A stretch of 60,026 nt of DNA, taken from the sequence record PV806339.1, one strand, 5' to 3'. Made by a program: the position numbers and the translations under genes. Positions 1 to 60,026 of the stretch are shown one piece after another (positions within the stretch are counted from its first letter, which is position 1; each line of letters starts with the position of its first letter). This DNA is from a phage. The notes under the pieces were generated by a model. That model made no database searches. It was not told where the DNA came from and was given only the letters and a program-made list of their open reading frames with translations.

Positions 1-288
1 ATGGCCGAGCCGATAATCAGAGAATCGAAGGTCGAAAAGCGCTGCTGCGAATACGCGCAGGGGCGCGGGTGGTGGGTGTCAAAATTCACCTCCCCCGGCA
101 AAAAAGCCGTCCCGGATCGCGTGCTGATCCGTGGCGGCATTGTGCTTTTTATCGAATTCAAACGCCCCGGCGAAGAACCAACGGCGCAGCAGTATCACCG
201 CCACAAGGAAATGCGTAAGGCCGGGGCTAACGTGACATGGGTGGACAATTTTGCAGACTTTAAAAACTACATTATCGCCTTTGAGTAG
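1..288 (+). CDS. VRR-NUC family nuclease
   Basis: 95-aa ORF. The core VPDRVLI...LFIEFKRPG looks like the PD-(D/E)xK motif of VRR-NUC domains. It follows the polymerase gene across the window junction. Confidence 0.8.
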   Translation: MAEPIIRESKVEKRCCEYAQGRGWWVSKFTSPGKKAVPDRVLIRGGIVLFIEFKRPGEEPTAQQYHRHKEMRKAGANVTWVDNFADFKNYIIAFE

Positions 289-334
289 AGCGCTCGCGTA
301 CTGCCTGCGGACGGTTAAACTGAACCGCAGCGAC

Positions 335-1810
335 ATGCACGACTATCAGGACGAAGGCGTCCAGTTCATCAAAGACCATCCGTACTGCGGCATGTTCGTA
401 GACCTCGGCTTGGGTAAGACTGTCATGACCGGGACGGCCATGCTAGACCTGATCGCGGACGGCGAAATCAACAAAGTCCTCGTCGTCGCGCCGAAGCGAG
501 TGGCCCGTACCGGGTGGCCGACGGAATTCGACGAGTGGGGGCATCTGTGCTTCTACAAGATGTCGATTATCGCCGGAAACGCCAAAGAGCGCGCAGCGGC
601 CGCGAGTAAGGACTGTCACTTCTACACGATCAGCGTGGATAACATCGCGTGGCTATGTGAGCACTTCAAGACGAAATGGCCGTTCGACGCCGTGGTGCTG
701 GACGAGTCGAGCATGTTCAAATCCCACACCTCGCAGCGCTTCAAACTGCTGCGCCGGGTGCGGAAGTACATCAAACGGATCGTCGAGTTGACGGCCACGC
801 CTGCGGCCGAAGGGTACATGGGTATCTTCTCGCAAATTTACCTGCTGGACGAAGGCGAGCGCTTTGGCTCCACCATCGGCGGTTATCAGGAAAACTACTT
901 CACGCAGAACCGCTACAACTTCAAATGGAAACTTCGCCCCGGTGCGGAAGACGAGATTATTCGGAAGATTTCTGATATATGTTTAGTCATGAAAGCGGAA
1001 GACTACCTTGACATGCACGAACCGAATTTCGTTCCTGTCCCGGTCGAGTTAGACGGGGAGACGGCCGAGCGGTACCGCATGATGGAGGAAGAGAGCCTCG
1101 TCGAGATTATGCCGGACGATTTCGATGAACATCTGGATGACCCAATCGTGATCGAAGCGGAGCAGGCCGCGTCTTTGCAGTCGAAGCTATTGCAGATGTG
1201 CTCAGGCTTCATCTACGACACGAAAATCGTTGGCATAACGCAAGACGACAAGGTCATTAAGCAGAAGGACACGTACAGGCTGCACGACCTGAAATTCGAT
1301 GCACTGGAAGAACTACTGGAAACCACGCTGGCCGATAAAAACGTGCTGATCGCCTATCACTTCAAGCCGACCCTCGAACGACTGAAAGAGCGGTTTAAAG
1401 ATCTGGTGGTCATGGATGATGACGGTAAGTGCATCAAGAAGTGGAACGCCGGAAAGATTCGACTGCTGGCCGCGCACCCTCAGTCAGCGGGACACGGTTT
1501 AAACCTCCAGCATGGCGGCCACGTCATCGTCTACATCGACAATCCGTGGTCACTCGAACGCTTCCTGCAATTCAATGGCCGATTGCACCGTCAGGGGCAG
1601 AAGTACCCGGTTACGATCTACCAGTTCAAAGCCATGCTGCGAACACCGAACGGGCTTCTGGCCGAGACGGCGGACGACGTAGTCATACAGGCGCTGGTCG
1701 AAAAGGAAGACGTGCAGGACGCGTTCTTCGAACTGCTCGAACGTATCAAAGGGCGCATCAAACGCCGCAAGAAATCGAAAAATAAAGGGGTATGGGATGA
1801 CGAAGAGTAA
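335..1810 (+). CDS. SNF2-family helicase/ATPase
   Basis: DYQ..G region, Walker A GLGKTV, DExx box VLDESSMFK, C-terminal helicase motif HPQSAGHGLNLQ. The ORF opens at 251 but overlaps VRR-NUC. The first ATG after that gene's stop is 335, so the start is uncertain. Ends ...VWDDEE. Confidence 0.85.
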   Translation: MHDYQDEGVQFIKDHPYCGMFVDLGLGKTVMTGTAMLDLIADGEINKVLVVAPKRVARTGWPTEFDEWGHLCFYKMSIIAGNAKERAAAASKDCHFYTISVDNIAWLCEHFKTKWPFDAVVLDESSMFKSHTSQRFKLLRRVRKYIKRIVELTATPAAEGYMGIFSQIYLLDEGERFGSTIGGYQENYFTQNRYNFKWKLRPGAEDEIIRKISDICLVMKAEDYLDMHEPNFVPVPVELDGETAERYRMMEEESLVEIMPDDFDEHLDDPIVIEAEQAASLQSKLLQMCSGFIYDTKIVGITQDDKVIKQKDTYRLHDLKFDALEELLETTLADKNVLIAYHFKPTLERLKERFKDLVVMDDDGKCIKKWNAGKIRLLAAHPQSAGHGLNLQHGGHVIVYIDNPWSLERFLQFNGRLHRQGQKYPVTIYQFKAMLRTPNGLLAETADDVVIQALVEKEDVQDAFFELLERIKGRIKRRKKSKNKGVWDDEE

Positions 1811-2366
1811 TGCGCCACTGGCAACCCGGAATCGCCGCTCTAATGCGCCGGACGCCGATACCGAAGCGATGATCTTTCAGGGCTGCAACATCACGCAACT
1901 GGCGAAGCTGTTTCGCATGGAGCGCCGGGACATCACGCCGAAAATCATGGATGTCCCGCCTGTCGGCGAGCGTGGCGGGTACCCGATCTACGCGGTTCAC
2001 GAAGTGGCCCCGTACCTCGTTAAGCCGCTGTACGATGTCGAGACGTACCTGCGCCGCATGAATTTCAAGGATCTGCCGAAGGAGTTGTCGAAAGAGTTTT
2101 GGGCCGGGCAGCGTGCAAAGCAGGACTTCGACATCAAAGCGGGAAACCTGTGGGAAACCGAGAAGGTGATCGAGCACTTCGGCGAGGCGGTGAAGGTGCT
2201 GCGCATGTCGATGTTGCTCATTCCCGACACGCTGGCGCGTCAGGCCGGACTCAGCGAGCCGCAACGTCAGGTCATCACGTCATCCATTGACGCCATGCTG
2301 AACGACCTGTCGAGCGCGCTGATCGATAAGTTCAACGGCGACGAGGTGGATGACGATGAAGTTTAA
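1797..2366 (+). CDS. terminase small subunit, lambda Nu1-like
   Basis: The N-terminal winged-HTH-like segment NITQLAKLFRMERRDITPKIMDVPPVGERGGYPIYAVHEVAPYL parallels the lambda Nu1 N-terminus. It overlaps the start of the large terminase gene. Ends DDDEV. Confidence 0.7.
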   Translation: MTKSNAPLATRNRRSNAPDADTEAMIFQGCNITQLAKLFRMERRDITPKIMDVPPVGERGGYPIYAVHEVAPYLVKPLYDVETYLRRMNFKDLPKELSKEFWAGQRAKQDFDIKAGNLWETEKVIEHFGEAVKVLRMSMLLIPDTLARQAGLSEPQRQVITSSIDAMLNDLSSALIDKFNGDEVDDDEV

Positions 2367-4431
2367 GAGCATCGGGCAGATTATCAGTTCGGTGGCCGAG
2401 CAGTTACGGCCGCCAATGCGCATGACGGTGGCCGACGCGGCCGCCAAGTATCGCTACGTCAACCAACCCGGCGCATACGTCGGGGATTGGCTTAACTCGA
2501 CGACGCCGTACATGGTCGAGCCGATGAACATGATGAACAGCCGGGCGTACGACAAGATGGCCTTTGTCGGCCCGGCGCAGTCCGGTAAAACCGATGCGCT
2601 GATCCTGAATAGCATTGTCTATTCGGTGAAAGTTGACCCGATGGATCTGATGGTCTACTGCCCGACGTCAACGGCCGCGCGCGACTTCTCGATGCGACGT
2701 GTAGACCGTCTTCACCGCCATAGCCCGAAGGTGGGCGAAATGCTGATGAAGAACCGCGACGCCGACAACAAATTCGACAAACACTACGTCACAGGCATCA
2801 TCCTGACGTTGAGTTATCCGTCAGTAACCGAACTGGCCGGGCGTCCCGTTGGCCGCATCATCATCACCGACTACGACCGTATTGACGACGACATCGGTGG
2901 CGACGGTAACGCCTTCGACCTCGCATCAAAACGTACGACGACCTTCGGGTCGTTTGCCATGTGTGCAGCCGAGTCATCACCATCGCGCCCGATTAAAGAC
3001 CCAAGCTGGATTAAGCGCACGCCCCACGAAGCCCCGCCGTGTGACGGGATTGTCGGCCTGTACAACCGAGGCGACCGCCGCCGCTGGAAATGGCCGTGTC
3101 CGCATTGCGACCAGTATTTCGAAGGTACCTTCCAGCTTTTGAAGTGGAACACGAAAGACGCCGATGGCAACCCTCTAACCAACCTCGAAAAGTCGGAGAC
3201 AGTGCGCATGGCCTGTCCACACTGCGGCTGCGAAATAGACCCGGTTGATAAGTATGAAATGAACCTGTGGGGGATGTGGGTGCCGGAAGGCTGTCATGTC
3301 AACGAGTTGGGCCAACTGGCCGGGGTACCGATGCGCTCGTCGTTCGCGTCCTTCTGGCTTCGCGGAACGGCGGCCGCATTCATCACATGGCAGAAACTGG
3401 TTCTGAACTACCTCGATGCGATGGATGACTACGAGCGTACGATGTCCGAAGAGTCCTTGAAGAAATTCTGGAACAACGACATGGGCGAACCGTACGTGCC
3501 GAAGGCGATCGAGACGGTACGCGTTCCGGAAGCGCTGAAAGCCCGCGCCGAGAAGTGGCCGGAACAGACGGTGCCGAAGAATGTGCGGTTCTTGGCGGCC
3601 ACGGTGGACGTGCAGAAGCATAGCTTTGAAGTGTCGGTGCATGGCGTGGCCCCCGGCTACCCATTCGACACCTACCTGATCGACCGCTTCAACATCACGA
3701 AATCGCGCCGACTCGATGACGATGGCGACCCGAAAATCCTGCACCCGGGCGCGTACCTCGAAGATTGGGATCTCATTGAAACCGAAGTGATGAACAAGAC
3801 GTATCCGCTGTCCGATAATTCGGGCCGTTCGCTGCCGATCAAGATGACCGCGTGCGACTCCGGTGGTGAAGCCGGGGTAACGGGCAACGCGTACGAATTC
3901 TTCCGGAAACTGCGGAAGGAAGGGAAAACCGGGCGCTTCTGTCTGGTGAAGGGCGACCCGAAAGCGAACAACCCGCGCACCCGTGTAGCGCTACCGGACT
4001 CCAACCAGAAAGACAAGAAAGCCATCGCACGCGGCGACGTTCCGGTGCTGATGATTAACTCGAACGTGATGAAAGACAGCCTGAACGGCCGACTGGACGT
4101 CGTGGAGCCGGGCAAAGGCATGTACCACATCCCGGACTGGATGGGCGACGCGGTATTCGCCGAACTGTGTACGGAGACGCGTGACGAGAAAGGCTGGCAC
4201 AACCCATCCCACGCCCGAAACGAAACGTGGGACTTGGCATATTATTTATTGGGAATTTGCGTCAGTGGCCGCGTGCTCGGGATTGAGCAGATAGATTGGG
4301 ATAACCCGCCATCATGGGCGGCCGAGTGGGACGATAACAGCATGGTTATTTTACCGCAGAGCGATGAACCTATTGATGCACCGAAAGATACCGAATACAG
4401 TTTCGAGAAACTCGCAATGGCGTTAGCATAG
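2350..4431 (+). CDS. terL: terminase large subunit, lambda gpA-like
   Basis: 693 aa. Walker A VGPAQSGKT, paired CPHC motifs (CPHCDQYF, CPHCGCEI), and position between the TerS-like and W/portal-like genes. Confidence 0.9.
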   Translation: MTMKFKSIGQIISSVAEQLRPPMRMTVADAAAKYRYVNQPGAYVGDWLNSTTPYMVEPMNMMNSRAYDKMAFVGPAQSGKTDALILNSIVYSVKVDPMDLMVYCPTSTAARDFSMRRVDRLHRHSPKVGEMLMKNRDADNKFDKHYVTGIILTLSYPSVTELAGRPVGRIIITDYDRIDDDIGGDGNAFDLASKRTTTFGSFAMCAAESSPSRPIKDPSWIKRTPHEAPPCDGIVGLYNRGDRRRWKWPCPHCDQYFEGTFQLLKWNTKDADGNPLTNLEKSETVRMACPHCGCEIDPVDKYEMNLWGMWVPEGCHVNELGQLAGVPMRSSFASFWLRGTAAAFITWQKLVLNYLDAMDDYERTMSEESLKKFWNNDMGEPYVPKAIETVRVPEALKARAEKWPEQTVPKNVRFLAATVDVQKHSFEVSVHGVAPGYPFDTYLIDRFNITKSRRLDDDGDPKILHPGAYLEDWDLIETEVMNKTYPLSDNSGRSLPIKMTACDSGGEAGVTGNAYEFFRKLRKEGKTGRFCLVKGDPKANNPRTRVALPDSNQKDKKAIARGDVPVLMINSNVMKDSLNGRLDVVEPGKGMYHIPDWMGDAVFAELCTETRDEKGWHNPSHARNETWDLAYYLLGICVSGRVLGIEQIDWDNPPSWAAEWDDNSMVILPQSDEPIDAPKDTEYSFEKLAMALA

Positions 4432-4441
4432 GAGAACCACC

Positions 4442-4696
4442 ATGACACCCGAAGAATGCCGCGCGCAATATCGCCTCATGCTCAAAGAAGCGATGGATGC
4501 GTACCACCAATTAAACCTCGGCGGCTCGGTGCGCGTCGTGGTGGATCAGAACAGTGAACGCGTGGAATATACCGCAGCGAACCGACAAAGCCTATGGGCC
4601 TACATCGTTCGACTGCAAAACGCGATTAATTCGGACAACCCTTGCGCGGCCTTCATGGGCCTACCAAGTTCACCAGCAGGATTCTTATTCCCATGA
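4442..4696 (+). CDS. head-tail joining protein, lambda gpW-like
   Basis: 84 aa. The pattern ...GGSVRVVVDQNSERVEYTAANRQSLWAYIVRLQ parallels gpW (...[25 protein letters not shown]). Sits between terL and the portal gene. Confidence 0.65.
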   Translation: MTPEECRAQYRLMLKEAMDAYHQLNLGGSVRVVVDQNSERVEYTAANRQSLWAYIVRLQNAINSDNPCAAFMGLPSSPAGFLFP

Positions 4697-6372
4697 CCGA
4701 GAAAAAGAGAAGCACTACACAACGGGCGAAGAAAGCGGCAAAGACCGCCGACGTCGCTACGTTGGACGCCACGCCGCAGAATCCTTCGGCACTCGGTGGC
4801 GGCTTAGAGGGGGCTGAACGGAACACGCGTGAAATGTTCCGCTGGACGCCTGCCATCATTTCACCAGACCAGCAGATCGCCCAAGACGGTACGCTGGCGC
4901 TTTCGCGTGCGCAGGACATCGTACAGAACGATGGCTACGCATTTGGCGCGGTGGCGATTCACCGTGACAGCGTCGTCGGCTCGCAGTACAAACTCAACTC
5001 GAAACCGAATTCGCTGGTGCTCGGCGCGCCGGAAGGTTGGGCGGATGAATTTCAGGAGGTAGTCGAGGCGCGCTTCAACATGGTGGCCGAGTCTCCTGAA
5101 AACTGGTTCGATGCCCGCCGGATGAACACGCTGACCGGGCTTGTCCGTCTGGCCGTTGGCGGCTTCATCATGACCGGGGAAGTTCTGGCGTCATGCGAGT
5201 GGATGAAGCCGAAGGGAACCCGTATGCAGCGCCGTCCGTTCGGCACTGCGATCCAGATGATTTCGCCGTACCGTCTGTCCAACCCGGACAACATCATGGA
5301 CGACAAGTATCTGCGCTCCGGCGTCAAACTGGATGAAATGGGCGCTCCGATCGGCTACTGGCTGCGTAAAGCGTTCCCGGGCGACCCGACTGACCTCGAA
5401 CAATGGCGATGGGAATACCAGCCCGCTCGCTTCGATTGGGGCCGACGTCGGATGATCCACATCATCGAAGCGCTGCTGCCGGGCCAGACTCGCGGTATCA
5501 GTGAAATGGTCGCAGCGTTGAAGCAGATGAAGATGACCCGAAACTTTCAGGAAGTCACGCTGCAAAACGCCATCGTCAACGCGACCTACGCGGCCGCCAT
5601 CGAATCAGAATTGCCGTCTGACGTGGTCTTCAATCAGATGGGGATGGGACAGACGCCGTTCGGCGACATCCTGAAAACCTACATGGGGAGTCTGGCCGAG
5701 TACATCGCCGGATCGAAAAACATCGCAATCGACGGGGCGAAAATCCCGCACCTGTTCCCCGGTACGAAACTGAAAATGCAGCCCGCAGGAACGCCGGGCG
5801 GAGTCGGAACCGATTATGAAGAATCGTTGCTCAGGAACATCGCCGCATCACTCGGCCTTTCGTACGAGCAGTTCAGCCGCGACTATACGAAAACGAACTA
5901 CTCTTCTGCCCGCGCTTCGATGGCTGAAACGTGGAAGTACATGGAAAGCCGTAAAAAGCTGGTAGCCGACCGTTTCGCGTCGATGATTTATACGTTGTGG
6001 TTGGAAGAAGAGGTTAACGCTGGTAATGTTCCACTGCCGCCGGGCTTCACTTGGCGCGACTTCTACGACCCGATGAAACGTGACGCGCTTTGCAACGCAG
6101 AATGGATCGGCGCGAGTCGCGGCCAGATCGACGAGAAGAAAGAAACCGAAGCCGCTATCCTTCGCATCAAGAATGGCCTGTCAACGTACGAAGCAGAAAT
6201 CGCCCGCCTCGGTGGGGACTTCCGCGAAGTATTCAAACAGCGCGCCCGCGAAGAAGGCATCATCAAAGATTTGGGCCTTGATTTCTCCGGCAAGATGGTC
6301 GAAGGGACGGAGGCAAGCGGTTCAACTGGCAGCACTGGCTCGGACAACAACGAAGAGGATACGAAGGAATGA
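4693..6372 (+). CDS. portal protein, lambda gpB-like
   Basis: About 560 aa, placed after the W-like gene and before the S49 protease gene, as in lambda. Start taken at the ATGA overlap with the W-like stop (the ORF opens at 4642). Confidence 0.8.
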   Translation: MTEKKRSTTQRAKKAAKTADVATLDATPQNPSALGGGLEGAERNTREMFRWTPAIISPDQQIAQDGTLALSRAQDIVQNDGYAFGAVAIHRDSVVGSQYKLNSKPNSLVLGAPEGWADEFQEVVEARFNMVAESPENWFDARRMNTLTGLVRLAVGGFIMTGEVLASCEWMKPKGTRMQRRPFGTAIQMISPYRLSNPDNIMDDKYLRSGVKLDEMGAPIGYWLRKAFPGDPTDLEQWRWEYQPARFDWGRRRMIHIIEALLPGQTRGISEMVAALKQMKMTRNFQEVTLQNAIVNATYAAAIESELPSDVVFNQMGMGQTPFGDILKTYMGSLAEYIAGSKNIAIDGAKIPHLFPGTKLKMQPAGTPGGVGTDYEESLLRNIAASLGLSYEQFSRDYTKTNYSSARASMAETWKYMESRKKLVADRFASMIYTLWLEEEVNAGNVPLPPGFTWRDFYDPMKRDALCNAEWIGASRGQIDEKKETEAAILRIKNGLSTYEAEIARLGGDFREVFKQRAREEGIIKDLGLDFSGKMVEGTEASGSTGSTGSDNNEEDTKE

Positions 6373-7685
6373 GCAACCACGTAAGAGCGAGCGTCTCAAT
6401 GGCGCTCAGTCGAATGAACGGCCAGCCGATCGCCATTCGCGAGAATGACCCGACGCTGCTGACCAACATGCAGCAGATGATGTCCTGCGATGACGAAGAT
6501 TTTCAGGAGCGCGCTGAACAGCAGATGCGCGAAAACCTGTGTGCAGCGTACGGCGTTGGCCGACCGTCTGCGGACAAGCCTTTCGCCTTCTCGAACGGCC
6601 TCGCCATCATCCCGATTCACGGCACCCTGATTAACCGCTATGGCGGGTATTACTACGGCTACGTGACGGGCTACAATTTTATCCGCAGTCAGCGTAATGC
6701 AGCGCTGGCCGACCCAGATGTCGAGGCTATCATCTACGACGTTAACTCGAACGGCGGGGAAGCAGCAGGCTGTTTCGAGCTGTCACAGGAAATGTTTGAT
6801 ACACGCGGCGAGAAACCTTCGCTGGCGGTTGTCGATTCAAACTGCTATTCTGCGGCATATGCGTTGGCGAGCGCAGCGGATAAAATCGTTGTAACGCCGT
6901 CCGGCGGTGCCGGAAGCATCGGTGTTATCGCCCTCCACATCGACATGTCGAAGATGTTGGCGGACATCGGTATCACCGTGAATATCATCAAGTCCGGGGA
7001 GCACAAAGCCGACGGCAACCCGTACGAACCAATGAGCGATGAAGTACGAGCAGACTGGCAAGCGAGCGTAGATTCAATGCGTACCGACTTCGTCAATCTT
7101 GTCGCTCAAAACAGGGATTTAGATCCGAAAGTGGTGCGCGACACCGAAGCGATGTGCTATAACGCTGGTGAAGCGATGTCAATCGGTCTAATTGACGCGG
7201 TATCAACGCCTTCGAAGGCTGTTACCGAATTCCTCAACGGGCCGTCCGATAACAGCCCGGATCACTCAGGAGCGAACGCAATGAGCTTTACGCAAGAAGA
7301 AATGGACGCAGCCCGCGCAGAGGCGGCGACCAACGAACGAACCCGCATTGCCGGGATCATGGGCTGTGATGCAGCGGCTAACCGTACCAAACTGGCAAAC
7401 CACATCGCCTTCAACACGAATATGTCCGTTGAAGACGCGACTGCAATGCTGACCAATTCCGCCGAAGAACCGAAAGCCGCTGTTACGACTACCGTCGTTG
7501 ACGCTGCTGCGCCGGGTAAAACCGGAACCGAAGCGAAGGGTGACAGCCCGTTCGATTCAGTGATGGCAAGCGCGGAACATCCTAACGCTGGTGCCGATGC
7601 AGGCAACGAGCAGGAAGGCGCGAAAGAAACGGCTGGCCTGATGGCGGCAATGACCGCTGTCGCTGGCAACAACATGGCTAAGTAA
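6369..7685 (+). CDS. prohead protease, S49/SppA family, lambda gpC-like
   Basis: ClpP/SppA-type segments IIYDVNSNGGEAAG and SAAYALASAADKIVVTPSGGAGSIGV. ATGA overlap with the portal gene. The C-terminal third is Ala/Glu-rich. Confidence 0.85.
   Translation: MSNHVRASVSMALSRMNGQPIAIRENDPTLLTNMQQMMSCDDEDFQERAEQQMRENLCAAYGVGRPSADKPFAFSNGLAIIPIHGTLINRYGGYYYGYVTGYNFIRSQRNAALADPDVEAIIYDVNSNGGEAAGCFELSQEMFDTRGEKPSLAVVDSNCYSAAYALASAADKIVVTPSGGAGSIGVIALHIDMSKMLADIGITVNIIKSGEHKADGNPYEPMSDEVRADWQASVDSMRTDFVNLVAQNRDLDPKVVRDTEAMCYNAGEAMSIGLIDAVSTPSKAVTEFLNGPSDNSPDHSGANAMSFTQEEMDAARAEAATNERTRIAGIMGCDAAANRTKLANHIAFNTNMSVEDATAMLTNSAEEPKAAVTTTVVDAAAPGKTGTEAKGDSPFDSVMASAEHPNAGADAGNEQEGAKETAGLMAAMTAVAGNNMAK
7281..7685 (+). 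CDS. nested in-frame scaffolding protein (lambda Nu3-like arrangement)
   Basis: Internal in-frame ATG at 7281, preceded by AGGAG (7268-7272) at 8-nt spacing. It encodes the Ala/Glu-rich C-terminal part of the protease ORF, mirroring lambda C/Nu3. Confidence 0.5.
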   Translation: MSFTQEEMDAARAEAATNERTRIAGIMGCDAAANRTKLANHIAFNTNMSVEDATAMLTNSAEEPKAAVTTTVVDAAAPGKTGTEAKGDSPFDSVMASAEHPNAGADAGNEQEGAKETAGLMAAMTAVAGNNMAK

Positions 7686-7699
7686 TAGGGGATCTTCGG

Positions 7700-8119
7700 A
7701 TGAATCTTTTGACTATGATGGCCGCCTCCAGCCTGCCTAACTATCTGGCTGGAAACGGCGACCTCGGCTCTTGGGAGCCAACCCAAATCTTCGCAGGTGA
7801 AGCGGATATTGTGACCGAAGGCGGTGCCGCTGGCGCTGACATCGAGATCTATCAGGTTATCGCGAAGAACGCCGCTGGCGCTATGGTGCCACATGACCCG
7901 ACTGCGACCACTGGCACGTCTCCGGACGAAGTACCAGCACCGCAGTCTGTGGCTATCGGTATCGCAGCGCAGCCCGCGAAGTCCGGCCAGAACGTGCCGT
8001 ACTACATCGGTGGTGTATTCAACCACGCTGCCCTCGGTTGGCACGCGTCGCTTGATACGCTGGCAAAACGTCAGGCGGTCTTCGACCGTACTAACATCCA
8101 CATCGGCAATCTGTACTAA
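7700..8119 (+). CDS. head decoration protein, lambda gpD-like
   Basis: 139 aa between the protease and capsid genes. The C-terminal pattern VAIGIAAQ...YYIGGVFNHAALGW...AVFDRTNIHIG parallels gpD. Confidence 0.7.
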   Translation: MNLLTMMAASSLPNYLAGNGDLGSWEPTQIFAGEADIVTEGGAAGADIEIYQVIAKNAAGAMVPHDPTATTGTSPDEVPAPQSVAIGIAAQPAKSGQNVPYYIGGVFNHAALGWHASLDTLAKRQAVFDRTNIHIGNLY

Positions 8120-8131
8120 GGAGCAGCGCAA

Positions 8132-9196
8132 ATGGCTGGACTTTACACTACTTACCAACTGCTCGAAGTACAGCGCAAGCTGAAAACGCTGCCTGCGTTC
8201 TTCCTGCAATGGTTCCCGCGCCAGATTAACTTTCAGGAAGACATGATTGCCTTCGATAAAGTTATTCAGGACGTAACCCGCGTCGCTCCGTTCGTTGCAC
8301 CCAACGTACAGGGCCGCGTGATCAAAGAAAGCGGCTACAACACGAAGACTTTTAAACCTGCCTACGTGAAGCCGAAACATGTCATCGACCCTAACATGAT
8401 CATCCCGCGTCAGCCGGGTGAAGCGTTGGGTACTGGCACCCTGTCTATCGCGCAGCGCCGCGACCGTGTCATCGCATATCTGCTGATGAAACACCGCGCC
8501 ATGCACGAAAATACGTGGGAATGGATGGCGGCGCAGGCTGCGCAATACGGTTACGTTGACGTTCAGGGTCAGGACTACCCGCTGGTGCGTGTAGACTTCG
8601 GCCGTGATGCAGCGCTGACCATGACAACCGACTGGACTGCCAGCGGCGTCACCCTGATGGACATGATTGCTGACCTGCGTGACGGTCAACGTCTGGTGTC
8701 CGATAAGTCCATGTCCGGCACCGTGATCCGCGACTACGTCTTCGGCGGCGACGCTTGGGATCAGTTCGTCAAGGTCGGCGGTAAAGAACTGTGGGGCAAA
8801 GACGGCCTGATGGACTCAACCATCCGTGGGTCTGAAACCAACGTTACCCGCCTGTGGGACGACGTGGAAGGCGTTCAGTACATGGGCGAACTGGTAGGGG
8901 CTAACGGTGCTGGCCGTATGCGTATTTGGGTGAACACTCAGAAATACCGCGACCAGAACGACCAAGAACAGTTCCTGATGAAGCAGAAGGCGGTAATGGG
9001 TATTTCCTCGGCGATCGAGGGCGTACGTTGCTTCGGCGCGATTCTGGACAAAGGTGCGGGCTATCAGGCGCTTGATTACTTCCCGAAAATGTGGGATCAG
9101 GAAGACCCGAGTGTGGAATACCTGATGTCTCAGGGCGCACCACTGATGGTTCCGGCCGACCCGAACGCGTCGTTCCTGCTGACCGTGATGTCCTAA
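8132..9196 (+). CDS. major capsid protein, lambda gpE-like
   Basis: 354 aa. The N-terminus TYQLLEVQRKLKTLPAFFLQWFP...FDKV is characteristic of the lambda E family. Position fits. Confidence 0.9.
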   Translation: MAGLYTTYQLLEVQRKLKTLPAFFLQWFPRQINFQEDMIAFDKVIQDVTRVAPFVAPNVQGRVIKESGYNTKTFKPAYVKPKHVIDPNMIIPRQPGEALGTGTLSIAQRRDRVIAYLLMKHRAMHENTWEWMAAQAAQYGYVDVQGQDYPLVRVDFGRDAALTMTTDWTASGVTLMDMIADLRDGQRLVSDKSMSGTVIRDYVFGGDAWDQFVKVGGKELWGKDGLMDSTIRGSETNVTRLWDDVEGVQYMGELVGANGAGRMRIWVNTQKYRDQNDQEQFLMKQKAVMGISSAIEGVRCFGAILDKGAGYQALDYFPKMWDQEDPSVEYLMSQGAPLMVPADPNASFLLTVMS

Positions 9197-9226
9197 TAAC
9201 CCGTAATTCAAACCTACGATCCGCCT

Positions 9227-9256
9227 GTACCGGGCGGGTCGCTTTGAGGAAAGAGC
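9227..9256 (+). terminator. weak hairpin after the capsid gene (attenuator or RNA stabiliser)
   Basis: cgatccgcctg-tac-cgggcgggtcg forms an 11-bp stem with two G-U pairs, followed by only a short cttt tract. Confidence 0.35.
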
Positions 9257-9257
9257 C

Positions 9258-9551
9258 ATGCCAAAACGTAAAGTTCTCCAGACCGTCATCGTTTACCGCG
9301 ACGGCGCGCGTATCAAACCGTCCATCGGCGAGATCTTCGATTTCAAACAAGCCGAACTGGACAGCATCAACAAAATCAACCCGGATGCCATCGGCCGCCC
9401 GGTGATGGAAGTTGACGTTGAAAATCAGGCTGCACAGGAAGCCGCAGCGCAGCAGGCGAAAGCTGACGCGTCCAAAAAAGACGAGAAGGCTGACGGTGCT
9501 AAGAAAAACGCCAAAGACGATAAAAAGTCTGGCGCGGAAGATGAAGTCTAA
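9258..9551 (+). CDS. hypothetical head/packaging-associated protein (occupies the lambda FI position)
   Basis: 97 aa with an AGGA-type SD. The C-terminal half is Lys/Ala/Asp-rich and probably disordered. Ends ...SGAEDEV. Confidence 0.75.
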   Translation: MPKRKVLQTVIVYRDGARIKPSIGEIFDFKQAELDSINKINPDAIGRPVMEVDVENQAAQEAAAQQAKADASKKDEKADGAKKNAKDDKKSGAEDEV

Positions 9552-9553
9552 TC

Positions 9554-9919
9554 ATGGCTTCTAACTTCGCCGCAATTAAAGCGAAGGCTCGCAGGGACGT
9601 ACATGCGTCCCTGTCTGTCGCTGCTCGCTATGAGAATTATGCGCAGGATGTCATCGTAGACGACATTAGCGTCCGCTGGCACAACAAGATCGCCATCATG
9701 GGCGACTTGGAAAACGGTGGTTACGCTAACGTTATCGAGGGCATCGAGCGCATCATTTTTATGCGTGACGAGTTAAATGCAAAAGGGATCATGCTGTCCG
9801 AAGGCGATAGCATCATCATGACGGCCGAGGGGTACGAGAACGCCCGTTTGGTACTCAAAACGCAGGAACCTATCGTCGGGCCAGTGGAAATCGTCTGGCA
9901 GGTGGCGAGGGCCGACTGA
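9554..9919 (+). CDS. head-tail adaptor, lambda FII-like
   Basis: 121 aa. Assigned by size, position and a C-terminal pattern (IFMRDEL...GDSIIM...VWQV) similar to gpFII. Confidence 0.5.
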   Translation: MASNFAAIKAKARRDVHASLSVAARYENYAQDVIVDDISVRWHNKIAIMGDLENGGYANVIEGIERIIFMRDELNAKGIMLSEGDSIIMTAEGYENARLVLKTQEPIVGPVEIVWQVARAD

Positions 9920-10545
9920 TGCCTGTTAACGTGTTAGCGATCGGCTCCGACGAGTTGAAAGGGTATCTGGAACAGGTACCGGAAATCGCTAACAATTCGA
10001 TCCGCATGGCGATTAATAGCGTGGCTGCTGGCAAGGGCATGACCCTTATCAAGAAGTCGATGACCGACGAGATTGCCTTCCCAACCGGGTATCTCAACGC
10101 AGACCGCCTCAAGCTGACTAAGCGCGCCACCACATCCAACCTCGAAGCTGTCATTGTCGGCCGTAAGCGCGCCACCAGCCTCGCCCGTTTCGTTACAGGC
10201 GGCGCAATGGTGACGAATAGCAAACGGCCCGGCGGTGTACAGGTGCGGGTGAAGAAGGGCAAGACGACGTACCTGAAAAATGCGTTTCTTGTGCGGCTAA
10301 ACAAAGGCGCGAGCCTCACCGAAGACCAGTATAACGTCGGTCTGGCCGTGCGACTTTCTGCCGGGGAATCCCTGTCCAATAAACGCTCGCAGCACAAATC
10401 ATGGCTCGTACCGGGCCGGGTGGCATTGCTGTACGGGCCGTCCGTGGATCAGGTCTTTGCGGAAGTGTCCGGCACCGTCGCGCCGAAGATTGGCGACATG
10501 GTGGCCGCTGAATTCCATCGTAACTTTGCGAGGCTGTCTAAATGA
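9919..10545 (+). CDS. minor tail protein, lambda gpZ-like
   Basis: 208 aa. The N-terminal IRMAINSVAAGKG parallels gpZ AAMAINRVASS. TGATG overlap with the previous gene. Confidence 0.55.
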   Translation: MPVNVLAIGSDELKGYLEQVPEIANNSIRMAINSVAAGKGMTLIKKSMTDEIAFPTGYLNADRLKLTKRATTSNLEAVIVGRKRATSLARFVTGGAMVTNSKRPGGVQVRVKKGKTTYLKNAFLVRLNKGASLTEDQYNVGLAVRLSAGESLSNKRSQHKSWLVPGRVALLYGPSVDQVFAEVSGTVAPKIGDMVAAEFHRNFARLSK

Positions 10546-11045
10546 GTCAAAGGCTTGACATTCTTAAAGCATTGACAGCGCACCTTGAACAGATCACCAT
10601 TGAGAACGGATACGCCTACGACCTGAAAGGTAAAGTGTATCGCGGGCGCGACCGATTCGGCGCGGACTTCACGTCCAAACTGCCAATCGTGTCGATCCTC
10701 GAAGCGAAGGCCACGGACTACGGAGCCTTTGCCAACGAGGAACAGACCGTACGAATGGACGATTGGGTGCTGCTGGTGCAGGGGTGGGTCAAAGATGACC
10801 CGAGAAACCCGACCGACCCGGCGTACGAACTGCTGGCCGAGGTGGAAAAGCGACTGGCGATGTTGGTGGCGAAGGACGAGAACGGACAACCGATGTATCC
10901 GGCCCTCTACCGCTTGGGTGGGAAGATTGCTAAACTCACACTCGCGCAGCCCGTTGTCAGGCCACCCGAAGACGGCTTGTCCGATACAGCGTTTTTCTTC
11001 CTACCTGTTAGGGTAGGACTCAAAGTGGACATTAGGAATCCTTAA
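10542..11045 (+). CDS. tail terminator/completion protein (gpU-like position)
   Basis: 167 aa, ATGA-coupled to the previous gene, immediately upstream of the major tail gene. Confidence 0.5.
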   Translation: MSQRLDILKALTAHLEQITIENGYAYDLKGKVYRGRDRFGADFTSKLPIVSILEAKATDYGAFANEEQTVRMDDWVLLVQGWVKDDPRNPTDPAYELLAEVEKRLAMLVAKDENGQPMYPALYRLGGKIAKLTLAQPVVRPPEDGLSDTAFFFLPVRVGLKVDIRNP

Positions 11046-11058
11046 CAGGAGAAACAGA

Positions 11059-12198
11059 ATGAACGATAACTACCAAAACAACTACGTGGTAGGTCGCGGA
11101 ACGGTCTACTTTGACCGATTCCAAGACGGCACTAACCGTAAGACGGGTGAAATGTATTTCGGTAACACGCCGGAATTCACCATCAACACCGATTCCGAAA
11201 CGCTGGATCACTACTCTTCCGATCACGGTATGCGCGTGATGGATGCGTCCGTCCTGCTGGAAGCGTCTCAGGGCGGTACCTTTACCTGTGACAACATCAA
11301 CGCGGATAACCTCGCGCTGTGGTTCCTCGGTGAAGTATCGAACACCACTCAGACGCAGCAGACCGACGCGAAAGAAGTGTTCAACCCGATCATGCGCGGC
11401 CGTTACTATCAACTCGGCACCACTGACGATAACCCGACGGGTGTTCGCAGCGTGACTAACTTCCAGATGGTCAAGGCTGACGCGTCCATCGCAATTTCCG
11501 TTGGTACAGGCGACATCACTTCTATCGTGGGTGCCACTGTCGTTAACCCGGCGGGTAACTACGAAATTGATCTGGAAGCTGGCCGTATCTACATCGAGCC
11601 GGATTCAGCCGACCTCGCGGGCAACGTGCAGATCGCGGTTCAGTACGACGTTGATGCGCAGAAACGTACGCTGGTCATCGGCAAGTCCAACATGGTGTAT
11701 GGCGCGCTGCGCATGATCTCCGATAACCCGGTGGGTCTGAACAAGAACTACTACTTCCCGAAAGTGTCCATCGCGCCGGACGGCGATTATGCACTGAAAG
11801 GCGACGACTGGCAGGTCATGTCCTTCACCTTCAAGGCCATGCAGCTTAACAACATCACGCAGCGCGTCTACATCGACATCGTCGAAGCGGCCGCAGCGGT
11901 TGACCCGACCACGCAACGCACCATCGAGATTTCGCCTGCATCGACCTCGGCCGCATCCGGTGGCGCAGGTGTCGTTTGTACGGTGACTGTCCGTGACGGC
12001 ACTGGCACAGCAGTTCAGGGCGATGCAGTGACGTTTACCACCGTTTCCGGTGCGACCGTTACGCCTAACAGCGCGACGACCGGGTCTACCGGGACGGCGA
12101 CCACCACCGTCAACCGTGCCGCCGCTGGTACCGCGACTGTCACCGCCACGCTGGCGAACGGCAAAGCGGCCACGACTGGCACCATTACCTTCTCGTAA
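11059..12198 (+). CDS. major tail protein with C-terminal Ig-like domain
   Basis: 379 aa. The C-terminal ~90 aa are Thr/Ala/Gly/Val-rich beta-type repeats (VTVRDGTGTAVQGDAVTFTTVSGATVTP...), typical of bacterial Ig-like domains on tail tube proteins. Followed by a strong terminator. Confidence 0.8.
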   Translation: MNDNYQNNYVVGRGTVYFDRFQDGTNRKTGEMYFGNTPEFTINTDSETLDHYSSDHGMRVMDASVLLEASQGGTFTCDNINADNLALWFLGEVSNTTQTQQTDAKEVFNPIMRGRYYQLGTTDDNPTGVRSVTNFQMVKADASIAISVGTGDITSIVGATVVNPAGNYEIDLEAGRIYIEPDSADLAGNVQIAVQYDVDAQKRTLVIGKSNMVYGALRMISDNPVGLNKNYYFPKVSIAPDGDYALKGDDWQVMSFTFKAMQLNNITQRVYIDIVEAAAAVDPTTQRTIEISPASTSAASGGAGVVCTVTVRDGTGTAVQGDAVTFTTVSGATVTPNSATTGSTGTATTTVNRAAAGTATVTATLANGKAATTGTITFS

Positions 12199-12214
12199 TA
12201 CATGCCAAACTGAT

Positions 12215-12240
12215 AAAGCGCCTTCGGGCGCTTTTCTTTT
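12215..12240 (+). terminator. rho-independent terminator after the major tail gene
   Basis: AGCGCC-TTCG-GGCGCT hairpin followed by TTTTCTTTT. Confidence 0.85.
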
Positions 12241-12294
12241 ATCTGCAAGTATGTGCTACATTAACGACGGATTAGCGCAAAGGAGATCCGTCAA

Positions 12295-12756
12295 ATGTCA
12301 TTAGCAGATTACGCACCAGAAATCGAAGAAATCACCATCCCGGCCAGACACGGTAAAAAGGCTGGCTCGTTTAACGTCCGTGGGCTTTCCTTCCACGACA
12401 TTTCCAAAATCATCCGCGTCCACTATCACGACCTTGATGGCCTGTTCGACCTGTATCAGAAGACTGCCGGGGAAGACCTGACGGCCATCGCTACGGGGCG
12501 ATTCGCCGTGTCGCTGGTATCGGACGCGCCGGGGCTGGTGGCACATGTCATCGCGCTGGCCGCAGACGAAGAAGCCGAACTGGAAAAGGTACAGACGCTG
12601 CCGCTTCTGGTGCAGTTCGACGCCTTGAAAAAGATTGCTGGTCTGACGTTCTCGGACGTTGAAGAAGTAAAAAAGATGTTCGCTCAGGTAATGGAGCAGA
12701 TCGGCAAGATGAAGGGCGAAGAGGCGGGGTCGAAACCCGGTCAAAGCGCGAAATAG
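12295..12756 (+). CDS. tail assembly chaperone (gpG-like)
   Basis: 153 aa, immediately upstream of the tape measure gene. Contains the slippery heptamer. Confidence 0.8.
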   Translation: MSLADYAPEIEEITIPARHGKKAGSFNVRGLSFHDISKIIRVHYHDLDGLFDLYQKTAGEDLTAIATGRFAVSLVSDAPGLVAHVIALAADEEAELEKVQTLPLLVQFDALKKIAGLTFSDVEEVKKMFAQVMEQIGKMKGEEAGSKPGQSAK

Positions 12757-12998
12757 TTCTCGACTTCCACAATAACCTTCGTGCCACGGTGTCCTTCCTC
12801 ATGTCCGAGGGACACCCGGCCGCCCGGCATTACCCGTTAGGATATTTGTGGTCAGAAACGAAAATCGCGAAGCGCCGGGTAAACGCGGGTTATGTCACCC
12901 AAAGTTTACTGATGCAGTCCTGTATCGGCGCTGTACTCAACGGCAAGAAAGGCGGGAAAGAGTATAAAAAACTAATCAAGGAATTATCTGATGGCTAA
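12295..12998 (+). CDS. tail assembly chaperone G-T fusion made by a -1 frameshift at 12669-12675
   Basis: Conserved G/GT architecture of long-tailed phages. The T part (12675-12998) has no convincing initiation context of its own. Confidence 0.7.
12669..12675 (+). promoter_or_regulatory. -1 programmed frameshift slippery site A_AAA_AAG
   Basis: In the G frame the codons are GTA AAA AAG (V K K). The -1 frame is open from 12663 to 12998 and ends by overlapping the tape-measure start. Confidence 0.75.
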
Positions 12999-15900
12999 CA
13001 GTAAAGACGTCGAGCTACGAATCCGGGCGAGGGACTACAGCCAGAAGCCCCTAAAGGCTGTGACCAGTGCCATCGAGCAGATGGCGAAGGCGCAGGACGA
13101 ACAGCGTAAAGCAGCCGAGCGCGGTGAAGTCTCGACGCGTGATCTGGAAGCCGCATACAAAAAGCTGGAAAGTGCCGGGAACCAACTGCTTAAACTCAAC
13201 TCGCTGATCGAGGTGTTCAAACGGCAGAATCAGGCCATGACGGAGGCGACGGCCAAGACCGAAGGACTCCGCCAGAAACAGGCCGATCTCCAGAAGACCT
13301 ACGATTCCACCGAGAAGGTTACGCAGAAACAGGAACGGGCGCTGGCCCGGGTAACACGTCAGGTTGAAGCCGCAACCCGCGCGGAAGCGAATCAGGCCGA
13401 GCGCGTGTCCCGGGCTACCCGCGACCTCGAACGATACGGGATCGAGACGTCGAAAGTTGGGGCGGCCCAAGCGGGTATCGTCACCAGCGTCGCGCAGGTC
13501 AACCGTGTCCTCGAACGTCAGGACGAAATCATTTCAACGTCTGCCGCTGCGGCCGCACAAGCGAAGGTCATTCGTGGATTGCAGCAGCAGGCTGATCAGG
13601 CGATGGCGACGGCGCGCGGGTACCAAACCCTCGGCCGCGTGGTGCAGCAGGCAACCGGGCAACTCGGGCCGCTTGGCACGCAGATCCAGACTATCGTCAG
13701 CCCGGCAGAAGCGGCGCGCCGCACGCTGTCCGGCCTTGAGAATCAGGTACACGGCGTTACTACCGAACTGGCCCGTAACAGTAAGGAAGTGGAAAACGTC
13801 GCTCAGAAAGTCCGAATGCTCAACGAGGCGAATAAAACCGTCTCGGCGCTGGCGCAGCAAATCGACCTGTACCGCCAGCAGGTGTCAACCCTTCGGAACG
13901 CCCGCACTGAATACCAACAAGCGCGACAAGACGTCATCAAGTTAGCACAGCAGATGCGCACCGCGACAACTGATACGGGCGCTTTAGGTATTCAGATGCA
14001 GGCCGCCCAACAACGGCTTTCCGCAGCCGCGACGGCCATGCGAAACACGGCCACGGCCGCCCGGTCTACCCAAGCCGCGTTACGAGCGGCGCAGGTGGAC
14101 ACGCGTAACCTGTCCGATGCGGAAGCCCGGCTGATCTCCACCAGCCAACAATCGGCCGCAGCGCTTAACACGCTGTCCACCGCGACGAACCGGAACAGCC
14201 AAGCGGCGCGCGACGGCTCGAAGGCGTGGTCACTGTTCCGAGACGAGGGCCGTACCACGCTGTCCTTCCTGCAACGTATTCGCGGTGAAGTGCTGGCGCT
14301 GACGACCACTTACATCGGTTTTCAGGGGGCTATCAATCTGGCGGGAGGCGCGATCGACGCGTACAAGAACCGTCAGCAGGCGATGGTCAAAATTGCGAAC
14401 GTGGTGGGTAACAGCCAAGCGGCCATCAACAAAGAGTGGGAATACATGGTCGGTCTGGCGAATACGCTCGGGATCGACATCACCACCCTGTCACAGTCGT
14501 ACACGAAATTCGCCGTATCCGCGAAGGCGGTCGGCCTGTCATTGCAGGACTCAAAGTTCATCTTCGAAAGCGTAGCGAAAGCGGGCCGCGTCTTCCACCT
14601 GTCACAAGATGACATGGAAGGCGTATTCCGCGCGCTGGAACAGATGTTGTCGAAGGGTCAGGTGTATGCGGAAGAACTGCGCGGCCAATTGGGTGAACGT
14701 CTCCCGGCGGCCTTCGCGCTGTTCGCAAAAGGCATGGACATGACCACCGCCGAACTGATGAAGGCGATGGAAAACGGGGAAGTCACTGGCGAGGCGGTTA
14801 TCAACTTCGCCCGCGAGCAGGCCAAAGCGATTGACGCTCAACTCGCCACGGCGCAGAAAGGTGTCGATGCGATGGAAGCGCGCGCCCGCAACGCCATGAA
14901 CGCGTTTCAACTGGCATTGGCCGACGCAGGCTTTATCGAAGCGTACGTGCAGATGCTTAACAAGATCACCGACTTCCTGAACAGCGAGGATGGTCGGGCG
15001 GCCGCCGTTAAACTCGGCGAGGCGTTCGGCACGTTGGCCGACGCTGTGACGTGGTGCATCGAGAACGTGGACACGCTGATCACCGCGTTAAGCGTTCTGG
15101 CCGGGCTGAAAGTGGTGCAGTTCATCGGCGGCATGATTTCGGGCCTTAAAAACCTGCTGCCGCTGTTCAGCACGCTCGGTAAAATCGGCGATGGCATTAT
15201 CACGATGCTAGAAGGTGTCGCGGCCAGAATGATTGCGGCACAAGGGGCCGTAGGGCTTCTCGGCATCGCGTTGAAAGGGCTGACCCGGTTAATCCCGATT
15301 GTCGGATGGGCGCTGCTGGCGTACGACATCGGTGCCATCATGTACGACCAGTCGCAGACCTTCCGCGAGGCGGTCAACGCGATCATCCGGGACTTCAAGA
15401 ACCTCGGGAATCAACTGGCAGCCGTCGTCGAGTCCATCCCGGCGCTGCTGTACGATCTGGCGGTATCGGTGCTGCGCCCTATTACCACGATGTTCGCCGA
15501 CACCACGCAGGCGATTATTAAGTGGATCGCGGATGTCCTGAAACTGATCCCGGGCGTTGGTCAAGGGCTGTCCGAGTGGGCCATGTCCATTGGCGACGAC
15601 CTGACGAAAGAGCAGCGTGGCTTCCTCGAATCGACTGGCCGCATTTGGGACAACGTCAATAAACAGTGGGTGAAACTGAACGACGAAATGGTCGCGAAGA
15701 ACGCCGATGCGACTGACAAGATTCGCGGGCAGGTCAACCAACTGGCCGCCGACATGGCCGCTATCACGAAGGGCGAAGGCTTCCAGTTCACCCAAGACCC
15801 GGGAACAGGCGTCACGAAGCGCAGCCGCGAGATCGCGGGCCTGACGAAAGAGTTAGGCAAGATGGAAGAGGCGGCCAAGAAGGCGGACGTTGCGTCGCGT

Positions 15901-17286
15901 AAAGCGGAACAGCGGAAAAGCCTGTCCGGACGCCTTGCCATTATCGACGAGGAATTCGCGCCGCAGTACGCCCGCGCTAAGTCGATCGGCGGCTCGGAGG
16001 GTGATGCCCTTACCAAACGTCTCGACGCCGTTGTGGCCGCGCGCAAGAAGGCAGAAACGACCCTCTTCAACTCGCAGCAACGTACGACGGGTGGTATCAA
16101 GAAACAGGAAAACGCATTACAGGCGCTGATCAACAAGTACAACGAGTTGAATGCCGCCGTCGGCGTGAAGGAAGTTAAGATTGACCCGAATGCCACGTTT
16201 GACGACCGTCTGGCCGCTAAACTGGCCGCTGTCAATACGCAGTACGATCAGCTGATCGCCAAGTCGAAGAAACTCGGGACTGGCGGGCAGAATCTGGCCG
16301 GGCAGTTCGAAGACCTTCGCAAACGCAATCTGGAATACGCGACCACGCAGGCCAAACTCGAAGAACTGAAACGCATTGAGGATCAGTTAAACTCGCAGCA
16401 GGAGACGAAGAAAAACCTGCTGGACGAAATCAATGCCAAACGGCAGGCCGGGGTTATCTCCGAAAATGAAGCCGTCGCGCAGACGGTAGCCTTGTATCAG
16501 AACATGAATACGGGCATCGCGTCGTCAGCCGAGCAGCTTGACGCCTTCGCGCAGAAGATTAAAGACACGATGTCGCCGGAAGAATTCAGCCGCATCATGG
16601 CGCAGATTGCATCCGTCAAAGCCGGGCTGGTGGACGTCACAGGCACCTTCACGACGATGGACACGACTGTCGTTCAGGGCGTGCTGGACGGAATGAGCAC
16701 GGCGCTGTCATCCATCGTTGACGAAATGGCGTTGGTCGTGGCCGGGTCGCAAAGCATTGGCGATGCGTTCTCAAACCTCGGCGTGGCCGTGGCACGGTTC
16801 TTCGCGGACTTCTTGCAGAAGATCGCAATGGCAATCTTGCAGCAGATGGCGCTCAACGCACTGGCCTCTATGGGGGGTGGCATCGGTTCGGCGGCCGTTG
16901 CATTAGGCGGCACCGTGGCGAAACACAATGGCGGCACCGTCGGCAGTAAGACAACTGGCGGCACGCAGATGAAGGGCGGCATCAGCCCGGCCATGTTCGC
17001 GAATGCCCCGCGCTTCCACGACGGCGGTCTGCCGGGCTTGCGTTCTGACGAGGTTCCGACCATTCTGCAAAAAGGCGAACAGGTGCTGTCGAAGGATGAC
17101 CCGAACAACGTGCTTAACCAATCACGCGGAGGCGGCCAGACGGCGCAGTCGCCACAAGGTCTTCGCTTCGTGCTGGTGGATGATAGGTCGAAAGTGCCGG
17201 AAGCCATGAACACGCCGGAAGGAGAAAAGGCGGTGATGCAGATTCTTCAACGCAACGTACCGACGTTGAAAAACTTAGTGGGATAA
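12991..17286 (+). CDS. tape measure protein
   Basis: 1431 aa. Ala/Gln/Arg-rich coiled-coil N-terminal half, hydrophobic central segments, position after G/GT. Confidence 0.9.
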   Translation: MANSKDVELRIRARDYSQKPLKAVTSAIEQMAKAQDEQRKAAERGEVSTRDLEAAYKKLESAGNQLLKLNSLIEVFKRQNQAMTEATAKTEGLRQKQADLQKTYDSTEKVTQKQERALARVTRQVEAATRAEANQAERVSRATRDLERYGIETSKVGAAQAGIVTSVAQVNRVLERQDEIISTSAAAAAQAKVIRGLQQQADQAMATARGYQTLGRVVQQATGQLGPLGTQIQTIVSPAEAARRTLSGLENQVHGVTTELARNSKEVENVAQKVRMLNEANKTVSALAQQIDLYRQQVSTLRNARTEYQQARQDVIKLAQQMRTATTDTGALGIQMQAAQQRLSAAATAMRNTATAARSTQAALRAAQVDTRNLSDAEARLISTSQQSAAALNTLSTATNRNSQAARDGSKAWSLFRDEGRTTLSFLQRIRGEVLALTTTYIGFQGAINLAGGAIDAYKNRQQAMVKIANVVGNSQAAINKEWEYMVGLANTLGIDITTLSQSYTKFAVSAKAVGLSLQDSKFIFESVAKAGRVFHLSQDDMEGVFRALEQMLSKGQVYAEELRGQLGERLPAAFALFAKGMDMTTAELMKAMENGEVTGEAVINFAREQAKAIDAQLATAQKGVDAMEARARNAMNAFQLALADAGFIEAYVQMLNKITDFLNSEDGRAAAVKLGEAFGTLADAVTWCIENVDTLITALSVLAGLKVVQFIGGMISGLKNLLPLFSTLGKIGDGIITMLEGVAARMIAAQGAVGLLGIALKGLTRLIPIVGWALLAYDIGAIMYDQSQTFREAVNAIIRDFKNLGNQLAAVVESIPALLYDLAVSVLRPITTMFADTTQAIIKWIADVLKLIPGVGQGLSEWAMSIGDDLTKEQRGFLESTGRIWDNVNKQWVKLNDEMVAKNADATDKIRGQVNQLAADMAAITKGEGFQFTQDPGTGVTKRSREIAGLTKELGKMEEAAKKADVASRKAEQRKSLSGRLAIIDEEFAPQYARAKSIGGSEGDALTKRLDAVVAARKKAETTLFNSQQRTTGGIKKQENALQALINKYNELNAAVGVKEVKIDPNATFDDRLAAKLAAVNTQYDQLIAKSKKLGTGGQNLAGQFEDLRKRNLEYATTQAKLEELKRIEDQLNSQQETKKNLLDEINAKRQAGVISENEAVAQTVALYQNMNTGIASSAEQLDAFAQKIKDTMSPEEFSRIMAQIASVKAGLVDVTGTFTTMDTTVVQGVLDGMSTALSSIVDEMALVVAGSQSIGDAFSNLGVAVARFFADFLQKIAMAILQQMALNALASMGGGIGSAAVALGGTVAKHNGGTVGSKTTGGTQMKGGISPAMFANAPRFHDGGLPGLRSDEVPTILQKGEQVLSKDDPNNVLNQSRGGGQTAQSPQGLRFVLVDDRSKVPEAMNTPEGEKAVMQILQRNVPTLKNLVG

Positions 17287-17291
17287 TAACA

Positions 17292-18980
17292 ATGGCTTTG
17301 AGCGGACTGCGCCCCGCGCGCGAACAGTTTAACCAAGCAATCTACGACGCCCTTAACGGGGCGTACCAGCTTTACGTTCAGGACGTCTTCGGTCAGGCTG
17401 CGGCCAACCAGACGTACTACATGGCGAAGTGGATGAAGTTGAAGGCCGGGTCTTATACGGCGGTCATGTATGTCGATGACTCCGGCACCCTGTCTATCGA
17501 TCATGCCGTCGTCGCGACTGCGGCCATCGGCACCAATCCGAACAGCGGGGAGTTTACGATCTCCGCCGACGGCGTGTACCGCTTTGACTGCATCTACTCC
17601 AACGTCCCGGCCGACACCCCGGCGTACATGGCATTCCAGCTAATCCTTGACGGCCAGACCGTCGAGGTTAGCCGGGCCAACGACTTTATCGCGGACATCG
17701 TGCCGATCCCGGATAAGGCATTGGGGCCGAAGCCGCCATACTCCGACGACGTCCGCCTGACGTACCCGGTGTTCCTGCCGCTGCCGAACTGGAAAGACGG
17801 CGTCACCGAGCGCATCGAGTGGCAAACTGACGTCATGATTTCCGAGTCCGGCGCAGAACAGCGACGCCCGATCCGCCTGCACCCTCGCCGCTCATTCGAA
17901 GCGACGTTCCTGCGTTGGGAAGAAAAGCGTACGCTGCTCGATACGACCATCGCGGGCGTCGGCCAGTCTCCGTTACTCCTGCCTTTGTGGCACGACATGA
18001 CAGCCACGGAAAACGATGCGCCAGCCGGGTCGGTGGACATCTTCGGCCAGTTCCGGGTGAAAGACTTCAACGTGGGTGACGTGGTCATGTTCAACCGTGG
18101 CACGACGTGGGACTATGAGACGAACATCATCGCCGGGCTGGACATTGACGCCGGGCATATGACGCTGACGTTTGGCCTCCAGTCGGACACGCCGCGAGGC
18201 ACGCGCCTGTATCCGGTTCGCGTTGCGCAGATCCGGGAGGCGATGAACGGCCAGCAGATGACCGATAGCGTGTCACAGACCCAAGTCCGGTTCTTCTGCA
18301 CCGAGAACTATGACCTGACGCCATCGTGGTCAGACTTCCCTGTCTACACCCGTACCGGGCTGCACATCTTCGTCCTGCCGGAAGATTGGGGATCGTCCAA
18401 TGAAATCACGTCTGACCGCCTGACCTACAATTTCGATAACCAGTCCGGCCCGGTGGTCATTGTTGACCCGGGCGGCCAGAACTACGGCACCGTGAAGAAG
18501 TCGTACACCATTAACGGCCGCACAGCGGATCGGCAGTTCCGGCAGATCCTGTTCGCGCTCCGTGGCCGCACCAAGACTTTCCACCTGCCGCTCGATACGA
18601 ATGACTTCATTCTGTCCCGCGACATCAACCCGGCCGACGGCGCGCTCGTAGTCCGGCGCTGCGGTTATACTCAGTACATCGGCGGGACGCAGGAAACGAA
18701 ACGTGACATCATGGTCGAACTGTACGACGGCACCAGAATCCCGACCACCATCATTTCGAGTCGTATCGTTGGGGATGAAGAGTGGCTATTCCTGTCACAG
18801 TCCATCCCGGCGACGTCCAGAAACGACGTCCGGCGCATCGGATATATCCCCGTAGCGCGATTAGATGTTGACGGAATCGAAATAAAACGGTTGACTGACT
18901 CGGCGGGCGTAAGTCAAGTTTCTCTGACCTTCAAGTTTTTCGACGATCGGAGGATTGCAACGCCCTTACCATTATCATAA
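17292..18980 (+). CDS. distal tail / tail-tip protein (GTA g12 / DUF2460-like)
   Basis: 562 aa. The segment ERIEWQTDVMISESGAEQRRPIRLHPRRSFEATF...LLLPLWHD resembles the family found upstream of BR0599-type genes. Confidence 0.5.
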   Translation: MALSGLRPAREQFNQAIYDALNGAYQLYVQDVFGQAAANQTYYMAKWMKLKAGSYTAVMYVDDSGTLSIDHAVVATAAIGTNPNSGEFTISADGVYRFDCIYSNVPADTPAYMAFQLILDGQTVEVSRANDFIADIVPIPDKALGPKPPYSDDVRLTYPVFLPLPNWKDGVTERIEWQTDVMISESGAEQRRPIRLHPRRSFEATFLRWEEKRTLLDTTIAGVGQSPLLLPLWHDMTATENDAPAGSVDIFGQFRVKDFNVGDVVMFNRGTTWDYETNIIAGLDIDAGHMTLTFGLQSDTPRGTRLYPVRVAQIREAMNGQQMTDSVSQTQVRFFCTENYDLTPSWSDFPVYTRTGLHIFVLPEDWGSSNEITSDRLTYNFDNQSGPVVIVDPGGQNYGTVKKSYTINGRTADRQFRQILFALRGRTKTFHLPLDTNDFILSRDINPADGALVVRRCGYTQYIGGTQETKRDIMVELYDGTRIPTTIISSRIVGDEEWLFLSQSIPATSRNDVRRIGYIPVARLDVDGIEIKRLTDSAGVSQVSLTFKFFDDRRIATPLPLS

Positions 18981-18989
18981 GAGGGCATT

Positions 18990-19808
18990 ATGTCTTACAA
19001 CATTATCGAGACGTCCAACGACAACGGCAGGCCCGTATTTATGTACGAGTTTCGCCTGCTGGATAAATACTGGCGTTATACCTCCGCAGACGCTAAAGTA
19101 AGTGCGCTGGGGAGCATTTGGGAACCGATGGGAGTGTCCGACGACGGGATTAAACAAACGGGCGAGGCTAAGACGGATGCGCTAAATCTGACGCTGCCAA
19201 ACTCGAATCCCGTCGTCGGCCTCTTCATCGGGACTCCCCCCGGCTCCCCCGTAACCCTGACTATCCGACGGATGCACCTTGACGATAACGACCCGGTGGT
19301 CTGTTATGTCGGCACCGTCGATAGCATCAATCAGGGCGAAAACCCTACCGTAGCAACTGTCACCTGTTCAACCCTGTCGGCCACGATGGACAGAAATGGT
19401 CTGCGCCTGTCGTGGAGCCGTGGTTGTCCGCACGCGCTGTATGACGGCCAATGCCGCGTTAACAAAGAAGCCTTCCGCGTGGATGCCACGATCCTTACCG
19501 TTGGCGCGGGTACCGTTACGGCTGCTGCATACGCCACACGGCCAGATGGGTATTTCGCAGGCGGCTTCATCGAGTGGATAGATCCGGTGTACGGCGTGGA
19601 ACGTCGCGGCATCGAAACCCATACCGGGAATACCATTACCATCTTTGGTACCGTAGACGGCTTGGCCGGGGGCTACATCCTCAAGACTTACCCGGGATGC
19701 CCGCGCACCAGTACGGCCTGTGATACCATCTTCAACAATCTGGCGAACTTCGGCGGTATCCCGTCGCTGCCAGACCGTTCCCCGTTCGACGGCAACCCAA
19801 TCTTTTAA
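18990..19808 (+). CDS. tail-tip protein, DUF2163 / BR0599 family
   Basis: 272 aa. Characteristic C-terminus GCPRTSTACDTIFNNLANFGGIPSLPDRSPFDGNPIF and an N-terminal ...WRYTSAD... motif. Confidence 0.75.
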   Translation: MSYNIIETSNDNGRPVFMYEFRLLDKYWRYTSADAKVSALGSIWEPMGVSDDGIKQTGEAKTDALNLTLPNSNPVVGLFIGTPPGSPVTLTIRRMHLDDNDPVVCYVGTVDSINQGENPTVATVTCSTLSATMDRNGLRLSWSRGCPHALYDGQCRVNKEAFRVDATILTVGAGTVTAAAYATRPDGYFAGGFIEWIDPVYGVERRGIETHTGNTITIFGTVDGLAGGYILKTYPGCPRTSTACDTIFNNLANFGGIPSLPDRSPFDGNPIF

Positions 19809-19819
19809 GGAGAATCGCT

Positions 19820-20050
19820 ATGTGGTGGGCGTTAGCTATGCTGGTGGCCTCGGTGCTGATCAACGCGGCCCTCGCGCCGAAGCCTGCATCGGCAAAACCA
19901 GCAACAATTCAGGACTTCGACATCCCGCAGGTGAAGGAAGGCACGCCGCAGTCCGTGGTATTCGGCGAGGTGTGGACAGCCGACTGGCAGGTATTGGGCT
20001 TCGGCAACTTCCGAACCAAAGCAGTTAAAGCGAAACAGGCGAAAAAATAA
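19820..20050 (+). CDS. small membrane protein resembling the detached N-terminus of J/g15-type tail proteins
   Basis: 76 aa. An N-terminal TMD, then QDFDIPQVKEGTPQSVVFGEVW...GFGNFRT...KAKQAKK. This pattern normally forms the first ~80 aa of a single large host-specificity protein. Confidence 0.7.
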   Translation: MWWALAMLVASVLINAALAPKPASAKPATIQDFDIPQVKEGTPQSVVFGEVWTADWQVLGFGNFRTKAVKAKQAKK

Positions 20051-20289
20051 TGAGCAGACACGACGAGCCGCAGGATCAGCCGCGCATCTTTATGCGCCAT
20101 GCCCGGAAACTCGGGTATTGCAAAAACGGGTCGGAGCGCTTGGCCGAGCGCTTCGGAATCACCTTCGAACAATTCCTACGGGAAGGCTACCCGGTAGCGG
20201 AAGCCATGAAGTCCGCAAACCCGCTGCTGCGTAAAGCCGCAGCCGTGGCCCAACAAGAATGGGACGAGGCGCACGCACATGGGAAGTAA
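20050..20289 (+). CDS. hypothetical 79-aa protein inserted between the two parts of the J-like gene
   Basis: TAATG coupling to the upstream ORF and an 11-nt overlap with the downstream ORF. Probably helical; no family recognised. Confidence 0.65.
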   Translation: MSRHDEPQDQPRIFMRHARKLGYCKNGSERLAERFGITFEQFLREGYPVAEAMKSANPLLRKAAAVAQQEWDEAHAHGK

Positions 20290-23200
20290 AGCCAAGAAGA
20301 TTACGGTTGGGTACAAATACTACATGGGCCTGTTTATGGGCCTTTTCCGTGGCCCGGTGAATGAGATTGTCGAGATCCGCGTGGGCGACCGTACCGCGTG
20401 GACAGGCTCAATCACTGGCAACACAACCATCCAGATTAACCGCGAAGACTTGTTCGGCGGCACGAAGGCGGAAGGCGGCATTGATGGCCCGCTAGAACTG
20501 TACATGGGCGCGCCGACGCAGACCGTCAGCCAGAAGTTAAAGAACATGCTCGGTGGCCGCCAGCCGGAATTCCGTGGTGTCGTTACCGCGTATTTCGACG
20601 GCCTGATCTGCGCCATGAACCCATACCCGAAGCAGTGGAAATTCAAGGCCCGCCGCTCTACGGCCGGGTGGACTGGCGGCGTCTGGTATCCGGAAAAATG
20701 TCTGGTCAAGATGCAGGGGTACGACGGTCAGGGCAATCAGCACGAAATCCATGCCATGAACCCTGCGCACATCCTGTATGAGTGCCAGTCGAACTTCGAA
20801 TGGGGCCGTGGCCTGTCACGCTCGCTTATCGACGATACGACGTTCCGCCTTGTGGCCGACACCCTGTTTAACGAGAACTTCGGCCTTTGCATCCGATGGA
20901 ACCGTCAGGACACGCTCGAATCGTTCATGCAGCTTATCCTCGACCACATTGGCGGTGCGATGTACGTCAGCAAAGTGACGGGCAAACTGTCCCTGCGGTT
21001 GATCCGGAAGGACTACGACTTCGACACGCTGCCGATCTTCGACACGGATTCCGGGCTGCTGTCCATTCAGGAAGCGACCAACGCGTCTCCGGCCAATCTG
21101 GTTAACGAAGTGGTCGTGACCTACCACAACCCGATCATGGACGAAGACCAGCAGGTGCGTAGCCACAACCTCGCGCAGATCCAGAATCAGGGCTGTCTGA
21201 ACAGCAACACGATTGAATACCTCGGCATCCCTACCGGGAAACTGGCGATGCAGGTGGCACAGCGTGACTTGCGCGCCGCGTCTACCAACGTCCGCCGTTT
21301 CACCGTGATCTGTGACCGCCGGGCATGGAACGTGCAGCCGGGCGACGTGCTGAAAGTGCGTGACCCGAAACAGCGCGGCCTGACCGAAGTTGTTATCCGC
21401 GTCGGTACCGTTGAAGATGGCACGCTGCCGGACGGCAAGATCAAGATTGTCGCGCTGCAAGACCAGTTCGCCTTCCAGTTAAACACGTTCAACCAAGTCG
21501 AGCCACCATCCGGATACGAGCCTGACCTGACTCCCGCGATTGCCCGCCGTATCGTGTACGAAATGCCGTACGTGGATCTGGTGCAGCAGCTACCGGACGG
21601 CGAACTGAACGCCGTTGGCCCGAACGATGCGTTCATCAACTCGCAGGCCGAGAAGCCGACTGACATGTCCGCCGCGTATGACATGGGTATCATGGCCGAA
21701 GGTGAATCGGGCTTCGACATCCGTGGCAACGGTGACTTCGGCGCGTTCGGATCACTGGCCGCCGACATCGACTACCTGTCAACGCAAATCGTTCTGTCCG
21801 AAATGACCGACATGTGGGACGACGTGCAGCCCGGATTTGTGGCGCGCATCGCCAAGCCTGTTCTTGACGGCCAACGCACGCAGATGGAAATCGCGGAAGA
21901 GTTTGTCCGCATCGACGCCATCAATGGCAACGTGATTACCGTGGCGCGCGGCGTACTTGACACCATCCCATTCCGCCACCAGAAAAGCGAAATGCTTTGG
22001 GTGACGACGTACGACGGCGGTACCGACTGGCAGAAATACGCGGGCAACGAGTCCATCGACATCAAGATTCTGCCGTGGACATTGGGCGGTGGCCGCTTCC
22101 CGATTGAAGATGCGCCGATTGATCATCTGGACATGGACTTCCGCCAGATCCGCCCATACCCGCCGGGCAACGTGCAGCACTATCTCGCTTCGACGTCAAC
22201 GCTGCAACGCTGGTATGTCCCGTCCGCGCTTACCTACACGGCCAACGCCGGGGAAACGCCTGACACGTACACCCTGACTTGGGCGCACCGCGACCGTATC
22301 CTGCAAGCGGATAAGCCTGTGCCGCACACCGACGGCGACATCGGGCCAGAACCGGGTACCACGTACACCATCCGCGTCTACAATCAGGAAGGCACGTTAG
22401 TTCGCACCGAATCCGGCATCAACGGCACGTCGTGGAATTGGCCGTACGCAACCGCAGCGGCTGACATGAATGTCGAAGCCAGTCTGTTCGACCCGGTGCT
22501 CGCGACGCTCCGCCTGACGTCTGTCCGCAGTGGCCGCGAAAGTTGGGAATACTACGAAATGAAGGTCAGCGTTTATAAAAAGCCGCCGCAGTTCGTGTAT
22601 GACGCCAGCCTGATGCAGTTCGCCGCGCAGCCGTACAACGCCGCCAGTGATCCTAACCCGCCAACGCCACCGATGGACGGCCCGTATGTTTCGTCCCTGA
22701 TGCAGTTCGCCGCGCAGCCGGATGGTAGCGGTGATTTCGGCGAAGCAGATAGCATGAGTGGCCCGAACGTGGCGCTGCTGCCGCACCAAGTTACGCAGAC
22801 GTCGTCCATCATTACGCCGCTCGATACGCTGCTGTACGAAACACCGTACATCCAGTTATCCCGCGACGGCCGTGACCTGAACACGTCGAAAGTCAGCGCG
22901 TACGTGGCGCGTTCGTCCGACCGTACCGTCGATTCGTATACCCTGTTCACCAAGCATGAAGCCGATGCGGATTACGCTTCCGCCGGGACTCAGCCGTGGA
23001 CACCGTGGGGCATGACAACCGTCGGCCTCGGCTTCTTCACGGACGAAGTGACGATTGACCCGACGTCGGATAAAGACGGCGTTCCTATCGCGGGCGCGCA
23101 GGTGGGCGATCTTCTGCTTATCGATCAGGAATTGATGTCCATCACCGCCATCAACGGCCGCACGTACAAGATTGGGCGTGGCGTGGCTGACACCATTCCG

Positions 23201-24169
23201 GCGCAGCACTACAGCCGCCGTCCGGTCTGGCTGATCTCCGTGGGCTTCGGCTACTCCGACATGGCATTCGGCGATAACGAAAAGGCGATGGTCATCGTCC
23301 GCCCGGATACCTACGGCACCGACATCCCGCTGAACAAGCTGTACCCGCTCCAGTTGCAGATGCAGTACCGCCCGAAACGTCCATACCCGCCGGGCCTGAT
23401 GATGATTGGCGGCCAACCGTTCTTCAACACCGCGAGCGGACTGGCAGACGATTTCAACCCGTACAACAACCTGAAAGCGAAAGACGTGGCCTGCACGTAC
23501 GCCCACCGCAACCGCGTAACTCAGGCAAACACGGCGCGCGACCATTTCGCCGTCGGTATCAACCCGGAACCGGGCGTGAAGTACCGCGTGCGTATCGGCT
23601 ATGCGTACTGGTCGCAGTCCGGCAGTGGATTCTCGCTGCTGTCTCAGTTCGACACGGAAGACGCGGGCTTCATCATGCGCGCGGCCGACCTTGAACGTTG
23701 GGGCCGTCAGGCGGGCTATGCGCAAGACGCTGGCGGATACTCCACGTTAAACGTGACCGTCAACGCGATTCGTGATGGAATGCTGAACTGGCAGGGATAC
23801 ACGATGACCGTGCGCGTGCCGTCCTTCCCGCTTCCTCCGGGTCAGAAACCGGGCGGTGGCGATGGGCCGTGGAACCCGCCGGGCGGAGGCAATACAGGCG
23901 GTACCACGCCACCTACGGAGCCGCCGGATCGTCCAGACCCGAGCGAGCCGGGTACAACCGACCCATCCGAGCCGACCAAGCCGGACGAACCGGAAGATCC
24001 GCAACCGCCTGTAGACCCGGAAGACCCGGATACTGATCCGCCGACTCCGCCAGACCCGCCGATCGACCCGACCAACGTGCCGGGCTGGTCATTGAGTTGG
24101 GATCACGGTTGGGCGATGACGCTGCCAGATTTCCGATACGTTCCACCAGCAGAAGAGGAACCTGAATAA
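20279..24169 (+). CDS. central tail fibre / host specificity protein (lambda J / GTA g15-like)
   Basis: 1296 aa. The N-terminus KKITVGYKYYMGLFMGLFRGPVNEIVEIRVGDRTAW...LFGG is typical of this family. It carries an ~90-aa Pro/Asp/Glu/Thr-rich C-terminal linker. Confidence 0.85.
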   Translation: MGSKAKKITVGYKYYMGLFMGLFRGPVNEIVEIRVGDRTAWTGSITGNTTIQINREDLFGGTKAEGGIDGPLELYMGAPTQTVSQKLKNMLGGRQPEFRGVVTAYFDGLICAMNPYPKQWKFKARRSTAGWTGGVWYPEKCLVKMQGYDGQGNQHEIHAMNPAHILYECQSNFEWGRGLSRSLIDDTTFRLVADTLFNENFGLCIRWNRQDTLESFMQLILDHIGGAMYVSKVTGKLSLRLIRKDYDFDTLPIFDTDSGLLSIQEATNASPANLVNEVVVTYHNPIMDEDQQVRSHNLAQIQNQGCLNSNTIEYLGIPTGKLAMQVAQRDLRAASTNVRRFTVICDRRAWNVQPGDVLKVRDPKQRGLTEVVIRVGTVEDGTLPDGKIKIVALQDQFAFQLNTFNQVEPPSGYEPDLTPAIARRIVYEMPYVDLVQQLPDGELNAVGPNDAFINSQAEKPTDMSAAYDMGIMAEGESGFDIRGNGDFGAFGSLAADIDYLSTQIVLSEMTDMWDDVQPGFVARIAKPVLDGQRTQMEIAEEFVRIDAINGNVITVARGVLDTIPFRHQKSEMLWVTTYDGGTDWQKYAGNESIDIKILPWTLGGGRFPIEDAPIDHLDMDFRQIRPYPPGNVQHYLASTSTLQRWYVPSALTYTANAGETPDTYTLTWAHRDRILQADKPVPHTDGDIGPEPGTTYTIRVYNQEGTLVRTESGINGTSWNWPYATAAADMNVEASLFDPVLATLRLTSVRSGRESWEYYEMKVSVYKKPPQFVYDASLMQFAAQPYNAASDPNPPTPPMDGPYVSSLMQFAAQPDGSGDFGEADSMSGPNVALLPHQVTQTSSIITPLDTLLYETPYIQLSRDGRDLNTSKVSAYVARSSDRTVDSYTLFTKHEADADYASAGTQPWTPWGMTTVGLGFFTDEVTIDPTSDKDGVPIAGAQVGDLLLIDQELMSITAINGRTYKIGRGVADTIPAQHYSRRPVWLISVGFGYSDMAFGDNEKAMVIVRPDTYGTDIPLNKLYPLQLQMQYRPKRPYPPGLMMIGGQPFFNTASGLADDFNPYNNLKAKDVACTYAHRNRVTQANTARDHFAVGINPEPGVKYRVRIGYAYWSQSGSGFSLLSQFDTEDAGFIMRAADLERWGRQAGYAQDAGGYSTLNVTVNAIRDGMLNWQGYTMTVRVPSFPLPPGQKPGGGDGPWNPPGGGNTGGTTPPTEPPDRPDPSEPGTTDPSEPTKPDEPEDPQPPVDPEDPDTDPPTPPDPPIDPTNVPGWSLSWDHGWAMTLPDFRYVPPAEEEPE
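22609..22720 (+). repeat. 25-nt perfect direct repeat inside the J-like gene
   Basis: cctgatgcagttcgccgcgcagccg occurs at 22609-22633 and again at 22696-22720, encoding SLMQFAAQP twice. Confidence 0.9.
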
Positions 24170-24909
24170 TGCCGAAAAAGACAGCCCCGAATCAGGGGCT
24201 ACCCTACGGGTGGATTCGCGGGGAAGACTATTGGGGTGGCCCGATGTCCGACTCGCAAATCTTCCTCGACACCACGCTATTCCTGACACTGGAATCGCTG
24301 ACCTTCTCCGCTCCGCCGCCTAACGCGGTGGACGGGGCCACCTACGTCGTCGCGGCCAACCCGACGGGGGCGTGGGCCGGGCATGAAGGCGATGTGGCCG
24401 TGTACGTGGAAAAGGTCTGGACGTTTTACACGCCTCGCTACGGGTGGCGCGCTCGCGTTCGTTCGTACGAGAAGTTCTTGTGGTTCAATGGCACGACGTG
24501 GATTGACGAGGCGACCGGGGAAGACCCGGTCAACCCTGACCCTGACCCAAGCGTTAAGCCGAAATGGTACGACATCGGGGTGACGGTGTCGGACAGCATG
24601 TACGCGAATGAGCCTGTCGTGCATCTGCCGATCCTTGACCCGATGTACCTGCCCGCCAACATGGTAGGATCTCAGTTTGACATGGCCGACGGTGCAAGCC
24701 CGGCCTATTATCAATTCCGCGTGCAGCGCAACGGCCAGAACGTCGCAACGATGACCGTGGAAATCGGAAACTTCAACGCGTCGTTTACCACTACCGGGGG
24801 CAACCCGATTTCCTTCGCGGCCGGGGATCGCATGACGGTTCGCGCGCAGCAGGAAGCCGTCGCCGGGATGAAAAACTTTGGCTTCGTAATTCGCATGGGA
24901 CTGGTCTAA
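24169..24909 (+). CDS. DUF2793-type tail/fibre protein
   Basis: 246 aa. GLPYG...FLDT at the N-terminus and DGATYVVAANPTGAWAGHEGDVAVY...WTFYTPRYGW match the DUF2793 pattern seen next to J/g15-like genes. Confidence 0.65.
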   Translation: MPKKTAPNQGLPYGWIRGEDYWGGPMSDSQIFLDTTLFLTLESLTFSAPPPNAVDGATYVVAANPTGAWAGHEGDVAVYVEKVWTFYTPRYGWRARVRSYEKFLWFNGTTWIDEATGEDPVNPDPDPSVKPKWYDIGVTVSDSMYANEPVVHLPILDPMYLPANMVGSQFDMADGASPAYYQFRVQRNGQNVATMTVEIGNFNASFTTTGGNPISFAAGDRMTVRAQQEAVAGMKNFGFVIRMGLV

Positions 24910-24918
24910 GGGGATCAC

Positions 24919-25926
24919 ATGGCAAGTTATTTTGATGGATATGAGCAGTTCCGGTCTACGGACAAGTCTAACCCGGGAACCTTTATGCGGCTCGCCGGGT
25001 ACACGGTTCGCGGTGCAATCTCCGCAGGTCTTGGTCGCCTCCAGACGAGCATCGGCCTGTACACACTGAACAGCGCCTACGAGCGCGATTGGACGTGGGG
25101 CGGTGACACCCTTACCATCGGCTTCGCGTGCAAGCAGCAGGCGCGTGGCGCGCTATTTGGGCTAAAGGTCGGTGACGCCACTGGCCGCGATGTTCCGCAT
25201 GTCGTTGTCTACACTGACCCGGTGTCGGCGCTCGTCACCATCCAGACCGGGCCAGACCAGTCGGAAGTCGGGTATGTCACGCCGATCCCGACACGCTGGT
25301 ATTACTATGAAGTCGTGATGAACCGCGCCACGAAGGTTATCGAGGTGTTTGTCAACGGGAAATCGGACGTAGCCTATACACTGCCGGACGTCCTTGCGGC
25401 GTCGGCCGTCGTGCGCATGGTCTTCAACCCGTTCGACATGCTGCCATCGTTCCCGGCCGACGCGGAGTACACGGAAGACACGAAGGTATTCGACGACATG
25501 TACGCGCAGGACGGCGGCCGCTTAGGGGCCATCCAGATCAGCGGACGTCTGCCGGACGGCGACCGCGATACCGAATGGGGCGTGGCCGGGCCTAACCCAA
25601 CGGCCGCACATAACCAGATGGTCGGCCGACTGCCGCCAGACATGGCAAACAAGTACATCTACACTGGCACGAATGACCGTCACGACTCGTTTATCTCGAC
25701 GAACAAACTGCCGGATAACGGGGCCATTCTGGCGCAGGGTCTGATCGCCTTAGTCCGGAAGGCCACGGCCGACCCGGTGTCGATTATCGCGAACATTGAC
25801 AGCCACACTGTTACCCTGTCGAATATCGGCCGTAATTGGGAATATCGTTACGCGCAATTCACCACAAGCGGTTATGATCAGGCCGCCATTGAAGCCGCCG
25901 AATTCGGTGTGCGTTCAGTTCTATAA
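24919..25926 (+). CDS. tail fibre/receptor-binding candidate, paralogue 1 (jelly-roll/LamG-like)
   Basis: 335 aa. Shares N-terminal F-DG-(Y/F)-(D/E), central WYYYEVV..., the (I/V)EV(F/Y)VNG block and C-terminal FG(V/I) with the next two genes. Confidence 0.75.
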   Translation: MASYFDGYEQFRSTDKSNPGTFMRLAGYTVRGAISAGLGRLQTSIGLYTLNSAYERDWTWGGDTLTIGFACKQQARGALFGLKVGDATGRDVPHVVVYTDPVSALVTIQTGPDQSEVGYVTPIPTRWYYYEVVMNRATKVIEVFVNGKSDVAYTLPDVLAASAVVRMVFNPFDMLPSFPADAEYTEDTKVFDDMYAQDGGRLGAIQISGRLPDGDRDTEWGVAGPNPTAAHNQMVGRLPPDMANKYIYTGTNDRHDSFISTNKLPDNGAILAQGLIALVRKATADPVSIIANIDSHTVTLSNIGRNWEYRYAQFTTSGYDQAAIEAAEFGVRSVL

Positions 25927-25936
25927 AGGGGTTACT

Positions 25937-26899
25937 ATGCTGAAATTTATGGACGGTTTTGACCAGCTACGCGGCTGGTCTGACGTTACGGATGGGCTGA
26001 CCAAATGCGGGTACACCGTGTCTGGCACGCCCACGTTAGAAGAAGGACGCGTGGCTACGCAGATGGCGGTATCACTGCCGGACACGGCCAGCCTGAAACG
26101 CGTGTTCACCTCCGGGGCCACGAAAGTCGTGTTTGGCTTTGCCTTCCGGGCCATCGGTCTGCGCCACACCCTGATCACCATCAAAGATGTCGTGACGATT
26201 ACGTGGAGCGAGACGGACGGGAAGATCACGGCCGCTGGCGGTACCGGAACGGCGGTGCTGCTGCTGGACTTGTGGTACTACATCGAAGTGGTTCTGGACA
26301 AGACCACCAGCACGATCGAGGTGTACGTGAACAACGGGCTGGACATCACCGCGCCATCGCCGTCGAGCGCTAACCCGGTCACTAACTATGAAGTCACATG
26401 GGCGGGCGTTGCCACGGCGCAGTACCTTCTCGACGACCTCCAGTTCATCGACAATCAGCCGGGCAAGTATACCGGGCGCATCGGGCCTATCCAGATCACC
26501 AGTCGCTTGCCGATGGTGGACGTGGACAAAGAATGGTCGCCGTCATCCGGCAACGACCACTACCCGCTCGTCTACAATCAGCCGCCCGTCGAGGGGTCGT
26601 ACATCCAGTCGAACACGTCCGGCGCGACCGACACGTTTCTATCAAACACCGTCATCCCTGATACGCAAAACATTCTGGCCGTCGGCATGACCGTGCTGAA
26701 TAAAAAGTCAGACGTGGACAACCGTCAGTTAGGCATGGTCATCGGCCAAAAAGGCGACACGCAAAAAGAAGTTATCGACGCGGCGCTATCCACGACTGAA
26801 AAGTATAGTTATGCTGTGTTCGAGACGAACGCGGCCGGGCAAGACTGGAATGACGAACGACTCAGCGAAGCGCCGTTCGGCGTCATCGTAAGACCATAA
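25937..26899 (+). CDS. tail fibre/receptor-binding candidate, paralogue 2
   Basis: 320 aa. Start at the ATG 25937 with an AAAGGGG SD (the ORF opens at 25796 inside the previous gene). Shares motifs MLKFMDGFDQ, LWYYIEVVLDKTTSTIEVYVNN, YIQSNTSGATD. Confidence 0.75.
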   Translation: MLKFMDGFDQLRGWSDVTDGLTKCGYTVSGTPTLEEGRVATQMAVSLPDTASLKRVFTSGATKVVFGFAFRAIGLRHTLITIKDVVTITWSETDGKITAAGGTGTAVLLLDLWYYIEVVLDKTTSTIEVYVNNGLDITAPSPSSANPVTNYEVTWAGVATAQYLLDDLQFIDNQPGKYTGRIGPIQITSRLPMVDVDKEWSPSSGNDHYPLVYNQPPVEGSYIQSNTSGATDTFLSNTVIPDTQNILAVGMTVLNKKSDVDNRQLGMVIGQKGDTQKEVIDAALSTTEKYSYAVFETNAAGQDWNDERLSEAPFGVIVRP

Positions 26900-26912
26900 G
26901 GAGCATACCGAA

Positions 26913-27932
26913 ATGTTTAAATTCTGTGACGGGTACGACCACTATGCCGAAATCGGCGTGAAGGGTACGGCCCTACAAGGTTATCTGGAAGCCGCCGGGT
27001 ACGTGGTGCGTAATGCCAGCGATACGACGTTTTCCGTTGTCGAGGGCCGCCGGACAGGTGCGCGTGCGCTGAAATTCACCGTGGCCGCCAGTTCATCGGT
27101 CAACGCCTCGCTGTCATGGGGATTCACCACGACGGCCTCGTCAGTCGTCTTCGGATTTGCCATGAAAGCCGGGCTGTCCCGTATGCGTATCGCGCGTATC
27201 GAGAACATCGTGGATATCGAGTGGGACACCACGACCGGGAAAATCCGCGTAGGCGAGCAGTTAGGCGTCAACCCGCTGATCCTGAACGCATGGTACTACT
27301 TCGAAATCGAGATCGATAAGACGGCCAACACCGTCAAGGTCTACGCGAATAACGAATTGCAGTTAACCGTTACGCCATCGAGTGCGCCGACCACCACGTA
27401 CACAATCGTTTGGGGCCAGACGGGTACCGCACCTAATGCGGGCGAACAGACACTGGATGACTTCTACGTGATCGACGGTTCCGGTAGCCGCAACAACGCG
27501 CGCCTGACTCCGGTCGAAGTGACCAGCCGTATGCCGACGGCCGACGTTTCTACGCAGTGGGACGTTGTGAACGCCTCGTCCTCCACGCCGCACTATCAGA
27601 TCGTGTCACAGCTTTCCCCGGGCGGCGAGTCGAAGCCATACCTGCAATCGAACACCGCAGGGGCCACGGATATGTACCGTTCGAACGTGACGCTGCCGAA
27701 CAATAACCAGATCTTCGCCGTATCTGTTATCGCGTACGCCCGTAAAGGCGACCTTGATGATCGTAAACTCGGTCTGGTGGTCAACACGGAAGGCGGTACG
27801 CCGACTGAAATTCAGGTGCCGCTTACCGAGTCGTATAAGTATTATCAGGCATCGTTCGAGCAAGCGCCGGGCGGAAGTGACTGGAACCAGAACAACGTCG
27901 AATCTTTGCAATTCGGCATCATCACGCGATAA
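26913..27932 (+). CDS. tail fibre/receptor-binding candidate, paralogue 3
   Basis: 339 aa. MFKFCDGYDHY, AWYYFEIEIDKTANTVKVYANN, YLQSNTAGATD. Clearly paralogous to 25937-26899. Confidence 0.75.
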   Translation: MFKFCDGYDHYAEIGVKGTALQGYLEAAGYVVRNASDTTFSVVEGRRTGARALKFTVAASSSVNASLSWGFTTTASSVVFGFAMKAGLSRMRIARIENIVDIEWDTTTGKIRVGEQLGVNPLILNAWYYFEIEIDKTANTVKVYANNELQLTVTPSSAPTTTYTIVWGQTGTAPNAGEQTLDDFYVIDGSGSRNNARLTPVEVTSRMPTADVSTQWDVVNASSSTPHYQIVSQLSPGGESKPYLQSNTAGATDMYRSNVTLPNNNQIFAVSVIAYARKGDLDDRKLGLVVNTEGGTPTEIQVPLTESYKYYQASFEQAPGGSDWNQNNVESLQFGIITR

Positions 27933-27946
27933 GGGAGGGACACACT

Positions 27947-29176
27947 ATGCCTGTAGTATGGCACTGCGGTTTTAATGGTTTTATCAACAATACGTCGGGG
28001 CAGGGTCAGTCGAACCTGTTTATCAACACAAACGATACCGGGACGGTGAGCCATGCCCTCTCCGCCGACAATTTAATTAATAACGTTTTTGGTCGTGGCG
28101 GAAACGGCTACCAAAACGGCGGCTTTCTCCCTTTGATCACTTACTACGGACGTAAATGGTCGTCGTCCGGGTCGTACGGGTCGTCTTATGTTTTTGGTCG
28201 TGTTAAGCCGTCTTTCTTTGATAACTCCGTGCCATGTCTAAGCACCGAACAATACCAACCTGCTAACACTTCCGACTGGTGGGGAGGGTGGCAGTTCCGT
28301 ATCGATTTGTGCTGGCCCTCGGCGGAACGCCTGACGACGTCGTGGCGCATGGGCTTCCGTATTGGCCGCGCAACACACCCCACATACAATATTGGTTATC
28401 AAGTCTATATCTGCCCGGCGGGTATTAACGAAGCAAACGGCCAAGACTTGTATCGTATCTCGATCTCTGCGGGTCAGGACGAGAAGTATATGGAGGTGGA
28501 ATGGTTGGCGGACAGCAAGACCCTTAACATCTATCTGAACGACGAACTTGTCTCGACCCGCACCAACTATACTGCCAACGATATGTCGTACGGCCTTATT
28601 TTGATGTGCGAACATTTCGTTGGCACTAACACTAGCTCCACACCGTTCTTCGGTTTTGAACTGCGGGACATGTATGTCCAGAAAATCGTTTCAGATGCAG
28701 ATCAACGCCTCGGGTCTTCGACGAAAGTATATGCGTTCAATCCCGTTAATGACGATGTTGTACAGTTCTCTCGGCCAGACGCATATTCGTCAAACGCCGC
28801 CGTCGCGGTAACGCCGATCGCTCCCGGGGGTATCACCCCGACGCCGTCGCAATCTCCCGCAATTCTCGGGGCGGACGTGGTCGGACAGCAAGACCTGTAT
28901 AACATTGACATTTCCAAAGTCAGCACACGTCTGGCGTCGATTGAAGCGGTCAACGTCCGGACGATGGCCCGAAATCCGTTGCTTGGAAATAGACAATCTG
29001 CCGCGATCGCTAAATCCGGGGCGACCCAAACCCAAAGCGAGAACACATCGACGCTCGAACAAGGCGGCCTGTGGCGTTTCAACACGTTGCAGATGGTGTC
29101 TGACCCGGCGGACGGCGCACGTTGGAACCTTACAAAACTGGCCGGGCTTAAAGTCGGTACCAAATTCGTCGCGTAA
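27947..29176 (+). CDS. tail fibre/receptor-binding candidate, divergent paralogue 4
   Basis: 409 aa. It retains the central ...YMEVEWLADSKTLNIYLNDEL... block and a C-terminal W-N...L..LK(V/F)G pattern. Its N-terminal region is different and Gly/Asn/Ser-rich. Confidence 0.65.
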   Translation: MPVVWHCGFNGFINNTSGQGQSNLFINTNDTGTVSHALSADNLINNVFGRGGNGYQNGGFLPLITYYGRKWSSSGSYGSSYVFGRVKPSFFDNSVPCLSTEQYQPANTSDWWGGWQFRIDLCWPSAERLTTSWRMGFRIGRATHPTYNIGYQVYICPAGINEANGQDLYRISISAGQDEKYMEVEWLADSKTLNIYLNDELVSTRTNYTANDMSYGLILMCEHFVGTNTSSTPFFGFELRDMYVQKIVSDADQRLGSSTKVYAFNPVNDDVVQFSRPDAYSSNAAVAVTPIAPGGITPTPSQSPAILGADVVGQQDLYNIDISKVSTRLASIEAVNVRTMARNPLLGNRQSAAIAKSGATQTQSENTSTLEQGGLWRFNTLQMVSDPADGARWNLTKLAGLKVGTKFVA

Positions 29177-29185
29177 GGGGGCCAT

Positions 29186-31381
29186 GTGGCTGATGAAGAC
29201 GTAGGTATCAGCGCGGCCAAGTTGGTCGGCGAAGCCTTGCAGTGGAATGGCGAGAAGCCCAAACTCACATACCTGTCCCGGTGTGTAGGGGAAGCGTTAG
29301 CCATTTCCGCATTGAACATGGACGCGGCGAAAAACTTCGGGGAGGTTTTGCAGTGGGACGGTAAATTGCCGTCCATCTTCCGCGCCTCCAGACTGGTCGG
29401 CGAAGTGCTGGCGATTCAAAAGATGGAGATCCGCGCATCGTCAATGATTTGCGAAGCGCTGGTCAAAGAGCCGCAATTTATGGCGGCCGAAATGATCTGC
29501 GAGGCTATCGGTCAGGCGGCCACGGAACGGCCACCGCTTTACGCAGATGCGGTGTATGAGTATGTCACGCAGCACGACGTCGTACCGCCTTTGTCGGAAG
29601 TCATTTCTCCGGAAAGTCTGTACACGTTGTGGAATTACGCCATTGTCCAGCGGCCGATCGATGACCCGATTTCCTACAACATCGTGAAGCAGGCGGTGAC
29701 GCTGTCCGTTCTGGCGTCGCCTATCGTGACCATTTCGTACGACAAGGTGAAGACCGCGTGGTCGTATGCTGTGGTGTCCGCGACGCTCGGTGACTTCCCG
29801 CTGCCGGATGAAATGTGGTCGAAGATCAGCACGAAGCAGGTCTGGAATCTGGTATTGCAGTCGATCGACATCCCGTACGTCCCGACGTCTGGTGTGTTCG
29901 TTCGTCATGAATCGACGCTGGTGGTTCAGGCCCATCCGCTGCCGATGTACACGACGCCTGCGTCCGTGAAGTCGAACGCGGTTCTGGCCGCGCAGAAGCG
30001 CCCGGTTGAACGACTCCCGCGCTCAATGACTCGCGTGGCGCAGGGATTATCGCAGGCCGTTACCGCGCTGCCGATCCCGATGCCACGGTCTGACGTGTTC
30101 GCCGCGCAGATGCTGTCACAGGCTGTAATCCCGGCCGACTTCGTTGACCCGACTGTCGGCGTCGAGCACGCGGCCGCAGTGACGTCGTACGCCGTTTGCG
30201 AGTATCAGGTGTCGCTTCCTATCAGTTACACGCGCGCGAAGTCCCTGACGCCGCTGGTGCTGCAATTTAGCGATAACCAACGAGTCATTCCGCTGTCCAC
30301 GATGCGCACCAAACATGTTTCGTCTCAGTTCTTGGTCAAGTCTGACTTGCTCCCGGTGCTGTCCACGATGCGCACCGAACATGTTTCGTCTCAGTTCTTG
30401 GTCAAGTCTGACTTGCTCCCGGTGCTGTCTCGGACGCGCGTTAAACAGGTACGCGGCTATGCAGTGCGGGCGGAAGAGTACACGCCTCCGATTAACCTGC
30501 TGGTGTGGTCGCGCGCTGACGCTGTTCGCATGTCGGTGGTGCAGCAGGCAACGGACTACCCTGACCCGGGAATCCCTACAACGTCGGCCATCGTCAGCGC
30601 GGCCACGGCGTACCACGTCATGAAAGCGCTGGACTACGAAGATCCGAACGACATGTGGGAGGCGAGCAAGGTTCAGATCGTGCCGCAGTTCTTAGAGAAG
30701 GTGGTGAAAGCCCAACCGCTGCGGCTCCCGATCTCGTACGCTCCGCTGGCGCAATTTGTTGAACTGGTGACGCGGTACCAGTACATGCCGCCTCCGGGCG
30801 AAGTCGCCGAGTCCGGTATCCATGTTCGTCAGGTGATGCAGCCAGTGGCGTTCCGCGCGACGTACCCTGACCCGACTGTCCCGGTATCCCACCTGACGGT
30901 CAATCAGGTGCTGGAGCACATCGCGATCCCGGCCGACTATCCGGACGTCCACCTGCCGACGTCGGACGCGATTGTAAATCAGGTATTGGAACACGTTGCG
31001 CAGATTGACGATTTCCCTGATCCCGGTACCATGTTCCGGCCGCTTATTGTCAGCCAGATCATTCAGCAGGCGGCACAGGATGCGTCTTACCCGGATTGGA
31101 GCACACTGCATAAACCGCTTGCGGTTCAGCAGGTAATTCAGCATGTATCAATGACGGCGGAATACCCTGACAAGGACGTCCCGCAATCATTTGCAAAAGT
31201 GTCTCAAGTTTTGCAGCACTATGCCGATAAAGCTAATTACCCAGACAAAGATGCTCCCCAATCCACGCTACGAGTCCGTCAGGTACTTGAGCAGGTAATG
31301 ATGCGCGACAAGTCGATGTACGAAATGCCGCAGCCACCACGGAAACATCGGGTGCAAATCACTTGCCGCTTTGTGTACTGA
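29186..31381 (+). CDS. 731-aa repeat protein, probable tail fibre
   Basis: GTG start with an AAGGGGG SD. Built almost entirely of degenerate ~22-24-aa repeats (e.g. YPD(P/K)xxPxSxxxVxQVL(E/Q)Hxxxxxx). Last structural gene before a strong terminator. Confidence 0.8.
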   Translation: MADEDVGISAAKLVGEALQWNGEKPKLTYLSRCVGEALAISALNMDAAKNFGEVLQWDGKLPSIFRASRLVGEVLAIQKMEIRASSMICEALVKEPQFMAAEMICEAIGQAATERPPLYADAVYEYVTQHDVVPPLSEVISPESLYTLWNYAIVQRPIDDPISYNIVKQAVTLSVLASPIVTISYDKVKTAWSYAVVSATLGDFPLPDEMWSKISTKQVWNLVLQSIDIPYVPTSGVFVRHESTLVVQAHPLPMYTTPASVKSNAVLAAQKRPVERLPRSMTRVAQGLSQAVTALPIPMPRSDVFAAQMLSQAVIPADFVDPTVGVEHAAAVTSYAVCEYQVSLPISYTRAKSLTPLVLQFSDNQRVIPLSTMRTKHVSSQFLVKSDLLPVLSTMRTEHVSSQFLVKSDLLPVLSRTRVKQVRGYAVRAEEYTPPINLLVWSRADAVRMSVVQQATDYPDPGIPTTSAIVSAATAYHVMKALDYEDPNDMWEASKVQIVPQFLEKVVKAQPLRLPISYAPLAQFVELVTRYQYMPPPGEVAESGIHVRQVMQPVAFRATYPDPTVPVSHLTVNQVLEHIAIPADYPDVHLPTSDAIVNQVLEHVAQIDDFPDPGTMFRPLIVSQIIQQAAQDASYPDWSTLHKPLAVQQVIQHVSMTAEYPDKDVPQSFAKVSQVLQHYADKANYPDKDAPQSTLRVRQVLEQVMMRDKSMYEMPQPPRKHRVQITCRFVY
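30293..30424 (+). repeat. 66-bp tandem duplication (2 copies, 1 mismatch) inside the repeat-protein gene
   Basis: Units 30293-30358 and 30359-30424 differ only by aaacat/gaacat. They encode LSTMRT(K/E)HVSSQFLVKSDLLPV twice. Confidence 0.95.
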
Positions 31382-31401
31382 CAATTGACGGGTTAATATT
31401 C

Positions 31402-31428
31402 TTAGCGGGCTTGTCCCGCTAATTTTTT
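31402..31428 (+). terminator. rho-independent terminator after the structural genes
   Basis: TTAGCGGG-cttgt-CCCGCTAA followed by TTTTTT. Confidence 0.9.
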
Positions 31429-31443
31429 GTGAGGAAGCACCCA

Positions 31444-31782
31444 ATGAGCGAAATGGAACGGGAACGGCCGGGGGATAACTCCGGCGGCATCAAGTTAGAC
31501 TTGTCTGTCAATCTCCCCACGATTCTGACGATGGCTTCGATGCTGGTGGCGGCGGTACTGTACGTCAACAACCGCTTCGCCGACCTATCAAACCAGAACA
31601 CGCAGACGGACACCCGGCTTACCAACGTCGAGAAACGTCAGGACTCCACTGACGCGGCGTTCACGGTTCTCCGGGCCGAAACCGTCTCGCAAAACTCCGC
31701 CCTTCGTTCAGACCTTCGCGCCGACATGCGCGACCTGAAACAAAGCGTGGATACCCTATCTTCCCAAATGATGAGGAAATAA
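31444..31782 (+). CDS. putative holin / XhlA-like single-TMD lysis protein
   Basis: 112 aa from the ATG 31444 (GAGGA SD). One TMD (LPTILTMASMLVAAVLYV) followed by a coiled-coil-like C-terminus. First gene of the lysis cassette. Confidence 0.5.
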   Translation: MSEMERERPGDNSGGIKLDLSVNLPTILTMASMLVAAVLYVNNRFADLSNQNTQTDTRLTNVEKRQDSTDAAFTVLRAETVSQNSALRSDLRADMRDLKQSVDTLSSQMMRK

Positions 31783-31785
31783 CCG

Positions 31786-32499
31786 ATGGCTAAACAGAAG
31801 CCGCGCGGGATTCGCAATAACAACCCGGGCAACATCGAGTGGGGGTCGCCGTGGCAAGGGCTGATCCCGCGCAGTGAAGCGACGGACAGCCGCTTCGCAC
31901 AGTTCAAAGACCCGGCATCCGGCATCCGCGCCATTGCCGTCACTCTGACCACCTACTACGACAAGCGCAAAGCGAATGACGGTAGCAAAATCGACTCGGT
32001 GCGAGAAGTTATCGAGCGGTGGGCACCCGCCGTTGAGAACAACGTATCGGCCTACGCTAAACAGGTTGCCGCCGTTCTGGCCGTTGACCCGAATAGCGAA
32101 ACGCTGAACCTCCACGACTACGACACCATGCGCGGTCTGGTGGAAGGCATCATCCGCCACGAAAACGGGAACCCGGAAGCGTTCGGCCTGACGTCGTACA
32201 GCAACGCGAATACGTGGTACTCGGACGAAGTGATCGAGGAAGGTCTGCGCCGGGCGGGCATCGTTAAGGCGGCCAAGCCTGTTAACCGTACCACCGTGGC
32301 CGCGACAAGCGTGGCAGGACTCGGCGCGGCGCAACTGGTTGACATGGTACAGCCCGTCAAGGCTGCGATGGACAGCGCCCACGGTGATATTTCTTCCGGT
32401 GATTGGGTACGCATCGCATTCGGCGCGGCCACAATCGCGATTGGCCTGTACATGGGATGGGTCGCGTACCGGAAGCATCGGGCCGGGGCCGCTGCATGA
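31786..32499 (+). CDS. endolysin candidate (RGIRNNNPGNI-motif peptidoglycan hydrolase family) with a C-terminal TMD
   Basis: 237 aa. The N-terminal GIRNNNPGNIEW motif is one I recall from phage muralytic proteins. The C-terminus has WVRIAFGAATIAIGLYMGWVAY followed by RKHR. Confidence 0.6.
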   Translation: MAKQKPRGIRNNNPGNIEWGSPWQGLIPRSEATDSRFAQFKDPASGIRAIAVTLTTYYDKRKANDGSKIDSVREVIERWAPAVENNVSAYAKQVAAVLAVDPNSETLNLHDYDTMRGLVEGIIRHENGNPEAFGLTSYSNANTWYSDEVIEEGLRRAGIVKAAKPVNRTTVAATSVAGLGAAQLVDMVQPVKAAMDSAHGDISSGDWVRIAFGAATIAIGLYMGWVAYRKHRAGAAA

Positions 32500-32750
32500 C
32501 GGGGCTACTCGCCCGGATTAAGACGGGCGTCCTTGCGGCGCTCGTTTTCGTTGTGGCCCTCTTCGGCGTCTGGCGGGCAGGACGCACGAAGGGCAAACAG
32601 GATCAGATTAATAACCAGAACAATGACACGTTGCGGGAACAGGCAAACGCGGATAAAAATGTGGCCGAGGTGCATAATGAAATCAATAAACTCCCTGATG
32701 GTGGCGCTAACGATCTGCTTCGCCGTAAGTGGATGCGTCGAAAGGATTAA
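32496..32750 (+). CDS. i-spanin (Rz-like)
   Basis: 84 aa. ATGA overlap with the endolysin stop, an N-terminal TMD (VLAALVFVVALFGV), then a charged periplasmic region. Confidence 0.7.
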   Translation: MTGLLARIKTGVLAALVFVVALFGVWRAGRTKGKQDQINNQNNDTLREQANADKNVAEVHNEINKLPDGGANDLLRRKWMRRKD

Positions 32751-32880
32751 CCCTGCGCCGTCTTTCTGTTCTGTCGCGCGCGCCATCTACATCGGTGAGG
32801 AAGACGTGCTGACAGATGAAACCGCACGGCAGATCGCCACCCACGATGAAATCGGCGAACGGCTATGCGGCTGGAAATAG
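32677..32880 (+). CDS. o-spanin (Rz1-like lipoprotein), overlapping the i-spanin gene out of frame
   Basis: 67 aa. Signal peptide plus lipobox (LTICFAVSGC). The start lies inside the 3' end of the i-spanin gene. Confidence 0.7.
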   Translation: MKSINSLMVALTICFAVSGCVERINPAPSFCSVARAIYIGEEDVLTDETARQIATHDEIGERLCGWK

Positions 32881-33342
32881 TTAAATGGTCGGGTGGGTGA
32901 TAACCACCGTACGTTCACCCTCGATTGTCTGGTGGTACCGCAGTGAGGACACCAGATGATCGAGGTTATTGAAGACCGGGATATTCAGCCGCTTCGCCTC
33001 TTCCACCTCCGCGCGGGTACCTGAACTGCGCATCGCGTCTTCACCAATCAGCAGAACCGCGTCACAGCGGCGCATCAATTCCATCGTGCATTCCAGCCAA
33101 TATTCATCCGGTATCTCGCCCTCGGTCTTGTACTCGAAGTTGGCCGTGTTCAGGTGCGGCGTGACCGGGAACATCTTGTGGACGTAGAGTTGATCGACAA
33201 CCGACACGGCCGTCTCTTCGGCTTTCAGGATGTTGACCTTCGTCGGAACGGTGCAGCCAGAACCGATGATGTACGGGCGGTACGGCCCGGCCAGATAGAT
33301 CATGACGGGCTTGGCCGCCGGGTTACACATATTCACGTTCAT
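32881..33342 (-). CDS. nucleoside 2-deoxyribosyltransferase-like protein (DUF1937/DUF4406-like)
   Basis: 153 aa. VMIYLAGPYRP near the N-terminus, PVTPHL, and RCDAVLLIGEDAMRSSGTRAEVEEAKRLNIPVF match the hallmark pattern of that superfamily. Confidence 0.6.
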   Translation of the reverse strand: MNVNMCNPAAKPVMIYLAGPYRPYIIGSGCTVPTKVNILKAEETAVSVVDQLYVHKMFPVTPHLNTANFEYKTEGEIPDEYWLECTMELMRRCDAVLLIGEDAMRSSGTRAEVEEAKRLNIPVFNNLDHLVSSLRYHQTIEGERTVVITHPTI

Positions 33343-33623
33343 ATTAAGCCTCGGTTATATTCGTCCACGTATTTTTCATTTTCAGGAGATCGGTCTACCT
33401 GATTAATCTCGCTGAACTCGCAGGAAATAATATCCCCGCTAGGCAGGCGCACCCGCCAAAAAATATCCTCTTCACGCGGCCCGGTGCGTTCCCATTCGAG
33501 CACGGTTCCGTAGTATTTATGCCCGTTGAATCGGTCAGTGAAATGCACGGAGTCGCCTTTAATCGGCCAGCCCGGTTTTATCTTGGCACGGTATTTCCGT
33601 TTTATAGCCTCAACGTCGATCAT
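33339..33623 (-). CDS. hypothetical protein
   Basis: 94 aa. ATGA overlaps at both ends, within the operon. Confidence 0.7.
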   Translation of the reverse strand: MIDVEAIKRKYRAKIKPGWPIKGDSVHFTDRFNGHKYYGTVLEWERTGPREEDIFWRVRLPSGDIISCEFSEINQVDRSPENEKYVDEYNRGLI

Positions 33624-34519
33624 ACTTCATCGTCCTCGAAGTCTTCGTCAAAAAGGTCAGACTGGAACGGCTCACATGATGATGTGCAGCCATCGCCGTC
33701 GTCCGGGTTAGTGCGGGTCAGGTACAGCAGGCGCTGGCGGTCTTCCAGTCCGGCGTCGGCCATAAGCTGATCCGTGTTTCGTTTGCCACGGAACCATGTG
33801 TGGCCGTCTTCCGCTTTAACGTGGCCGTACTGGATTTCCATGTCGCGGTTCCACGTAAACCATTCAGGGTGTTCGTGGGCTATCAGGTACAGCTTTGCAT
33901 TGCTCTTTTTAAAGCAGGTCAGGCAGTTCCCGTAATGCGGCGGGATGTTCAGTTTGAACGGCATGGCATCCCAATAATCGTTCACGTCCTGCTTATCGAA
34001 ACTCCCCCAATGGCAAAGGGGGTACACCAGATTGAATTTCTTGGCCGACGCTTTGTTCGGGTCAGCCCGCTCCGGCTCGTCCGACCGCATTCCGATGGCC
34101 GTCTTGGCACTCCACCCCCGGCGCGCAAGACCATTGCTGCGCATCCAGTGGCGAATCGTCTGCGTTTTCAGATAGTCGCTGCACTTCTGGCGCGATATGT
34201 TCGGGATGCCCTCGACGCTGATCAGGCTTTCAAACGGTTCGCCCTTCCGTGCGGCCGTCTCGAAACTGACGACCCGGTGGCGCATCCCGACACCGTGTTC
34301 CGGACTGGCGTAGCCCTCCAGCCACACCAGATTCAGGCCGAAGTGTTTATCCACCTTGTCGGCGAATATCAGTGTTTCTTCGTGCTCCCGGCCAGTATTG
34401 GCGAACACGAAACGCAGGTCATATTTGTGGCCGTAATTCTCGATCAGGTATGCACAAAGAAAGCCGGACGACTGGCCGCCGGAAAAGCTGACGACAAGCG
34501 GCTCTTTGTTAGTTGGCAT
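33620..34519 (-). CDS. PP-loop ATPase, PAPS-reductase-like family
   Basis: The PP-loop VVSFSGGQSSGFL follows directly after the start MPTNKEP (the ORF opens at 34603 but overlaps the upstream gene). Cys-rich C-terminus (GNCLTCFK...CTSSC). Ends ...FEDDEV. Confidence 0.7.
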   Translation of the reverse strand: MPTNKEPLVVSFSGGQSSGFLCAYLIENYGHKYDLRFVFANTGREHEETLIFADKVDKHFGLNLVWLEGYASPEHGVGMRHRVVSFETAARKGEPFESLISVEGIPNISRQKCSDYLKTQTIRHWMRSNGLARRGWSAKTAIGMRSDEPERADPNKASAKKFNLVYPLCHWGSFDKQDVNDYWDAMPFKLNIPPHYGNCLTCFKKSNAKLYLIAHEHPEWFTWNRDMEIQYGHVKAEDGHTWFRGKRNTDQLMADAGLEDRQRLLYLTRTNPDDGDGCTSSCEPFQSDLFDEDFEDDEV

Positions 34520-35222
34520 CGGTTGAATCCTCGCATAATGGTATGAAGTCCTTCGGGCCGTCGCCTGAACCGGGGAAGCGCCGGAAGACCATTTCGTCTT
34601 CAATGGTCAGTTTATCCTTGCTGTTCCCGCGACGATAGAAGTCGGCCATGCCGCTGCCGTACGTGCGGTCAATCCCGGCACCATACGGATCTTGCGGGCA
34701 AAGTTCCAGCGCCAGCACTTCTCGCCAGTCCGGCCGATCGATGCGGCTGACGATGCGATGGTTATTCGACACCCGGCAGTACCCCGAGGCTATCAGCGTT
34801 TCCACCAGCCGGGCCTGTTCCTTGCCACGCATCGTTTTCGCGCGCTTGACGTCCTCTTTCCTTGCCCGGGCGAAATACTCCCGCGAGAAGCGGCTACCGA
34901 CGTTCTCCGCGAAGATGCGCAGGTCTTTGATGACCATGCCCCATTTCCGTCGGCTACCTTCTTCCACGTATCGAATGGCCCCGGCGTAGCGCAGCAGCAT
35001 TGCATCGGTCAGGCGGGCATTCTTCGGGTCTTTGGCCTTCCACCAGCCGTACACTTCCACCATGCGGGCCATCGCCTTGTCGCTGTACCATAGCTCGGCG
35101 TGGCTGGTGGGCGAGTATTCCGGGTAACACTTCGCTCCGCCGTCAAACGCCCGGTAGCAGTACCAGATCCCGCCGCTGTACTGGAAGTGCGGTATCTTGT
35201 GTCGCTCTTTCATCGTAGCCAT
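34509..35222 (-). CDS. hypothetical protein
   Basis: 237 aa, tightly packed in the operon. Confidence 0.75.
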   Translation of the reverse strand: MATMKERHKIPHFQYSGGIWYCYRAFDGGAKCYPEYSPTSHAELWYSDKAMARMVEVYGWWKAKDPKNARLTDAMLLRYAGAIRYVEEGSRRKWGMVIKDLRIFAENVGSRFSREYFARARKEDVKRAKTMRGKEQARLVETLIASGYCRVSNNHRIVSRIDRPDWREVLALELCPQDPYGAGIDRTYGSGMADFYRRGNSKDKLTIEDEMVFRRFPGSGDGPKDFIPLCEDSTDAN

Positions 35223-35223
35223 G

Positions 35224-35676
35224 TCAGCCCTCGGCCAGTTCAGGATTAATGGTAAACCGCAGCCCGTACTTAAAATCGTTTACGGACAGCAGATGGATGA
35301 TGTCGTCCGAGTTTTCTATCTTGATGCCCTTCGCGGCCAGCGCTTCCCTCGGCGGAAGCCACGGATCGATAGTCAACTGGCGGTATACCGGGGCCATGTG
35401 TATCGGCGAGCCTTCGCGCACGATGAATGGCAGCGGGTACGGACGGCCAGACCGGGCGTGGATACGACGTGGCACGGGCGAACGGGTAATACCGTAGAAC
35501 GATGCCATAACGTCGGTCAGCCCTTTGCCGTACATCGAGCGTATGACTTCTTCGTCGCCGCGCAGGAGCCGCTTAACGATATGCCGGACAAACGGGTACA
35601 GATCCCACTTCGCGCGTTGGCGGATGACCGAAGCCTGTCGGCGGGCCTCCTGCTGGAATAATGATCCGCGTTTCAT
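35224..35676 (-). CDS. hypothetical protein
   Basis: 150 aa. ATGA overlap with the upstream gene. Confidence 0.75.
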   Translation of the reverse strand: MKRGSLFQQEARRQASVIRQRAKWDLYPFVRHIVKRLLRGDEEVIRSMYGKGLTDVMASFYGITRSPVPRRIHARSGRPYPLPFIVREGSPIHMAPVYRQLTIDPWLPPREALAAKGIKIENSDDIIHLLSVNDFKYGLRFTINPELAEG

Positions 35677-35984
35677 TTTTTATATTTATCCTCTTCGTTG
35701 AAATTACGGACAGGCACGCCGTCCCAAATGCGTACGATGCCCGGGTGCGCCTCGCGCCACGATCCGAGCAGGTGGTCAGCCCACTCCTTCAAGTCTTCGC
35801 TGTATGCGGCCAGAAGTCGGTCTTCAATGGACTGGCGTTCCGCTGCGGACATCGGCCCGACCTGATGGATGATGTCAAACCAGATCTCGTCGTGGACACC
35901 GTTGACGGCCACCAGATAGCCTTTTGCTTCCAGATCTGCGATGACGGCGTGGGTGCGGTCGGCTTTCATGCGCATGTAATTCAT
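35673..35984 (-). CDS. hypothetical protein
   Basis: 103 aa when started at the ATGA overlap (35984). The ORF opens at 36020. Confidence 0.65.
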   Translation of the reverse strand: MNYMRMKADRTHAVIADLEAKGYLVAVNGVHDEIWFDIIHQVGPMSAAERQSIEDRLLAAYSEDLKEWADHLLGSWREAHPGIVRIWDGVPVRNFNEEDKYKK

Positions 35985-36262
35985 GCGGCGGCCCTCCCCC
36001 ATAAGATTTGTAGGGTGCATGGCGGCTCGTCCGGGTCGGAATAGATTTCGAACCCGGCGTCCTTGATCCAGCCGATAAGCATGGCGCGGGATTTATCGGA
36101 CAGCGGGTGGTCGTTGTGTAACAGCGCGACCGTAGTGGTGGTCAGCCCGGCCGATGCGGCCCGGCGGATAAGACGCTCTACCTCGCCACGTACTTCAATC
36201 GCTTCGGCGGTGTGGTGATCGGTAGCAGCTTTATACATTTCATCGGCAGTGATAGTCAGCAT
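35981..36262 (-). CDS. hypothetical protein (first gene of leftward operon 4)
   Basis: 93 aa. AGGGGG SD 5 nt upstream of the start, downstream of promoter 36306-36335. Confidence 0.75.
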   Translation of the reverse strand: MLTITADEMYKAATDHHTAEAIEVRGEVERLIRRAASAGLTTTTVALLHNDHPLSDKSRAMLIGWIKDAGFEIYSDPDEPPCTLQILWGRAAA

Positions 36263-36275
36263 GTTGCCCCCTAAA

Positions 36276-36305
36276 GTAAAAATCCCCGTTGTTGCCTTCG
36301 GGGAT
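36276..36305 (-). terminator. hairpin plus U-tract overlapping the discriminator of the adjacent promoter
   Basis: Minus strand reads ATCCCCG-aaggcaacaa-CGGGGAT-TTTTT. The 5' arm (36305-36299) begins immediately after the -10 element. Confidence 0.6.
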
Positions 36306-36335
36306 AATATAGGTTATACACGCGACGTATGTCAA
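36306..36335 (-). promoter_or_regulatory. sigma70-type early promoter, leftward operon 4
   Basis: Minus strand reads TTGACA-TACGTCGCGTGTATAACC-TATATT (18-bp spacer). The spacer carries the conserved box. Confidence 0.7.
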
Positions 36336-36342
36336 ACAGTTT

Positions 36343-36855
36343 CTAAGACTTTCTTTTCCGGGCGTGCTCCAGTCGATCACCGTGGCCCTTCTCGACCATG
36401 AAATCGCGGGTCTGTTTGTGCAGGTTGGCGATCGTCTCCTTCGTTTTCCGCCAGCGCGCCACTAACCCTTCGCGCACTTCCCGTTCGCGGAACAGGACGG
36501 CCAAGTCCGTCGCGGTGATGTCGTACCCTTCGCACGCGGCCAAAACTCCGGCCTTGAATTCGTAGAACAGGCTTTGGATCTCCCGGAATTCGGCCTCGGT
36601 TACGATCTCGATATTGACCGTTTTCCCTTCACCGATGTCGTCCTCGGTAAACAGGCACCCGGCTTCGCCAATGGCGCGGCCATCGTCCTTCCGGTAGCGC
36701 GTATTCCCTACGATGATCTGCGTCGGCGTGGTGCGCTCTACGCGTCGTTTCACGGCGAAGGTTACTTCCGGGCTGTACCCGATACGAATGCTGTTACGCT
36801 CCAGTGTCATGTCGCCAGTTTCGAGGTGTCCGAATCTCAATTTTTTATCGGCCAT
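36343..36855 (-). CDS. hypothetical protein
   Basis: 170 aa, last gene of leftward operon 3. Confidence 0.75.
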   Translation of the reverse strand: MADKKLRFGHLETGDMTLERNSIRIGYSPEVTFAVKRRVERTTPTQIIVGNTRYRKDDGRAIGEAGCLFTEDDIGEGKTVNIEIVTEAEFREIQSLFYEFKAGVLAACEGYDITATDLAVLFREREVREGLVARWRKTKETIANLHKQTRDFMVEKGHGDRLEHARKRKS

Positions 36856-37091
36856 TCTGCGTATTCTCCCTTCGGTAATTCGTCAGTCACGTCGCGCTCG
36901 GCCCATTTCAGGAACGCTTCGCGGGTGCAACTTGGATAGTGTCGGCCAAAGCCTACGACCGGGCCGTCATACTGGATGTGCGTGGCACCGATGTACAGGA
37001 TGGTGCGGTCGTTCACCAGTCCGCTGCGGTTCTGCGGCCGTTTACCGCGATAGGTGCGGCCGACTTTAAGTTTTAACGCTTCATCGGCCAT
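36837..37091 (-). CDS. hypothetical protein
   Basis: 84 aa, within the operon. Confidence 0.65.
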   Translation of the reverse strand: MADEALKLKVGRTYRGKRPQNRSGLVNDRTILYIGATHIQYDGPVVGFGRHYPSCTREAFLKWAERDVTDELPKGEYAEWPIKN

Positions 37092-37302
37092 CGGTGTCCA
37101 CCTCGACTTCGAACGTGCGCGGAACGGTCATGGTCAGCACGTCATTCTCGGTGAACGGTGACAGCGGTTCGTCGCCCGGCTGGAAGCGCAGCGTCACGCT
37201 GCCGACGTTGTGATACGTGATATAGCGAAGGCGGAACTGCTCGCCGAAGATGGTCGCGAGTACGCCCGGCTTAACGTCTCCTGCGGGAATTTTCATGGTC
37301 AT
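37081..37302 (-). CDS. hypothetical protein
   Basis: 73 aa when started at the ATGA overlap (37302). The ORF opens at 37326. Confidence 0.6.
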   Translation of the reverse strand: MTMKIPAGDVKPGVLATIFGEQFRLRYITYHNVGSVTLRFQPGDEPLSPFTENDVLTMTVPRTFEVEVDTDGR

Positions 37303-37493
37303 AGTCTCCAGTCTAACGGCTCCCATTGGCCGTCTCGTTTGATGTAGCAGCCGCTTAACGGGCTGTATTTGGTTGGTAGTTCGGTCTGGACGCTGACGTC
37401 GTTACACCCGATCGCCGCGCCCACACGGCCAATAACAAACAGCACACCGCAGATAATCAATACAAACAGCGTTAGCGCAGCGATCTTCTTCAT
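37299..37493 (-). CDS. small membrane protein
   Basis: 64 aa with an N-terminal TMD (IAALTLFVLIICGVLFVIG). Confidence 0.65.
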   Translation of the reverse strand: MKKIAALTLFVLIICGVLFVIGRVGAAIGCNDVSVQTELPTKYSPLSGCYIKRDGQWEPLDWRL

Positions 37494-37503
37494 GGTGGCC
37501 CCT

Positions 37504-38322
37504 TTATTCCTTCGGTGGATTTGATTGGTGGCGATTTAGCCAGATGACAATCCCGGCAGTATAATTGATCACGCCGAGCAACTCCCTAACCCTTTGGTCA
37601 TGCGTTGGCAGGTTGACGCCTTCTACGACCTTCTTGCACACCTGATAGACCAAGCCGAGCGGGCTACCGATCAGGTCGGAAATAGCGTTCATCGGCTGCT
37701 GGTGGAAAGGCAGGTCGTTTGCGTGGCGTTCCCGCCCTTTACCATACGCGGCTTGCGTCAGCGCATCATGCAGCACTTTGACTAATTCGGAATAATCGTT
37801 GCTGTCTTTGACGTCCCGGAATTCGTATTTCCATGACCGGGGGGCCGAAGGTGCCACGGCTTCCGGCGCGACGAGGGCTTCGTTAAGCGGCCAGCCCTGC
37901 GCGAAGGAGAACATGATGTAATTCATTGCGTCGATGTACTGATTCTCTTCGAGACAACGACGAATGGCGTCGGAACATTGCTTCGGCCAGTCCGGCTGCA
38001 TCCATCCCAATTCCAGTCCCGGGTTTTTGCGCTCGAACTGCACCAGACGGTCAAGCATGTAGCCGAAAGTCTTCTCGGCCTGTTCAACCGTTGGCGCGCT
38101 CAGTTTAGGGCGGCGCAGCACGATGACCGTCTCGGCGTCGGCGGCTTTCGGGATGGCGATCTGATTGTCCATCATGGAATTGATAAGTTCGAGAACGTGG
38201 TCGGTCGCGTCGTCGTCCGTTTCAAAGTCGTCCATGTCGAGGTTCAGTGCGTTCATCACTGAATTGCGGAAACGCTGCGCGGATGGCTTGCCAGCGTGCT
38301 TTTGTTTTGATGCGTCTACCAT
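37504..38322 (-). CDS. hypothetical protein (C-terminal YGKGRERH...INY motif, possibly all-alpha NTP-pyrophosphohydrolase-like)
   Basis: 272 aa, first gene after promoter 38362-38390. The family guess is weak and rests on the motif only. Confidence 0.7.
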   Translation of the reverse strand: MVDASKQKHAGKPSAQRFRNSVMNALNLDMDDFETDDDATDHVLELINSMMDNQIAIPKAADAETVIVLRRPKLSAPTVEQAEKTFGYMLDRLVQFERKNPGLELGWMQPDWPKQCSDAIRRCLEENQYIDAMNYIMFSFAQGWPLNEALVAPEAVAPSAPRSWKYEFRDVKDSNDYSELVKVLHDALTQAAYGKGRERHANDLPFHQQPMNAISDLIGSPLGLVYQVCKKVVEGVNLPTHDQRVRELLGVINYTAGIVIWLNRHQSNPPKE

Positions 38323-38324
38323 AA

Positions 38325-38360
38325 TAAAAAACTCCCGTTGGTGGATTAACCTTCGGGAGT
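38325..38360 (-). terminator. hairpin plus U-tract overlapping the initial transcribed region of the adjacent promoter
   Basis: Minus strand reads ACTCCCG-aaggttaatccaccaa-CGGGAGT-TTTTT. The 5' arm (38360-38354) starts 2 nt after the -10 element. The 3' arm contains the SD GGGAG of the next gene. Confidence 0.65.
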
Positions 38361-38361
38361 A

Positions 38362-38390
38362 ATATTAATTACACATGTCGCGTGTGTCAA
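38362..38390 (-). promoter_or_regulatory. sigma70-type early promoter, leftward operon 3
   Basis: Minus strand reads TTGACA-CACGCGACATGTGTAAT-TAATAT (17-bp spacer). The box is present in inverted orientation. Confidence 0.75.
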
Positions 38391-38399
38391 ACGCTTTCT

Positions 38400-39086
38400 T
38401 TAAATCTCGTCCCACATCTTGATCCAGCGGTTCCGGATCTTGGCCGATACGTTAGCCAGTGGCGCGCCGATTTCCAGTAGCGTTTCACGGTCGATATACT
38501 CGTTGGGGTGAATGCGGTCACTCTCCGGGTCGAAGATGTGGATGGCCGCGCCGAACCCGGCTGACGTGATTTCGCTGCTGCCTTCCTTCGGCCGGAACCA
38601 GACTGGCGGTTCAAACCCGATGCGCCCTTTGATGAAGATGGTACGCGTGGCGATAGCGTCCGGCCACCAGCTTTCTGATGTCGCGGACTTGGTCAGCCAG
38701 ATGGTTCCCGCACCTTTGGCCCGTTCTTCGTCGGCCTTGCGCATGATGTGCGTCATCCCGGTCAGGTGATCTTTCCCGGCGCGCTTCTGGCTGTAAGGGG
38801 GGTTAGCGTAGGCCCAAACGCGGGTCTTCTGGTCGAACCCGTCGCTGGCGTGGATCTCGGCCAGACGTTTTGACCAGTCCTGCTTTAACGCATTGTCTTC
38901 GGCGGTGAAGAAGCGCTGACATTTGGCGTTCTGGCCGTCGGTGAACAGGTCAAGCACGATTGGCCCGTACAGCTTGTTAATCGCTTGAAACAGCCATTCC
39001 GGCGTACGCCATTGGTCGCCGATCATCTTTGGTTCGTGTTCGTCCATGTTTTTCATGGCGTTGAGTGCATCAACATACTGGCTCAT
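38400..39086 (-). CDS. dam: DNA N6-adenine methyltransferase (phage Dam family)
   Basis: DQWRTPEWLF...LDLFT, the catalytic NPPYS motif and the C-terminal FIKGRIGF match the phage Dam (T1-type) family pattern. Confidence 0.8.
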   Translation of the reverse strand: MSQYVDALNAMKNMDEHEPKMIGDQWRTPEWLFQAINKLYGPIVLDLFTDGQNAKCQRFFTAEDNALKQDWSKRLAEIHASDGFDQKTRVWAYANPPYSQKRAGKDHLTGMTHIMRKADEERAKGAGTIWLTKSATSESWWPDAIATRTIFIKGRIGFEPPVWFRPKEGSSEITSAGFGAAIHIFDPESDRIHPNEYIDRETLLEIGAPLANVSAKIRNRWIKMWDEI

Positions 39087-40186
39087 TAAAACGTGTCTCC
39101 GTTAAGCAGGTCTTCGGCCTCGCGGTAGAAGGCTTCGTATTTGTCCTCCGACATCATTGTCAGCGAATGGACGCCTGCATATTTGCGGGTCAGATCGCTG
39201 AACGTGGACGCGCTCGCGAGGGAGTGGAGGCGGTTGATCATGTCTTTGACCATTTGCTGCGTGACCGTCTTCGGTGGCGGTGACAGCAGCAGGTTATCGC
39301 ACATCGCATGGATGAACGACGTTACTTGTGGCGGAAGCCCGACTACCAGATCTGCATCAATGCGATAGTGCGGGATTTCGAGGTATTCCGCCGCCTGTAA
39401 CGGGTATGTGTGGAAGGCGGACAGGACAACCATGCGAGCGGCCGTAAGGTCGATGGCCGCCAGTTCTTCCCATGCCGCGCGAACCGAGGCGGACTGTCGG
39501 GTGTACCGTACGTTATTCTGTAGTGACTTGATCGTGGCGCGCAGCTTAGTGATTTCCCGGTCGTGCTCGGTGTTATCGTCGGCGTGACGGCGGTGGGCCT
39601 CGGATAACTGGATTTGCAGACTGGTGACAGCGCTTTCAGCAGTATCGAGACGGCGGCCTTTGTCGTCCAGCGCTTCGCGTAGTGCAGCCAGTTCGCCCGG
39701 CGTGATGTTGGCGAGGCGCAGCGGTTCGAAGTCTTTCAGCGTCAGCGGGCCATCGCTGGTCATCTGTCCGGTCAGGCGCTGTATGTCCTGCATGGCGAGG
39801 CTTCCGGCCAGTTCGAGGCTGGTGGTGCCTGCAATCTTCGCGTATTTAGCGCGGGCGCGTACCGTTTCGAGGATGGTGCTCAGGATCTGCTGGCACTGCT
39901 CGCGCTCCCACTCGGTCACTTCGGCGGCCGTTGGCGTAACTGCGGACGGACGTTTAACCCGCGTCCAGTGAATGCGGATCTCCCGGGGCATCGCGTCACC
40001 GTCCACCTCGACTTCATCGACTGACTGGATGTTCCCTTCCGGAACGCCGCAGTTATCGAGAAGGTATTTATGCGCCACGCACAGGATATGATTCGGGGAT
40101 ATGCCGCCTTCCTGCTCGATAGCCATGACGAGGATGTCTTTCAGGCTTTTGTCGTCGGTGATGTAAGTGACTTTTGGTTCGCTCAT
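39086..40186 (-). CDS. hypothetical protein
   Basis: 366 aa. TAATG coupling to dam. Contains a coiled-coil-like central region. Confidence 0.8.
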   Translation of the reverse strand: MSEPKVTYITDDKSLKDILVMAIEQEGGISPNHILCVAHKYLLDNCGVPEGNIQSVDEVEVDGDAMPREIRIHWTRVKRPSAVTPTAAEVTEWEREQCQQILSTILETVRARAKYAKIAGTTSLELAGSLAMQDIQRLTGQMTSDGPLTLKDFEPLRLANITPGELAALREALDDKGRRLDTAESAVTSLQIQLSEAHRRHADDNTEHDREITKLRATIKSLQNNVRYTRQSASVRAAWEELAAIDLTAARMVVLSAFHTYPLQAAEYLEIPHYRIDADLVVGLPPQVTSFIHAMCDNLLLSPPPKTVTQQMVKDMINRLHSLASASTFSDLTRKYAGVHSLTMMSEDKYEAFYREAEDLLNGDTF

Positions 40187-40788
40187 TTGGATACCTTTAA
40201 GATGTTAGAGAATTCAACGATGTTGACGATTTTGTGCTGGCGGCCGCTGTTCGATCTGGCGAGGCTGGCCGACTCCATCACGCGAGGATTCATTTCAACG
40301 CGCGGCGTGCGCCCGGTACCGTATTGATCCATGCTGCTCATGCGGTCAACGCTGATGCTGTACATCTGGCTGGCCGTCATCCAGTTACCCATCGTATTGA
40401 TGAAAAATTCCATCGCCTGCAATGCGTCGAGCGCATAGACCAACGTGGACGCGTTGTCCGTGTACAGCACGTACGCGCCGACGGACGGCACAACCTTATC
40501 GACGCCGCTCATGTACTGCTCGATCCATTCTGGCGGCACTGGCGGCACGGCCAGACGTTCCCCGGTAGCCGGGCTGCCGTACGGATAGGCGAAAGCCGGG
40601 CTGGACGACACGCGACGTCCGGTAGGCGTGGTCGTCGCCATTGCTTTCGGCGCGTCGGACTCCGGCGCGGTGCATGGGGGTGGGTCGATGTCATTCGCAT
40701 CCCATGTCTTCTGGCAGTCCCGGCAATAGAATTGGTCACTATGCTGCACGACTGATAAGTGGCTTCCGCCAGTGGCTTCGATTCTCAT
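40183..40788 (-). CDS. hypothetical protein with an N-terminal CxxC motif
   Basis: About 201 aa when started at the ATGA overlap (40788). The ORF opens at 40851. Confidence 0.65.
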   Translation of the reverse strand: MRIEATGGSHLSVVQHSDQFYCRDCQKTWDANDIDPPPCTAPESDAPKAMATTTPTGRRVSSSPAFAYPYGSPATGERLAVPPVPPEWIEQYMSGVDKVVPSVGAYVLYTDNASTLVYALDALQAMEFFINTMGNWMTASQMYSISVDRMSSMDQYGTGRTPRVEMNPRVMESASLARSNSGRQHKIVNIVEFSNILKVSK

Positions 40789-41531
40789 ATCTCGACTTCC
40801 CCTTCGGTTAAAATGCGAAACGCGCCGCCGCCGACTTTCCAGCCCTGCCATACGTCGGCCAGAAGCGCCGCCCGGTACTTCCGGTGAAACACGTTATAAA
40901 TCATGTCCCAATTCTCACTCGGCAGGTCAGACGCGATACCGCCGCCCTCCCACGCCCAATCACGCGGCGACTGCGTCAGCCATTTCAGCGGAGGACGGGG
41001 GTAGGTGTACGGATTCGCCAGACCGCAGGCCACCAGCCCGCGTTTAATCCATGCACGTTGCCACCATAAATCGTGAACCGTCTTCCCGGCGATGAATTCT
41101 TCGTCCAGCATCGCGCACAGGATCGTCATGGCGGCCTTTTCTGCGTTCATGGGTACGCCAATGTCGTCCCAATCTTCCAGCGCCGCCCTGACGCCGTCAG
41201 CGCTGCCGTCGTCGTTGCTGGTGGATGAACGGTCATGCAGGATGACGTCGAACACCATGAACGGGAACACGACCTGTTCGCCGTTCCGCGTGTATTTCGG
41301 GTTAGGCTCGCTGAACATGGCCGAGTACAGGCGGCGGATGTGGTCTTCGAGATCCGGGACGAAGCCAGTCAGGTTTTCGGTGGTGTCGGCGTTAACGACT
41401 TCAAGGTCGGTTCCGTTGGTGCGGACAAGGCAGCGCGGCCCGTACGGCAGGGGGAACACGTACAGCACTTCTTTCCCGATCAACGCTTGGTTGAAAGGTA
41501 CGAATTTCATTACGTGGGTCTTCATCGGCAT
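40785..41531 (-). CDS. hypothetical protein (first gene of leftward operon 2)
   Basis: 248 aa. AAGGAG SD, downstream of promoter 41554-41582. Confidence 0.8.
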   Translation of the reverse strand: MPMKTHVMKFVPFNQALIGKEVLYVFPLPYGPRCLVRTNGTDLEVVNADTTENLTGFVPDLEDHIRRLYSAMFSEPNPKYTRNGEQVVFPFMVFDVILHDRSSTSNDDGSADGVRAALEDWDDIGVPMNAEKAAMTILCAMLDEEFIAGKTVHDLWWQRAWIKRGLVACGLANPYTYPRPPLKWLTQSPRDWAWEGGGIASDLPSENWDMIYNVFHRKYRAALLADVWQGWKVGGGAFRILTEGEVEI

Positions 41532-41553
41532 GACTCCTTTGTTATGGTACGGG

Positions 41554-41582
41554 AATATTAGTCGTACACGCGACGTACGTCA
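41554..41582 (-). promoter_or_regulatory. sigma70-type early promoter, leftward operon 2
   Basis: Minus strand reads TTGACG-TACGTCGCGTGTACGAC-TAATAT (17-bp spacer) with the conserved box. Confidence 0.75.
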
Positions 41583-41603
41583 ATAACTTTATTCGGGGCA
41601 AAA

Positions 41604-41634
41604 GAAAGCCCGCGTAAAGGGATTGCGGGCTTTT
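41604..41634. terminator. bidirectional rho-independent terminator ending leftward operon 1
   Basis: AAAGCCCGC-gtaaagggatt-GCGGGCTTT, with T-runs on both strands (the minus strand continues TTTCTTTT). Confidence 0.85.
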
Positions 41635-41720
41635 GGAAGGTGGCATCCGAAGATTACCACTGGCTTAAAGCGGACAACGCAGGAGCCGATAAGGAAGCAC
41701 TATGCCGAGTCCGCAGTTAA

Positions 41721-41999
41721 TCATATGTCGGGGTTACTGTAAATAAGATTCCAGTATTTGTACTCCTTCAAGTCCAGTTCGATGACGCATGGGTCATCCA
41801 GCGCGCTCAGGCAGGTGCCGTAGTCCTCGACAAAGACGCAGGAGGATTCCGGGTGATGCAGCAGGCGTACCCGGCGGTAGTTCAGGTGCCATTCCGGACT
41901 GAACACATGATCCTCCGGCTGGCGTATCAGCATGATCTGGCCTGTCGTTTTGACCTGCCAGTATTGGTCTACTTGGGGCGTGGCATAGGCTCCCATTTC
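41721..41999 (-). CDS. hypothetical protein
   Basis: 92 aa from the ATG 41999 with an AAGGAG SD. The longer ORF to 42128 overlaps the upstream gene. Confidence 0.65.
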   Translation of the reverse strand, partial: EMGAYATPQVDQYWQVKTTGQIMLIRQPEDHVFSPEWHLNYRRVRLLHHPESSCVFVEDYGTCLSALDDPCVIELDLKEYKYWNLIYSNPDI

Positions 42000-42000
42000 G

Positions 42001-42234
42001 TTACTCCTTTTTATCCGCTTTGTCCCGGTAAACGCGGGTACCCATCTTCCCGTAGATCTGGTCTTGCAACGTGAACCGGATGGACAGGCGGATGTTAAGC
42101 CGATAGCCCATTCGACGCAGATAGCCAAGATCCTGCGGCTTCACGCCTTCGATAAAGAACGAATCGCCGTCCTTCATCCCGAGCAGAAGTTTTTCGTGAG
42201 TTTCACGCACGCTTTTGTCGGTAGTCGCGGCCAT
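42001..42234 (-). CDS. hypothetical protein
   Basis: 77 aa, within the operon. Confidence 0.65.
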   Translation of the reverse strand: MAATTDKSVRETHEKLLLGMKDGDSFFIEGVKPQDLGYLRRMGYRLNIRLSIRFTLQDQIYGKMGTRVYRDKADKKE

Positions 42235-42236
42235 TG

Positions 42237-43313
42237 TTAAACCTCGTCGTCGTCTTCTTCGTCGTTCAGCGTTCCGGTGTACTCGACTACCTGCCCGGCC
42301 TCGTCCAGCACGCTGATCACCGCACGCAGGGACTTATCGAGTTGGAACAGGTTAGCCATCATGGTCAGGAACTGGCCGCCGTCGGTGCCGTAGCGTTCGA
42401 GCGTGGCGTCGTAGTTCGCATCAACGTCGGCCTCGCCGATGTGGATACCGGACAGGATGGCTTTGTCGGACAGGCGGAAGTACACGGTGTCGATGCCCGG
42501 GCATTGCGTATCGACTTCGAGATCCAGCGCGCGGACAGTCCAGTGACGTGACAGCAGGTCAACCACCGACTCGTCTTTGAAGATGTCCGTGTCCTTCATC
42601 TTGACGTCGTCGCCATCGTCGTGTTTCAGGTGGATAAACGCATCGCCCTTGATGCCGTCCTGCTGGCCGAGAACCGCGCGCTGCATTAACTGGCGCAGCT
42701 CATACTCGCTCGGCAGGAGGTGTTCGACGGGCCATGTGCCGAGCGCGGTACGGATCAGCGCGCTGCACTCTTCTGCCGTCTTCGCGCTCGACGTGAACAC
42801 GTACACGAACGGGGCGGACAGGATGACGTTGACGCGGGAAGGGCGGATAGGCGCGTGTTTCAGCATTTCCGCTTCCACGTCGTCCTTCATCTGCGCCCAA
42901 TCCTTGCGGTTCGGCTCCCAACCCTCGATCTCTTTCTCCCGCAACGCGGCCATGCGCTTCACGACTTCATTTCGTACGCTGACGCCGGGCAACACACGTT
43001 CGCGCTTCTCGATCTGGAAGACGATGGCGTTTGTTCCGGGGATGGCGAGGGCGAATTTACTTTCAACCTCTTCGCCGTACGCTGCAAAGCCCATTGTCTT
43101 GTAAGACGCCTCCGGCGGATCTGACACTTCATGCTTTTCGAGTGCATCGCTAAACGCTCCTTTCGCGAAAGCCGTTACGGCCTCTTCGTCAACGTTCGGC
43201 AGGTTCAGGATCAGGCGGTGCAGCGGCTTGACCTTCTCGTTACCGTCGTTGGCCGCGTCATACAGCGCGCCGAGGTGCAAGATAATGGCTTTCTCATAAC
43301 CCTTGATTTTCAT
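42237..43313 (-). CDS. RdgC-like recombination-associated protein
   Basis: 358 aa. The segment ERVLPGVSVRNEVVKRMAALREKE...VFTSSAKTAEECSALIRTALGTWPVEHL parallels E. coli RdgC (...[21 protein letters not shown]) as I recall it. Ends EEDDDEV. Confidence 0.5.
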   Translation of the reverse strand: MKIKGYEKAIILHLGALYDAANDGNEKVKPLHRLILNLPNVDEEAVTAFAKGAFSDALEKHEVSDPPEASYKTMGFAAYGEEVESKFALAIPGTNAIVFQIEKRERVLPGVSVRNEVVKRMAALREKEIEGWEPNRKDWAQMKDDVEAEMLKHAPIRPSRVNVILSAPFVYVFTSSAKTAEECSALIRTALGTWPVEHLLPSEYELRQLMQRAVLGQQDGIKGDAFIHLKHDDGDDVKMKDTDIFKDESVVDLLSRHWTVRALDLEVDTQCPGIDTVYFRLSDKAILSGIHIGEADVDANYDATLERYGTDGGQFLTMMANLFQLDKSLRAVISVLDEAGQVVEYTGTLNDEEDDDEV

Positions 43314-43656
43314 GCTCTATGGCTCCTACGTTAATTAAATTGGCTGGTGCTCCGTGGTACATCGACTGCGCAGCATGGAACATCGCGGCGCGTAGTGCTT
43401 CTTTGGCCGCCCGAAGGCCCGCCATTGATTCAGCGTACTGGTCGCTGACCGTGTTATACGCCGCCTCGTCGTTGTCCAGTGTGGCGAGGTCAAGCATTTT
43501 GGTACTGTGGGCCTGCACTTCGTCTTCCATGTCCTTGAAAAACGTCTCAAGGGCAGACAGTTTGCAGGTGATTTGGTCTAACCGGACTTTGCGCAGTTCT
43601 TGGAACTGCACGCGAACGAATTCAATGCCTTCCACCAGCCACCTCCACGACGACAT
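43294..43656 (-). CDS. hypothetical coiled-coil protein
   Basis: 120 aa, within the operon. Confidence 0.65.
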   Translation of the reverse strand: MSSWRWLVEGIEFVRVQFQELRKVRLDQITCKLSALETFFKDMEDEVQAHSTKMLDLATLDNDEAAYNTVSDQYAESMAGLRAAKEALRAAMFHAAQSMYHGAPANLINVGAIEHENQGL

Positions 43657-43957
43657 TCTGCACTTCCGGGCATGGCATATTCGTCATGGCCCAATCCAGA
43701 AACTTCACGATGTACATGCGCATGGCCGTGCATTCATCCGCGCCGCGAGCCTCGCCGTGCTTCGCGATGGCCGGGTCGCCAGACTGATAGAAGGTCACGC
43801 GGTGATTCGTGGCCGCCGACACCTTGATCCCGGTGTGCGTGGCATGGATGGTCACGCTGTAGATCCGCTCGATAGCGCGGAACGCCGGGACGACGTCGAT
43901 GCGGCCTTTCGGGTGCATGGCGTTGTTCACCATCAACGCGGTATTAGTCGGCTGCAT
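43622..43957 (-). CDS. hypothetical protein
   Basis: 111 aa. AGAGGA SD upstream of the ATG at 43957. Confidence 0.7.
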   Translation of the reverse strand: MQPTNTALMVNNAMHPKGRIDVVPAFRAIERIYSVTIHATHTGIKVSAATNHRVTFYQSGDPAIAKHGEARGADECTAMRMYIVKFLDWAMTNMPCPEVQNVVVEVAGGRH

Positions 43958-44384
43958 TCAGAGGTTCCTCTTTCAGACGGTAGGTGATGGTGTCCGGGCG
44001 AGTCGCGTCGATTTCCAGTTCAGGCATCTGCCCGGTGATCAGGCGGGACGGCGTAAGGACTGCGGTGCGCAGGCCATTCTCGAACATGATGTTGGCCGCC
44101 GTGACCAGCGAAATACTTTCGATGTGGTCTTGGGTCTGGTCGAGGCGGCGCTGTAACAGTTCGACCTTCTCCGCGTTCGTGTCCGGAATGTCGAAGGCAG
44201 ACCGCAAGCCATCGATCAACGCAATAGCGTCCGCGCGGGTCAGGGGGGTAACGATCTCGGTGTCGCCGTTGTCCTTCTCGATGTAGATCTCGCCGTCCTT
44301 CTGGCCGGGCTTCTTGTAGATAAAGGCCGTGCGGGTGATGTCGCGTACCGGACTCAGTTCAATAGGGTGGTGCGTGGTTTTCAT
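43944..44384 (-). CDS. hypothetical protein
   Basis: 146 aa, within the operon. Confidence 0.75.
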   Translation of the reverse strand: MKTTHHPIELSPVRDITRTAFIYKKPGQKDGEIYIEKDNGDTEIVTPLTRADAIALIDGLRSAFDIPDTNAEKVELLQRRLDQTQDHIESISLVTAANIMFENGLRTAVLTPSRLITGQMPELEIDATRPDTITYRLKEEPLNAAD

Positions 44385-44455
44385 CGGTGTGCGTCCTATA
44401 GGGTGTCAGGTCAAAAGGGTGGTACGCCATTTTTCAGGCGTGCCGTCCTACGTTT

Positions 44456-44827
44456 TTAAACTTCGTCGTCGTCCGAAACGTCGGTGTCAGTACAGGTCAC
44501 AACGGCCTGAATGAACATGCGGCCAGACGGGTAAGTCACCAGCGCGGATTCCATGCTGAACCGTTGGCCGTGGTGTTTCATGGCGTTCCGGATGGAAGAA
44601 TTAAGGCTGGCCCGCATCTTCGCTTTGAGGGCATTGGCCTCGTCCTGTACCTGCGAAAGCGTACGGTCAAGCGGGAGTTCTTGGGACAGGGTGTACACGC
44701 CACCGACTTCCAGCGCAATGAGGTTCCCCACGACGCTGTACACGCGCACGCGTGACGGCAGTTCAACATCCGGCTCGGTCGTCATCATTGCGCCAGTCAG
44801 TTCGGCCGGGCTTAGTTCTTTGCTCAT
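44456..44827 (-). CDS. hypothetical protein (first gene of leftward operon 1)
   Basis: 123 aa. TGGAG SD. Ends ...VSDDDEV. Confidence 0.75.
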   Translation of the reverse strand: MSKELSPAELTGAMMTTEPDVELPSRVRVYSVVGNLIALEVGGVYTLSQELPLDRTLSQVQDEANALKAKMRASLNSSIRNAMKHHGQRFSMESALVTYPSGRMFIQAVVTCTDTDVSDDDEV

Positions 44828-44869
44828 TGGGATGGCTCCAGTTGGTTCGTTAAATGTTACGTTCGGAGA

Positions 44870-44898
44870 ACAATAGTTCTACACGCGACGTATGTCAA
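44870..44898 (-). promoter_or_regulatory. sigma70-type early promoter, leftward operon 1
   Basis: Minus strand reads TTGACA-TACGTCGCGTGTAGAAC-TATTGT (17-bp spacer) with the conserved box. Confidence 0.7.
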
Positions 44899-44948
44899 TT
44901 CATTTCATCCAGTAATTATGATGACCGGGTGACACTCCAGTTTAGTTT

Positions 44949-45187
44949 CAGCCGGATGACTTTTTGAAGTAAGGCGGGTGGCCGGGCCGCCGGGCTTCAA
45001 CCGGGTAACTTTTTCAAGTAAGCGCGGAACGTCGCAACGACAACCGGACAGGTTTTTCAAGTAAGCCCGTCAGCCGGGTGAAATTGCCCCGACGCTGGTG
45101 GACAAAACCGTCAGCCGGGTAGGTTTTTGAAGTAAGAACTGGCCGCGTCGTTCAAAATTTTTCAACCGGGTAACTTTTTCAAGTAAG
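44949..45187 (+). repeat. five ~25-bp iterons CA(A/G)CCGG(G/A)(T/C)RNNTTTTT(C/G)AAGTAAG
   Basis: Copies at 44949-44973, 44998-45022, 45041-45065, 45112-45136 and 45163-45187. Copies 2 and 5 are identical. Partial copies lie at 44921-44940 and 45071-45085. Confidence 0.9.
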
Positions 45188-45493
45188 CCCGTCGGGAATT
45201 TTTATAGAGAAAGTCAGGCCCGGCGCGGCCTGCCGTTGTGGGCGGTTGTCGTTTTTGGCGGGATTTCGTACAAATCGTTATAAATCAACGGCTTAACCTA
45301 TGCGCCGATCGGCCTGTTTTGGCCCGGTTGGCGTCGGTTTTTCGTATAGAGTTCAAGTGTTTAGGACGTGGCGCGGTGTGCCGTTTGGCGGTGTGCCGGG
45401 GCGGGGGCCGTGGGGCGCGGCGGTGCAATGCGGCCCGGCGTGGCGATCGGTGGCGCTTTTATGTGCGGTTAATCAAATAATATGAAAAAAGAT

Positions 45494-45523
45494 TTGACGC
45501 ACGCCGCGTATATCATTTACATT
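45494..45523 (+). promoter_or_regulatory. sigma70-type promoter, rightward cassette 1
   Basis: TTGACG-CACGCCGCGTATATCATT-TACATT, followed by the leader hairpin CCC-TTCG-GGG. About 65 bp are shared with the promoter at 48128. Confidence 0.65.
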
Positions 45524-45587
45524 TAAATTCCCTTCGGGGGACGGGGCAAAAAGTCCCGGCGATAAACTAACTTTATGAGGTGTCACG

Positions 45588-45848
45588 ATGGAAAAGGTAT
45601 ACAACGCGATCAAGGGTCAGACGTTGCAACATTGGTTATCAATCGTTATTAAGCGCGACGAAAGCGGCACGGCAACGGTTGAACTGCATAGCACGATCCA
45701 CGTTAACCGGGTGAGCACGCTTTCTTTTTCATGGGGGAAGGAATTCACCGACGCCGATATTTTAAATGACAATGATTTATTACGCGTTATTTATCAGAAG
45801 TACGGCCGCGAAATTTTCACCGCCGAATATACCCGCGATTTCAAATAA
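45588..45848 (+). CDS. hypothetical protein
   Basis: 86 aa. GAGG SD. Confidence 0.7.
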   Translation: MEKVYNAIKGQTLQHWLSIVIKRDESGTATVELHSTIHVNRVSTLSFSWGKEFTDADILNDNDLLRVIYQKYGREIFTAEYTRDFK

Positions 45849-45861
45849 GAGGATCAACACA

Positions 45862-46401
45862 ATGCAAACTATCATTACCAAATATTCTAACGGTTCAATT
45901 ATGGCTAAATGCTGGAATGGTTGGACGCGTTCACAGTATGACGCTGAATTAAATAGCGAACAAAATCACCGCGCGGCCGCTGAAAAGTTGATCGCTAAAC
46001 TCAATGCGAATAAATCAGTTAGTTGGGGGATTGTTGCTAGTGCGCCATCCGTGCCGGGCGTGCGTGGTACGGATAATGGCTGGACGTTTATGATCGGTTA
46101 TATTCCAGAAGTCGCGCCGCTGGATATGTCGATCACTGTTAAATTCTGCCCGGCAACAAATAAAGGCCCGGCGTATATGCGCGTTTATTCGTGGTTAGTG
46201 CCGCGCGGGATCAAGGTTAACTATTCGCCACGCGTCGCCGACGGGTCAGACATTCAAGCCAATGCACGATACGCGGCCGGGATCATGTTAGAGCGAATTA
46301 ATGAAATATGCCGCGAGGGGGGCGATCTTTTAGGCTGGAAAATTGCGGACTATGTGCAATTGTACGACGGCGATCGCCTGTTCACACTGAAAGCTAATTA
46401 A
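45862..46401 (+). CDS. hypothetical protein
   Basis: 179 aa from the ATG 45862 with an AAGAGGA SD (the ORF opens at 45766). Confidence 0.75.
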   Translation: MQTIITKYSNGSIMAKCWNGWTRSQYDAELNSEQNHRAAAEKLIAKLNANKSVSWGIVASAPSVPGVRGTDNGWTFMIGYIPEVAPLDMSITVKFCPATNKGPAYMRVYSWLVPRGIKVNYSPRVADGSDIQANARYAAGIMLERINEICREGGDLLGWKIADYVQLYDGDRLFTLKAN

Positions 46402-46415
46402 TCCGGGGGCGCGTC

Positions 46416-46616
46416 ATGTTAATGGCTATTATCTTGATCGGTTATTCAATTATTGCGGCTGTTATATATCGTGACGCGCGGGCGGTGTGGCGTCGCTGTA
46501 AGGTTGAGCGCCGTTATTCTTTCGGGCGTAAAACTTTTTATTTACGCGAGCGTAAAACAGGCCGTTTGATCGGCTGTTCAAATAATTTTTTCACTCTTCT
46601 GTTACAAGGGGCTTAA
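46416..46616 (+). CDS. small membrane protein
   Basis: 66 aa. N-terminal TMD, then an Arg/Lys-rich tail. GGGGG SD. Confidence 0.55.
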   Translation: MLMAIILIGYSIIAAVIYRDARAVWRRCKVERRYSFGRKTFYLRERKTGRLIGCSNNFFTLLLQGA

Positions 46617-46618
46617 TC

Positions 46619-47101
46619 ATGAATCTTAATTCTATCAATAAAGATCAACGTTTATACGTCATGAAAGCGGGCGCGGGCTTTACCTGCTACGGGTTCGACG
46701 TGCTGAACAATAAAGCGCGCCGGGCGTTGGAATGGTTAAAGCGTCACGGCCGCGCGGCTGAAATGCTGTTAGGGGCAAAGGGGATCGACGTCATCGCGCT
46801 GGATATTCCCGCCCGCGTTGGTACTAAAAAACATTTTGCCGCGTGCAATAAGGTATTCGACGCCGCGCGGATCTATTCCATCGCGAGCGGCAATAAATGC
46901 GATGCGGAATATACACCGCAATTAATCGGCCTTGAGGGTCGCCGCGTGGAAGTGGTGGACGCATACGGGGAAACGCGCCGCTTTACCGTGGGGCGGTCAT
47001 CCGGCTGGATGCCTTGCCACCTTGAGATCGCCCGCCGCGATTCCAACGGCGGCCCGGCGGTGACGGGCGCGCCTTTTAAATCCGTATCCGTAATTAACTA
47101 A
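46619..47101 (+). CDS. hypothetical protein
   Basis: 160 aa, tightly packed against its neighbours. Confidence 0.75.
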   Translation: MNLNSINKDQRLYVMKAGAGFTCYGFDVLNNKARRALEWLKRHGRAAEMLLGAKGIDVIALDIPARVGTKKHFAACNKVFDAARIYSIASGNKCDAEYTPQLIGLEGRRVEVVDAYGETRRFTVGRSSGWMPCHLEIARRDSNGGPAVTGAPFKSVSVIN

Positions 47102-47112
47102 CCGGGGGATCT

Positions 47113-47316
47113 ATGGGTCATATGTATGGCGTTATCTTGTCAAATGGTACGCATTGCGACACGTCAACCACGGAAAAGGGCGCGAAAAATTACGCCACGC
47201 GCCACGGTTACAAGGAAGTAAGCCGCCGCCTGAATTGCGGCTATGACGTCGAAATCGTAGCACATCGCGCCGGGTCGAAATGGATCGACGGGCCTGCTAA
47301 CCACTCAACCAAATAA
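47113..47316 (+). CDS. hypothetical protein
   Basis: 67 aa. GGGGGA SD. Confidence 0.6.
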   Translation: MGHMYGVILSNGTHCDTSTTEKGAKNYATRHGYKEVSRRLNCGYDVEIVAHRAGSKWIDGPANHSTK

Positions 47317-47326
47317 GGGGATCACC

Positions 47327-47875
47327 ATGAAACTAAATATCACCGCGCCGGGCCTGTTCTTTAATCGTAGCGGCGACCGCGTCACCGTGGATCAAATCGT
47401 TTTAGAGAATAGCGCCGGGGCCGTCGTGTCATTCCCTGTTAAGGGCCGGATCTGGAAAATGTACCGGGGCGCTTATCGTCCGCGTGAGTTCAAGATCTGG
47501 ACGGCGGCGGGCAAGTTTTACGCGGGCGAACAATCCCGATCGCCGTGGGATATTGTCGGCGAGGTTGTCGCGGACGATGTGCGCCCGGTGTACTGGCAAG
47601 ATCTGACCGATGTCCAGAAAGCGCAAGCCGCCGCCAAATATCACAACGGGGAAGGCACGCCGGAAGATTATTTCACCTATACGCCGGATCAATTCATCCT
47701 GATTAATGGTGACGTTTACGATCTGGACGCCGACGCGGCCGTTTATGAGGTGGAAGGGTTAAAAGGTCATGTGCGCATACTGGAAAGCTCAAAGGCGGAC
47801 GGGGCCGCGTTGGCGGTGCAATGTGTGGACGGCTGGCAAGTAATAAGCGTTTACCGCGTACAGGTGGCATCATGA
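47327..47875 (+). CDS. hypothetical protein
   Basis: 182 aa. AGGGGA SD. Confidence 0.75.
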   Translation: MKLNITAPGLFFNRSGDRVTVDQIVLENSAGAVVSFPVKGRIWKMYRGAYRPREFKIWTAAGKFYAGEQSRSPWDIVGEVVADDVRPVYWQDLTDVQKAQAAAKYHNGEGTPEDYFTYTPDQFILINGDVYDLDADAAVYEVEGLKGHVRILESSKADGAALAVQCVDGWQVISVYRVQVAS

Positions 47876-48093
47876 ATAAAACCGGATTTTCGGGGAACGC
47901 CGCAAGGGCCGCGATCAAGTTTACCGCGTGCGGCGCGATCGTGGCGTTTATCGGGGCGGCGGTTATTTTCGGCGACAACGTCGGGCCATATAAAGTGTTT
48001 TTGTATACCGTCGCCGGGGGCGTATGTGTGCGCCTGATTTGGCCGACTCAAGACGAGGGCGACGCGCTTTTAAAACGGGATGACGGCCCGTAA
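47872..48093 (+). CDS. small two-TMD membrane protein
   Basis: 73 aa started at the ATGA overlap. Hydrophobic segments ACGAIVAFIGAAVIF and FLYTVAGGVCVRLIW. Confidence 0.6.
   Translation: MNKTGFSGNAARAAIKFTACGAIVAFIGAAVIFGDNVGPYKVFLYTVAGGVCVRLIWPTQDEGDALLKRDDGP
47878..47904 (+). repeat. 27-nt repeat, copy A (coding, 5' end of the membrane-protein gene)
   Basis: aaaaccggattttcggggaacgccgca matches 50543-50569 at 26 of 27 positions. Confidence 0.9.
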
Positions 48094-48127
48094 TGGTGAC
48101 GCGGCCGACGATTAAAGAGAAAAGTTA

Positions 48128-48157
48128 TTGACGCACGCCGCGTATATCATCTATTAT
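48128..48157 (+). promoter_or_regulatory. sigma70-type promoter, rightward cassette 2
   Basis: TTGACG-CACGCCGCGTATATCATC-TATTAT (18-bp spacer), followed by the same CCC-TTCG-GGG leader. Confidence 0.7.
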
Positions 48158-48218
48158 TAAATTCCCTTCGGGGGCCGGGGGCAATGGGGCCGACGGTTAT
48201 CAAAACAGGTACATAAAA

Positions 48219-49388
48219 ATGACTCACGATCAAATCGTTGCAATGGTTAACAAATACAGCATTAAAGCCGATCGCGCCGTTTCTTATAACTTTGATAAAT
48301 ATGGTTCGACGCAAGTCGAGATCCGCGAGATTGACGGCGGCTGTTTAGTGTGGCGCGCGTGGTCTTATGAAAGCAATTTTGAAAACGTGTTAGAAAGCGC
48401 GCTCGATCATTCCGGTGTACTGAAAACCGCCGACGAAATCGCAGAACAGGAAGCCGCCGCACGCGCTCAAAAGCTCCGCAATGACGCGATTTTCTTTGAG
48501 GTTCACGGCTTCGAAGATGATTTCATTCTTAACCTGTCCGACTTTACCCGCGCTGAAATCGAAGCGGAGATCATCGCGATGAATGCAGAATTAAACGCGG
48601 CAAGCGCCGACGCCGACGCGGCAACGTTTGACGCCGCCGATCATGTTTTACGCTCAACCAATCCGGCCGGGGAATATGTGTATTTAAAGCGCGGTTTCTG
48701 GATGTTAGATCTTGAGGACGCGGAGATCCTGAACGCGCGCCCGGATATACACTGGACAAGCCTTTACGATACCCCGATCGAATATGTGACCGTTGAGCAG
48801 GCCCGCAAGGATGACCCGGAAAGCGATTTCATCAAGCAAATGAAAGCGGGCTATGTGACCGCCCCGGCCGACTATGTCGATCGCGCGTGCGCCGCCGTTG
48901 AGCGTGGCAACGTTAACGCATCGGGGATCGTGCTGCATACCTTGCGCGACAAAATCGACGGCGAATTTTACGAAATCTCGACCCGTATTAGCCCGGCCGA
49001 ATATCAGGTTTATCGTGTGCGCGTTGTCGTGTCGTGCTGCATTGATGGCGCGTTTCATAACGTCATTGAACTGGATCGCGACGTCAACACGGTTGAACAC
49101 GTCCGCGACGTGGTGCGCGTCGGCTGCATGAAACAATACATCAAGCAAGCCCGCGCGACGTTTGCCGCGACCGGGGCCGCAACGCTGAACAATGACAAGA
49201 CGGCGACCCGTATCAAGATTAAAACCGTTGCGGGCATGACGTTGATCGCTAAAACCGAAGACGTGATTTTTTCAGAAAGCGGCCTGTTTTGCTCCGCGTG
49301 GTTAATGCGCCTTGATTTACTGGAAAACAAGACATACGCGCAAGCCGTCCTAACGTCGCAAATCAAATCAATCGAATTTATCAAATAA
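48219..49388 (+). CDS. hypothetical protein
   Basis: 389 aa, first gene of cassette 2. Confidence 0.8.
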   Translation: MTHDQIVAMVNKYSIKADRAVSYNFDKYGSTQVEIREIDGGCLVWRAWSYESNFENVLESALDHSGVLKTADEIAEQEAAARAQKLRNDAIFFEVHGFEDDFILNLSDFTRAEIEAEIIAMNAELNAASADADAATFDAADHVLRSTNPAGEYVYLKRGFWMLDLEDAEILNARPDIHWTSLYDTPIEYVTVEQARKDDPESDFIKQMKAGYVTAPADYVDRACAAVERGNVNASGIVLHTLRDKIDGEFYEISTRISPAEYQVYRVRVVVSCCIDGAFHNVIELDRDVNTVEHVRDVVRVGCMKQYIKQARATFAATGAATLNNDKTATRIKIKTVAGMTLIAKTEDVIFSESGLFCSAWLMRLDLLENKTYAQAVLTSQIKSIEFIK

Positions 49389-49398
49389 GGGGATCGCG

Positions 49399-49623
49399 AT
49401 GTTTTACACCGTGCTTTTAAACGCCGACTTCGAAGGGGCGACAAACGTCAAAATCTTTTACGTGGAAGGGGAAACGGTAGAAGACGCCGTGACCGCCGCG
49501 ATCGATGACATCAACGCGACCGAAGCGGAGATCGGCGGGGATGACTTCGAACCGTTAGCGCGTGACCAGTTCACGATCATTGCAGTTTTTCCGGGCTATC
49601 AGCCTAACGTGTGGGAGGGTTAA
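49399..49623 (+). CDS. small, highly acidic protein
   Basis: 74 aa. Many Asp/Glu and very few basic residues. AGGGGA SD. Confidence 0.65.
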   Translation: MFYTVLLNADFEGATNVKIFYVEGETVEDAVTAAIDDINATEAEIGGDDFEPLARDQFTIIAVFPGYQPNVWEG

Positions 49624-49626
49624 CCG

Positions 49627-49896
49627 ATGGAAATTAACGGCGTACAGGTCAAAAGCGTTGAGCGGTTCAGCAATTACGCGGAATGGTTAGCGCGTCAAAT
49701 GGTGGCGGGCGTGCCGTTGGCGTCGCACGCTTGCCCGCATTGCGGATCGGCGTTGCACGTCATCGCAAACGGTGACAAGGGCGATCAATGGGATTCTACT
49801 TGCGCTTGTCCGGTGTGCGCGGGCTTCTTTCATCGCTCAATCATTCACGGCGAAAAGCCGGAAATAACGATCGTTAAACTGGATCGAGGTTGGTAA
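49627..49896 (+). CDS. zinc-ribbon protein
   Basis: 89 aa with CPHCGS...CACPVC, i.e. four Cys in a ribbon-like arrangement. Confidence 0.7.
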   Translation: MEINGVQVKSVERFSNYAEWLARQMVAGVPLASHACPHCGSALHVIANGDKGDQWDSTCACPVCAGFFHRSIIHGEKPEITIVKLDRGW

Positions 49897-49898
49897 TT

Positions 49899-50036
49899 AT
49901 GGCGGGCTTATGGTTTTTAGTGGTGACGATGTGCGGCGCGGTTGGCGCTGATAATATGGCGGCCGATTGTCACGATTATGTTATTGACGCGGGGATCTCT
50001 TATGACGATTGCCGCGCGGCCGTGGCGAGGCGGTAG
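49899..50036 (+). CDS. possible 45-aa protein with a hydrophobic N-terminus (not in the supplied ORF track)
   Basis: ATG at 49899 preceded by GAGG, TAG stop at 50034-50036. It fills the gap between flanking genes. Translation: MAGLWFLVVTMCGAVGADN... Confidence 0.4.
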   Translation: MAGLWFLVVTMCGAVGADNMAADCHDYVIDAGISYDDCRAAVARR

Positions 50037-50048
50037 AAGGGGGCAACG

Positions 50049-50300
50049 ATGAATAAAGGCCAATACCGCGCCGCGCGTCGCCTGATACGTGATAACGGGA
50101 TCTATGCGTTGCGATGGCTGGACGATGACACCGCGCCGATTATGGACGTGTTAGCAAGCCAGCCGGATGACCAGTTAGAGACAAGGGCGGCGATCGTGGC
50201 GTACAGCGCCCGCGCCGGGCTTGCGTGCAATGTGCGTAAAACGGCGTCACTTGACCTTTTAGCGCGGTACCATGACCGCAAGGCGGCCGCGAATGGATAA
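50049..50300 (+). CDS. hypothetical protein
   Basis: 83 aa. AAGGGGG SD. Confidence 0.7.
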   Translation: MNKGQYRAARRLIRDNGIYALRWLDDDTAPIMDVLASQPDDQLETRAAIVAYSARAGLACNVRKTASLDLLARYHDRKAAANG

Positions 50301-50544
50301 GGCGCAACGCTTAACGGCCGCACGTATGGCGGCGGATCGGTATGCCGGGATCGCAAGGGCAAAAGGTTTTAAGCGTCATATTGATGGCGTGACGTTTACC
50401 CGGGCCGATGCGGATCTAACGTGGGATGACCGGGCGCGCGCTTTCCGTGTGACGCTGTACAAAATGGACGGGGCCGCGCGTCTTGCCGTTGCCACTGTAC
50501 GCGCTAACGCGATGCTTAACGTGCTGTTAAAAGCGTTTATCTAA
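50293..50544 (+). CDS. hypothetical protein
   Basis: 83 aa from the ATG 50293, with an 8-nt overlap with the upstream gene (the ORF opens at 50272). Confidence 0.65.
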   Translation: MDKAQRLTAARMAADRYAGIARAKGFKRHIDGVTFTRADADLTWDDRARAFRVTLYKMDGAARLAVATVRANAMLNVLLKAFI

Positions 50545-50569
50545 AACCGAATTTTCGGGGAACGCCGCA
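50543..50569 (+). repeat. 27-nt repeat, copy B (non-coding remnant)
   Basis: aaaaccgaattttcggggaacgccgca lies immediately after the last gene of cassette 2. There is no start codon, and a 1-nt indel lies just upstream of the repeat relative to copy A. Confidence 0.9.
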
Positions 50570-50610
50570 CGATCCCTTTTAACCTGTTTTGACATATTCC
50601 CCATGTATCA

Positions 50611-50640
50611 AAGGCCGCCTATCCGGGCGGCTTTTTTATT
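50611..50640 (+). terminator. rho-independent terminator ending rightward cassette 2
   Basis: GCCGCC-tatccg-GGCGGC followed by TTTTTTATT. Confidence 0.9.
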
Positions 50641-50647
50641 GCCTTTC

Positions 50648-50846
50648 TGATATACGCGGCGTGCGTTGGTGTGCCGTGTATCGGGCCTATGGTGCGCCGC
50701 TGTAGTTGATATACGCGGCGTGCGTATGGCGGCCCGTCCTGCTTTCTTCCTTCCTGATATACACGACGTGCATCAATGCGGCCTTATGTGCGCGCTATGC
50801 CGTATGGCGGCCCGCTATGGTGCTGCATGATATACGCGGCGTGCGT
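50648..50846 (+). repeat. four promoterless copies of the early-promoter spacer box
   Basis: TGATATACGCGGCGTGCGT at 50648-50666, 50707-50725 and 50828-50846, plus the variant TGATATACACGACGTGCAT at 50755-50773. No usable -10/-35 pair accompanies them. Confidence 0.9.
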
Positions 50847-51083
50847 TGGTGTGCGGCTGTATATGGCTATCTATTCCCCTTTCTATGGTATCCCCTGCTA
50901 TATGGTGTGACGGGGCGTTATTGTATGCCCTTATTTCGGCCGCTATGGGGGCTAGGCGGGGCGATCGTGGTGTAAGGTATGCCTACCTATTACGATCTAT
51001 CTTGCGAGGCGTGGCGGGCGGCTGAGAAAGAATTACGGTCACGATTTCAAAAAGGTACTTACCCGCCAGTCGGTCGGCCCGGG

Positions 51084-51095
51084 GGTGCGCAGAGC
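51084..51095 (+). other. candidate cohesive-end (cosN) dodecamer GGTGCGCAGAGC
   Basis: A GC-rich dodecamer containing the TGCGCA palindrome, in the largest non-coding region. It matches my unverified recollection of the 12-nt 5' cohesive end of chi-like phages. Confidence 0.3.
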
Positions 51096-51307
51096 CGCTT
51101 TCTCGGAAAATGGGCCGGATCTGCCATAGCCCCGCTTTGCGAAATCAATAACTTAGCCGAAAAACCGAATTTCTCCCGTAGGGAGTCTCCAAATCGCGGT
51201 GGTGACGGGGGTGCGGGCGGAACGGCGCTTTAGCCCCGCAATCGGTTGATTGTATTACTGTTTTACCCGGTGGGCGGGTGCTGACCAAGTCCACGGCAGC
51301 AGTATCA

Positions 51308-51587
51308 GGTTACAAGTTACAGACGGGTTACAAGTTTTTCGCTTTGTAACCTCTAACTATCTCACTGTTTTTACTGCGTTTTTCTCCTATAAAGTTACAA
51401 GTTACAAATAAAGTATAGTAATAGTCCAGAAATAGAGAAAACGAGGTAAAAATGTGAATTTTATATAGGGGGGAATTTTACCCGGGCGCTAAACCACTTC
51501 GGTTTGTAACCTGAATACCCGGATCGCTGAGAGCCGCGCCACCACTGGCCCGAACATGGTTACAAACGGCGAAAATGGTATGTAACC
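51308..51587 (+). repeat. array of GGTTACA(A/T) half-sites in direct and inverted arrangement
   Basis: ggttacaagttacag 51308-51322; GGTTACAAG-n7-CTTTGTAACC 51326-51351; gttacaagttacaaa 51394-51408; ggtttgtaacc 51501-51511; GGTTACAAAC-n9-GGTATGTAACC 51558-51587. Confidence 0.85.
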
Positions 51588-51620
51588 TTTTGCCCGTTTT
51601 GGCCGTTTTCTTGCGTTTCA

Positions 51621-51636
51621 ATAACAAATTTGTTAT
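51621..51636 (+). promoter_or_regulatory. perfect 16-bp palindrome ATAACAAATTTGTTAT (operator candidate)
   Basis: Lies just upstream of the putative promoter of the XRE gene. A further half-site TTTGTTAT lies at 51667-51674, just after the -10 element. Confidence 0.6.
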
Positions 51637-51654
51637 ACGTCTTGCCCCGAATCC

Positions 51655-51663
51655 TGCTATAAT
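51655..51663 (+). promoter_or_regulatory. extended -10 promoter TGcTATAAT for the XRE-family gene
   Basis: TGCTATAAT lies 34 nt upstream of the ATG at 51697. The -35 element is poor. Confidence 0.45.
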
Positions 51664-51696
51664 TTATTTGTTATAAACAGCAAAAATAGGTCAAAA

Positions 51697-51984
51697 ATGC
51701 AGCACGATGAATGCCGTGAAACGTTGATGGATTTCAAACGACAATTACAGACACATTTGAAGGCGATTTTACGTCGTCAGGGGGTCACACAGAGCGCGCT
51801 TGCGACGATGATCGGCGTACACCAGTCAAGATTAAGTTTCATGCTTAACAGTGACGCAGACAGAGTTTCGATCGATAAACTCATTGAAGCGATAGTGAAA
51901 CTGGACGGCGTGTTTATGGTGAAAATCGGAGATCAAACAGACATAAATCGAGTGCGGTACAAGGAGTGCGAAGACAACGTTTGA
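51697..51984 (+). CDS. XRE-family HTH DNA-binding protein
   Basis: 95 aa. HTH segment VTQSALATMIGVHQSRLSFMLN. Confidence 0.75.
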   Translation: MQHDECRETLMDFKRQLQTHLKAILRRQGVTQSALATMIGVHQSRLSFMLNSDADRVSIDKLIEAIVKLDGVFMVKIGDQTDINRVRYKECEDNV

Positions 51985-51990
51985 CAGACA

Positions 51991-52021
51991 AAAATAAGGC
52001 CGGATTTCCCGGCCTTTTTAT
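51991..52021. terminator. bidirectional terminator between convergent genes
   Basis: AAGGCCGG-atttc-CCGGCCTT, flanked by an A-run upstream and a T-run downstream. Confidence 0.85.
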
Positions 52022-52024
52022 CGA

Positions 52025-54610
52025 CTAAACTTCGTCTTCATCGTCAAACGGGTCTGGCTTTTTGCCGACCAGTTTTTCGACTTCTGCGTCATGCCGTTTT
52101 AACGTAGTCTGCACCCACGACGAGTTAAGTTTCCCCGCGTCGTCGAATGCCCCTTTGACCCGCTTCCTGACATAAACGCGGCCAGATTCGCCGCCAAATT
52201 TGACCACGCCGCCCGGCTTGAAGCCCAATTCCATAAGCATGTTTTTCAGGCGGTTCGTCTTCGGCATTTCCACGTCTGTCATTTCGAGGAATGCGTTTTT
52301 CAGGGACGGCACGAAGATGACGTCGCGGTGTACGCCCGGCGTCGTTCCGTCACGAAGCATTTGTGCGATTGCGCCTTCCACGCCATCGTCAGACGCGTCG
52401 GCCATGACCGCGAATGCTTCGGTGTCCTGCGGTGCGTGTCCTTTGGCATCGAAATCCTTTCCGATCTCCCAATCGAGGAACCACTTTTTGATAGCAGGTG
52501 CGTGGTTTTCGATTGCCCGGTACACGTTTTTGAAGAAGCGCGCGCGTTCAGTCTTCGACCCGTAAACCCGCTCCATGTCCAGATGATTTTCTGCCTGCGT
52601 GGACACCACCAGATAACGACGCTGGTTTTCATCGAGTGGCAATGCGTTGAAGTGGTTGGTGAACATCATTTTGCTGCTGGTGTTCACGACTTCCTTCGGC
52701 TTGCGGCCCTTTGGCTCAATCTGGAAGCGATCGTTTGTGATGAATTCCTTCTGGCGTTCCACCGCGCTGTACCGATCGCCTTTGTCGTAGATCTCTTCCA
52801 CGATTTTCAGGATGTGGCCCTCGGCCCAATCGCTGAAACGGCCATTCATCACGGTGTTTGACACATAGCCCACGTTCGACGCGCCGAGCATCCGCGACAT
52901 GATGATGCCGAGCGTCGTTTTACCAGAACCATGCGCACCACGGATCAGAAGCGAGTAGTTGATGCGTTTCGTTGGGTGCTGAATAACCCACGCCATCCAG
53001 TCCAGAACATAGCGGCGTTCCTTCTCGTTCGGGAAAAGCACGATGAAGAAGTCTTTGATGATCTCCAGCGCCTTTTTGTCGTACGGAGAAAGGTCAGTCG
53101 CGGCCTCCGGAATGGATTCAGGGTCAAAAGAGTTCAGCCACGTACGCCCACGGTCGTCAATAAAGAATTCCGGCCCGATCACCCCCTCTTTCGGCTTCCA
53201 CACAGATTCCGGCATGTCACCGTGCATCGCCGGGTAGTACATCGCGTCCCAAACGATAGGAACCGGGCGGACTACCGACGCATAGTGGACAGGCTTGAAG
53301 GCTTCTTCCTCAAACACGCATTTTTTCGCAAAAGCGACGTCGAAAGCGCCTTTTGTGATGTAATCGCCCGTGGTTTTTTCGATAAAACTGTCATTTGCCT
53401 TCGAGAAAACGAAGTTTTTCAGCCACTGCGGAGTCTCTTTTGACCCGTAATCGAAGCCCAAAAGCTCCCTTTTGTCACCAGCAGTGAGGCGGAAGTTGTT
53501 GATCCTGCGGTATGCTTCGGCCGCAATCTGGACGATGGCCTTGCGGGTAAGCCCGAAAATCTGCGCTTTTTTGAATGATTCGGCCCACGCATTCCAGTCA
53601 TTCGCCTCGGTACACTCGGCGAAAGCCTCGCGGTACTCGATGGCGCGTTCTTCCTGCTCGGCTTTCTCGATGTCCTGCACTTCTTTGATGATGGTGCCGA
53701 GCGTGATCAGTCGAGTCGAGTTGTGCGCGAAGCCCTTATCCCACTTGTATTCGAAATCACCTTCGTCGAAGTTGTGTGCCTGCATGGCCCATTCGCGGGC
53801 AATGGCCTTCGCCTCGTCCTGATCGCGGCAGGAAATTTGCAGCGCGGCCAGTACGGTGATGTAGTTCTCGTAATCTTCCGGGTTCGGGTATTTCAGGACG
53901 ATGTCGCGCAGTTCATCGTACGTGCCGTCCCACTTTTTGACGTCAGACAGCGCGGCCCAATCGTCATCGTCTGCCGAACCGATAGACTCATAACCGTTCA
54001 TTGGCCGTTTGACCATTGTCCAGCCCAAGTCCTTCGCGTATCGGTCGAATTCGGCGGCGATCTCGCGAGCGGTATCGAGGCTGATCTCTTCGAGGTCAAG
54101 GTCGGCGGCGTTGTTCAGCGGATTCTCGCCATCAATCCAGTAATAGTCGCGCTTGGTGTCCGGGTGGATACCGTACGCAACGAACTGCTGGCCGTCGGCG
54201 AGGATTTCAACTGCATGGCGCTGGCCGAAGTCGTCTTCCCACACGCCGGATTTCACTTTGGCGAACGGGTTTTCGGTTCGGTACAGGTAGAGTTTCTTCG
54301 GCTCCCGGCCGATACGACATGGCGCTGCACCGACGTTCTCGGCGATCCAGTCTGCCATGTGCGCCACGGCGTCTTCATCGTAAACGTCGATGTCAACCGC
54401 CGGGGTGTATTTGGTCAGAATCCCGATGCCGTTATTCGTATAGCGTTTCGCCCAACGCTGGATCTGCTCCTTATCATTGATTGTTCGTTCCCAATCTTCA
54501 CCGATAGGGCGTTTGCCCGCACCCTTCTTATCGGCGTCCGGGGCGTAGATAGGTACGATGGTGTACCCATTCCCCCAAAGCGTTTCGCCGTACTCTTGCC
54601 AGTAGTTCAT
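52025..54610 (-). CDS. bifunctional primase-polymerase / P-loop helicase (prim-pol plus P4/D5-type NTPase)
   Basis: 861 aa. N-terminal prim-pol-like region (GYTIVPIY...GKRPIGEDW), Walker A GAHGSGKTTLG, Walker B-like ILKIVEE. Ends FDDEDEV. Confidence 0.85.
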   Translation of the reverse strand: MNYWQEYGETLWGNGYTIVPIYAPDADKKGAGKRPIGEDWERTINDKEQIQRWAKRYTNNGIGILTKYTPAVDIDVYDEDAVAHMADWIAENVGAAPCRIGREPKKLYLYRTENPFAKVKSGVWEDDFGQRHAVEILADGQQFVAYGIHPDTKRDYYWIDGENPLNNAADLDLEEISLDTAREIAAEFDRYAKDLGWTMVKRPMNGYESIGSADDDDWAALSDVKKWDGTYDELRDIVLKYPNPEDYENYITVLAALQISCRDQDEAKAIAREWAMQAHNFDEGDFEYKWDKGFAHNSTRLITLGTIIKEVQDIEKAEQEERAIEYREAFAECTEANDWNAWAESFKKAQIFGLTRKAIVQIAAEAYRRINNFRLTAGDKRELLGFDYGSKETPQWLKNFVFSKANDSFIEKTTGDYITKGAFDVAFAKKCVFEEEAFKPVHYASVVRPVPIVWDAMYYPAMHGDMPESVWKPKEGVIGPEFFIDDRGRTWLNSFDPESIPEAATDLSPYDKKALEIIKDFFIVLFPNEKERRYVLDWMAWVIQHPTKRINYSLLIRGAHGSGKTTLGIIMSRMLGASNVGYVSNTVMNGRFSDWAEGHILKIVEEIYDKGDRYSAVERQKEFITNDRFQIEPKGRKPKEVVNTSSKMMFTNHFNALPLDENQRRYLVVSTQAENHLDMERVYGSKTERARFFKNVYRAIENHAPAIKKWFLDWEIGKDFDAKGHAPQDTEAFAVMADASDDGVEGAIAQMLRDGTTPGVHRDVIFVPSLKNAFLEMTDVEMPKTNRLKNMLMELGFKPGGVVKFGGESGRVYVRKRVKGAFDDAGKLNSSWVQTTLKRHDAEVEKLVGKKPDPFDDEDEV

Positions 54611-54888
54611 TCAAGGATTTCCCCTGTTTCGCTGTCCGTTTTGATCCATGAAGGGTTAGTCAGCCAATGCGGACGGATGCCGCAGTGAGGGACAGCTTTG
54701 CAAACTTTTTCGGCCACGCTGCTCGTTACGTTGTTCTGCACGGCCCATAACAATGTCGGGTAACTGATCTTCGCTGCCTTCGCCAGTTCGGCCATTCTGG
54801 CGTTCGGGTCTACCTCCAAAGCCGCTTGCATCATGAGAAATTTGACCCGCATCCGGTCGTCGTTTAAAGCCCAATCTGGAAATCGCAT
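54607..54888 (-). CDS. Cro/YdaS-like HTH protein
   Basis: 93 aa. HTH-like MAELAKAAKISYPTLLWAVQN. GAGGG SD. ATGA-coupled to the primase gene. Confidence 0.65.
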   Translation of the reverse strand: MRFPDWALNDDRMRVKFLMMQAALEVDPNARMAELAKAAKISYPTLLWAVQNNVTSSVAEKVCKAVPHCGIRPHWLTNPSWIKTDSETGEILE

Positions 54889-54930
54889 AGTGATGCCCTC
54901 GCGTAATGTGCGCGTGTTATAGATTTGCGG

Positions 54931-54959
54931 ATATTATATCCGGGCTTGACATCTGTCAA
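54931..54959 (-). promoter_or_regulatory. sigma70-type promoter for the HTH-primase operon
   Basis: Minus strand reads TTGACA-GATGTCAAGCCCGGATA-TAATAT (17-bp spacer). The -35 element is part of the palindrome CTTGACAtcTGTCAAG. Confidence 0.7.
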
Positions 54960-54968
54960 GTTGGCCAG

Positions 54969-55029
54969 TTATTCGGGTACCAAAGGCGCTTTATGTCCGG
55001 AAAACAAAGGGCTTGCGGTACCCGAATAA
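54969..55029. repeat. 13-bp perfect inverted repeat TTATTCGGGTACC (35 nt) GGTACCCGAATAA
   Basis: Arms at 54969-54981 and 55017-55029, between the divergent promoters. Confidence 0.9.
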
Positions 55030-55048
55030 AAAATTTCTAAAAAAGTGT

Positions 55049-55078
55049 TTGACAGTGATTCGGCGTTTGGGCCATACT
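55049..55078 (+). promoter_or_regulatory. sigma70-type promoter for the rightward replication/structural block
   Basis: TTGACA-GTGATTCGGCGTTTGGGC-CATACT (18-bp spacer), 53 nt upstream of the ATG at 55131. Confidence 0.55.
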
Positions 55079-55130
55079 TCATCCCGTCAACACGACACGA
55101 CCTTTTAAACACTTAACGGAGTAGAAAATT

Positions 55131-55547
55131 ATGTCTGGTATCTTCGAACAACTGCTGGCTGAACAACAAAAAACCAACACCCTGCTGGAAGGCGTTCTGG
55201 CAGCACTGAAAGGCGGCGCGGTGAACACTTCCGCTGACGCTGGTAGCGAAACTACTGAAAAAACCACCACCACCAAAGGCGGTGCTAAGGGCGGCGCGAA
55301 AGGCGGTGCAGGTAAAACCGAAACTAAAGCGGTCAAGCCTAAACACACCAAAGACGAAGTAGTCGCGGCTGTCGTTGCGGTTAAAGACGCGTTCGGCGCG
55401 CCGGAAGCCAAGAAAATCACCGCACACTTCGGCCTCGCCAAAGTCGCGGAAGCGAAGGAAGAACACTTCGACGAAATCGTCGAAATGTGTGAAGCCAAAC
55501 TGGCTGAAAAAGATGAAGGCGGTAACGGCGAAGAAGACGACGTTTAA
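55131..55547 (+). CDS. hypothetical protein with a Lys/Gly/Thr-rich low-complexity centre
   Basis: 138 aa. GGAG SD. First gene after the rightward promoter and followed directly by a terminator. Ends GEEDDV. Confidence 0.75.
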   Translation: MSGIFEQLLAEQQKTNTLLEGVLAALKGGAVNTSADAGSETTEKTTTTKGGAKGGAKGGAGKTETKAVKPKHTKDEVVAAVVAVKDAFGAPEAKKITAHFGLAKVAEAKEEHFDEIVEMCEAKLAEKDEGGNGEEDDV

Positions 55548-55562
55548 TCTTTCGCCCCGCAT

Positions 55563-55587
55563 CGGCTCCCTTCGGGGGGCCGTTTTT
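55563..55587 (+). terminator. rho-independent terminator (UUCG loop) after the first rightward gene
   Basis: CGGCTCCC-TTCG-GGGGGCCG followed by TTTTT. Confidence 0.85.
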
Positions 55588-55608
55588 CACACCAACGGAG
55601 AGGCAATT

Positions 55609-55938
55609 GTGACCAGCATTACTTTCACCAACGTAGCAACATCCGGCGGCGCAGTTCTCGCGCGCACTTGGGCGGAGTTTCGTTTTCAAATCGGTGATCG
55701 CGATGTGCTGTTCAGAGTTACTTCACCTGTTTCGAAACACGAAGCGCCGCTGCTCGTAACCCATGCTGCATCGGGCTATCGAGTGTGCGACGTCTGGTGG
55801 GACGACGTGGCGAAGACTCGCTTTAACGCAGGCCGCAATAATTACAGCGGGGCAGGCGCTAGGGCATTGGTAGCGACGATTGAGCGAGTCGGCGAACACC
55901 GATTCCTCAATGCGATAAAGGCGTATCCGAATGAGTAG
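55609..55938 (+). CDS. hypothetical protein
   Basis: 109 aa from the GTG 55609, preceded by GGAGAGG. The longer ORF from 55375 overlaps the upstream gene and the terminator. Confidence 0.6.
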   Translation: MTSITFTNVATSGGAVLARTWAEFRFQIGDRDVLFRVTSPVSKHEAPLLVTHAASGYRVCDVWWDDVAKTRFNAGRNNYSGAGARALVATIERVGEHRFLNAIKAYPNE

Positions 55939-57268
55939 TAAGTCACTGTTAGTCCGCATCATGCGGGAATTCGGCGGTGGCGGCCACTCAATCTTCGCGC
56001 CTTCTGCGTCAGCGCGTTGGATCGCATGTTCTGGAAGCCTGATAGCCGGGCTTTTCGAGCATGACGAAACCATCTACGAGGCGGCGGAAGGCACGGTGGC
56101 CCACGGAATCGCCGAACAATGGCTGCGAACGGATGTCCGGCCAACCCATTTAATCGGTACGGTCGAGACGATCACGGAAGGCGGTGTCAGCCATGACATC
56201 CCCATTACTCGGTCAATGCTCGACTCGGTTCAGGAGTACGTTGACTGGTGCCGATTTGAAGAGGGTGAAATGTTCACGGAAATCCGGGTCTGGTTTACCG
56301 ACCTGATGCCGCGAGCGAACCCGGATGAACCTGACGAAGACCCGATCGAGTTTGTCGCTCAGGGCGGAACGGCGGATAATATCATCATCCGCGACCGAAC
56401 CTTGATCGTGACCGACCTGAAATACGGGACTGGCGTTCAGGTTTTCGCGGAAGGGAACCCGCAGGCGCTACTTTACGCGTACGGTGCGTACCGCGCTTTC
56501 TCGGATGAATACGAGTTTGACCGTATTGTCATCCGGATCGCGCAGCCGAGGCTCGACCATTTCGATACGTGGGAAATCACGATTGACGAATTGTTAGAGT
56601 TCGCGGAGTATGCCCGGGAGCGAATTGCAGCGGCATGGAGCCTTACCGCGCCGCGCCGCGCATCCCTGAAAGGGTGTCGCTTTTGCCGGGCAGCACATAA
56701 CTGCGCAGCGATAGCGTACATGATGGAATGCGCAGTGGGCGGGGACGTGGAATTCCTTGAAGCTGAATTCGGGGAGGAAGAAATGTCAGTATTGCGTGAT
56801 GCGCTGGCGCAGGAATATAAGTTCCGGCGTGCGCAGTTCGGAAACCTGACAACCGAGCAGATGGCGAAGATCCTGCCATACCGCAAGGTGGTCGAAAACT
56901 GGTTCTCGCGCCTTGACTTCGAACTGGAACGCCGCGCAATGAACGGCGAGAAGGTACCGGGTCAAAAGCTGGTGGAGTCGCGGACAAACCGTAAATTCGC
57001 CAACGAGAAAGATGCGATCGCGCTGTTCCGGTTCCTCGATATTGACGAGGACAAGTACATCGAACGCAAACTGCGTACCCCGGCGCAGATGGAAGAAGTG
57101 CTTAGGGATGAATTGGGCGTGTCCCGGGCTGGCGCGCCGAACATCATCGCGGGGATCGTCTACAAGCCGGAAGGCAAGCCGACACTGGCACCGCTGACCG
57201 ATAAGCGGCCACCACTGGACGGCAAGTATTCCGGGGCGTGGGACGACGAAGATGATGACGAAGTGTAA
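55931..57268 (+). CDS. PD-(D/E)xK nuclease, DUF2800 / Cas4-like
   Basis: 445 aa. PSASARWIACSGS and AAEGTVAH at the N-terminus, the VTDLKYGTG catalytic motif, and the Cys cluster CRFCRAAHNCAA. Ends WDDEDDDEV. Confidence 0.85.
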   Translation: MSSKSLLVRIMREFGGGGHSIFAPSASARWIACSGSLIAGLFEHDETIYEAAEGTVAHGIAEQWLRTDVRPTHLIGTVETITEGGVSHDIPITRSMLDSVQEYVDWCRFEEGEMFTEIRVWFTDLMPRANPDEPDEDPIEFVAQGGTADNIIIRDRTLIVTDLKYGTGVQVFAEGNPQALLYAYGAYRAFSDEYEFDRIVIRIAQPRLDHFDTWEITIDELLEFAEYARERIAAAWSLTAPRRASLKGCRFCRAAHNCAAIAYMMECAVGGDVEFLEAEFGEEEMSVLRDALAQEYKFRRAQFGNLTTEQMAKILPYRKVVENWFSRLDFELERRAMNGEKVPGQKLVESRTNRKFANEKDAIALFRFLDIDEDKYIERKLRTPAQMEEVLRDELGVSRAGAPNIIAGIVYKPEGKPTLAPLTDKRPPLDGKYSGAWDDEDDDEV

Positions 57269-57311
57269 ACCCGTAAAACCGTAGAAAGTAAACCCGTAAA
57301 ACAGTAAACCG
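57265..57311 (+). repeat. GTAAACCCGTAAAAC direct repeats in the SSB 5' UTR
   Basis: Copies at 57265-57279 and 57288-57302, plus the partial copy agtaaaccg at 57303-57311. They end 12 nt before the SSB ATG. Confidence 0.9.
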
Positions 57312-57322
57312 AGGATATTAAG

Positions 57323-57919
57323 ATGGCCGAGAAATTAGTCCCTGCGAAAAAAGTCAAGAATGGCGTGCTGTACAAATCTGGTCACATCAAGATTTCTAAC
57401 GTACGTGCTTCTTACCCGCACCTCGATAAGCCGTACGGCGGTGAAGACGGCGGCGAGCCGAAATACTCGCTGACGCTTTTGATGCCGAAAGACAGCCACG
57501 GCGAGATCGAGAAAATCATCCGTGAGCAGATCGAAGTCACCAAGAAGAACCACAAGACAGGCGCGCTGAAAGTCGCCCCGTCCATGTTGTTCATCAAAGA
57601 CGGTGATACCGATTTTCCGGATAAACCGGAATGCGAAGGGATGTGGGTTATCTCCGCACGCGAAAGCAAACGCCCGGATGTGTATAACATCGAGCGCGAA
57701 GAGTTGACTACCTCTTCCGAAATTCTGGAAGAGATCTACGGTGGTTGTTGGGTGTCGGTTGTCATCCGTCCGTGGTCGCAGGAAAACAAATTCGGCAAAC
57801 GCGTTAACGCCAACCTGATTTCCGTTCTGAAACGCAAAGACGACGAGCCGTTCGGTGAAGGTCGTGTGGACACGTCCGACGCGTGGGATGAAGACGAAGA
57901 TTGGGAAGACGAAGTGTAA
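57323..57919 (+). CDS. single-stranded DNA-binding protein, DUF2815 type
   Basis: 198 aa. ISNVRASYPHLDKPYGG...KYSLTLLMPKD matches the DUF2815 pattern. Sits between the DUF2800 gene and polA. Acidic tail ends WEDEV. Confidence 0.8.
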   Translation: MAEKLVPAKKVKNGVLYKSGHIKISNVRASYPHLDKPYGGEDGGEPKYSLTLLMPKDSHGEIEKIIREQIEVTKKNHKTGALKVAPSMLFIKDGDTDFPDKPECEGMWVISARESKRPDVYNIEREELTTSSEILEEIYGGCWVSVVIRPWSQENKFGKRVNANLISVLKRKDDEPFGEGRVDTSDAWDEDEDWEDEV

Positions 57920-57942
57920 TGTACGCCCTCGGGCGGTAATAC

Positions 57943-57968
57943 AAGGCCCGCCGCGTGCGGGCTTTTTT
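57943..57968 (+). terminator. rho-independent terminator after the SSB gene
   Basis: GCCCGC-cgcgt-GCGGGC followed by TTTTTT. Confidence 0.9.
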
Positions 57969-57985
57969 CATACAGGAGCGTTAAC

Positions 57986-60025
57986 GTGACCGATTGCATT
58001 AATCTGGACTATGAATCCCGAAGCCGGGTGAACCTTAAAACGAACGGATTCGACCGATATTCGAACGACGAATCGACTAAAATTCTGATGGGCGCATGGT
58101 CTATCAATGGCGGAGCGGTGCAGCACATCGACCTTCACCGAGGGAAGAAGTTGCCCGGCGAACTGCGTGAAGCGCTGGAAGACCCGGCCGTCGAGAAGTG
58201 GGCCTTTAACGCGCAGTTCGAACGCGTAATGACCCGCCGGGTGCTCGGCATCAAGACGCCGTATAAATCGTGGCGCTGTACGATGGCGCTGGCGTACATG
58301 CTCGGCTTTGCTGGCGACCTTCTGGCCGTCGGCACGCAGATCGGCTTGCCGGAAGAGAAACTGAAAGACCCGGAAGGCAAGCGCCTGATCGACCTGTTCA
58401 GCAAGCCGCAGCGTGTCACGAAGAAAAACCCGTTTGAGTGGCGCAATGAAGCGACCGACCCGGAAGACTGGTGGCACTTCTGCAAATATAACGTGCGGGA
58501 CGTTGAAACCGAACTGGCGATTAAAGCCCGCCTGATGCGGTACCCGGTTCTGGATGCCGAATGGGACATGTACGCGCTGGATCAGTTCATCAACGATACA
58601 GGCGTGATGATTGACCGCGAATTCGCGTACTCGGCGCTGGCGCTCGCAGAGGCGCGCAAACCGCAGATTATCGAAGAAATGGCCGACATCACTGGCCTGA
58701 ACAACCCCAATTCCCCGGCTCAGTTAACACCGTGGCTCAAAGAGCGCGGCTATCCGTTCAGCGACCTTCGCAGTGACACCGTCAACAAGGTCATTCGCGA
58801 AGCCGATGAAAACGGCGTTGACCCGGATGCGATCCGCGTGCTGCGGATGCGCCTGAATAGCGCGAAAAACTCCCTGTCAAAATATCAGACCATGATTGAC
58901 GCGGCTGGCGAAGATGGCCGATTCCGCTTCTCGCTGCAATTCGCCGGGGCAAGCCGCACGAACCGTTGGGCTGGCCGCCGTATTCAGACTCAAAACCTGC
59001 CGAGAACGCCGAAGCTGATCGAGGACGTGACCGACCTGTCCATCGTTAACAAGATGATCCACCAGCGCGACCTTGATGCGTTGACGCTGTATGTGGGCGA
59101 GCCGATGGACGCGCTGGTGGGCTGCATTCGCTCCGCCTTCATCCCGACGCCGGGCCACAAGTTCATCGTTGCCGACCTGTCGTCCATCGAATCCGTGGTC
59201 ATCGGGTGGCTGACAAACTGCAAATGGTTCATGGACACGCTGGCGGCCAAGCACGACCTTTACCGTTCATTCGCGGCTCACTGGCTGCACCTGCCGTACG
59301 AAGAAACGAAGCCACACCGCCCGAAAGCCAAACCTGCTACCCTCGGCGCGGGCTATCGCCTCGGCGGCGGCCACATGGACGAGAATGGCAAGAAGACCGG
59401 ACTGTGGGGCTACGCCGAAAACATGGGCGTACACATGACGCAGAAAGAGGCAGAAGAGTCGGTACAGGCGTTCCGCGACCTTTGCCCGGAAATTGTGCGC
59501 GCATGGTATGACCTCGAAAACGCGGTATTCAAGGTTATCCGTACCCGTCAGGCCGTCGTATGGGGCTGTCTGATCATCGAATACACAAAACCTTTCCTGA
59601 CCATCCGTCTGCCGTCTGGCCGCAAAATGTATTACTTCCGTCCGCGTCTGGTCGAGCGCCAGATGACCGTTCAGAAAGGGCCGAAGAAGGGTGAGAAGTA
59701 CACAAAGACCAACTTCCAGTACGAAGGCAAGGTGGAAGGCAGCGGCACCAAGTGGGGCAAGATTTACAGCCACGGCGGTAAGCTGGTGGAAAACATCGTT
59801 CAGGCGCTGGCGCGCGACGTGCTCGCCGAAGGTCTGAAAAAGGCGCACCGCATGGGCTTCCGGATCGTCATGCACATCCACGATGAAATCGTAACCGAAG
59901 TGCCGGAAGACAGCCCGCTGACCGTGGACGACCTTATTTCCTGCATGGCGGCCGAACTACCGTGGGCCGAAGGGCTACCGCTTGGCGCTGCCGGGTGGGA
60001 AGGCTATTTCTACCGTAAGGATTAA
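57986..60025 (+). CDS. family A DNA polymerase with 3'-5' exonuclease domain
   Basis: 679 aa from a GTG with an AGGAG SD. Exo I motif LDYES, motif A ADLSSIESVV, motif B KPATLGAGYRLGG, motif C HIHDEIV. Confidence 0.9.
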   Translation: MTDCINLDYESRSRVNLKTNGFDRYSNDESTKILMGAWSINGGAVQHIDLHRGKKLPGELREALEDPAVEKWAFNAQFERVMTRRVLGIKTPYKSWRCTMALAYMLGFAGDLLAVGTQIGLPEEKLKDPEGKRLIDLFSKPQRVTKKNPFEWRNEATDPEDWWHFCKYNVRDVETELAIKARLMRYPVLDAEWDMYALDQFINDTGVMIDREFAYSALALAEARKPQIIEEMADITGLNNPNSPAQLTPWLKERGYPFSDLRSDTVNKVIREADENGVDPDAIRVLRMRLNSAKNSLSKYQTMIDAAGEDGRFRFSLQFAGASRTNRWAGRRIQTQNLPRTPKLIEDVTDLSIVNKMIHQRDLDALTLYVGEPMDALVGCIRSAFIPTPGHKFIVADLSSIESVVIGWLTNCKWFMDTLAAKHDLYRSFAAHWLHLPYEETKPHRPKAKPATLGAGYRLGGGHMDENGKKTGLWGYAENMGVHMTQKEAEESVQAFRDLCPEIVRAWYDLENAVFKVIRTRQAVVWGCLIIEYTKPFLTIRLPSGRKMYYFRPRLVERQMTVQKGPKKGEKYTKTNFQYEGKVEGSGTKWGKIYSHGGKLVENIVQALARDVLAEGLKKAHRMGFRIVMHIHDEIVTEVPEDSPLTVDDLISCMAAELPWAEGLPLGAAGWEGYFYRKD

Positions 60026-60026
60026 C

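Follow-up and report, generated by a model that had tools for sequence, protein, structure and literature searches.

The window, that is the whole 60,026-bp stretch of DNA analysed here, carries packaging, head, neck, tail, tail-tip, lysis and replication genes together with a cohesive-end sequence (Table 1). It was compared with four published phages, all of genus Chivirus, family Casjensviridae: Salmonella phage SeZq-1 (MH791396), Escherichia phage Utah (KY014601), Salmonella phage BSPM4 (KY620117) and Salmonella phage Chi (JX094499/KM458633).

Table 1. Features of the window with position, strand and supporting match or annotation.
Feature	Position	Strand	Support
VRR-NUC-type stand-alone nuclease	1..288	+	PDB 4QBO 5e-11, 4QBN 5.6e-8; PHROG 93 endonuclease 7.5e-27
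SNF2-family helicase	335..1810	+	SNF2-rel_dom 4.3e-10, ResIII, Helicase_C
Small terminase subunit, DUF1441 type	1797..2366	+	DUF1441 5.9e-12; PHROG 141 terminase small subunit 6.6e-59
Lambda gpA-type large terminase	2350..4431	+	GpA_ATPase 1.7e-65, GpA_nuclease 4.3e-60; pairwise lambda A E=1.6e-16
gpW-type head-tail adaptor	4442..4696	+	gpW 4.4e-10
Lambda-family portal	4693..6372	+	Phage_portal_2 5.2e-86; lambda B 38% identity, E=1e-99
S49 prohead protease with C-terminal Nu3-like scaffold part	6369..7685	+	Peptidase_S49 3.6e-33
gpD-type decoration (cement) protein	7700..8119	+	HDPD 1.2e-8
gpE-type major capsid protein	8132..9196	+	Phage_cap_E 7.2e-48
Four neck genes	9258..11045	+	DUF7443 protein 9258-9551; Neck 2 stopper 9554-9919; tail completion protein 9919-10545; tail terminator 10542-11045
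Tail tube protein, C-terminal Ig-like domain	11059..12198	+	Big_1 2.2e-12; Utah annotation major tail protein
Tail assembly chaperone pair	12295..12998	+	G-like product 12295-12756, -1 frame extension to 12998
Tape measure protein	12991..17286	+	TMP_3 7.6e-26
Distal tail protein	17292..18980	+	Full length against Chi 8VJH_B 'Distal tail protein'
Baseplate hub 1 (RcGTA g13 / lambda gpL position)	18990..19808	+	BR0599 9.7e-13, Phage_phiJL001_Gp84_N
Two small tail-assembly ORFs (76, 79 aa)	19820..20289	+	GTA g14 or lambda K/I position
Baseplate hub 2 / J-like protein	20279..24169	+	Phage-tail_3 1.5e-10; full length against Chi 8VJH_A
DUF2793 tail fibre-type protein	24169..24909	+	DUF2793 2.2e-22; PDB 8GTC_S 3.1e-3
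Four tandem related genes and 731-aa ORF	24919..31381	+	Tandem genes 24919-25926, 25937-26899, 26913-27932, 27947-29176
Lysis cassette	31429..32880	+	Endolysin, spanins, lysis proteins A/B in Chi, Utah, BSPM4 annotations
Leftward block, mostly uncharacterised early genes	32881..44827	-	Pfam
DUF7768 protein	within leftward block	-	Pfam
PAPS-reductase (NinC-like)	33620-34603	-	Pfam
Dam methylase	38400-39086	-	Pfam
RdgC	42237-43313	-	Pfam
Rightward block, small uncharacterised genes up to cos	45238..50975	+	ORF list; syntenic with Chi and Utah
84-aa ORF spanning cos	50979..51233	+	ORF list; intact only with ends joined
cosN cohesive-end sequence GGTGCGCAGAGC	51084..51095	+	Single exact match in window
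Eight RGTTACAW repeats, both orientations	51308..51587		Non-coding stretch right of cos
HTH (Cro/C1-type) DNA-binding protein	51697..51984	+	HTH_37 1.5e-10, HTH_3 4.5e-6
Primase-helicase (Prim-Pol + PriCT_2 + DUF5906)	52025..54610	-	Pfam; DNA primase in Chi and Utah annotation
Small putative transcriptional regulator	54607..54888	-	Utah_04 annotation only; no Pfam match
DUF2800 PD-(D/E)XK (Cas4-like) nuclease	55931..57268	+	DUF2800 2.1e-70, PDDEXK_1 1.2e-4
T7 gp2.5-type ssDNA-binding protein (former DUF2815)	57323..57919	+	Enc34_ssDNA-bd 7.7e-31
Family A DNA polymerase	57986..60025	+	DNA_pol_A 5.9e-13; Utah annotation DNA polymerase I

The head genes had been predicted to follow the lambda order from Nu1 to U. 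This stood for the large terminase, W, the portal, the protease-scaffold, D and E, all of which were recognised by Pfam, and the direct comparison with lambda gave significant similarity for A, W, B, C/Nu3 and E in the same order. The S49 protease matched lambda C at 2.3e-46 and its residues 234-414 matched Nu3 at 7.8e-9. The capsid protein matched the PDB entries of YSD1 (6XGP), Chi (8VJI) and lambda gpE (7VI9, 3.8e-26). The decoration protein homologue of YSD1 is structurally gpD-like (PMC7385642), and the chi-type capsid has been published as a lambda/chi type. The likeness to lambda extends to the 5' cohesive ends and to a G/GT-type chaperone pair (Pre_tape_measure 3e-54), which is a joined two-piece CDS in Utah and whose -1 frame is open in the window from at least 12690 to 12998. 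The small terminase subunit departs from the prediction: lambda has Nu1, whereas the window protein is of the DUF1441 type, with no Phage_Nu1 match in Pfam and no similarity to lambda Nu1 in the pairwise comparison. FII, Z and U are positional assignments only. The neck proteins did not match any lambda FI, FII, Z or U family, although lambda's own FII, Z and U proteins, as a control, did; the Chi structure 8VHX names the proteins at these positions Neck 2 and Tail terminator, with PHROG 27 giving 'tail completion'. Overall, the positions of FI, FII, Z, U, V, M, L, K and I are without detectable sequence similarity to lambda, and the window phage further differs from lambda in being virulent and flagellotropic.

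For the tail tip, a gene-transfer-agent order instead of a lambda order had been proposed. As in RcGTA (g12-g15 and Rcc00171, with the related R4C and JBD30), a hub with a DUF2163-type N-terminus and a BR0599 C-terminus comes first, then a Phage-tail_3 protein, then a DUF2793 protein. The N-terminal family of the hub, Phage_phiJL001_Gp84_N (former DUF2163), reached 25.9 bits, with the cutoff at 26, and the hub matched Chi 8VJH_D, JBD30 8RK3 'DUF2163', RcGTA 6TBA/6TEH (2.1e-4) and the R4C hub 8GTC (1.1e-3) in the PDB. DUF2793 is carried by the RcGTA tail fibre Rcc00171 (PMC5026251). The tip departs from that of RcGTA at two places. The distal tail protein scored 19.2 bits for DUF2460, below the cutoff of 30.4, and at 562 aa is far above the 205-position profile; and the g14-type peptidase gene is absent from the window, as is an NlpC/P60 gpK, their place being taken by the 76- and 79-aa ORFs (PHROG 1180 and 1196 'tail assembly chaperone', no Pfam match). 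The J-like protein, 1296 aa with a long flexible fibre end, and the lambda-type head also set the window apart from RcGTA. Residues 1-763 of the J-like protein matched the JBD30 'Tip attachment protein J domain' at 6.9e-139. By analogy with its homologue YSD1_29 (BH2P), which is the flagellar fibre (PMC12264135), the C-terminal part is assigned as the flagellum-binding fibre; the functions of the other tail proteins are likewise putative and taken from homologues. The choice between GTA type and lambda type is one of degree. Phage-tail_3 is also found in lambda J, the lambda tip is likewise a cone of distal tail protein, hub and J-like protein, lambda L-K-I-J and RcGTA g13-g14-g15 are arranged alike and divide their domains in the same way (PMC10721106), and the Chi tip is treated as lambda-like in published comparisons (PMC11945409).

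The predicted replication set of DUF2800, DUF2815, polymerase, VRR-NUC and SNF2 genes was confirmed, including its split by the window boundary between the polymerase and the VRR-NUC gene. The VRR-NUC assignment lies below the Pfam threshold: the 95-aa product gave no Pfam match even at E<=10 and matched no Pfam nuclease family above threshold. The assignment relies on the PDB matches and on the annotations of close relatives, which call the homologue VRR-NUC, and the translation shows a D39...E52-x-K54 motif. For the SNF2 helicase, the Utah annotation uses an alternative TTG start, which corresponds to position 251. The block is 99-100% identical to Utah and SeZq-1. A duf2800-gp2.5-polA module is known to be widespread in phages, among them the 'Nazgul-like' phages and many others, with Enc34 as the characterised example. 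The window has the same five-gene set in one rightward block, with the primase and the small regulator just upstream, and shows no notable difference from that module. Single-stranded DNA binding has been shown for the Enc34 homologue (PMC5686142); for the window proteins, the replication functions are those suggested by their homologues.

Downstream of the tail tip, the four tandem genes are paralogous (25-37% identity, E 5e-65 to 2e-4) and, like the 731-aa ORF, gave no Pfam match; they are presumed virion or tail accessory proteins. Pfam gave no support for the lysis cassette in the window and no match among the genes tested in the rightward block.

Kinship with chi-like siphoviruses had been suggested, and the whole-genome comparison strongly upholds it, with 93-99% nucleotide identity to Chivirus genomes. 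In megablast, positions 1-25000 were 99.3% identical to BSPM4 and 97.5-99.2% identical to numerous chiviruses of Salmonella, Escherichia and Klebsiella; positions 25001-35026 were 97.4% identical to ST-374 and ST-101, and positions 35027-60026 matched SeZq-1 at 97.5% and Chi at 93.8%. The four chiviruses are 94-98% identical across 97-99% of the window (identity times coverage 0.960 for SeZq-1, 0.941 for Utah, 0.939 for BSPM4 and 0.927 for Chi), and every base of the window is covered by at least one of them. They share gene content and order, cos sequence and position, and the spacing between polymerase and VRR-NUC genes, and window proteins matched the solved virion proteins of Chi and YSD1 over their full length. 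None of the four is identical to the window overall, the best being 96%, and the differences are small allelic and cassette variation. At 52-54 kb, in the primase region, identity is 99.7% with SeZq-1 and Utah but only 79% with BSPM4; at 28-30 kb it is 80-95%; and the HTH gene with its upstream sequence is present only in a subset of chiviruses. When rotated to start at 51084, the window runs colinear with Utah bases 1 to 59024; its coverage is 98.8% for Utah and 99.6% for Chi. No terminal duplication was found. As originally predicted, the window is a whole genome; it belongs to an ordinary Salmonella phage of the chi-like type (Chivirus), whose gene layout has already been published for the chi-like family and holds nothing new. 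We put a probability of about 0.97 on the reading that it is the complete unit-length genome of a Chivirus siphophage that is virulent and depends on flagella, that it is nearly identical to published chiviruses and runs colinear with them, and that the record is a circularised assembly cut at the single base separating the DNA polymerase and VRR-NUC genes.

The word mosaic in the original prediction, if taken to mean a recombinant, does not describe this genome. A recent event between families that brought together a lambda-like head, a tail tip derived from a GTA and a foreign replication module is very unlikely. It could be argued from the head, which belongs to lambda Pfam families whereas BR0599, DUF2163 and DUF2793 of the hub and fibre are non-lambda families, and from the pairwise similarity to lambda, which ends after gene E. 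However, the same combination and order is found in all chiviruses compared and, as reported by Hendrix et al. (2015), even in AH2 and BcepNazgul, distant relatives from Burkholderia with no more than 40-47% identity in their capsid proteins. Among more than 200 matching records, no relative with over 90% head-gene identity had a lambda M-L-K-I-J tip or another replication module. The G+C content is fairly even (0.52-0.62) and does not change abruptly where head meets tail or tail meets replication genes, and the tips of the lambda and RcGTA tails are themselves structural homologues. The three-module combination is a fixed, ancestral and stable architecture of the phage family.

The genome had also been called permuted, which applies to the stored record but probably not to the virion DNA. 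Chi and Utah have fixed 12-nt 5' cohesive ends (PMC4342425, PMC5374247), the sequence and 5'-overhang nature of which were determined experimentally. Because this sequence is found at 51084-51095, the virion DNA most likely has unique ends, and 51084 is probably its true left end, as judged from identity with Chi and Utah. The position is syntenic with Utah: the stretch from 51084 to the window end has 60026-51084+1 = 8943 bases, and Utah 8944 is where the match to base 1 of the window begins. Utah_01 likewise consists of both halves of the cos-spanning ORF, at the ends of the Utah record, and its annotation points out the need to join the cohesive ends. Headful packaging of a truly permuted, terminally redundant genome, for which any start point would be equally valid, is hardly credible against the single syntenic copy of the cohesive end, the lack of a terminal repeat in the window and a large terminase of the lambda gpA type, which cuts at cos in lambda, even though the window opens at an arbitrary point within the replication module and closes on itself. 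The cos site is upstream of the terminase genes, at a distance of about 10.7 kb. This differs from lambda, and in the window the replication genes lie between; in chi-like phages the terminase genes are known to lie more than 10 kb from cos, with synteny across the family.

A mis-join or assembly artefact at 60026/1, in which case the window would not be one complete genome, has next to no probability: apart from the boundary falling between two genes nothing speaks for it, whereas a 400-bp probe across the junction aligned gaplessly in four independently sequenced genomes (100% in Utah and SeZq-1, 99.5% in BSPM4, 97% in Chi), Utah was assembled as a linear contig with its ends verified by Sanger run-off, and the polymerase end and endonuclease start are separated by the same single base (60026 in the window) in Chi (30174/30176), Utah (8942/8944) and BSPM4 (8588/8590). 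The contiguity of 60026 and 1 that had been proposed is borne out.

For this chivirus genome with its probable fixed ends, the publications on Chi, Utah, YSD1, Enc34 and lambda suggest the following life cycle. The virion would hold linear DNA with 12-nt 5' overhangs, which after injection would anneal into a circle and restore the small ORF spanning cos. Replication would then proceed by the phage's own primase-helicase, family A polymerase, gp2.5-type single-stranded DNA-binding protein and DUF2800 nuclease, with the VRR-NUC junction nuclease and the SNF2 helicase, all encoded between cos and the terminase. The gpA-type terminase with its DUF1441-type small subunit would cut concatemers at cos, and the DNA would be packaged into a lambda-type head built from portal B, the S49 protease-scaffold, the gpE-type capsid protein and gpD-type trimers as cement. 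The tail would end in a cone of distal tail protein, g13/gpL-like hub and J/g15-like protein, the flexible C-terminal part of which may form the one long fibre by which the phage holds on to the flagellum as it rotates.

The RGTTACAW cluster, which comprises the repeat families D2-D4 and I8, I11 and I13, is absent near cos in BSPM4 and occurs at the same cos-relative positions in Chi, Utah and SeZq-1. Exact GGTTACAA has six copies in the 60-kb window, five of them in the cluster, against an expectation of 1.29 for the whole window, and none of 100 shuffles reached six.

The window belongs to a known kind of phage, and its architecture has already been published. Searched by megablast in three pieces (1-25000, 25001-35026 and 35027-60026) against 50,697 phage records, it matched more than 100 chi-like phages, and the records matched carry the classification Caudoviricetes; Casjensviridae; Chivirus. 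The first piece matched BSPM4 at 99.3% and many others, including Escherichia phage Utah and Klebsiella phage Phraden, at 97.5-99.2%. The second piece matched ST-374 and ST-101 at 97.4% identity, and the third matched SeZq-1 at 97.5% and Chi at 93.8% identity. Four complete genomes were then aligned to the window: Salmonella phage Chi (JX094499/KM458633), Utah (KY014601), BSPM4 (KY620117) and SeZq-1 (MH791396). Every base of the window was aligned by at least one of them. By a rough measure, identity multiplied by coverage of the window, SeZq-1 scored 0.960, Utah 0.941, BSPM4 0.939 and Chi 0.927. The genus level for Chivirus, about 70% nucleotide similarity, is well exceeded against these four recognised members, and the rough value against JX094499 falls below the 95% species rule for Chivirus chi. 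Because of the megablast matches, the classification of the matching records and the four-genome alignment, the kinship with chi-like siphoviruses that the original prediction had suggested from the raw sequence is correct, and the BLASTn-type comparison that it had proposed places the window in Chivirus (Casjensviridae). The genome is of little importance for discovery; it is one more combination of alleles in a well-sampled genus used for Salmonella biocontrol.

Positions 60026 and 1 were predicted to be contiguous, and they are: the junction is genuine, and the window, which closes on itself, spans precisely one genome length. A one-base spacer separates the family A polymerase gene from the next gene in three relatives, the polymerase gene ending and the next gene starting at 30174 and 30176 in Chi, 8942 and 8944 in Utah, and 8588 and 8590 in BSPM4. 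In BLASTN, window 50137-60026 aligned to Chi 20279-30175 and window 1-29220 to Chi 30176-59404, exactly contiguous. A 400-bp probe over the junction aligned gap-free in four genomes, at 100% in Utah and SeZq-1, 99.5% in BSPM4 and 97% in Chi. No direct repeat was found at the window ends.

The ends of the virion chromosome most likely lie elsewhere. Chi has 12-base 5' single-stranded ends, 5'-GGTGCGCAGAGC, and a distance of more than 10 kb that includes the replication genes separates its left cos end from the terminase genes (Hendrix et al., PMC4342425); the ends of Utah are identical to those of Chi (Leavitt et al., PMC5374247). The same 12-mer occurs once in the window, on the plus strand at 51084-51095, at the syntenic site. 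The stretch 51084-60026 comprises 8943 bases, and in Utah the alignment to window base 1 starts at position 8944. Re-started at 51084, the window runs colinearly with Utah and Chi and places the replication genes, as chi-like phages do, in the interval from cos to the terminase genes; with Utah it forms a single colinear chain from Utah base 1 to 59024 that covers 98.8% of Utah. Because of the published 12-mer and this colinearity, the record is a rotated circle, and the virion chromosome most likely has unique cohesive ends and no permutation. The description of the window as a permuted genome thus suits the stored record and not the virion, whose predicted ends are fixed at 51084 by the cos match. 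The record should be re-opened there for comparison and annotation. For the small ORF that spans cos, the Utah record annotates the two halves and remarks that the ends must be joined.

The ends of the Chi RefSeq record were rejected as cos, as that record was artificially joined and lacks 171 bp (Hendrix et al., PMC4342425). NC_021315/JX094499 is opened inside a 731-aa ORF, and about 174 bp absent there are present at window 29221-29394, in agreement with the 171 bp remarked on by Hendrix et al. The first gene of the Chi record, chi_001, is therefore this 731-aa ORF in truncated form.

Coordinates and matches of features in the window (head and packaging rows from gpA to Phage_cap_E are Pfam matches above the curated cutoff)
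Feature	Position	Family, match or remark
95-aa nuclease ORF	start 1
SNF2 helicase		SNF2-rel_dom 39.6 bits (cutoff 24.9); Helicase_C
gpA ATPase and nuclease domains	2350-4431	gpA
gpW	4442-4696	gpW
Portal	4693-6372	lambda family
Protease	6369-7685	Peptidase_S49
gpD	7700-8119	gpD family
Capsid protein	8132-9196	Phage_cap_E
Tail tube protein		Big_1 Ig-like domain
Pre_tape_measure chaperone		-1 frame extension; joined CDS in Utah annotation
Tape measure protein		1431 aa
Distal tail protein	17292-18980	562 aa; Chi 8VJH_B
Hub	18990-19808	BR0599 (48.7 bits); former DUF2163
Two ORFs, 76 and 79 aa	RcGTA g14 / lambda K, I position
1296-aa J-like protein	20279-24169	Phage-tail_3
DUF2793 protein	24169-24909	DUF2793
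Lysis cassette	after 731-aa ORF	annotated by homology only
Leftward block		includes PAPS-reductase (NinC-like) protein, Dam methylase, RdgC
Rightward block	ending at cos	small genes without assigned function
84-aa ORF across cos	50979-51233	intact only on circular or concatemeric DNA
HTH protein	between cos and terminase genes
Primase-helicase and small regulator	leftward	Prim-Pol/PriCT_2/DUF5906
DUF2800 protein		2.1e-70
Enc34-type SSB		formerly DUF2815; 7.7e-31
Family A polymerase-domain ORF	end 60025

The original prediction described a mosaic of a lambda-type head, a tail tip in the order of gene transfer agents (GTA) and a replication module. For the head, the lambda order is kept from the gpA terminase through gpW, the lambda-family portal, the S49 protease C/Nu3 and gpD to gpE. 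When window proteins were compared pairwise with the lambda proteins of NC_001416, significant similarity was found, in the same order, to A, W, B (38% identity), C, the Nu3 part of C, and E; the other lambda proteins compared gave no significant similarity. The capsid protein matches its solved counterparts from YSD1 and Chi as well as lambda gpE (3.8e-26), and a 'lambda/chi-like' capsid class was already defined in the YSD1 structure paper. The lambda order thus stands for A, W, B, C/Nu3, D and E, whereas Nu1, FII, Z and U, also named in the prediction, correspond by position only. The small terminase subunit TerS matched DUF1441 and PHROG 141 instead of Phage_Nu1. Whereas cos in lambda is immediately upstream of a Nu1-family TerS, about 10.7 kb separate the two in the window, cos again being upstream. 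The four genes after E matched no FI, FII, Z or U family of lambda in Pfam even at E<=10, with Phage_attach (FII), Minor_tail_Z and Phage_tail_U all unmatched at the corresponding positions; in a control, lambda's own FI, FII, Z and U proteins matched those families strongly. Roles at the FII, Z and U positions were assigned via PHROGs and Chi structure entries, and the genes after E encode a DUF7443 protein, 'Neck 2' and 'Tail terminator' proteins (Chi structure 8VHX) and a PHROG 27 tail completion protein. No solved homologue was found for the 208-aa protein at the Z position.

The GTA order of the tail tip was borne out for the hub, the Phage-tail_3 protein and the DUF2793 protein, was not borne out for g14, and is tentative for the predicted DUF2460-like protein. 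This last, the distal tail protein, scored 19.2 bits against DUF2460 (cutoff 30.4) over 42 residues only, and its PDB matches included no chain of RcGTA, the gene transfer agent of Rhodobacter capsulatus. A g13-type hub, with a DUF2163 N-terminal domain and BR0599, is present. It scored 25.9 bits against Phage_phiJL001_Gp84_N, the former DUF2163 (cutoff 26), and matched baseplate hub 1 of Chi (BH1P, gp27), the JBD30 DUF2163 protein, the RcGTA hub chain 6TBA/6TEH (E=2.1e-4) and the roseophage R4C hub. RcGTA g14 is an NlpC/P60 peptidase; no such peptidase lies between the hub and the g15 position in the window, and the two short ORFs there have no Pfam match. The g15-type Phage-tail_3 protein follows, and then the DUF2793 fibre protein. 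Residues 1-763 of the former match the JBD30 J-domain protein, and residues 1-1296 match Chi 8VJH_A with 2967 bits. Judged by this similarity, it is a homologue of YSD1_29/BH2P, the J-like baseplate hub 2, and is predicted to be of the flagellum-binding fibre type; in YSD1_29/BH2P a flexible C-terminal region forms the long flagellum-binding fibre (PMC12264135). The RcGTA tail fibre Rcc00171 carries DUF2793 and has phage homologues downstream of g12-g15 homologues (PMC5026251).

The label 'GTA-type' is justified for the hub and the DUF2793 fibre protein. Phage-tail_3, however, is not specific to GTAs, as lambda J also has it. Nor is a GTA-type tip an alternative kind of machine to the lambda tip, because g13-g14-g15 of RcGTA are arranged much like lambda L-K-I-J with the same hub-domain split (PMC10721106), because the T1 paper compared the Chi tip with those of lambda, T1, T5 and DT57C under lambda-like siphophages (PMC11945409), and because of Phage-tail_3 in lambda J and the cysteine pattern of the hub. 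Cys146/Cys155 and Cys237/Cys244 of the hub form a CX8C...CX6C pattern like that of the four iron-sulfur cysteines of lambda gpL (Cys173/182/205/212), and a weak local alignment of the hub to gpL covers the second pair. An iron-sulfur cluster is present in gpL/g13 (PMC10721106), and the hub cysteines may bind one in the window phage. Further upstream, the open -1 frame of the tail chaperone gene extends at least over 12690-12998, which would fit a frameshift product of the lambda G/GT type; a canonical slippery heptamer was sought and none was identified.

In the replication module, the DUF2800, DUF2815 SSB, PolA and SNF2 members were all found as predicted by their Pfam matches, and the first three are adjacent on the same strand at 55931-60025. 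The predicted VRR-NUC nuclease was supported by homology to solved proteins and not by Pfam, where the 95-aa protein gave no VRR_NUC match at E<=0.01 or E<=10 and only a weak Hjc match. It matched the stand-alone nucleases 4QBO (5e-11) and 4QBN (5.6e-8), which we take to be solved VRR-NUC proteins and which the tool labels only 'Nuclease'. A D...ExK motif is visible, and the orthologue is annotated as VRR-NUC in BSPM4 and SeZq-1. The Enc34 paper gave the same replication module for a chi-like phage and showed the DUF2815 protein to be a T7 gp2.5-type SSB, and a survey of single-strand annealing proteins described the duf2800-gp2.5-polA module in many phages.

As a recent join, the mosaic does not hold. 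All chiviruses compared have one combination and order of head, tail-tip and replication genes. Synteny of the replication and virion genes extends even to Burkholderia phages with no more than 40-47% capsid protein identity (Hendrix et al., PMC4342425), and G+C stays at 0.52-0.62 without an abrupt change where the head genes meet the tail genes or the tail genes meet the replication genes. For these reasons the mosaic is family-wide and old, and the contrast of a lambda head with a GTA tail tip should not be taken as evidence of recent recombination.

Such mosaicism as can be seen is internal to the genus. The nearest relative shifts at 28001-30000, 38001-40000, 48001-50000 and 52001-54000. 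BSPM4 matches the window at 99.9% identity in the head genes and at 79% in the primase region (52-54 kb), for which Utah and SeZq-1 reach 99.6-99.7%; at 28-30 kb the four genomes vary between 80% and 95% identity. The affected segments other than the primase are 80-94% identical to all four. This pattern suggests that members of the genus have exchanged segments.

RGTTACAW occurs eight times, in both orientations, in non-coding DNA at 51308-51587, which is 220-500 bp to the right of cos. Of the six exact GGTTACAA copies that the whole window contains, five fall in this interval, and none of 100 shuffles reached six. Relative to cos, the cluster is in an identical place in Chi, Utah and SeZq-1; it is absent near cos in BSPM4, which has no HTH gene, a divergent primase and near-identical terminase genes. 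The repeats may be origin iterons to which the primase-helicase binds, operators for the HTH protein encoded next to them at 51697-51984, or a terminase site akin to cosB. A role as cosB is unlikely, since BSPM4, with terminase genes about 99.6% identical, lacks the repeats. No mention of the cluster was found in the papers or in the annotated records of relatives examined. That the isolate is an undescribed recombinant lineage within Chivirus, as the shifts of nearest relative would allow, with the cluster a real cis element undescribed in those sources, is a reading we regard as less likely than not.

Between the DUF2793 protein and the 731-aa ORF lie four tandem genes (24919-29176, 320-409 aa) that are paralogues of 25-37% identity (E=5e-65 for the second against the third). 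Neither they nor the 731-aa ORF matched a Pfam family, and three of the four are annotated as carbohydrate-binding proteins in one relative. A tRNA scan of the window found none, as is also reported for Chi. On the minus strand, 38400-39086 matches the Dam N6-adenine methyltransferase family (1.1e-30). Its Chi orthologue, chi_017, is named 'phosphoadenosine phosphosulfate reductase' in RefSeq, and the actual PAPS-reductase-like gene is at 33620-34603; the public annotation seems to have confused the two. GU169904.1 'Staphylococcus phage SA1' (UNVERIFIED_ORG) carries chi-like DNA at 11354-23828, with 79% identity to the cos-proximal region, adjoining primase genes. Megablast matches of 60-80% identity also fell on records of Listeria, Enterococcus and Staphylococcus; wrong labels, mixed sources or chance matches of short low-similarity pieces may account for such records.

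Follow-up and report, generated by a model that had tools for sequence, protein, structure and literature searches.

The stretch of phage DNA analysed here (sequence record PV806339.1; 60,026 nucleotides, hereafter the window) is a complete Chivirus genome that is 99.8% identical to that of Salmonella phage KFS-SE1, from which the set of 72 genes used for the statistics was mapped. Nine of the 72 proteins, all DNA-handling and from unrelated families, end in [DE][DE]V-COOH, and variant tips are present on three further proteins, the Dam methyltransferase, the HTH regulator and the SNF2 helicase (Table 1). Nine of these twelve, i.e. all those with a recognisable family, have a DNA-related annotation; for the other three the function is unknown. 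The ten C-termini quoted in the original prediction are all present in the sequence at the coordinates given there, including that of the SSB, first given as AWDEDEDWEDEV. Its list of nine [DE][DE]V proteins and the SNF2 variant stands, with the addition of the Dam (MWDEI) and HTH (ECEDNV) variants that it had missed.

Table 1 Tagged proteins of the window and the untagged candidate readers.
Protein	Coordinates	Strand	C-terminus
SNF2-family helicase	281..1810	+	...GVWDDEE (variant, aromatic-acidic)
Terminase small subunit TerS (DUF1441, phrog_141)	1797..2366	+	...DEVDDDEV
Terminase large subunit TerL (GpA_ATPase + GpA_nuclease)	2356..4431	+	never tagged; candidate reader
Post-capsid 97-aa protein	9258..9551	+	...SGAEDEV
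PAPS-reductase-like PP-loop protein (PAPS_reduct)	33620..34519	-	...LFDEDFEDDEV
Dam-type N6-adenine DNA methyltransferase	38400..39086	-	...KMWDEI (variant)
RdgC-like recombination-associated protein	42237..43313	-	...NDEEDDDEV
DUF7609 protein (phrog_6647)	44456..44827	-	...DVSDDDEV
HTH DNA-binding protein/regulator	51697..51984	+	...ECEDNV (weak variant)
Primase-helicase (Prim-Pol + PriCT_2 + DUF5906/SF3-type helicase)	52025..54610	-	...PDPFDDEDEV
138-aa hypothetical protein (phrog_7721)	55131..55547	+	...GNGEEDDV
DUF2800 PD-(D/E)XK (Cas4-like) exonuclease	55961..57268	+	...GAWDDEDDDEV
gp2.5-type SSB (DUF2815 / Enc34_ssDNA-bd)	57323..57919	+	...DAWDEDEDWEDEV
Family-A DNA polymerase PolA	57986..60025	+	YFYRKD, no tip; candidate reader

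Across these unrelated families the Pfam domain envelopes do not include the tails. The RdgC domain, for example, ends at residue 330 of 358 with the tail beyond it, and the post-capsid protein consists of an N-terminal DUF7443 domain and a charged low-complexity linker, followed by the tip. The gene encoding the latter is directly 3′ of the major capsid gene, which is the position of FI in lambda; the link to FI is one of synteny only and there is no sequence similarity between the two proteins. In the SSB, 11 of the last 18 residues are Asp or Glu. Its complete AF2 model has a confident core (pLDDT above 90) but not a confident tail (56-63), and it showed neither confident docking of the protein's own tail nor a self-docking signal. 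The weak variant of the HTH protein is replaced in close relatives by AENDEV and AGENEV. PolA is untagged in every lineage compared, its C-terminus (...[FY]YRKD) being near-invariant; among the core non-structural proteins, it is PolA and TerL that never carry the tag.

Enrichment of the tip at the peptide level

In the 72-gene set, where nine [DE][DE]V C-termini were observed, 0.088 would be expected if each protein is judged by its own composition, and 0.11 if the internal tripeptide rate is used; the maximum in 20,000 shuffles was three (Poisson P = 8e-16). This agrees with the original prediction that the tip exceeds compositional expectation, and compositional chance is ruled out. Translation in six frames yields exactly nine ORFs of 40 amino acids or more with this ending, and these are the nine annotated genes. 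The longer motif [DE][DE][DE]EV is found six times at a C-terminus and never internally, and nine of the ten proteins with a net charge of -4 or below in the last eight residues end in Val. The proposed aromatic residue upstream of the tip is also enriched, with [WF][DE][DE] present within the last 15 residues of eight proteins (1.1 expected).

A functionless origin, in which the tips are a by-product of composition or of nucleotide-level gene-end signals (a Shine-Dalgarno-like GAGGTG or a repeated DNA element), can draw on the resemblance of GAG GTG (Glu-Val) to a Shine-Dalgarno core and on the overlap of the last TerS codons with the TerL start codon. The codons used, however, are diverse: GTT, GTG, GTC and GTA all encode the terminal Val in the window, the penultimate codon is GAA or GAC, not GAG, in eight of the nine tips, and in other lineages the last codon is one for Ile, Leu or Phe. 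Across 15 Chi-clade genomes Val is kept through synonymous changes while Asp and Glu interchange freely. Moreover, at least four tips are followed by a hairpin or have no co-oriented gene downstream, and several are at operon ends. Terminator-like hairpins, such as those 3′ of the primase-helicase and 55131..55547 stop codons, indicate that no downstream gene needs these tips. Because of the codon diversity and the tips at operon ends a Shine-Dalgarno or DNA-motif artefact is ruled out, and a lack of function is extremely improbable. The tips are under selection as peptides, occur strictly at the C-terminus and are common to unrelated families.

Conservation of the tip in homologues

The tip is kept in homologues where the adjacent sequence diverges, as the original prediction implied. 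In the SSB homologues an acidic run with Leu, Ile, Val or Met at the end was found in 120 of 120 sequences, and 101 of 107 TerS homologues end in Leu, Ile or Val, nearly all after an acidic run. RdgC homologues retain DDDEV down to 41% identity though the preceding residues diverge; below 30% identity the tip has switched to ..DDI or ..DDEL. Orthologues of the 55131..55547 protein end in EDEV, EEDDV or DDDDI, those of the primase-helicase in other lineages in DDEEI, DDDEL or AGCGL, and those of the DUF2800 exonuclease in WDDDEI, DDDDEL or TADDGL. For the SNF2 helicase, which has only a variant end in the window, the full aliphatic tip is found in other lineages (EDDEI, DDDEL, TAAGL). The Dam homologue of BUCT551 ends in MEEEEI, and the syntenic post-capsid genes encode NDDEI in BUCT551, PEDDL in phiWae15 and ASASGL in Nazgul.

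Concerted switching of the terminal residue

The terminal residue differs between lineages and is shared within them: EV in the Chi-like phages, EI in BUCT551, EL in phiWae15, GL in BcepNazgul, and F/Y or LD in others. A table of genomes by terminal dipeptides, based on an automated ORF call, is diagonal, with [DE]V on eight proteins of the window (nine in the annotated gene set), [DE]I on six of BUCT551, GL on six of Nazgul and [DE]L on ten of phiWae15 (each P between 1e-5 and 1e-8); with annotated genes that the ORF caller missed, the counts for BUCT551 and Nazgul rise to eight each. In a permutation test with 40 lineage representatives and five protein families, which does not fully correct for shared ancestry, 151 pairs had the same terminal residue compared to 70 ± 5.7 after permutation, and 49 compared to 10.6 ± 2.9 when Leu was left out. 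The SNF2 tree contains at least six separate concerted switches.

The local code is also present on lineage-specific proteins and on syntenic proteins without detectable similarity; Pfam scans of the lineage-specific tagged proteins of phiWae15 and Nazgul gave no informative match. Co-variation of the TerS tips with those of the SSB, primase and exonuclease is as tight as that among the latter three. In Nazgul the tips (AGCGL, TAAGL, ASASGL) are barely acidic and still have the terminal dipeptide in common. There are exceptions: V, L and I occur side by side in L036, a single DDDDDI tip is present among the EV tips of L012/L013, and in some lineages the primase, exonuclease and SNF2 helicase have a W-acidic end instead of an aliphatic tip. 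The co-variation is a preference and not a rule.

The code goes with the phage lineage and not with the host genus. Two Aeromonas phages differ (Ile in BUCT551, Leu in phiWae15), as do the Providencia phages (Val in Redjac and PibeRecoleta, Met in Kokobel1). In the control proteomes no shared acidic tip was found in lambda or T1, and in T7 the tail is limited to gp2.5 and gp4; none has the pattern of the window. Switching of the last residue in concert across proteins is what a shared reader would be expected to produce.

Comparison with known systems

The closest precedent is phage T7, where the tails of gp2.5 (DEDGDF) and gp4 (SNDTDF) are read by the T7 DNA polymerase, gp5/thioredoxin. The acidic tails of gp4 and gp2.5 compete for basic patches on gp5, and the gp2.5 tail also competes with ssDNA for the OB domain (PMC10359462). 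As in T7, the gp2.5-fold SSB and the primase-helicase encoded by the window both carry a disordered acidic tail with one hydrophobic residue at the exact C-terminus. Unlike in T7, where two ORFs are tagged and the terminal residue is Phe, the tag of the window ends in the aliphatic Val and is on 9 to 12 proteins, including the nuclease, RdgC, SNF2, methyltransferase, PAPS-reductase-like, TerS and post-capsid proteins. The primase-helicases also differ, being an AEP Prim-Pol with an SF3-type helicase in the window and of the DnaG/DnaB type in T7. The two T7 tails have one common reader; in the window PolA, which is only distantly related to solved family-A polymerases and has no recognised thioredoxin-binding domain, is a candidate.

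The SSB of the window is essentially the same protein as ORF6 of the Enterobacter/Hafnia phage Enc34 (DUF2815; PDB 5ODJ/5ODK/5ODL; E=1e-117 over nearly the full length), which has a gp2.5-like structure. According to the cloning primer, Enc34 SSB ends in ...WDEDEV (PMC5686142), in agreement with the L010 SSB (...WDEDEV). Its tail is acidic and disordered and sits in the DNA groove of a neighbouring molecule in the crystal, and deletion of the tail makes binding of dsDNA possible (PMC5686142). The tail is treated there as a feature of the SSB only, with no mention of the tip on other proteins or of co-variation between lineages (PMC5686142). The claim that the tag was undescribed thus needs qualification, as tails on the SSB and primase-helicase are of the established T7 type and that of the Enc34 SSB had been noted (PMC5686142). 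An earlier description of a proteome-wide tip was not found in the literature searched, and that part of the claim holds.

Other C-terminal codes are more distant. The tip of bacterial SSB (...DDDIPF in E. coli) is a docking handle for DNA metabolism made of an acidic run and a hydrophobic free-carboxylate end. There, one tagged protein has many readers, and the window has the inverse, many tagged proteins; its (D/E)(D/E)V tips also lack the Pro-Phe of the ...D-D-D-I-P-F consensus. As it differs from the host code, the phage code would be orthogonal to the host network. In T4 several unrelated proteins of one phage (gp43, gp33 and gp55) likewise have a similar extreme C-terminal motif, which is read by one hub, the sliding clamp gp45. 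Unlike the hydrophobic LxxLF-type motif of T4, the tips have an Asp/Glu run and a single terminal aliphatic residue; the QL[SD]LF/T4-type consensus is absent, and no clamp family was found by Pfam in 70 of the 72 proteins. Degrons of the ssrA type, which are recognised by ClpXP, ClpAP or Tsp, end in a non-polar tripeptide such as LAA, while the tips are acidic up to position -2. Among eukaryotic codes, class III PDZ ligands end in [DE]-x-hydrophobic-COOH, and EEVD-COOH of Hsp70/Hsp90 is read by TPR domains. The ending ...D-E-V-COOH fits [DE]-x-Phi-COOH and has a carboxylate-anchored acidic code in common with them, but the resemblance is formal only, and no cognate domain was found among the window proteins scanned.

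Search for a reader

When 70 of the 72 proteins were scanned with Pfam and PHROG, no domain that binds C-terminal peptides (PDZ, TPR, clamp or other) came to light. The large Chi-specific hypothetical proteins (366, 272, 246 and 201 amino acids) belong to no family and, save for one Nazgul BLAST match to the 201-residue protein, lack homologues in BUCT551, phiWae15 and Nazgul; they cannot therefore be a universal reader and were excluded.

The candidate readers are PolA, the OB groove of the SSB and, for the packaging proteins, TerL. PolA, the tip-less protein named in the original prediction, is a candidate because of the analogy to T7 and since it is never tagged, and the OB groove because of the Enc34 and T7 gp2.5 precedents. 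Conserved basic clusters are present in PolA and equally in TerL, and do not discriminate between them. The alignments of PolA, SSB, TerL, SNF2, exonuclease and primase were scanned for columns that three independent clades with Ile tips have in common and that are rare where the tips end in Leu. No residue tracking Ile- versus Leu-type tips was found in PolA, SSB, SNF2 or the exonuclease; two columns qualified in TerL and one in the primase. Position 293 of TerL is occupied by Glu in every lineage with V or I tips, the independent L039/L043 clade among them, and by other residues in L-tip lineages, with L024 and the TerS of L020 as exceptions. With about 5,300 columns tested, roughly 0.6 of this kind would arise by chance, so that significance is lost on correction for multiple testing and Glu293 may be regarded as a lead only.

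Discussion

The pattern of tips suggests that they are probably C-terminal docking motifs for one common site, or very few, on a phage-encoded partner; both the existence of this reader and its being encoded by the phage are what we infer. Each tip would consist of a disordered acidic run, often after an aromatic W/F-D-D/E element, one terminal aliphatic residue and the free carboxylate, and would be modelled on the tail that the phage has on its gp2.5-type SSB. The tagged DNA-transaction proteins would be the SSB, primase-helicase, Cas4-like exonuclease, RdgC, SNF2, Dam and PAPS-reductase-like proteins, joined by TerS, the protein in the post-capsid packaging position and two hypothetical proteins. 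Their tags would bind a common basic and hydrophobic site, or a few cross-compatible sites, on the phage partner, and binding may concentrate or hand over the enzymes where DNA is being replicated, coated with SSB and packaged. Between lineages the pocket that takes the last residue would drift, with all tagged proteins following (V, I, L, M, F/Y, GL).

Alternatively, each tail could be a DNA mimic that folds back on the DNA-binding surface of its own protein, for autoinhibition or discrimination against dsDNA, with no common reader; the tips would then resemble each other by convergence because all tagged proteins bind DNA. The DNA-related annotations and the behaviour of the Enc34 and T7 gp2.5 tails described above are consistent with this, but it does not predict an invariant terminal Val behind interchanging Asp and Glu, the barely acidic Nazgul tips with their common dipeptide, or the joint switching of the last residue or residues in five to ten unrelated proteins in at least six lineages. 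We therefore consider it unlikely as the sole explanation, although it can coexist with docking, as in T7. Similarly doubtful is a division of the tags between two or more phage readers with similar pockets, e.g. with PolA reading the tips of the replisome and recombination proteins and TerL those of TerS and the post-capsid protein, the code being common through cross-compatibility or descent. The C-terminus of TerS classically binds TerL (lambda Nu1-gpA), PolA and TerL are the two that are never tagged, and TerL 293 follows the tip type; against this, that column is within chance and has exceptions, and the TerS tips co-vary just as tightly with those of the replication proteins.

A host factor is less probable still, and we regard it as very unlikely. 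It could be a hub like the partners that read DDDIPF, or a protease or adaptor that uses the tips as degrons to time turnover. A strict C-terminal position with a free carboxylate is typical of both, and host-directed tips do exist in this gene pool, as seen from ...DDDIPF-type ends in related phages (the L011 homologue of 55609-55938 ends in ...DDDIPF, the L079 primase in ...YIPF; also T1 ST27). The ...DDEV tips, however, have neither the Pro-Phe nor the LAA of these signals, and the abundant, essential SSB and the late TerS would be degraded together. The host hub proposed in the original prediction is disfavoured because phages of one host genus use different terminal residues. As judged from the sequences, neither a host hub nor a set of independent autoinhibitory tails would fit as well as a common phage-encoded reader.

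More tentatively, and short of what we would call probable, the common reader may be part of a general arrangement in Casjensviridae-type phages, in which most DNA-transaction proteins are wired to one phage hub by a private C-terminal zip code, i.e. an acidic run followed by a terminal residue or dipeptide that is particular to the lineage (EV, EI, EL, EM, GL, F/Y). The hub would cover replication, recombination, modification and packaging proteins; pocket and tags would co-evolve, orthogonal to the host IPF network and to co-infecting relatives, and new genes would join by gaining the local tip.

At the level of sequence, the principle of the T7 tails here reaches nine or more proteins, packaging and DNA-modification factors among them. 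A common reader would suggest a physical connection between replication/recombination and packaging, for which there is no clear precedent; we know of no established case of replisome and packaging proteins sharing one reader. Should there be no common reader, it would take a new explanation to account for unrelated proteins that switch their terminal residues in concert. With one, the variants V, I, L, M, F/Y and GL would form a natural co-evolution series for mapping a peptide-binding pocket, and the tips may be of use as short orthogonal recruitment tags. If a common reader exists, they would represent a compact, sequence-readable code that organises the whole DNA-metabolism and packaging network of the phage, and would place in that network the hypothetical DUF7609, phrog_7721 and DUF7443 post-capsid proteins, together with the lineage-specific tagged proteins of related phages.

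Acidic tips in the window proteome

The window, 60,026 bases long, holds a whole Chivirus genome (Casjensviridae) in circularly permuted form; its replication region is 99.8% identical to that of Salmonella phage KFS-SE1. Placing the 73 annotated KFS-SE1 genes on it gave a set of 72; PolA runs up to the end of the window, and VRR-NUC straddles the end-to-start junction.

All of the C-termini quoted in the original prediction were found in the window sequence. The tip, [DE][DE]V-COOH, ends nine of the 72 proteins (eight of them as [DE][DE]EV), and the proposed excess over composition is real, the expectation being 0.088 when calculated from the composition of the individual proteins and 0.11 from how often the tripeptide occurs internally; the maximum in 20,000 shuffles was three (Poisson P ~8e-16). 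The longer form [DE]3EV occurs at six C-termini and at no internal position, and among six-frame ORFs of at least 40 aa the [DE][DE]V ending is confined to the same nine genes. Terminal Val is present in nine of the ten proteins with strongly acidic C-termini. The aromatic residue described upstream of the tip is likewise enriched ([WF][DE][DE] in tails, 8 vs 1.1 expected). Variant ends are found on SNF2 (VWDDEE), the Dam methyltransferase (MWDEI) and an HTH regulator (ECEDNV; AENDEV in a relative). The tagged proteins fall into mutually unrelated Pfam families, namely DUF1441 (TerS), DUF7443, PAPS_reduct, Dam, RdgC, DUF7609, Prim-Pol/PriCT_2/DUF5906, DUF2800 PD-(D/E)XK, Enc34_ssDNA-bd and SNF2, and the tails sit outside the domain envelopes.

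A cluster of nucleotide/DNA-modification-type genes encodes a nucleoside 2-deoxyribosyltransferase, a PAPS-reductase-like PP-loop protein, a ThyX-like protein and Dam, two of which are tagged. The gene assigned by Pfam to the Dam-type N6-adenine methyltransferases (E=1e-30) is named 'phosphoadenosine phosphosulfate reductase' in a RefSeq relative, a misnaming that arises because its PHROG is a fused PAPS-reductase and Dam family.

Coordinates of the features discussed, with C-terminal ends where relevant
Genome	Feature	Coordinates	End
Window	TerS	1797-2366	
Window	TerS tip codons	2349-2366	
Window	TerL	2356-4431	
Window	Post-capsid protein	9258-9551	AEDEV
Window	Modification-type cluster	32881-39086 (-)	
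Window	Dam methyltransferase	38400-39086 (-)	MWDEI
Window	Replication region	52025-60025	
Window	phrog_8318 protein	55609-55938	KAYPNE
Window	Exonuclease (DUF2800)	55961-57268	
Window	SSB (DUF2815)	57323-57919	
Window	PolA	57986-60025	
BUCT551	Post-capsid protein	42908-43315 (-)	NDDEI
phiWae15	Post-capsid protein	18117-18377	PEDDL
BcepNazgul	Post-capsid protein	39055-39312 (-)	ASASGL
T1 (L091)	ST27 protein	32211-32633	DDDIPF

An origin of Glu-Val at the nucleotide level, as a GAGGTG Shine-Dalgarno sequence of the next gene, was ruled out by the variety of codons and by tips at gene ends with no downstream need. Seven of the nine tips have GAA as their penultimate codon, and Val is encoded by GTT, GTG, GTC and GTA. 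Hairpin or terminator-like sequence lies 3' of the primase, 55131 (phrog_7721) and SSB genes, the 44456 gene (DUF7609) is 71 nt from its neighbour, and a downstream start is overlapped only by the TerS tip. Across 15 Chi-clade genomes Val is retained through synonymous changes and Asp and Glu interchange freely. The TerS tip is dual-coding: its codons GAT GAA GTT TAA also contain, in a different frame, the TerL start (ATG AAG TTT, MKF), and these nucleotides are invariant across the Chi clade.

The tip is also conserved in homologues. For the SSB, each of 120 database homologues finishes with a stretch of acidic residues and one aliphatic residue (72 L, 35 I, 9 V, 4 M), and the terminal residue of TerS homologues is L, I or V in 101 of 107, nearly always after an acidic run. 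That the tip is kept where neighbouring sequence diverges is borne out by RdgC, which retains ...DDDEV down to 41% identity with the residues just upstream unalignable; RdgC homologues of <30% identity end in ...DDDI or ...DDEL.

Concerted switching of the terminal residue

In 80 viral loci around the SSB gene and three complete relatives (BUCT551, phiWae15 and BcepNazgul), the terminal residue agrees among different proteins of one genome and differs between lineages, forming a lineage-specific code.

Terminal code by lineage and the proteins recorded as bearing it (L numbers denote database loci)
Lineage	Code	Proteins
Chi-like phages	EV	primase, exonuclease, SSB, TerS, phrog_7721
L027/L033 and BUCT551	EI or DI	primase, exonuclease, SSB, SNF2, TerS, RdgC, Dam, post-capsid protein
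phiWae15 and many others	EL or DL	
BcepNazgul	GL	primase, exonuclease, SSB, SNF2, TerS, post-capsid protein, two proteins of unknown function
L074/L077	F	
L060/L064/L071	F or Y	
L070 group	(L/M)LD	

In a genome-by-dipeptide table, the diagonal cells hold 8, 6, 6 and 10 cases and all others 0 to 3 (P 1e-5 to 1e-8 for each diagonal count). For the relatives, ORFs were called by a simple greedy method that missed some genes, recovered from annotations where needed; the annotated genes so skipped supply more tip cases on top of those in the table. Among 40 lineage representatives and five families, a comparison in which shared ancestry is only partly handled, same-residue pairs numbered 151 against 70 +/- 5.7 when permuted, and non-Leu pairs 49 against 10.6 +/- 2.9. 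The SNF2 tree shows Leu as the apparent ancestral state, with one origin of Val, three or more of Ile and separate origins of F, F/Y, GL and LD, which implies at least six concerted switches.

The trend is exemplified by the post-capsid genes of the four genomes, which have no detectable mutual similarity, yet each carries its own genome's code. They occupy the lambda-FI position, directly behind the major capsid gene, and a search for similarity to lambda FI detected none. Lineage-specific proteins of unknown function bear the local code too. Although strong, the co-variation is a preference and not universal: L036, L012/L013 and lineages using W-acidic ends depart from it. In the Cronobacter JC01-like clade (L020, L025, L028, L030, L032), the primase, exonuclease and SNF2 have aromatic-acidic ends (..DTWE, ..AWDDE, ..EEW) and ..DDDI is retained on SSB and TerS, a split that suggests a second, separable motif or reader. 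Of the control phages, T7 carries a tail on gp2.5 and gp4 only (DEDGDF, SNDTDF), and the few acidic ends of lambda and T1 are unrelated and share no terminal residue.

Candidate readers of the tip

Concerted change of the terminal residue on many unrelated proteins is hard to explain without a common constraint, the simplest being a shared pocket for the last side chain and carboxylate, beside a basic surface for the acidic run. A single reader, with PolA or a host hub as candidates, had been proposed. The co-variation supports the idea of a shared reader; a host hub appears unlikely, since the code tracks phage lineage and not host (I or L in Aeromonas phages, V or M in Providencia phages), and a phage-encoded reader is favoured on the same grounds. 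The tails may also act intramolecularly as DNA mimics, a role that is compatible with docking, as in T7, and could coexist with it, but which leaves unexplained both the co-variation and the weakly acidic GL tips of BcepNazgul.

IPF ends on phage proteins indicate that mimicry of the host SSB tip occurs in this gene pool. The homologue of the small replication-module protein phrog_8318 in a Chi relative (L011, IMGVR_UViG_2974711357) ends in WDDDIPF, which is the C-terminal tip of E. coli SSB. The end is DPDYIPF on a distant primase (L079), and T1 ST27 has a host-type end.

PolA and TerL are the core non-structural proteins common to all four complete genomes that are never tagged; VRR-NUC is usually untagged as well. 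PolA is a candidate reader by analogy with T7, where the tails of gp4 and gp2.5 compete for binding at basic patches of gp5 (PMC10359462). The OB groove of the SSB is another candidate: in the crystal of the near-identical Enc34 SSB the traceable tail end occupies a neighbouring molecule's DNA groove, and DNA selectivity changes once the tail is removed (PMC5686142). TerL is a candidate because TerS and the FI-position protein are tagged.

A scan for alignment columns tracking Ile versus Leu tips found none in PolA, SSB, SNF2 or the exonuclease. TerL residue 293 (motif HCGxE-IxPD) is Glu in all lineages with Val/Ile tips, including an independent Ile clade, and other residues in those with Leu tips, a pattern within multiple-testing expectation and with exceptions (L024, L020). 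Basic clusters are present in PolA and TerL alike, an AF2 model of the SSB gave no confident placement of the tail, and no PDZ, TPR or clamp-type domain was found among the window proteins scanned. The PolA C-terminus, ...[FY]YRKD-COOH, is near-invariant in all lineages (orthologues L003-L073), even at ~50% identity; matches of PolA to solved family-A polymerases are weak (Pol theta, E~1e-5).

Relation to known tails and proposed role

The window SSB and primase-helicase share the testable defining features of the T7 gp2.5/gp4 tails, with polymerase binding putative. Unlike in T7, 9 to 12 window proteins are tagged, including the nuclease, RdgC, SNF2, methyltransferase, PP-loop enzyme, TerS and packaging-position protein; the terminal residue is aliphatic, and the code is lineage-specific among the relatives. 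Identity with the bacterial SSB-Ct was rejected, the window tips having no IPF and the topology being inverted, and they are neither a clamp-binding motif nor an ssrA-like degron. Related tails have been treated in the Enc34 SSB paper (PMC5686142) and T7 work (PMC10359462). In line with the original prediction, whose observation is confirmed and extended, the literature searched, with incomplete coverage, contained no account of a tip shared across a proteome or of such co-variation.

We propose that the tails are look-alikes of the SSB tail, through which DNA-processing enzymes would dock at the site or sites used by that tail. Docking would bring enzymes to SSB-coated and replicating DNA, or allow their exchange there, and, via TerS and the post-capsid protein, may extend recruitment to the packaging complex.

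Follow-up and report, generated by a model that had tools for sequence, protein, structure and literature searches.

Tail-tip domains are already known from the literature to be distributed differently among proteins in different phages. In lambda and T1, a separate small plug gene lies beside the J-like gene (gpI with gpJ and gp34 with gp33, respectively), and the plug contains a hydrophobic segment, a LAPK motif and a G-P--V-YG beta region, which in gpI fall within residues ~133-223. [quoted passage not shown] In RcGTA g15 and the R4C megatron, a single chain preceded by an NlpC/P60 peptidase gene holds an iris/penetration helix, a beta region, a G/K linker and hub domains in that order, the iris/penetration domain of the megatron being residues 1-45 (PMC10276861). 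Pseudomonas phage JBD30 encodes a three-gene cassette, gp51-gp52-gp53, whose last product is the hub (PDB 8RK3); gp51 and gp52 were neither modelled nor discussed in the JBD30 structure paper. The tail tip of phage Chi itself has been solved (PDB 8VJH).

The tail-tip cassette of the window

The window, meaning the whole stretch of 60,026 nucleotides that was analysed (PV806339.1), shares 98.9% identity with SPN19, a Salmonella phage of the genus Chivirus, and belongs to a Chi-like Salmonella phage. Its genome type is that of Chi, from which we found no substantive difference, and it represents another isolate of the same genus. All genes described here lie on the plus strand. An upstream member of the tail-tip module (17292-18980) encodes a 562-aa distal tail protein-like product (phrog_1082, E=8e-178; DUF2460, weak) and occupies the position of JBD30 gp49, identified as the distal tail protein in the JBD30 structure paper. 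The next gene (18990-19808) encodes a 272-aa hub or upper-baseplate protein (Phage_BR0599, E=1e-12; Phage_phiJL001_Gp84_N; phrog_778); its position equals that of JBD30 gp50, and its product is the counterpart of gp50, RcGTA g13 and lambda gpL. The 76-aa gene, the 79-aa gene and the J-like gene of 1296 codons follow in this order.

Coordinates and sequences of these three ORFs were confirmed (19820-20050, 20050-20289 and 20279-24169, respectively), together with the overlaps given in a preliminary description of this DNA. The start of the 79-aa ORF sits in a TAATG overlap (20046-20052) with the stop of the 76-aa ORF, which couples the two, and the end of the 79-aa ORF overlaps the ATG of the hub gene by 11 nt (20279-20289), identical to the overlap between JBD30 gp52 and gp53. 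The 76-aa ORF has a hydrophobic N-terminus and ends in ...KAKQAKK, with an A6 run just before its stop. The 1296-aa protein, whose ORF starts at 20279 with MGSKAKKITVGYKYY..., begins at a Gly/Lys-rich linker. Both ORFs are in the same frame, and the 228 nt between them contain four in-frame stops. We consider it likely that the region is an ordinary Chi-like siphophage tail-tip cassette, made of three translationally coupled late genes, with no recently broken gene among them.

Identity of the 76-aa and 1296-aa proteins

The 1296-aa protein matched chain A of 8VJH ('Minor tail protein') from end to end apart from scattered substitutions, aligned from residue 1 with the JBD30 hub gp53 (8RK3_o, E=7e-139), and contained a Phage-tail_3 domain (PF13550, residues 210-376, E=1.5e-10). 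The same N-terminal start was seen in at least 120 homologues (~50% identity), all of them among the matches listed. This J/g15-like protein is the trimeric baseplate hub and central tip protein of the tail.

The 76-aa protein is 100% identical to chain U of the Chi tail tip in 8VJH, deposited under the name 'Tail assembly protein 1'; the placement of chain U is taken from the PDB sequence record and the statement in the T1 paper. The protein is a virion component, as is its PIN1/PIN2 homologue, which mass spectrometry detected in virions, and since the 76-aa and 1296-aa chains both occur in the solved tip, the earlier suggestion that the two halves must assemble in trans was borne out. The protein begins with a hydrophobic helix, continues through LAPKP into a beta region (EGTPQSVVFGEVW) and ends in a Lys-rich tail. 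Its sequence MWWALAMLVASVLINAALAPKP...EGTPQSVVFGE shows a hydrophobic segment, then a LAPK-like motif, then a beta region of the form G-P--V-(Y/F)G, as in the plugs of lambda and T1. Among PHROG profiles it matched phrog_1180 (E=2e-34). No Pfam match was obtained, hence no Lambda_tail_I domain, in contrast to lambda gpI, which carries one at its N-terminus (PF06805, residues 14-97). Lambda also differs from Chi in that gpK lies upstream and that I and J are not separated by a middle ORF.

When the 76-aa family was compared with the gpI C-terminus by hhalign, LAPK was placed on LAPK with a weak signal (score 18.4, P=0.01) that beat 30 of 30 shuffled controls, and comparison with g15 N-termini gave a similarly weak signal above all shuffled controls (P=0.004). 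Alignments of the profile to single sequences of g15, the megatron and gpI found the right registers with weak E-values. A word-indexed search with the 76-aa protein returned only close relatives of 76-81 aa, and a narrow 76-aa profile run against the PDB reached Chi and JBD30 only, not g15 or gpJ. Scanning viral contigs with the gpI C-terminus yielded only lambda-like loci of 98-100% identity, which were of no use for a profile. We conclude that the 76-aa protein is the counterpart of the C-terminal plug of lambda gpI; relative to g15/megatron proteins, it represents the iris/penetration domain together with the first part of the adhesin-like domain. By analogy with the homologues described in the literature, the 76-aa chains would be held on the hub protein, their hydrophobic N-terminal helix may serve as a gate or plug, and this helix probably inserts into the outer membrane at infection.

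RefSeq and PHROGs apply the label 'tail assembly chaperone', and this was unsupported in the sense of lambda gpG/gpGT. The place typical of such genes, just upstream of the tape-measure gene and with a -1 frameshift extension, is not that of the small ORFs, both of which follow the tape-measure, distal-tail and hub genes. The label was rejected because of this position and because the 76-aa protein is found in the virion.

Split and fused loci

On the phrog_1101 profile, the 76-aa protein aligned with positions 2-74 (E=1.4e-7) and the 1296-aa protein with positions 76-811 (E=7e-298), while RcGTA g15 (E=8e-23) and the R4C megatron (E=7e-16) each covered positions 18-188 in a single stretch. Placed one after the other, the 76-aa and 1296-aa proteins were exactly colinear with Brevundimonas phage Delta gp29, the 944-aa protein of Sphingomonas phage Birtae, six uncultivated viral loci (IMG/VR L040-L051), RcGTA g15 and the R4C megatron. 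In pairwise comparison, residues 1-71 of Delta gp29 matched the 76-aa protein (E=1e-10) and residues 76-640 matched the large protein from its residue 6 (E=5e-26); Birtae behaved likewise (E=1e-9 and E=3e-50). The Delta, Birtae and IMG/VR proteins are close homologues of both Chi proteins, 33-55% identical to Chi in the first block, and belong to the same tail module type, but each is a single fused ORF. In all fused forms the junction falls in a Lys-rich linker. The alignments and profile comparisons with homologues upheld the proposal that the two ORFs are the halves of one chain in g15/megatron-type proteins and that the break lies in that linker: homologues that are fused do occur, and the similarity to the profile reaches significance.

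Direct HMM searches gave no connection between the Chi hub and g15, and in the PDB a hub profile matched Chi and JBD30 only, neither g15 nor gpJ. The Rcc01698_C domain was not found in the 1296-aa protein and was found in Delta gp29 and Birtae. At the level of sequence, the strong link between Chi and g15 is transitive, passing through phrog_1101 and the fused Delta and Birtae proteins, whereas the direct link is weak (P=0.004-0.01). Plug and hub form one polypeptide with a Lys-rich linker in g15, the megatron and the fused close relatives, and separate chains assembling in trans in Chi and most of its relatives. The module order is shared; in g15/megatron the iris/penetration helix and the adhesin-like region are part of the hub chain, whereas in Chi they are divided over the 76-aa and 1296-aa ORFs, with a putative helper gene between the two chains and no peptidase gene. 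No g14-type NlpC/P60 peptidase domain was detected in the ORFs between the 272-aa hub and the large protein.

We then considered 83 loci, of which 75 were split and 8 fused (Delta, Birtae and the six IMG/VR loci). The three-gene cassette of small protein, middle ORF and hub was present in 75/83, including the Chi, B3/D3112/JBD30, PIN2 and Bosavirus groups; the JBD30 hub aligns with that of Chi from residue 1. In the split loci, the start of the middle ORF mostly overlaps the preceding stop by 1 or 4 nt, and middle ORF/hub overlaps of 1-23 nt occur in most of them. A phrog_1196 homologue was found in 75/75 split loci and 0/8 fused loci, with no family member within 5 kb on either side of the fused ORFs. 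The 79-aa protein itself matched phrog_1196 with E=4.8e-31. All middle ORFs form one HMM family (54 unique sequences, ~32% identical on average) with a conserved C--G core in which C24, G27 and G46 are invariant, and they stand invariably between the I-like and J-like genes, even where tandemly duplicated. The arrangement is old, widespread and structurally solved, and is therefore not a fresh gene disruption.

These data bear on the insertion suggested by the preliminary description, first in a recent form, in which a passenger or moron gene entered and disrupted the host-specificity gene in this lineage. Only the local view, two in-frame halves parted by a small ORF, speaks for it. The halves and the linker break stood; the disruption, however, is not peculiar to this genome, as the cassette occurs in 75 loci of several phage groups, with middle ORFs as diverged as noted above and an identical 11-nt overlap in JBD30. 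Both halves are functional virion proteins. GC content was flat, at 0.57-0.60 throughout, and scans for plus-strand promoters and terminators found none, so that neither composition nor signals betray an inserted cassette. A moron or autonomous cassette, which would have its own promoter and terminator, a deviating base composition and a patchy distribution, was likewise rejected, the ORF being in all 75 split loci. The description of the 79-aa product as an unrelated passenger did not survive either, since it belongs to a conserved family that accompanies every split locus and is missing from all the fused ones. With the comparative data already refuting it, a recent lineage-specific insertion is extremely improbable.

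Recoding could in principle join the 76-aa ORF to the 1296-aa or the 79-aa ORF by a frameshift, bypass or intron, and the common frame of the 76-aa and 1296-aa ORFs in Chi and JBD30, as well as the A6 run ahead of the stop, could be taken to point that way. The A-run, however, is no canonical X_XXY_YYZ heptamer in the zero frame, the gap holds the four in-frame stops, and the first ORF and the hub share a frame in 57 split loci and differ in 18 of the 75, with the frame also varying between the first ORF and the middle one. Furthermore, an Rfam search found no intron or other RNA family, and 8VJH contains a separate 76-aa chain and a 1296-aa chain starting at Met1. We give recoding hardly any credence, and an intron, an intein and translational bypass were all rejected on these grounds.

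As to polarity, the separate plug in lambda and T1 indicates that the plug may originally have been a protein of its own and that g15 may be the product of a later fusion. A neighbour-joining tree was rooted on R4C, a distant outgroup (~530 columns, 200 bootstraps), so that any direction read at its root is tentative; in this tree the split forms were monophyletic in 0/200 bootstraps, which favours secondary fusions and suggests that the fused forms inside the Chi/B3/JBD30/Bosavirus group may have arisen secondarily. An alternative, the ancient form of the insertion model in the preliminary description, has a g15-like single gene undergoing one fission at the root of this group, when the middle ORF entered the Lys-rich linker, with the fused members of the group as later reversals; this appears rather unlikely to us. 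It agrees with the fused state of the distant relatives RcGTA g15 and R4C megatron, with a break exactly in the linker and with a single middle-ORF family, consistent with one acquisition, but it must accommodate the separately encoded plug and hub/fibre of lambda and T1 and the lack of a compositional or regulatory insertion trace, and the 0/200 result means that at least two extra fusion events are needed even so.

Possible role of the middle ORF

The 79-aa protein is helical and phage-specific and does not appear in the available virion evidence. The 8VJH entry does not contain it, and in virion mass spectrometry of PIN1/PIN2 the I-like and J-like proteins were detected while the middle protein was absent from the table; small proteins can escape both proteomics and cryo-EM. 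The YSD1 paper contains no proteomics text on the cassette genes. Fold comparison gave no matching solved fold for the 79-aa protein, and a word-indexed search returned four matches only. The long matches from searching with it were uninformative, P0165 resembling a tape-measure protein and P0181 being a low-complexity repeat. A remnant of the g14 peptidase was dismissed on account of its wrong position, helical fold and lack of a peptidase domain.

A chaperone-like helper role is plausible for the 79-aa protein. More specifically, we tentatively suggest, at somewhat less than even chance, that the 79-aa protein is a dedicated escort for the free, membrane-active plug peptide, needed only if the plug is untethered. 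It may escort or solubilise the hydrophobic peptide, or hand it to the hub during assembly, and would thereby replace the covalent tether of the fused proteins and a possible role of the N-terminal domain of lambda gpI. The co-occurrence of the split state with the middle ORF (75/75 against 0/8) fits an escort and does not prove it. That the protein is no assembly helper but a small regulator that binds DNA, or a virion protein that is ejected or present in few copies, seems improbable; the moron and regulator roles proposed earlier found no support.

For Chi itself the analysis adds little, as the genes are annotated and both structural proteins are in the solved tail-tip structure. The gain lies partly in annotation: what is labelled a 'tail assembly chaperone' of 76 aa is in fact a plug/insertion protein of the virion, equivalent to the iris domain of g15/megatron and the C-terminus of gpI. 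For genome scans, a tail-tip gene that looks 'split' in this manner is a normal modular variant and no disruption. In addition, close relatives that are fused and split, with a small uncharacterised gene in the split ones only, provide a natural experiment that makes the function of phrog_1196 testable. If the escort proposal is true, phages would possess three interchangeable solutions for assembling the plug: covalent fusion, as in g15/megatron and Delta gp29, an N-terminal carrier domain, as in lambda gpI, and a separate co-translated escort, as in Chi gp29 and JBD30 gp52.

Tail-tip genes of the window

Re-checking the sequence reproduced exactly the three ORFs, coordinates and overlaps of the preliminary description. 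On the + strand, the 76-aa ORF (19820-20050) meets the 79-aa ORF (20050-20289) in a TAATG overlap, and the latter runs 11 nt into the 1296-aa ORF (20279-24169). The 1296-aa product carries Pfam Phage-tail_3, and Pfam gave no match for the 76-aa or 79-aa ORF. The outer two ORFs share a frame, with four in-frame stops in the intervening 228 nt. The upstream neighbours are, in order, the tape-measure gene (12991-17286), a distal-tail-protein-like gene (17292-18980; phrog_1082, weak DUF2460 match) and a hub gene with Phage_BR0599 and the phiJL001 gp84 N-terminal domain (18990-19808), in a layout like that of GTA g12/g13. The DNA belongs to a Chi-like phage of the genus Chivirus. Over the 6.9-kb tail-tip segment, identity to Salmonella phage SPN19 was 98.9%, and at least 80% of the segment was spanned by 98 phage records; all annotated records show three separate CDSs, mostly under the names 'tail assembly chaperone' (twice) and 'tail protein'. 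An A6 run lies directly 5′ of the TAATG junction (20042-20052, GCGAAAAAATAATG). The Lys-Lys that ends the 76-aa protein is invariant across its family, and the run probably reflects a conserved Lys-rich linker and the start-codon overlap rather than a slippery site.

Annotation noise was found in public records. The BR0599 hub and its homologues are annotated 'FAD/FMN-containing dehydrogenase', the distal tail protein of phage Phraden 'putative resolvase', and the 76-aa virion protein 'tail assembly chaperone'. In SPN19, two small ORFs ahead of the tape-measure gene bear the label 'tail length tape measure protein'; B3 ORF55 was given an over-extended start (151 aa) and overlaps ORF54. Apart from the hub gene (18990-19808 in the window), these cases lie at L002:1001-2689, L090:1503-1958 and L001:1004-1707.

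Contiguity with single-chain tail-tip proteins

When phage genomes were searched with the 76-aa protein (tblastn), 382 records matched. In phages Delta (Brevundimonas) and Birtae (Sphingomonas) the match was the start of a large 'minor tail protein' encoded right after the BR0599 gene. Pairwise comparison aligned Delta gp29 residues 1-71 with the 76-aa protein (E=1e-10) and residues 76-640 with the 1296-aa protein from its residue 6 (E=5e-26); the corresponding Birtae values were E=1e-9 and E=3e-50. On the PHROG profile phrog_1101 (1405 positions), the 76-aa protein occupied positions 2-74 (E=1.4e-7) and the 1296-aa protein 76-811 (E=7e-298), and single chains covered 2-659 (Delta gp29) and 2-866 (IMG/VR locus L040). 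Positions 18-188 were spanned unbroken by RcGTA g15 (N-terminus from PDB 6TBA/6TEH; E=8e-23) and the R4C megatron (8GTC_M; E=7e-16). The junction in fused proteins, for example ...KAKQKGLFGSKKADAGFRYF..., resembles that of Chi, where ...KAKQAKK and a stop precede MGSKAKKITVGYKYY.... These colinear matches, together with the fused Delta and Birtae genes, therefore confirm at profile level the central recognition of the preliminary description, that the 76-aa protein and the start of the 1296-aa protein make up the contiguous N-terminus of single J/g15-type chains elsewhere. Judged by these alignments, the 76-aa and 1296-aa proteins together correspond to one chain in the fused relatives.

Chi itself has the two as separate chains in its deposited tail-tip structure (PDB 8VJH). 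Chain U ('Tail assembly protein 1') is identical in sequence (100%) to the 76-aa protein. The 1296-aa protein aligns end to end with chain A ('Minor tail protein'), from which it differs by scattered substitutions; the PDB chain search returned no match for the 79-aa protein. Work on T1 describes a trimeric lumenal 'insertion protein' tripod that supports the tape-measure C-terminus and is also seen in lambda and Chi (PMC11945409). Mass spectrometry of virions of PIN1 and PIN2, two Chi-like Klebsiella phages, lists PIN2_0028 (I-like) and PIN2_0030 (large tail protein), and the product of the gene between them, PIN2_0029, is missing from that list (PMC12264135).

In lambda, gpI residues 135-223 form a trimeric plug in the lumen whose N-terminal part is hydrophobic, and tail-tip domains are spread over different proteins in different phages (PMC10721106). 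Pfam Lambda_tail_I spans only gpI residues 14-97, hence the missing Pfam match of the 76-aa protein. The gpI sequence used was exactly 8IYK_I; PDB 9E7M models only its C-terminal 90 residues. In a local profile-profile comparison, the family of the 76-aa protein (block 1) scored 18.4 with gpI-like C-termini (three sequences; P=0.01) and 20.8 with g15/megatron N-termini (P=0.004). In neither comparison did any of the 30 column-shuffled controls score as high (maxima 14.0 and 14.7), and the registers agreed. These scores lend weak but coherent sequence support to the structural equivalence already asserted in the literature. The R4C megatron N-terminus is an iris/penetration domain (residues 1-45) followed by an adhesin-like domain (PMC10276861).

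Distribution and history of the split arrangement

Among 83 loci holding both parts (80 IMG/VR loci, phage loci and the window), 75 were split and 8 fused. The middle ORF of split loci (65-87 aa) usually overlaps the upstream stop by 1 or 4 nt at its start, and its end reaches 1-23 nt into the hub gene. The I-like and hub halves shared a frame in 57 split loci and differed in 18, and the frame of the middle ORF was likewise variable; therefore, no frame relation is required. All 120 hub N-terminus homologues among the matches listed (~50% identity) have the common start MG-K--TVGY-YY. In JBD30, gp51 (76 aa), gp52 (72 aa) and gp53 (hub) are arranged with an identical 11-nt overlap; gp51 and gp52 were not modelled in the JBD30 structure paper.

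The preliminary description had read the locus as a gene disrupted by an inserted ORF for a passenger protein, possibly a chaperone, moron or regulator. GC was even across the region (0.57-0.60), no promoter-like or terminator-like site was found there on the + strand and Rfam gave no match, so that these scans showed no sign of recent insertion or of recoding. Frameshift, bypass, intron and moron readings were rejected because of these absent signals, the stops in frame, the frame variation among loci and the separate 8VJH chains. The observation and homology insight of the preliminary description held; disruption in this genome did not, since the cassette is conserved in 75/83 loci and GC is flat.

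Irregular loci were also seen. In an IMG/VR relative, a 475-aa opposite-strand gene lies between the I-like gene and the middle ORF (L063:5238-6665, minus); its product, whose N-terminus is signal-peptide-like and whose C-terminus is Cys-rich, looks like moron cargo, and the first cassette junction can therefore tolerate insertions. Split locus L083 has an extra 58-aa ORF between middle ORF and hub gene (5241-5617). Stenotrophomonas phage Sonora encodes a 308-aa protein combining the I-like block with an adhesin-like domain (L088:5004-5930), the J-like remainder being encoded separately downstream.

All 54 unique middle ORFs fell into one HMM family after a single iteration, with those of PIN2 and Bosavirus DoCa10 joining at E ~1e-23. 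The family corresponds to phrog_1196 (E=5e-31), with invariant residues C24, G27 and G46. A member was absent within 5 kb either side of 8/8 fused loci, and all three irregular split loci encode one: L007 (frameshifted), L063 (+1.6 kb) and L083 (+small ORF). The 1-nt frameshift in L007, a Chi-like IMG/VR contig (5231-5469; HMM matches in two frames), reflects either an error in sequencing or a helper gene that has naturally become a pseudogene. When 1.84 billion representative proteins were searched exhaustively, only 39 members turned up at E<=1e-3, mostly 62-81 aa, with some tandem duplications of ~140 aa that occupy the slot between I-like and J-like genes (L171:1075-1494; L172:953-1366; proteins P0152, P0157, P0162, P0170, P0171 and P0179). 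The L171 I-like protein has a 50-aa N-terminal extension (125 aa total) reminiscent of phrog_36584. A record named Staphylococcus phage SA1 (GU169904.1:3175-3411) encodes the 79-aa protein of Chi at 100% identity, and records named Staphylococcus phage SVV09-A and Pseudomonas phage E21 (among the accessions PV593182.1 and PV596763.1) gave matches at 34% identity, like those of Proteus phages; the likely cause is contamination or a mislabelled host. AF2 predicts five helices for the 79-aa protein (mean pLDDT 85, confident). With mean pairwise identities of 32% (middle ORF), 54% (I-like protein) and 49% (hub), the middle ORF diverges faster than its neighbours yet co-varies with them (Spearman rho ~0.36).

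Polarity was examined with a neighbour-joining tree of block 1 and the hub N-terminal region (531 columns, 53 taxa), a simple distance tree rooted on the distant outgroup R4C. Split forms were monophyletic in 0/200 bootstraps; one fused clade (L040, L043, L050 and L051) nested among B3/JBD30-like split lineages, and fused Delta and Birtae clustered with split PIN2 and DoCa10. The middle ORFs have a single origin. Given these placements and that origin, the simplest history within the group is an ancestral three-gene cassette from which, at least twice, a secondary in-frame deletion removed the helper and fused the halves. The cassette itself may derive from a g15-like gene that received an insertion, or from two separate genes paired as in lambda.

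Proposed roles in the tail tip

By analogy with homologues in the literature, the 76-aa protein would be the lumenal plug or iris beneath the tape-measure C-terminus, and its hydrophobic helix would probably enter the outer membrane as the tip opens. We infer coupled translation of the three genes as one unit; this would aid matched (3:3) amounts. Because the 79-aa protein is found only where the peptide is untethered and is absent from the available virion evidence, it might, as a tentative suggestion, act in assembly on the free hydrophobic peptide or on peptide-hub docking. The tail-tip region is the normal cassette found in Chi-like phages and many other siphophages, conserved and already characterised structurally.
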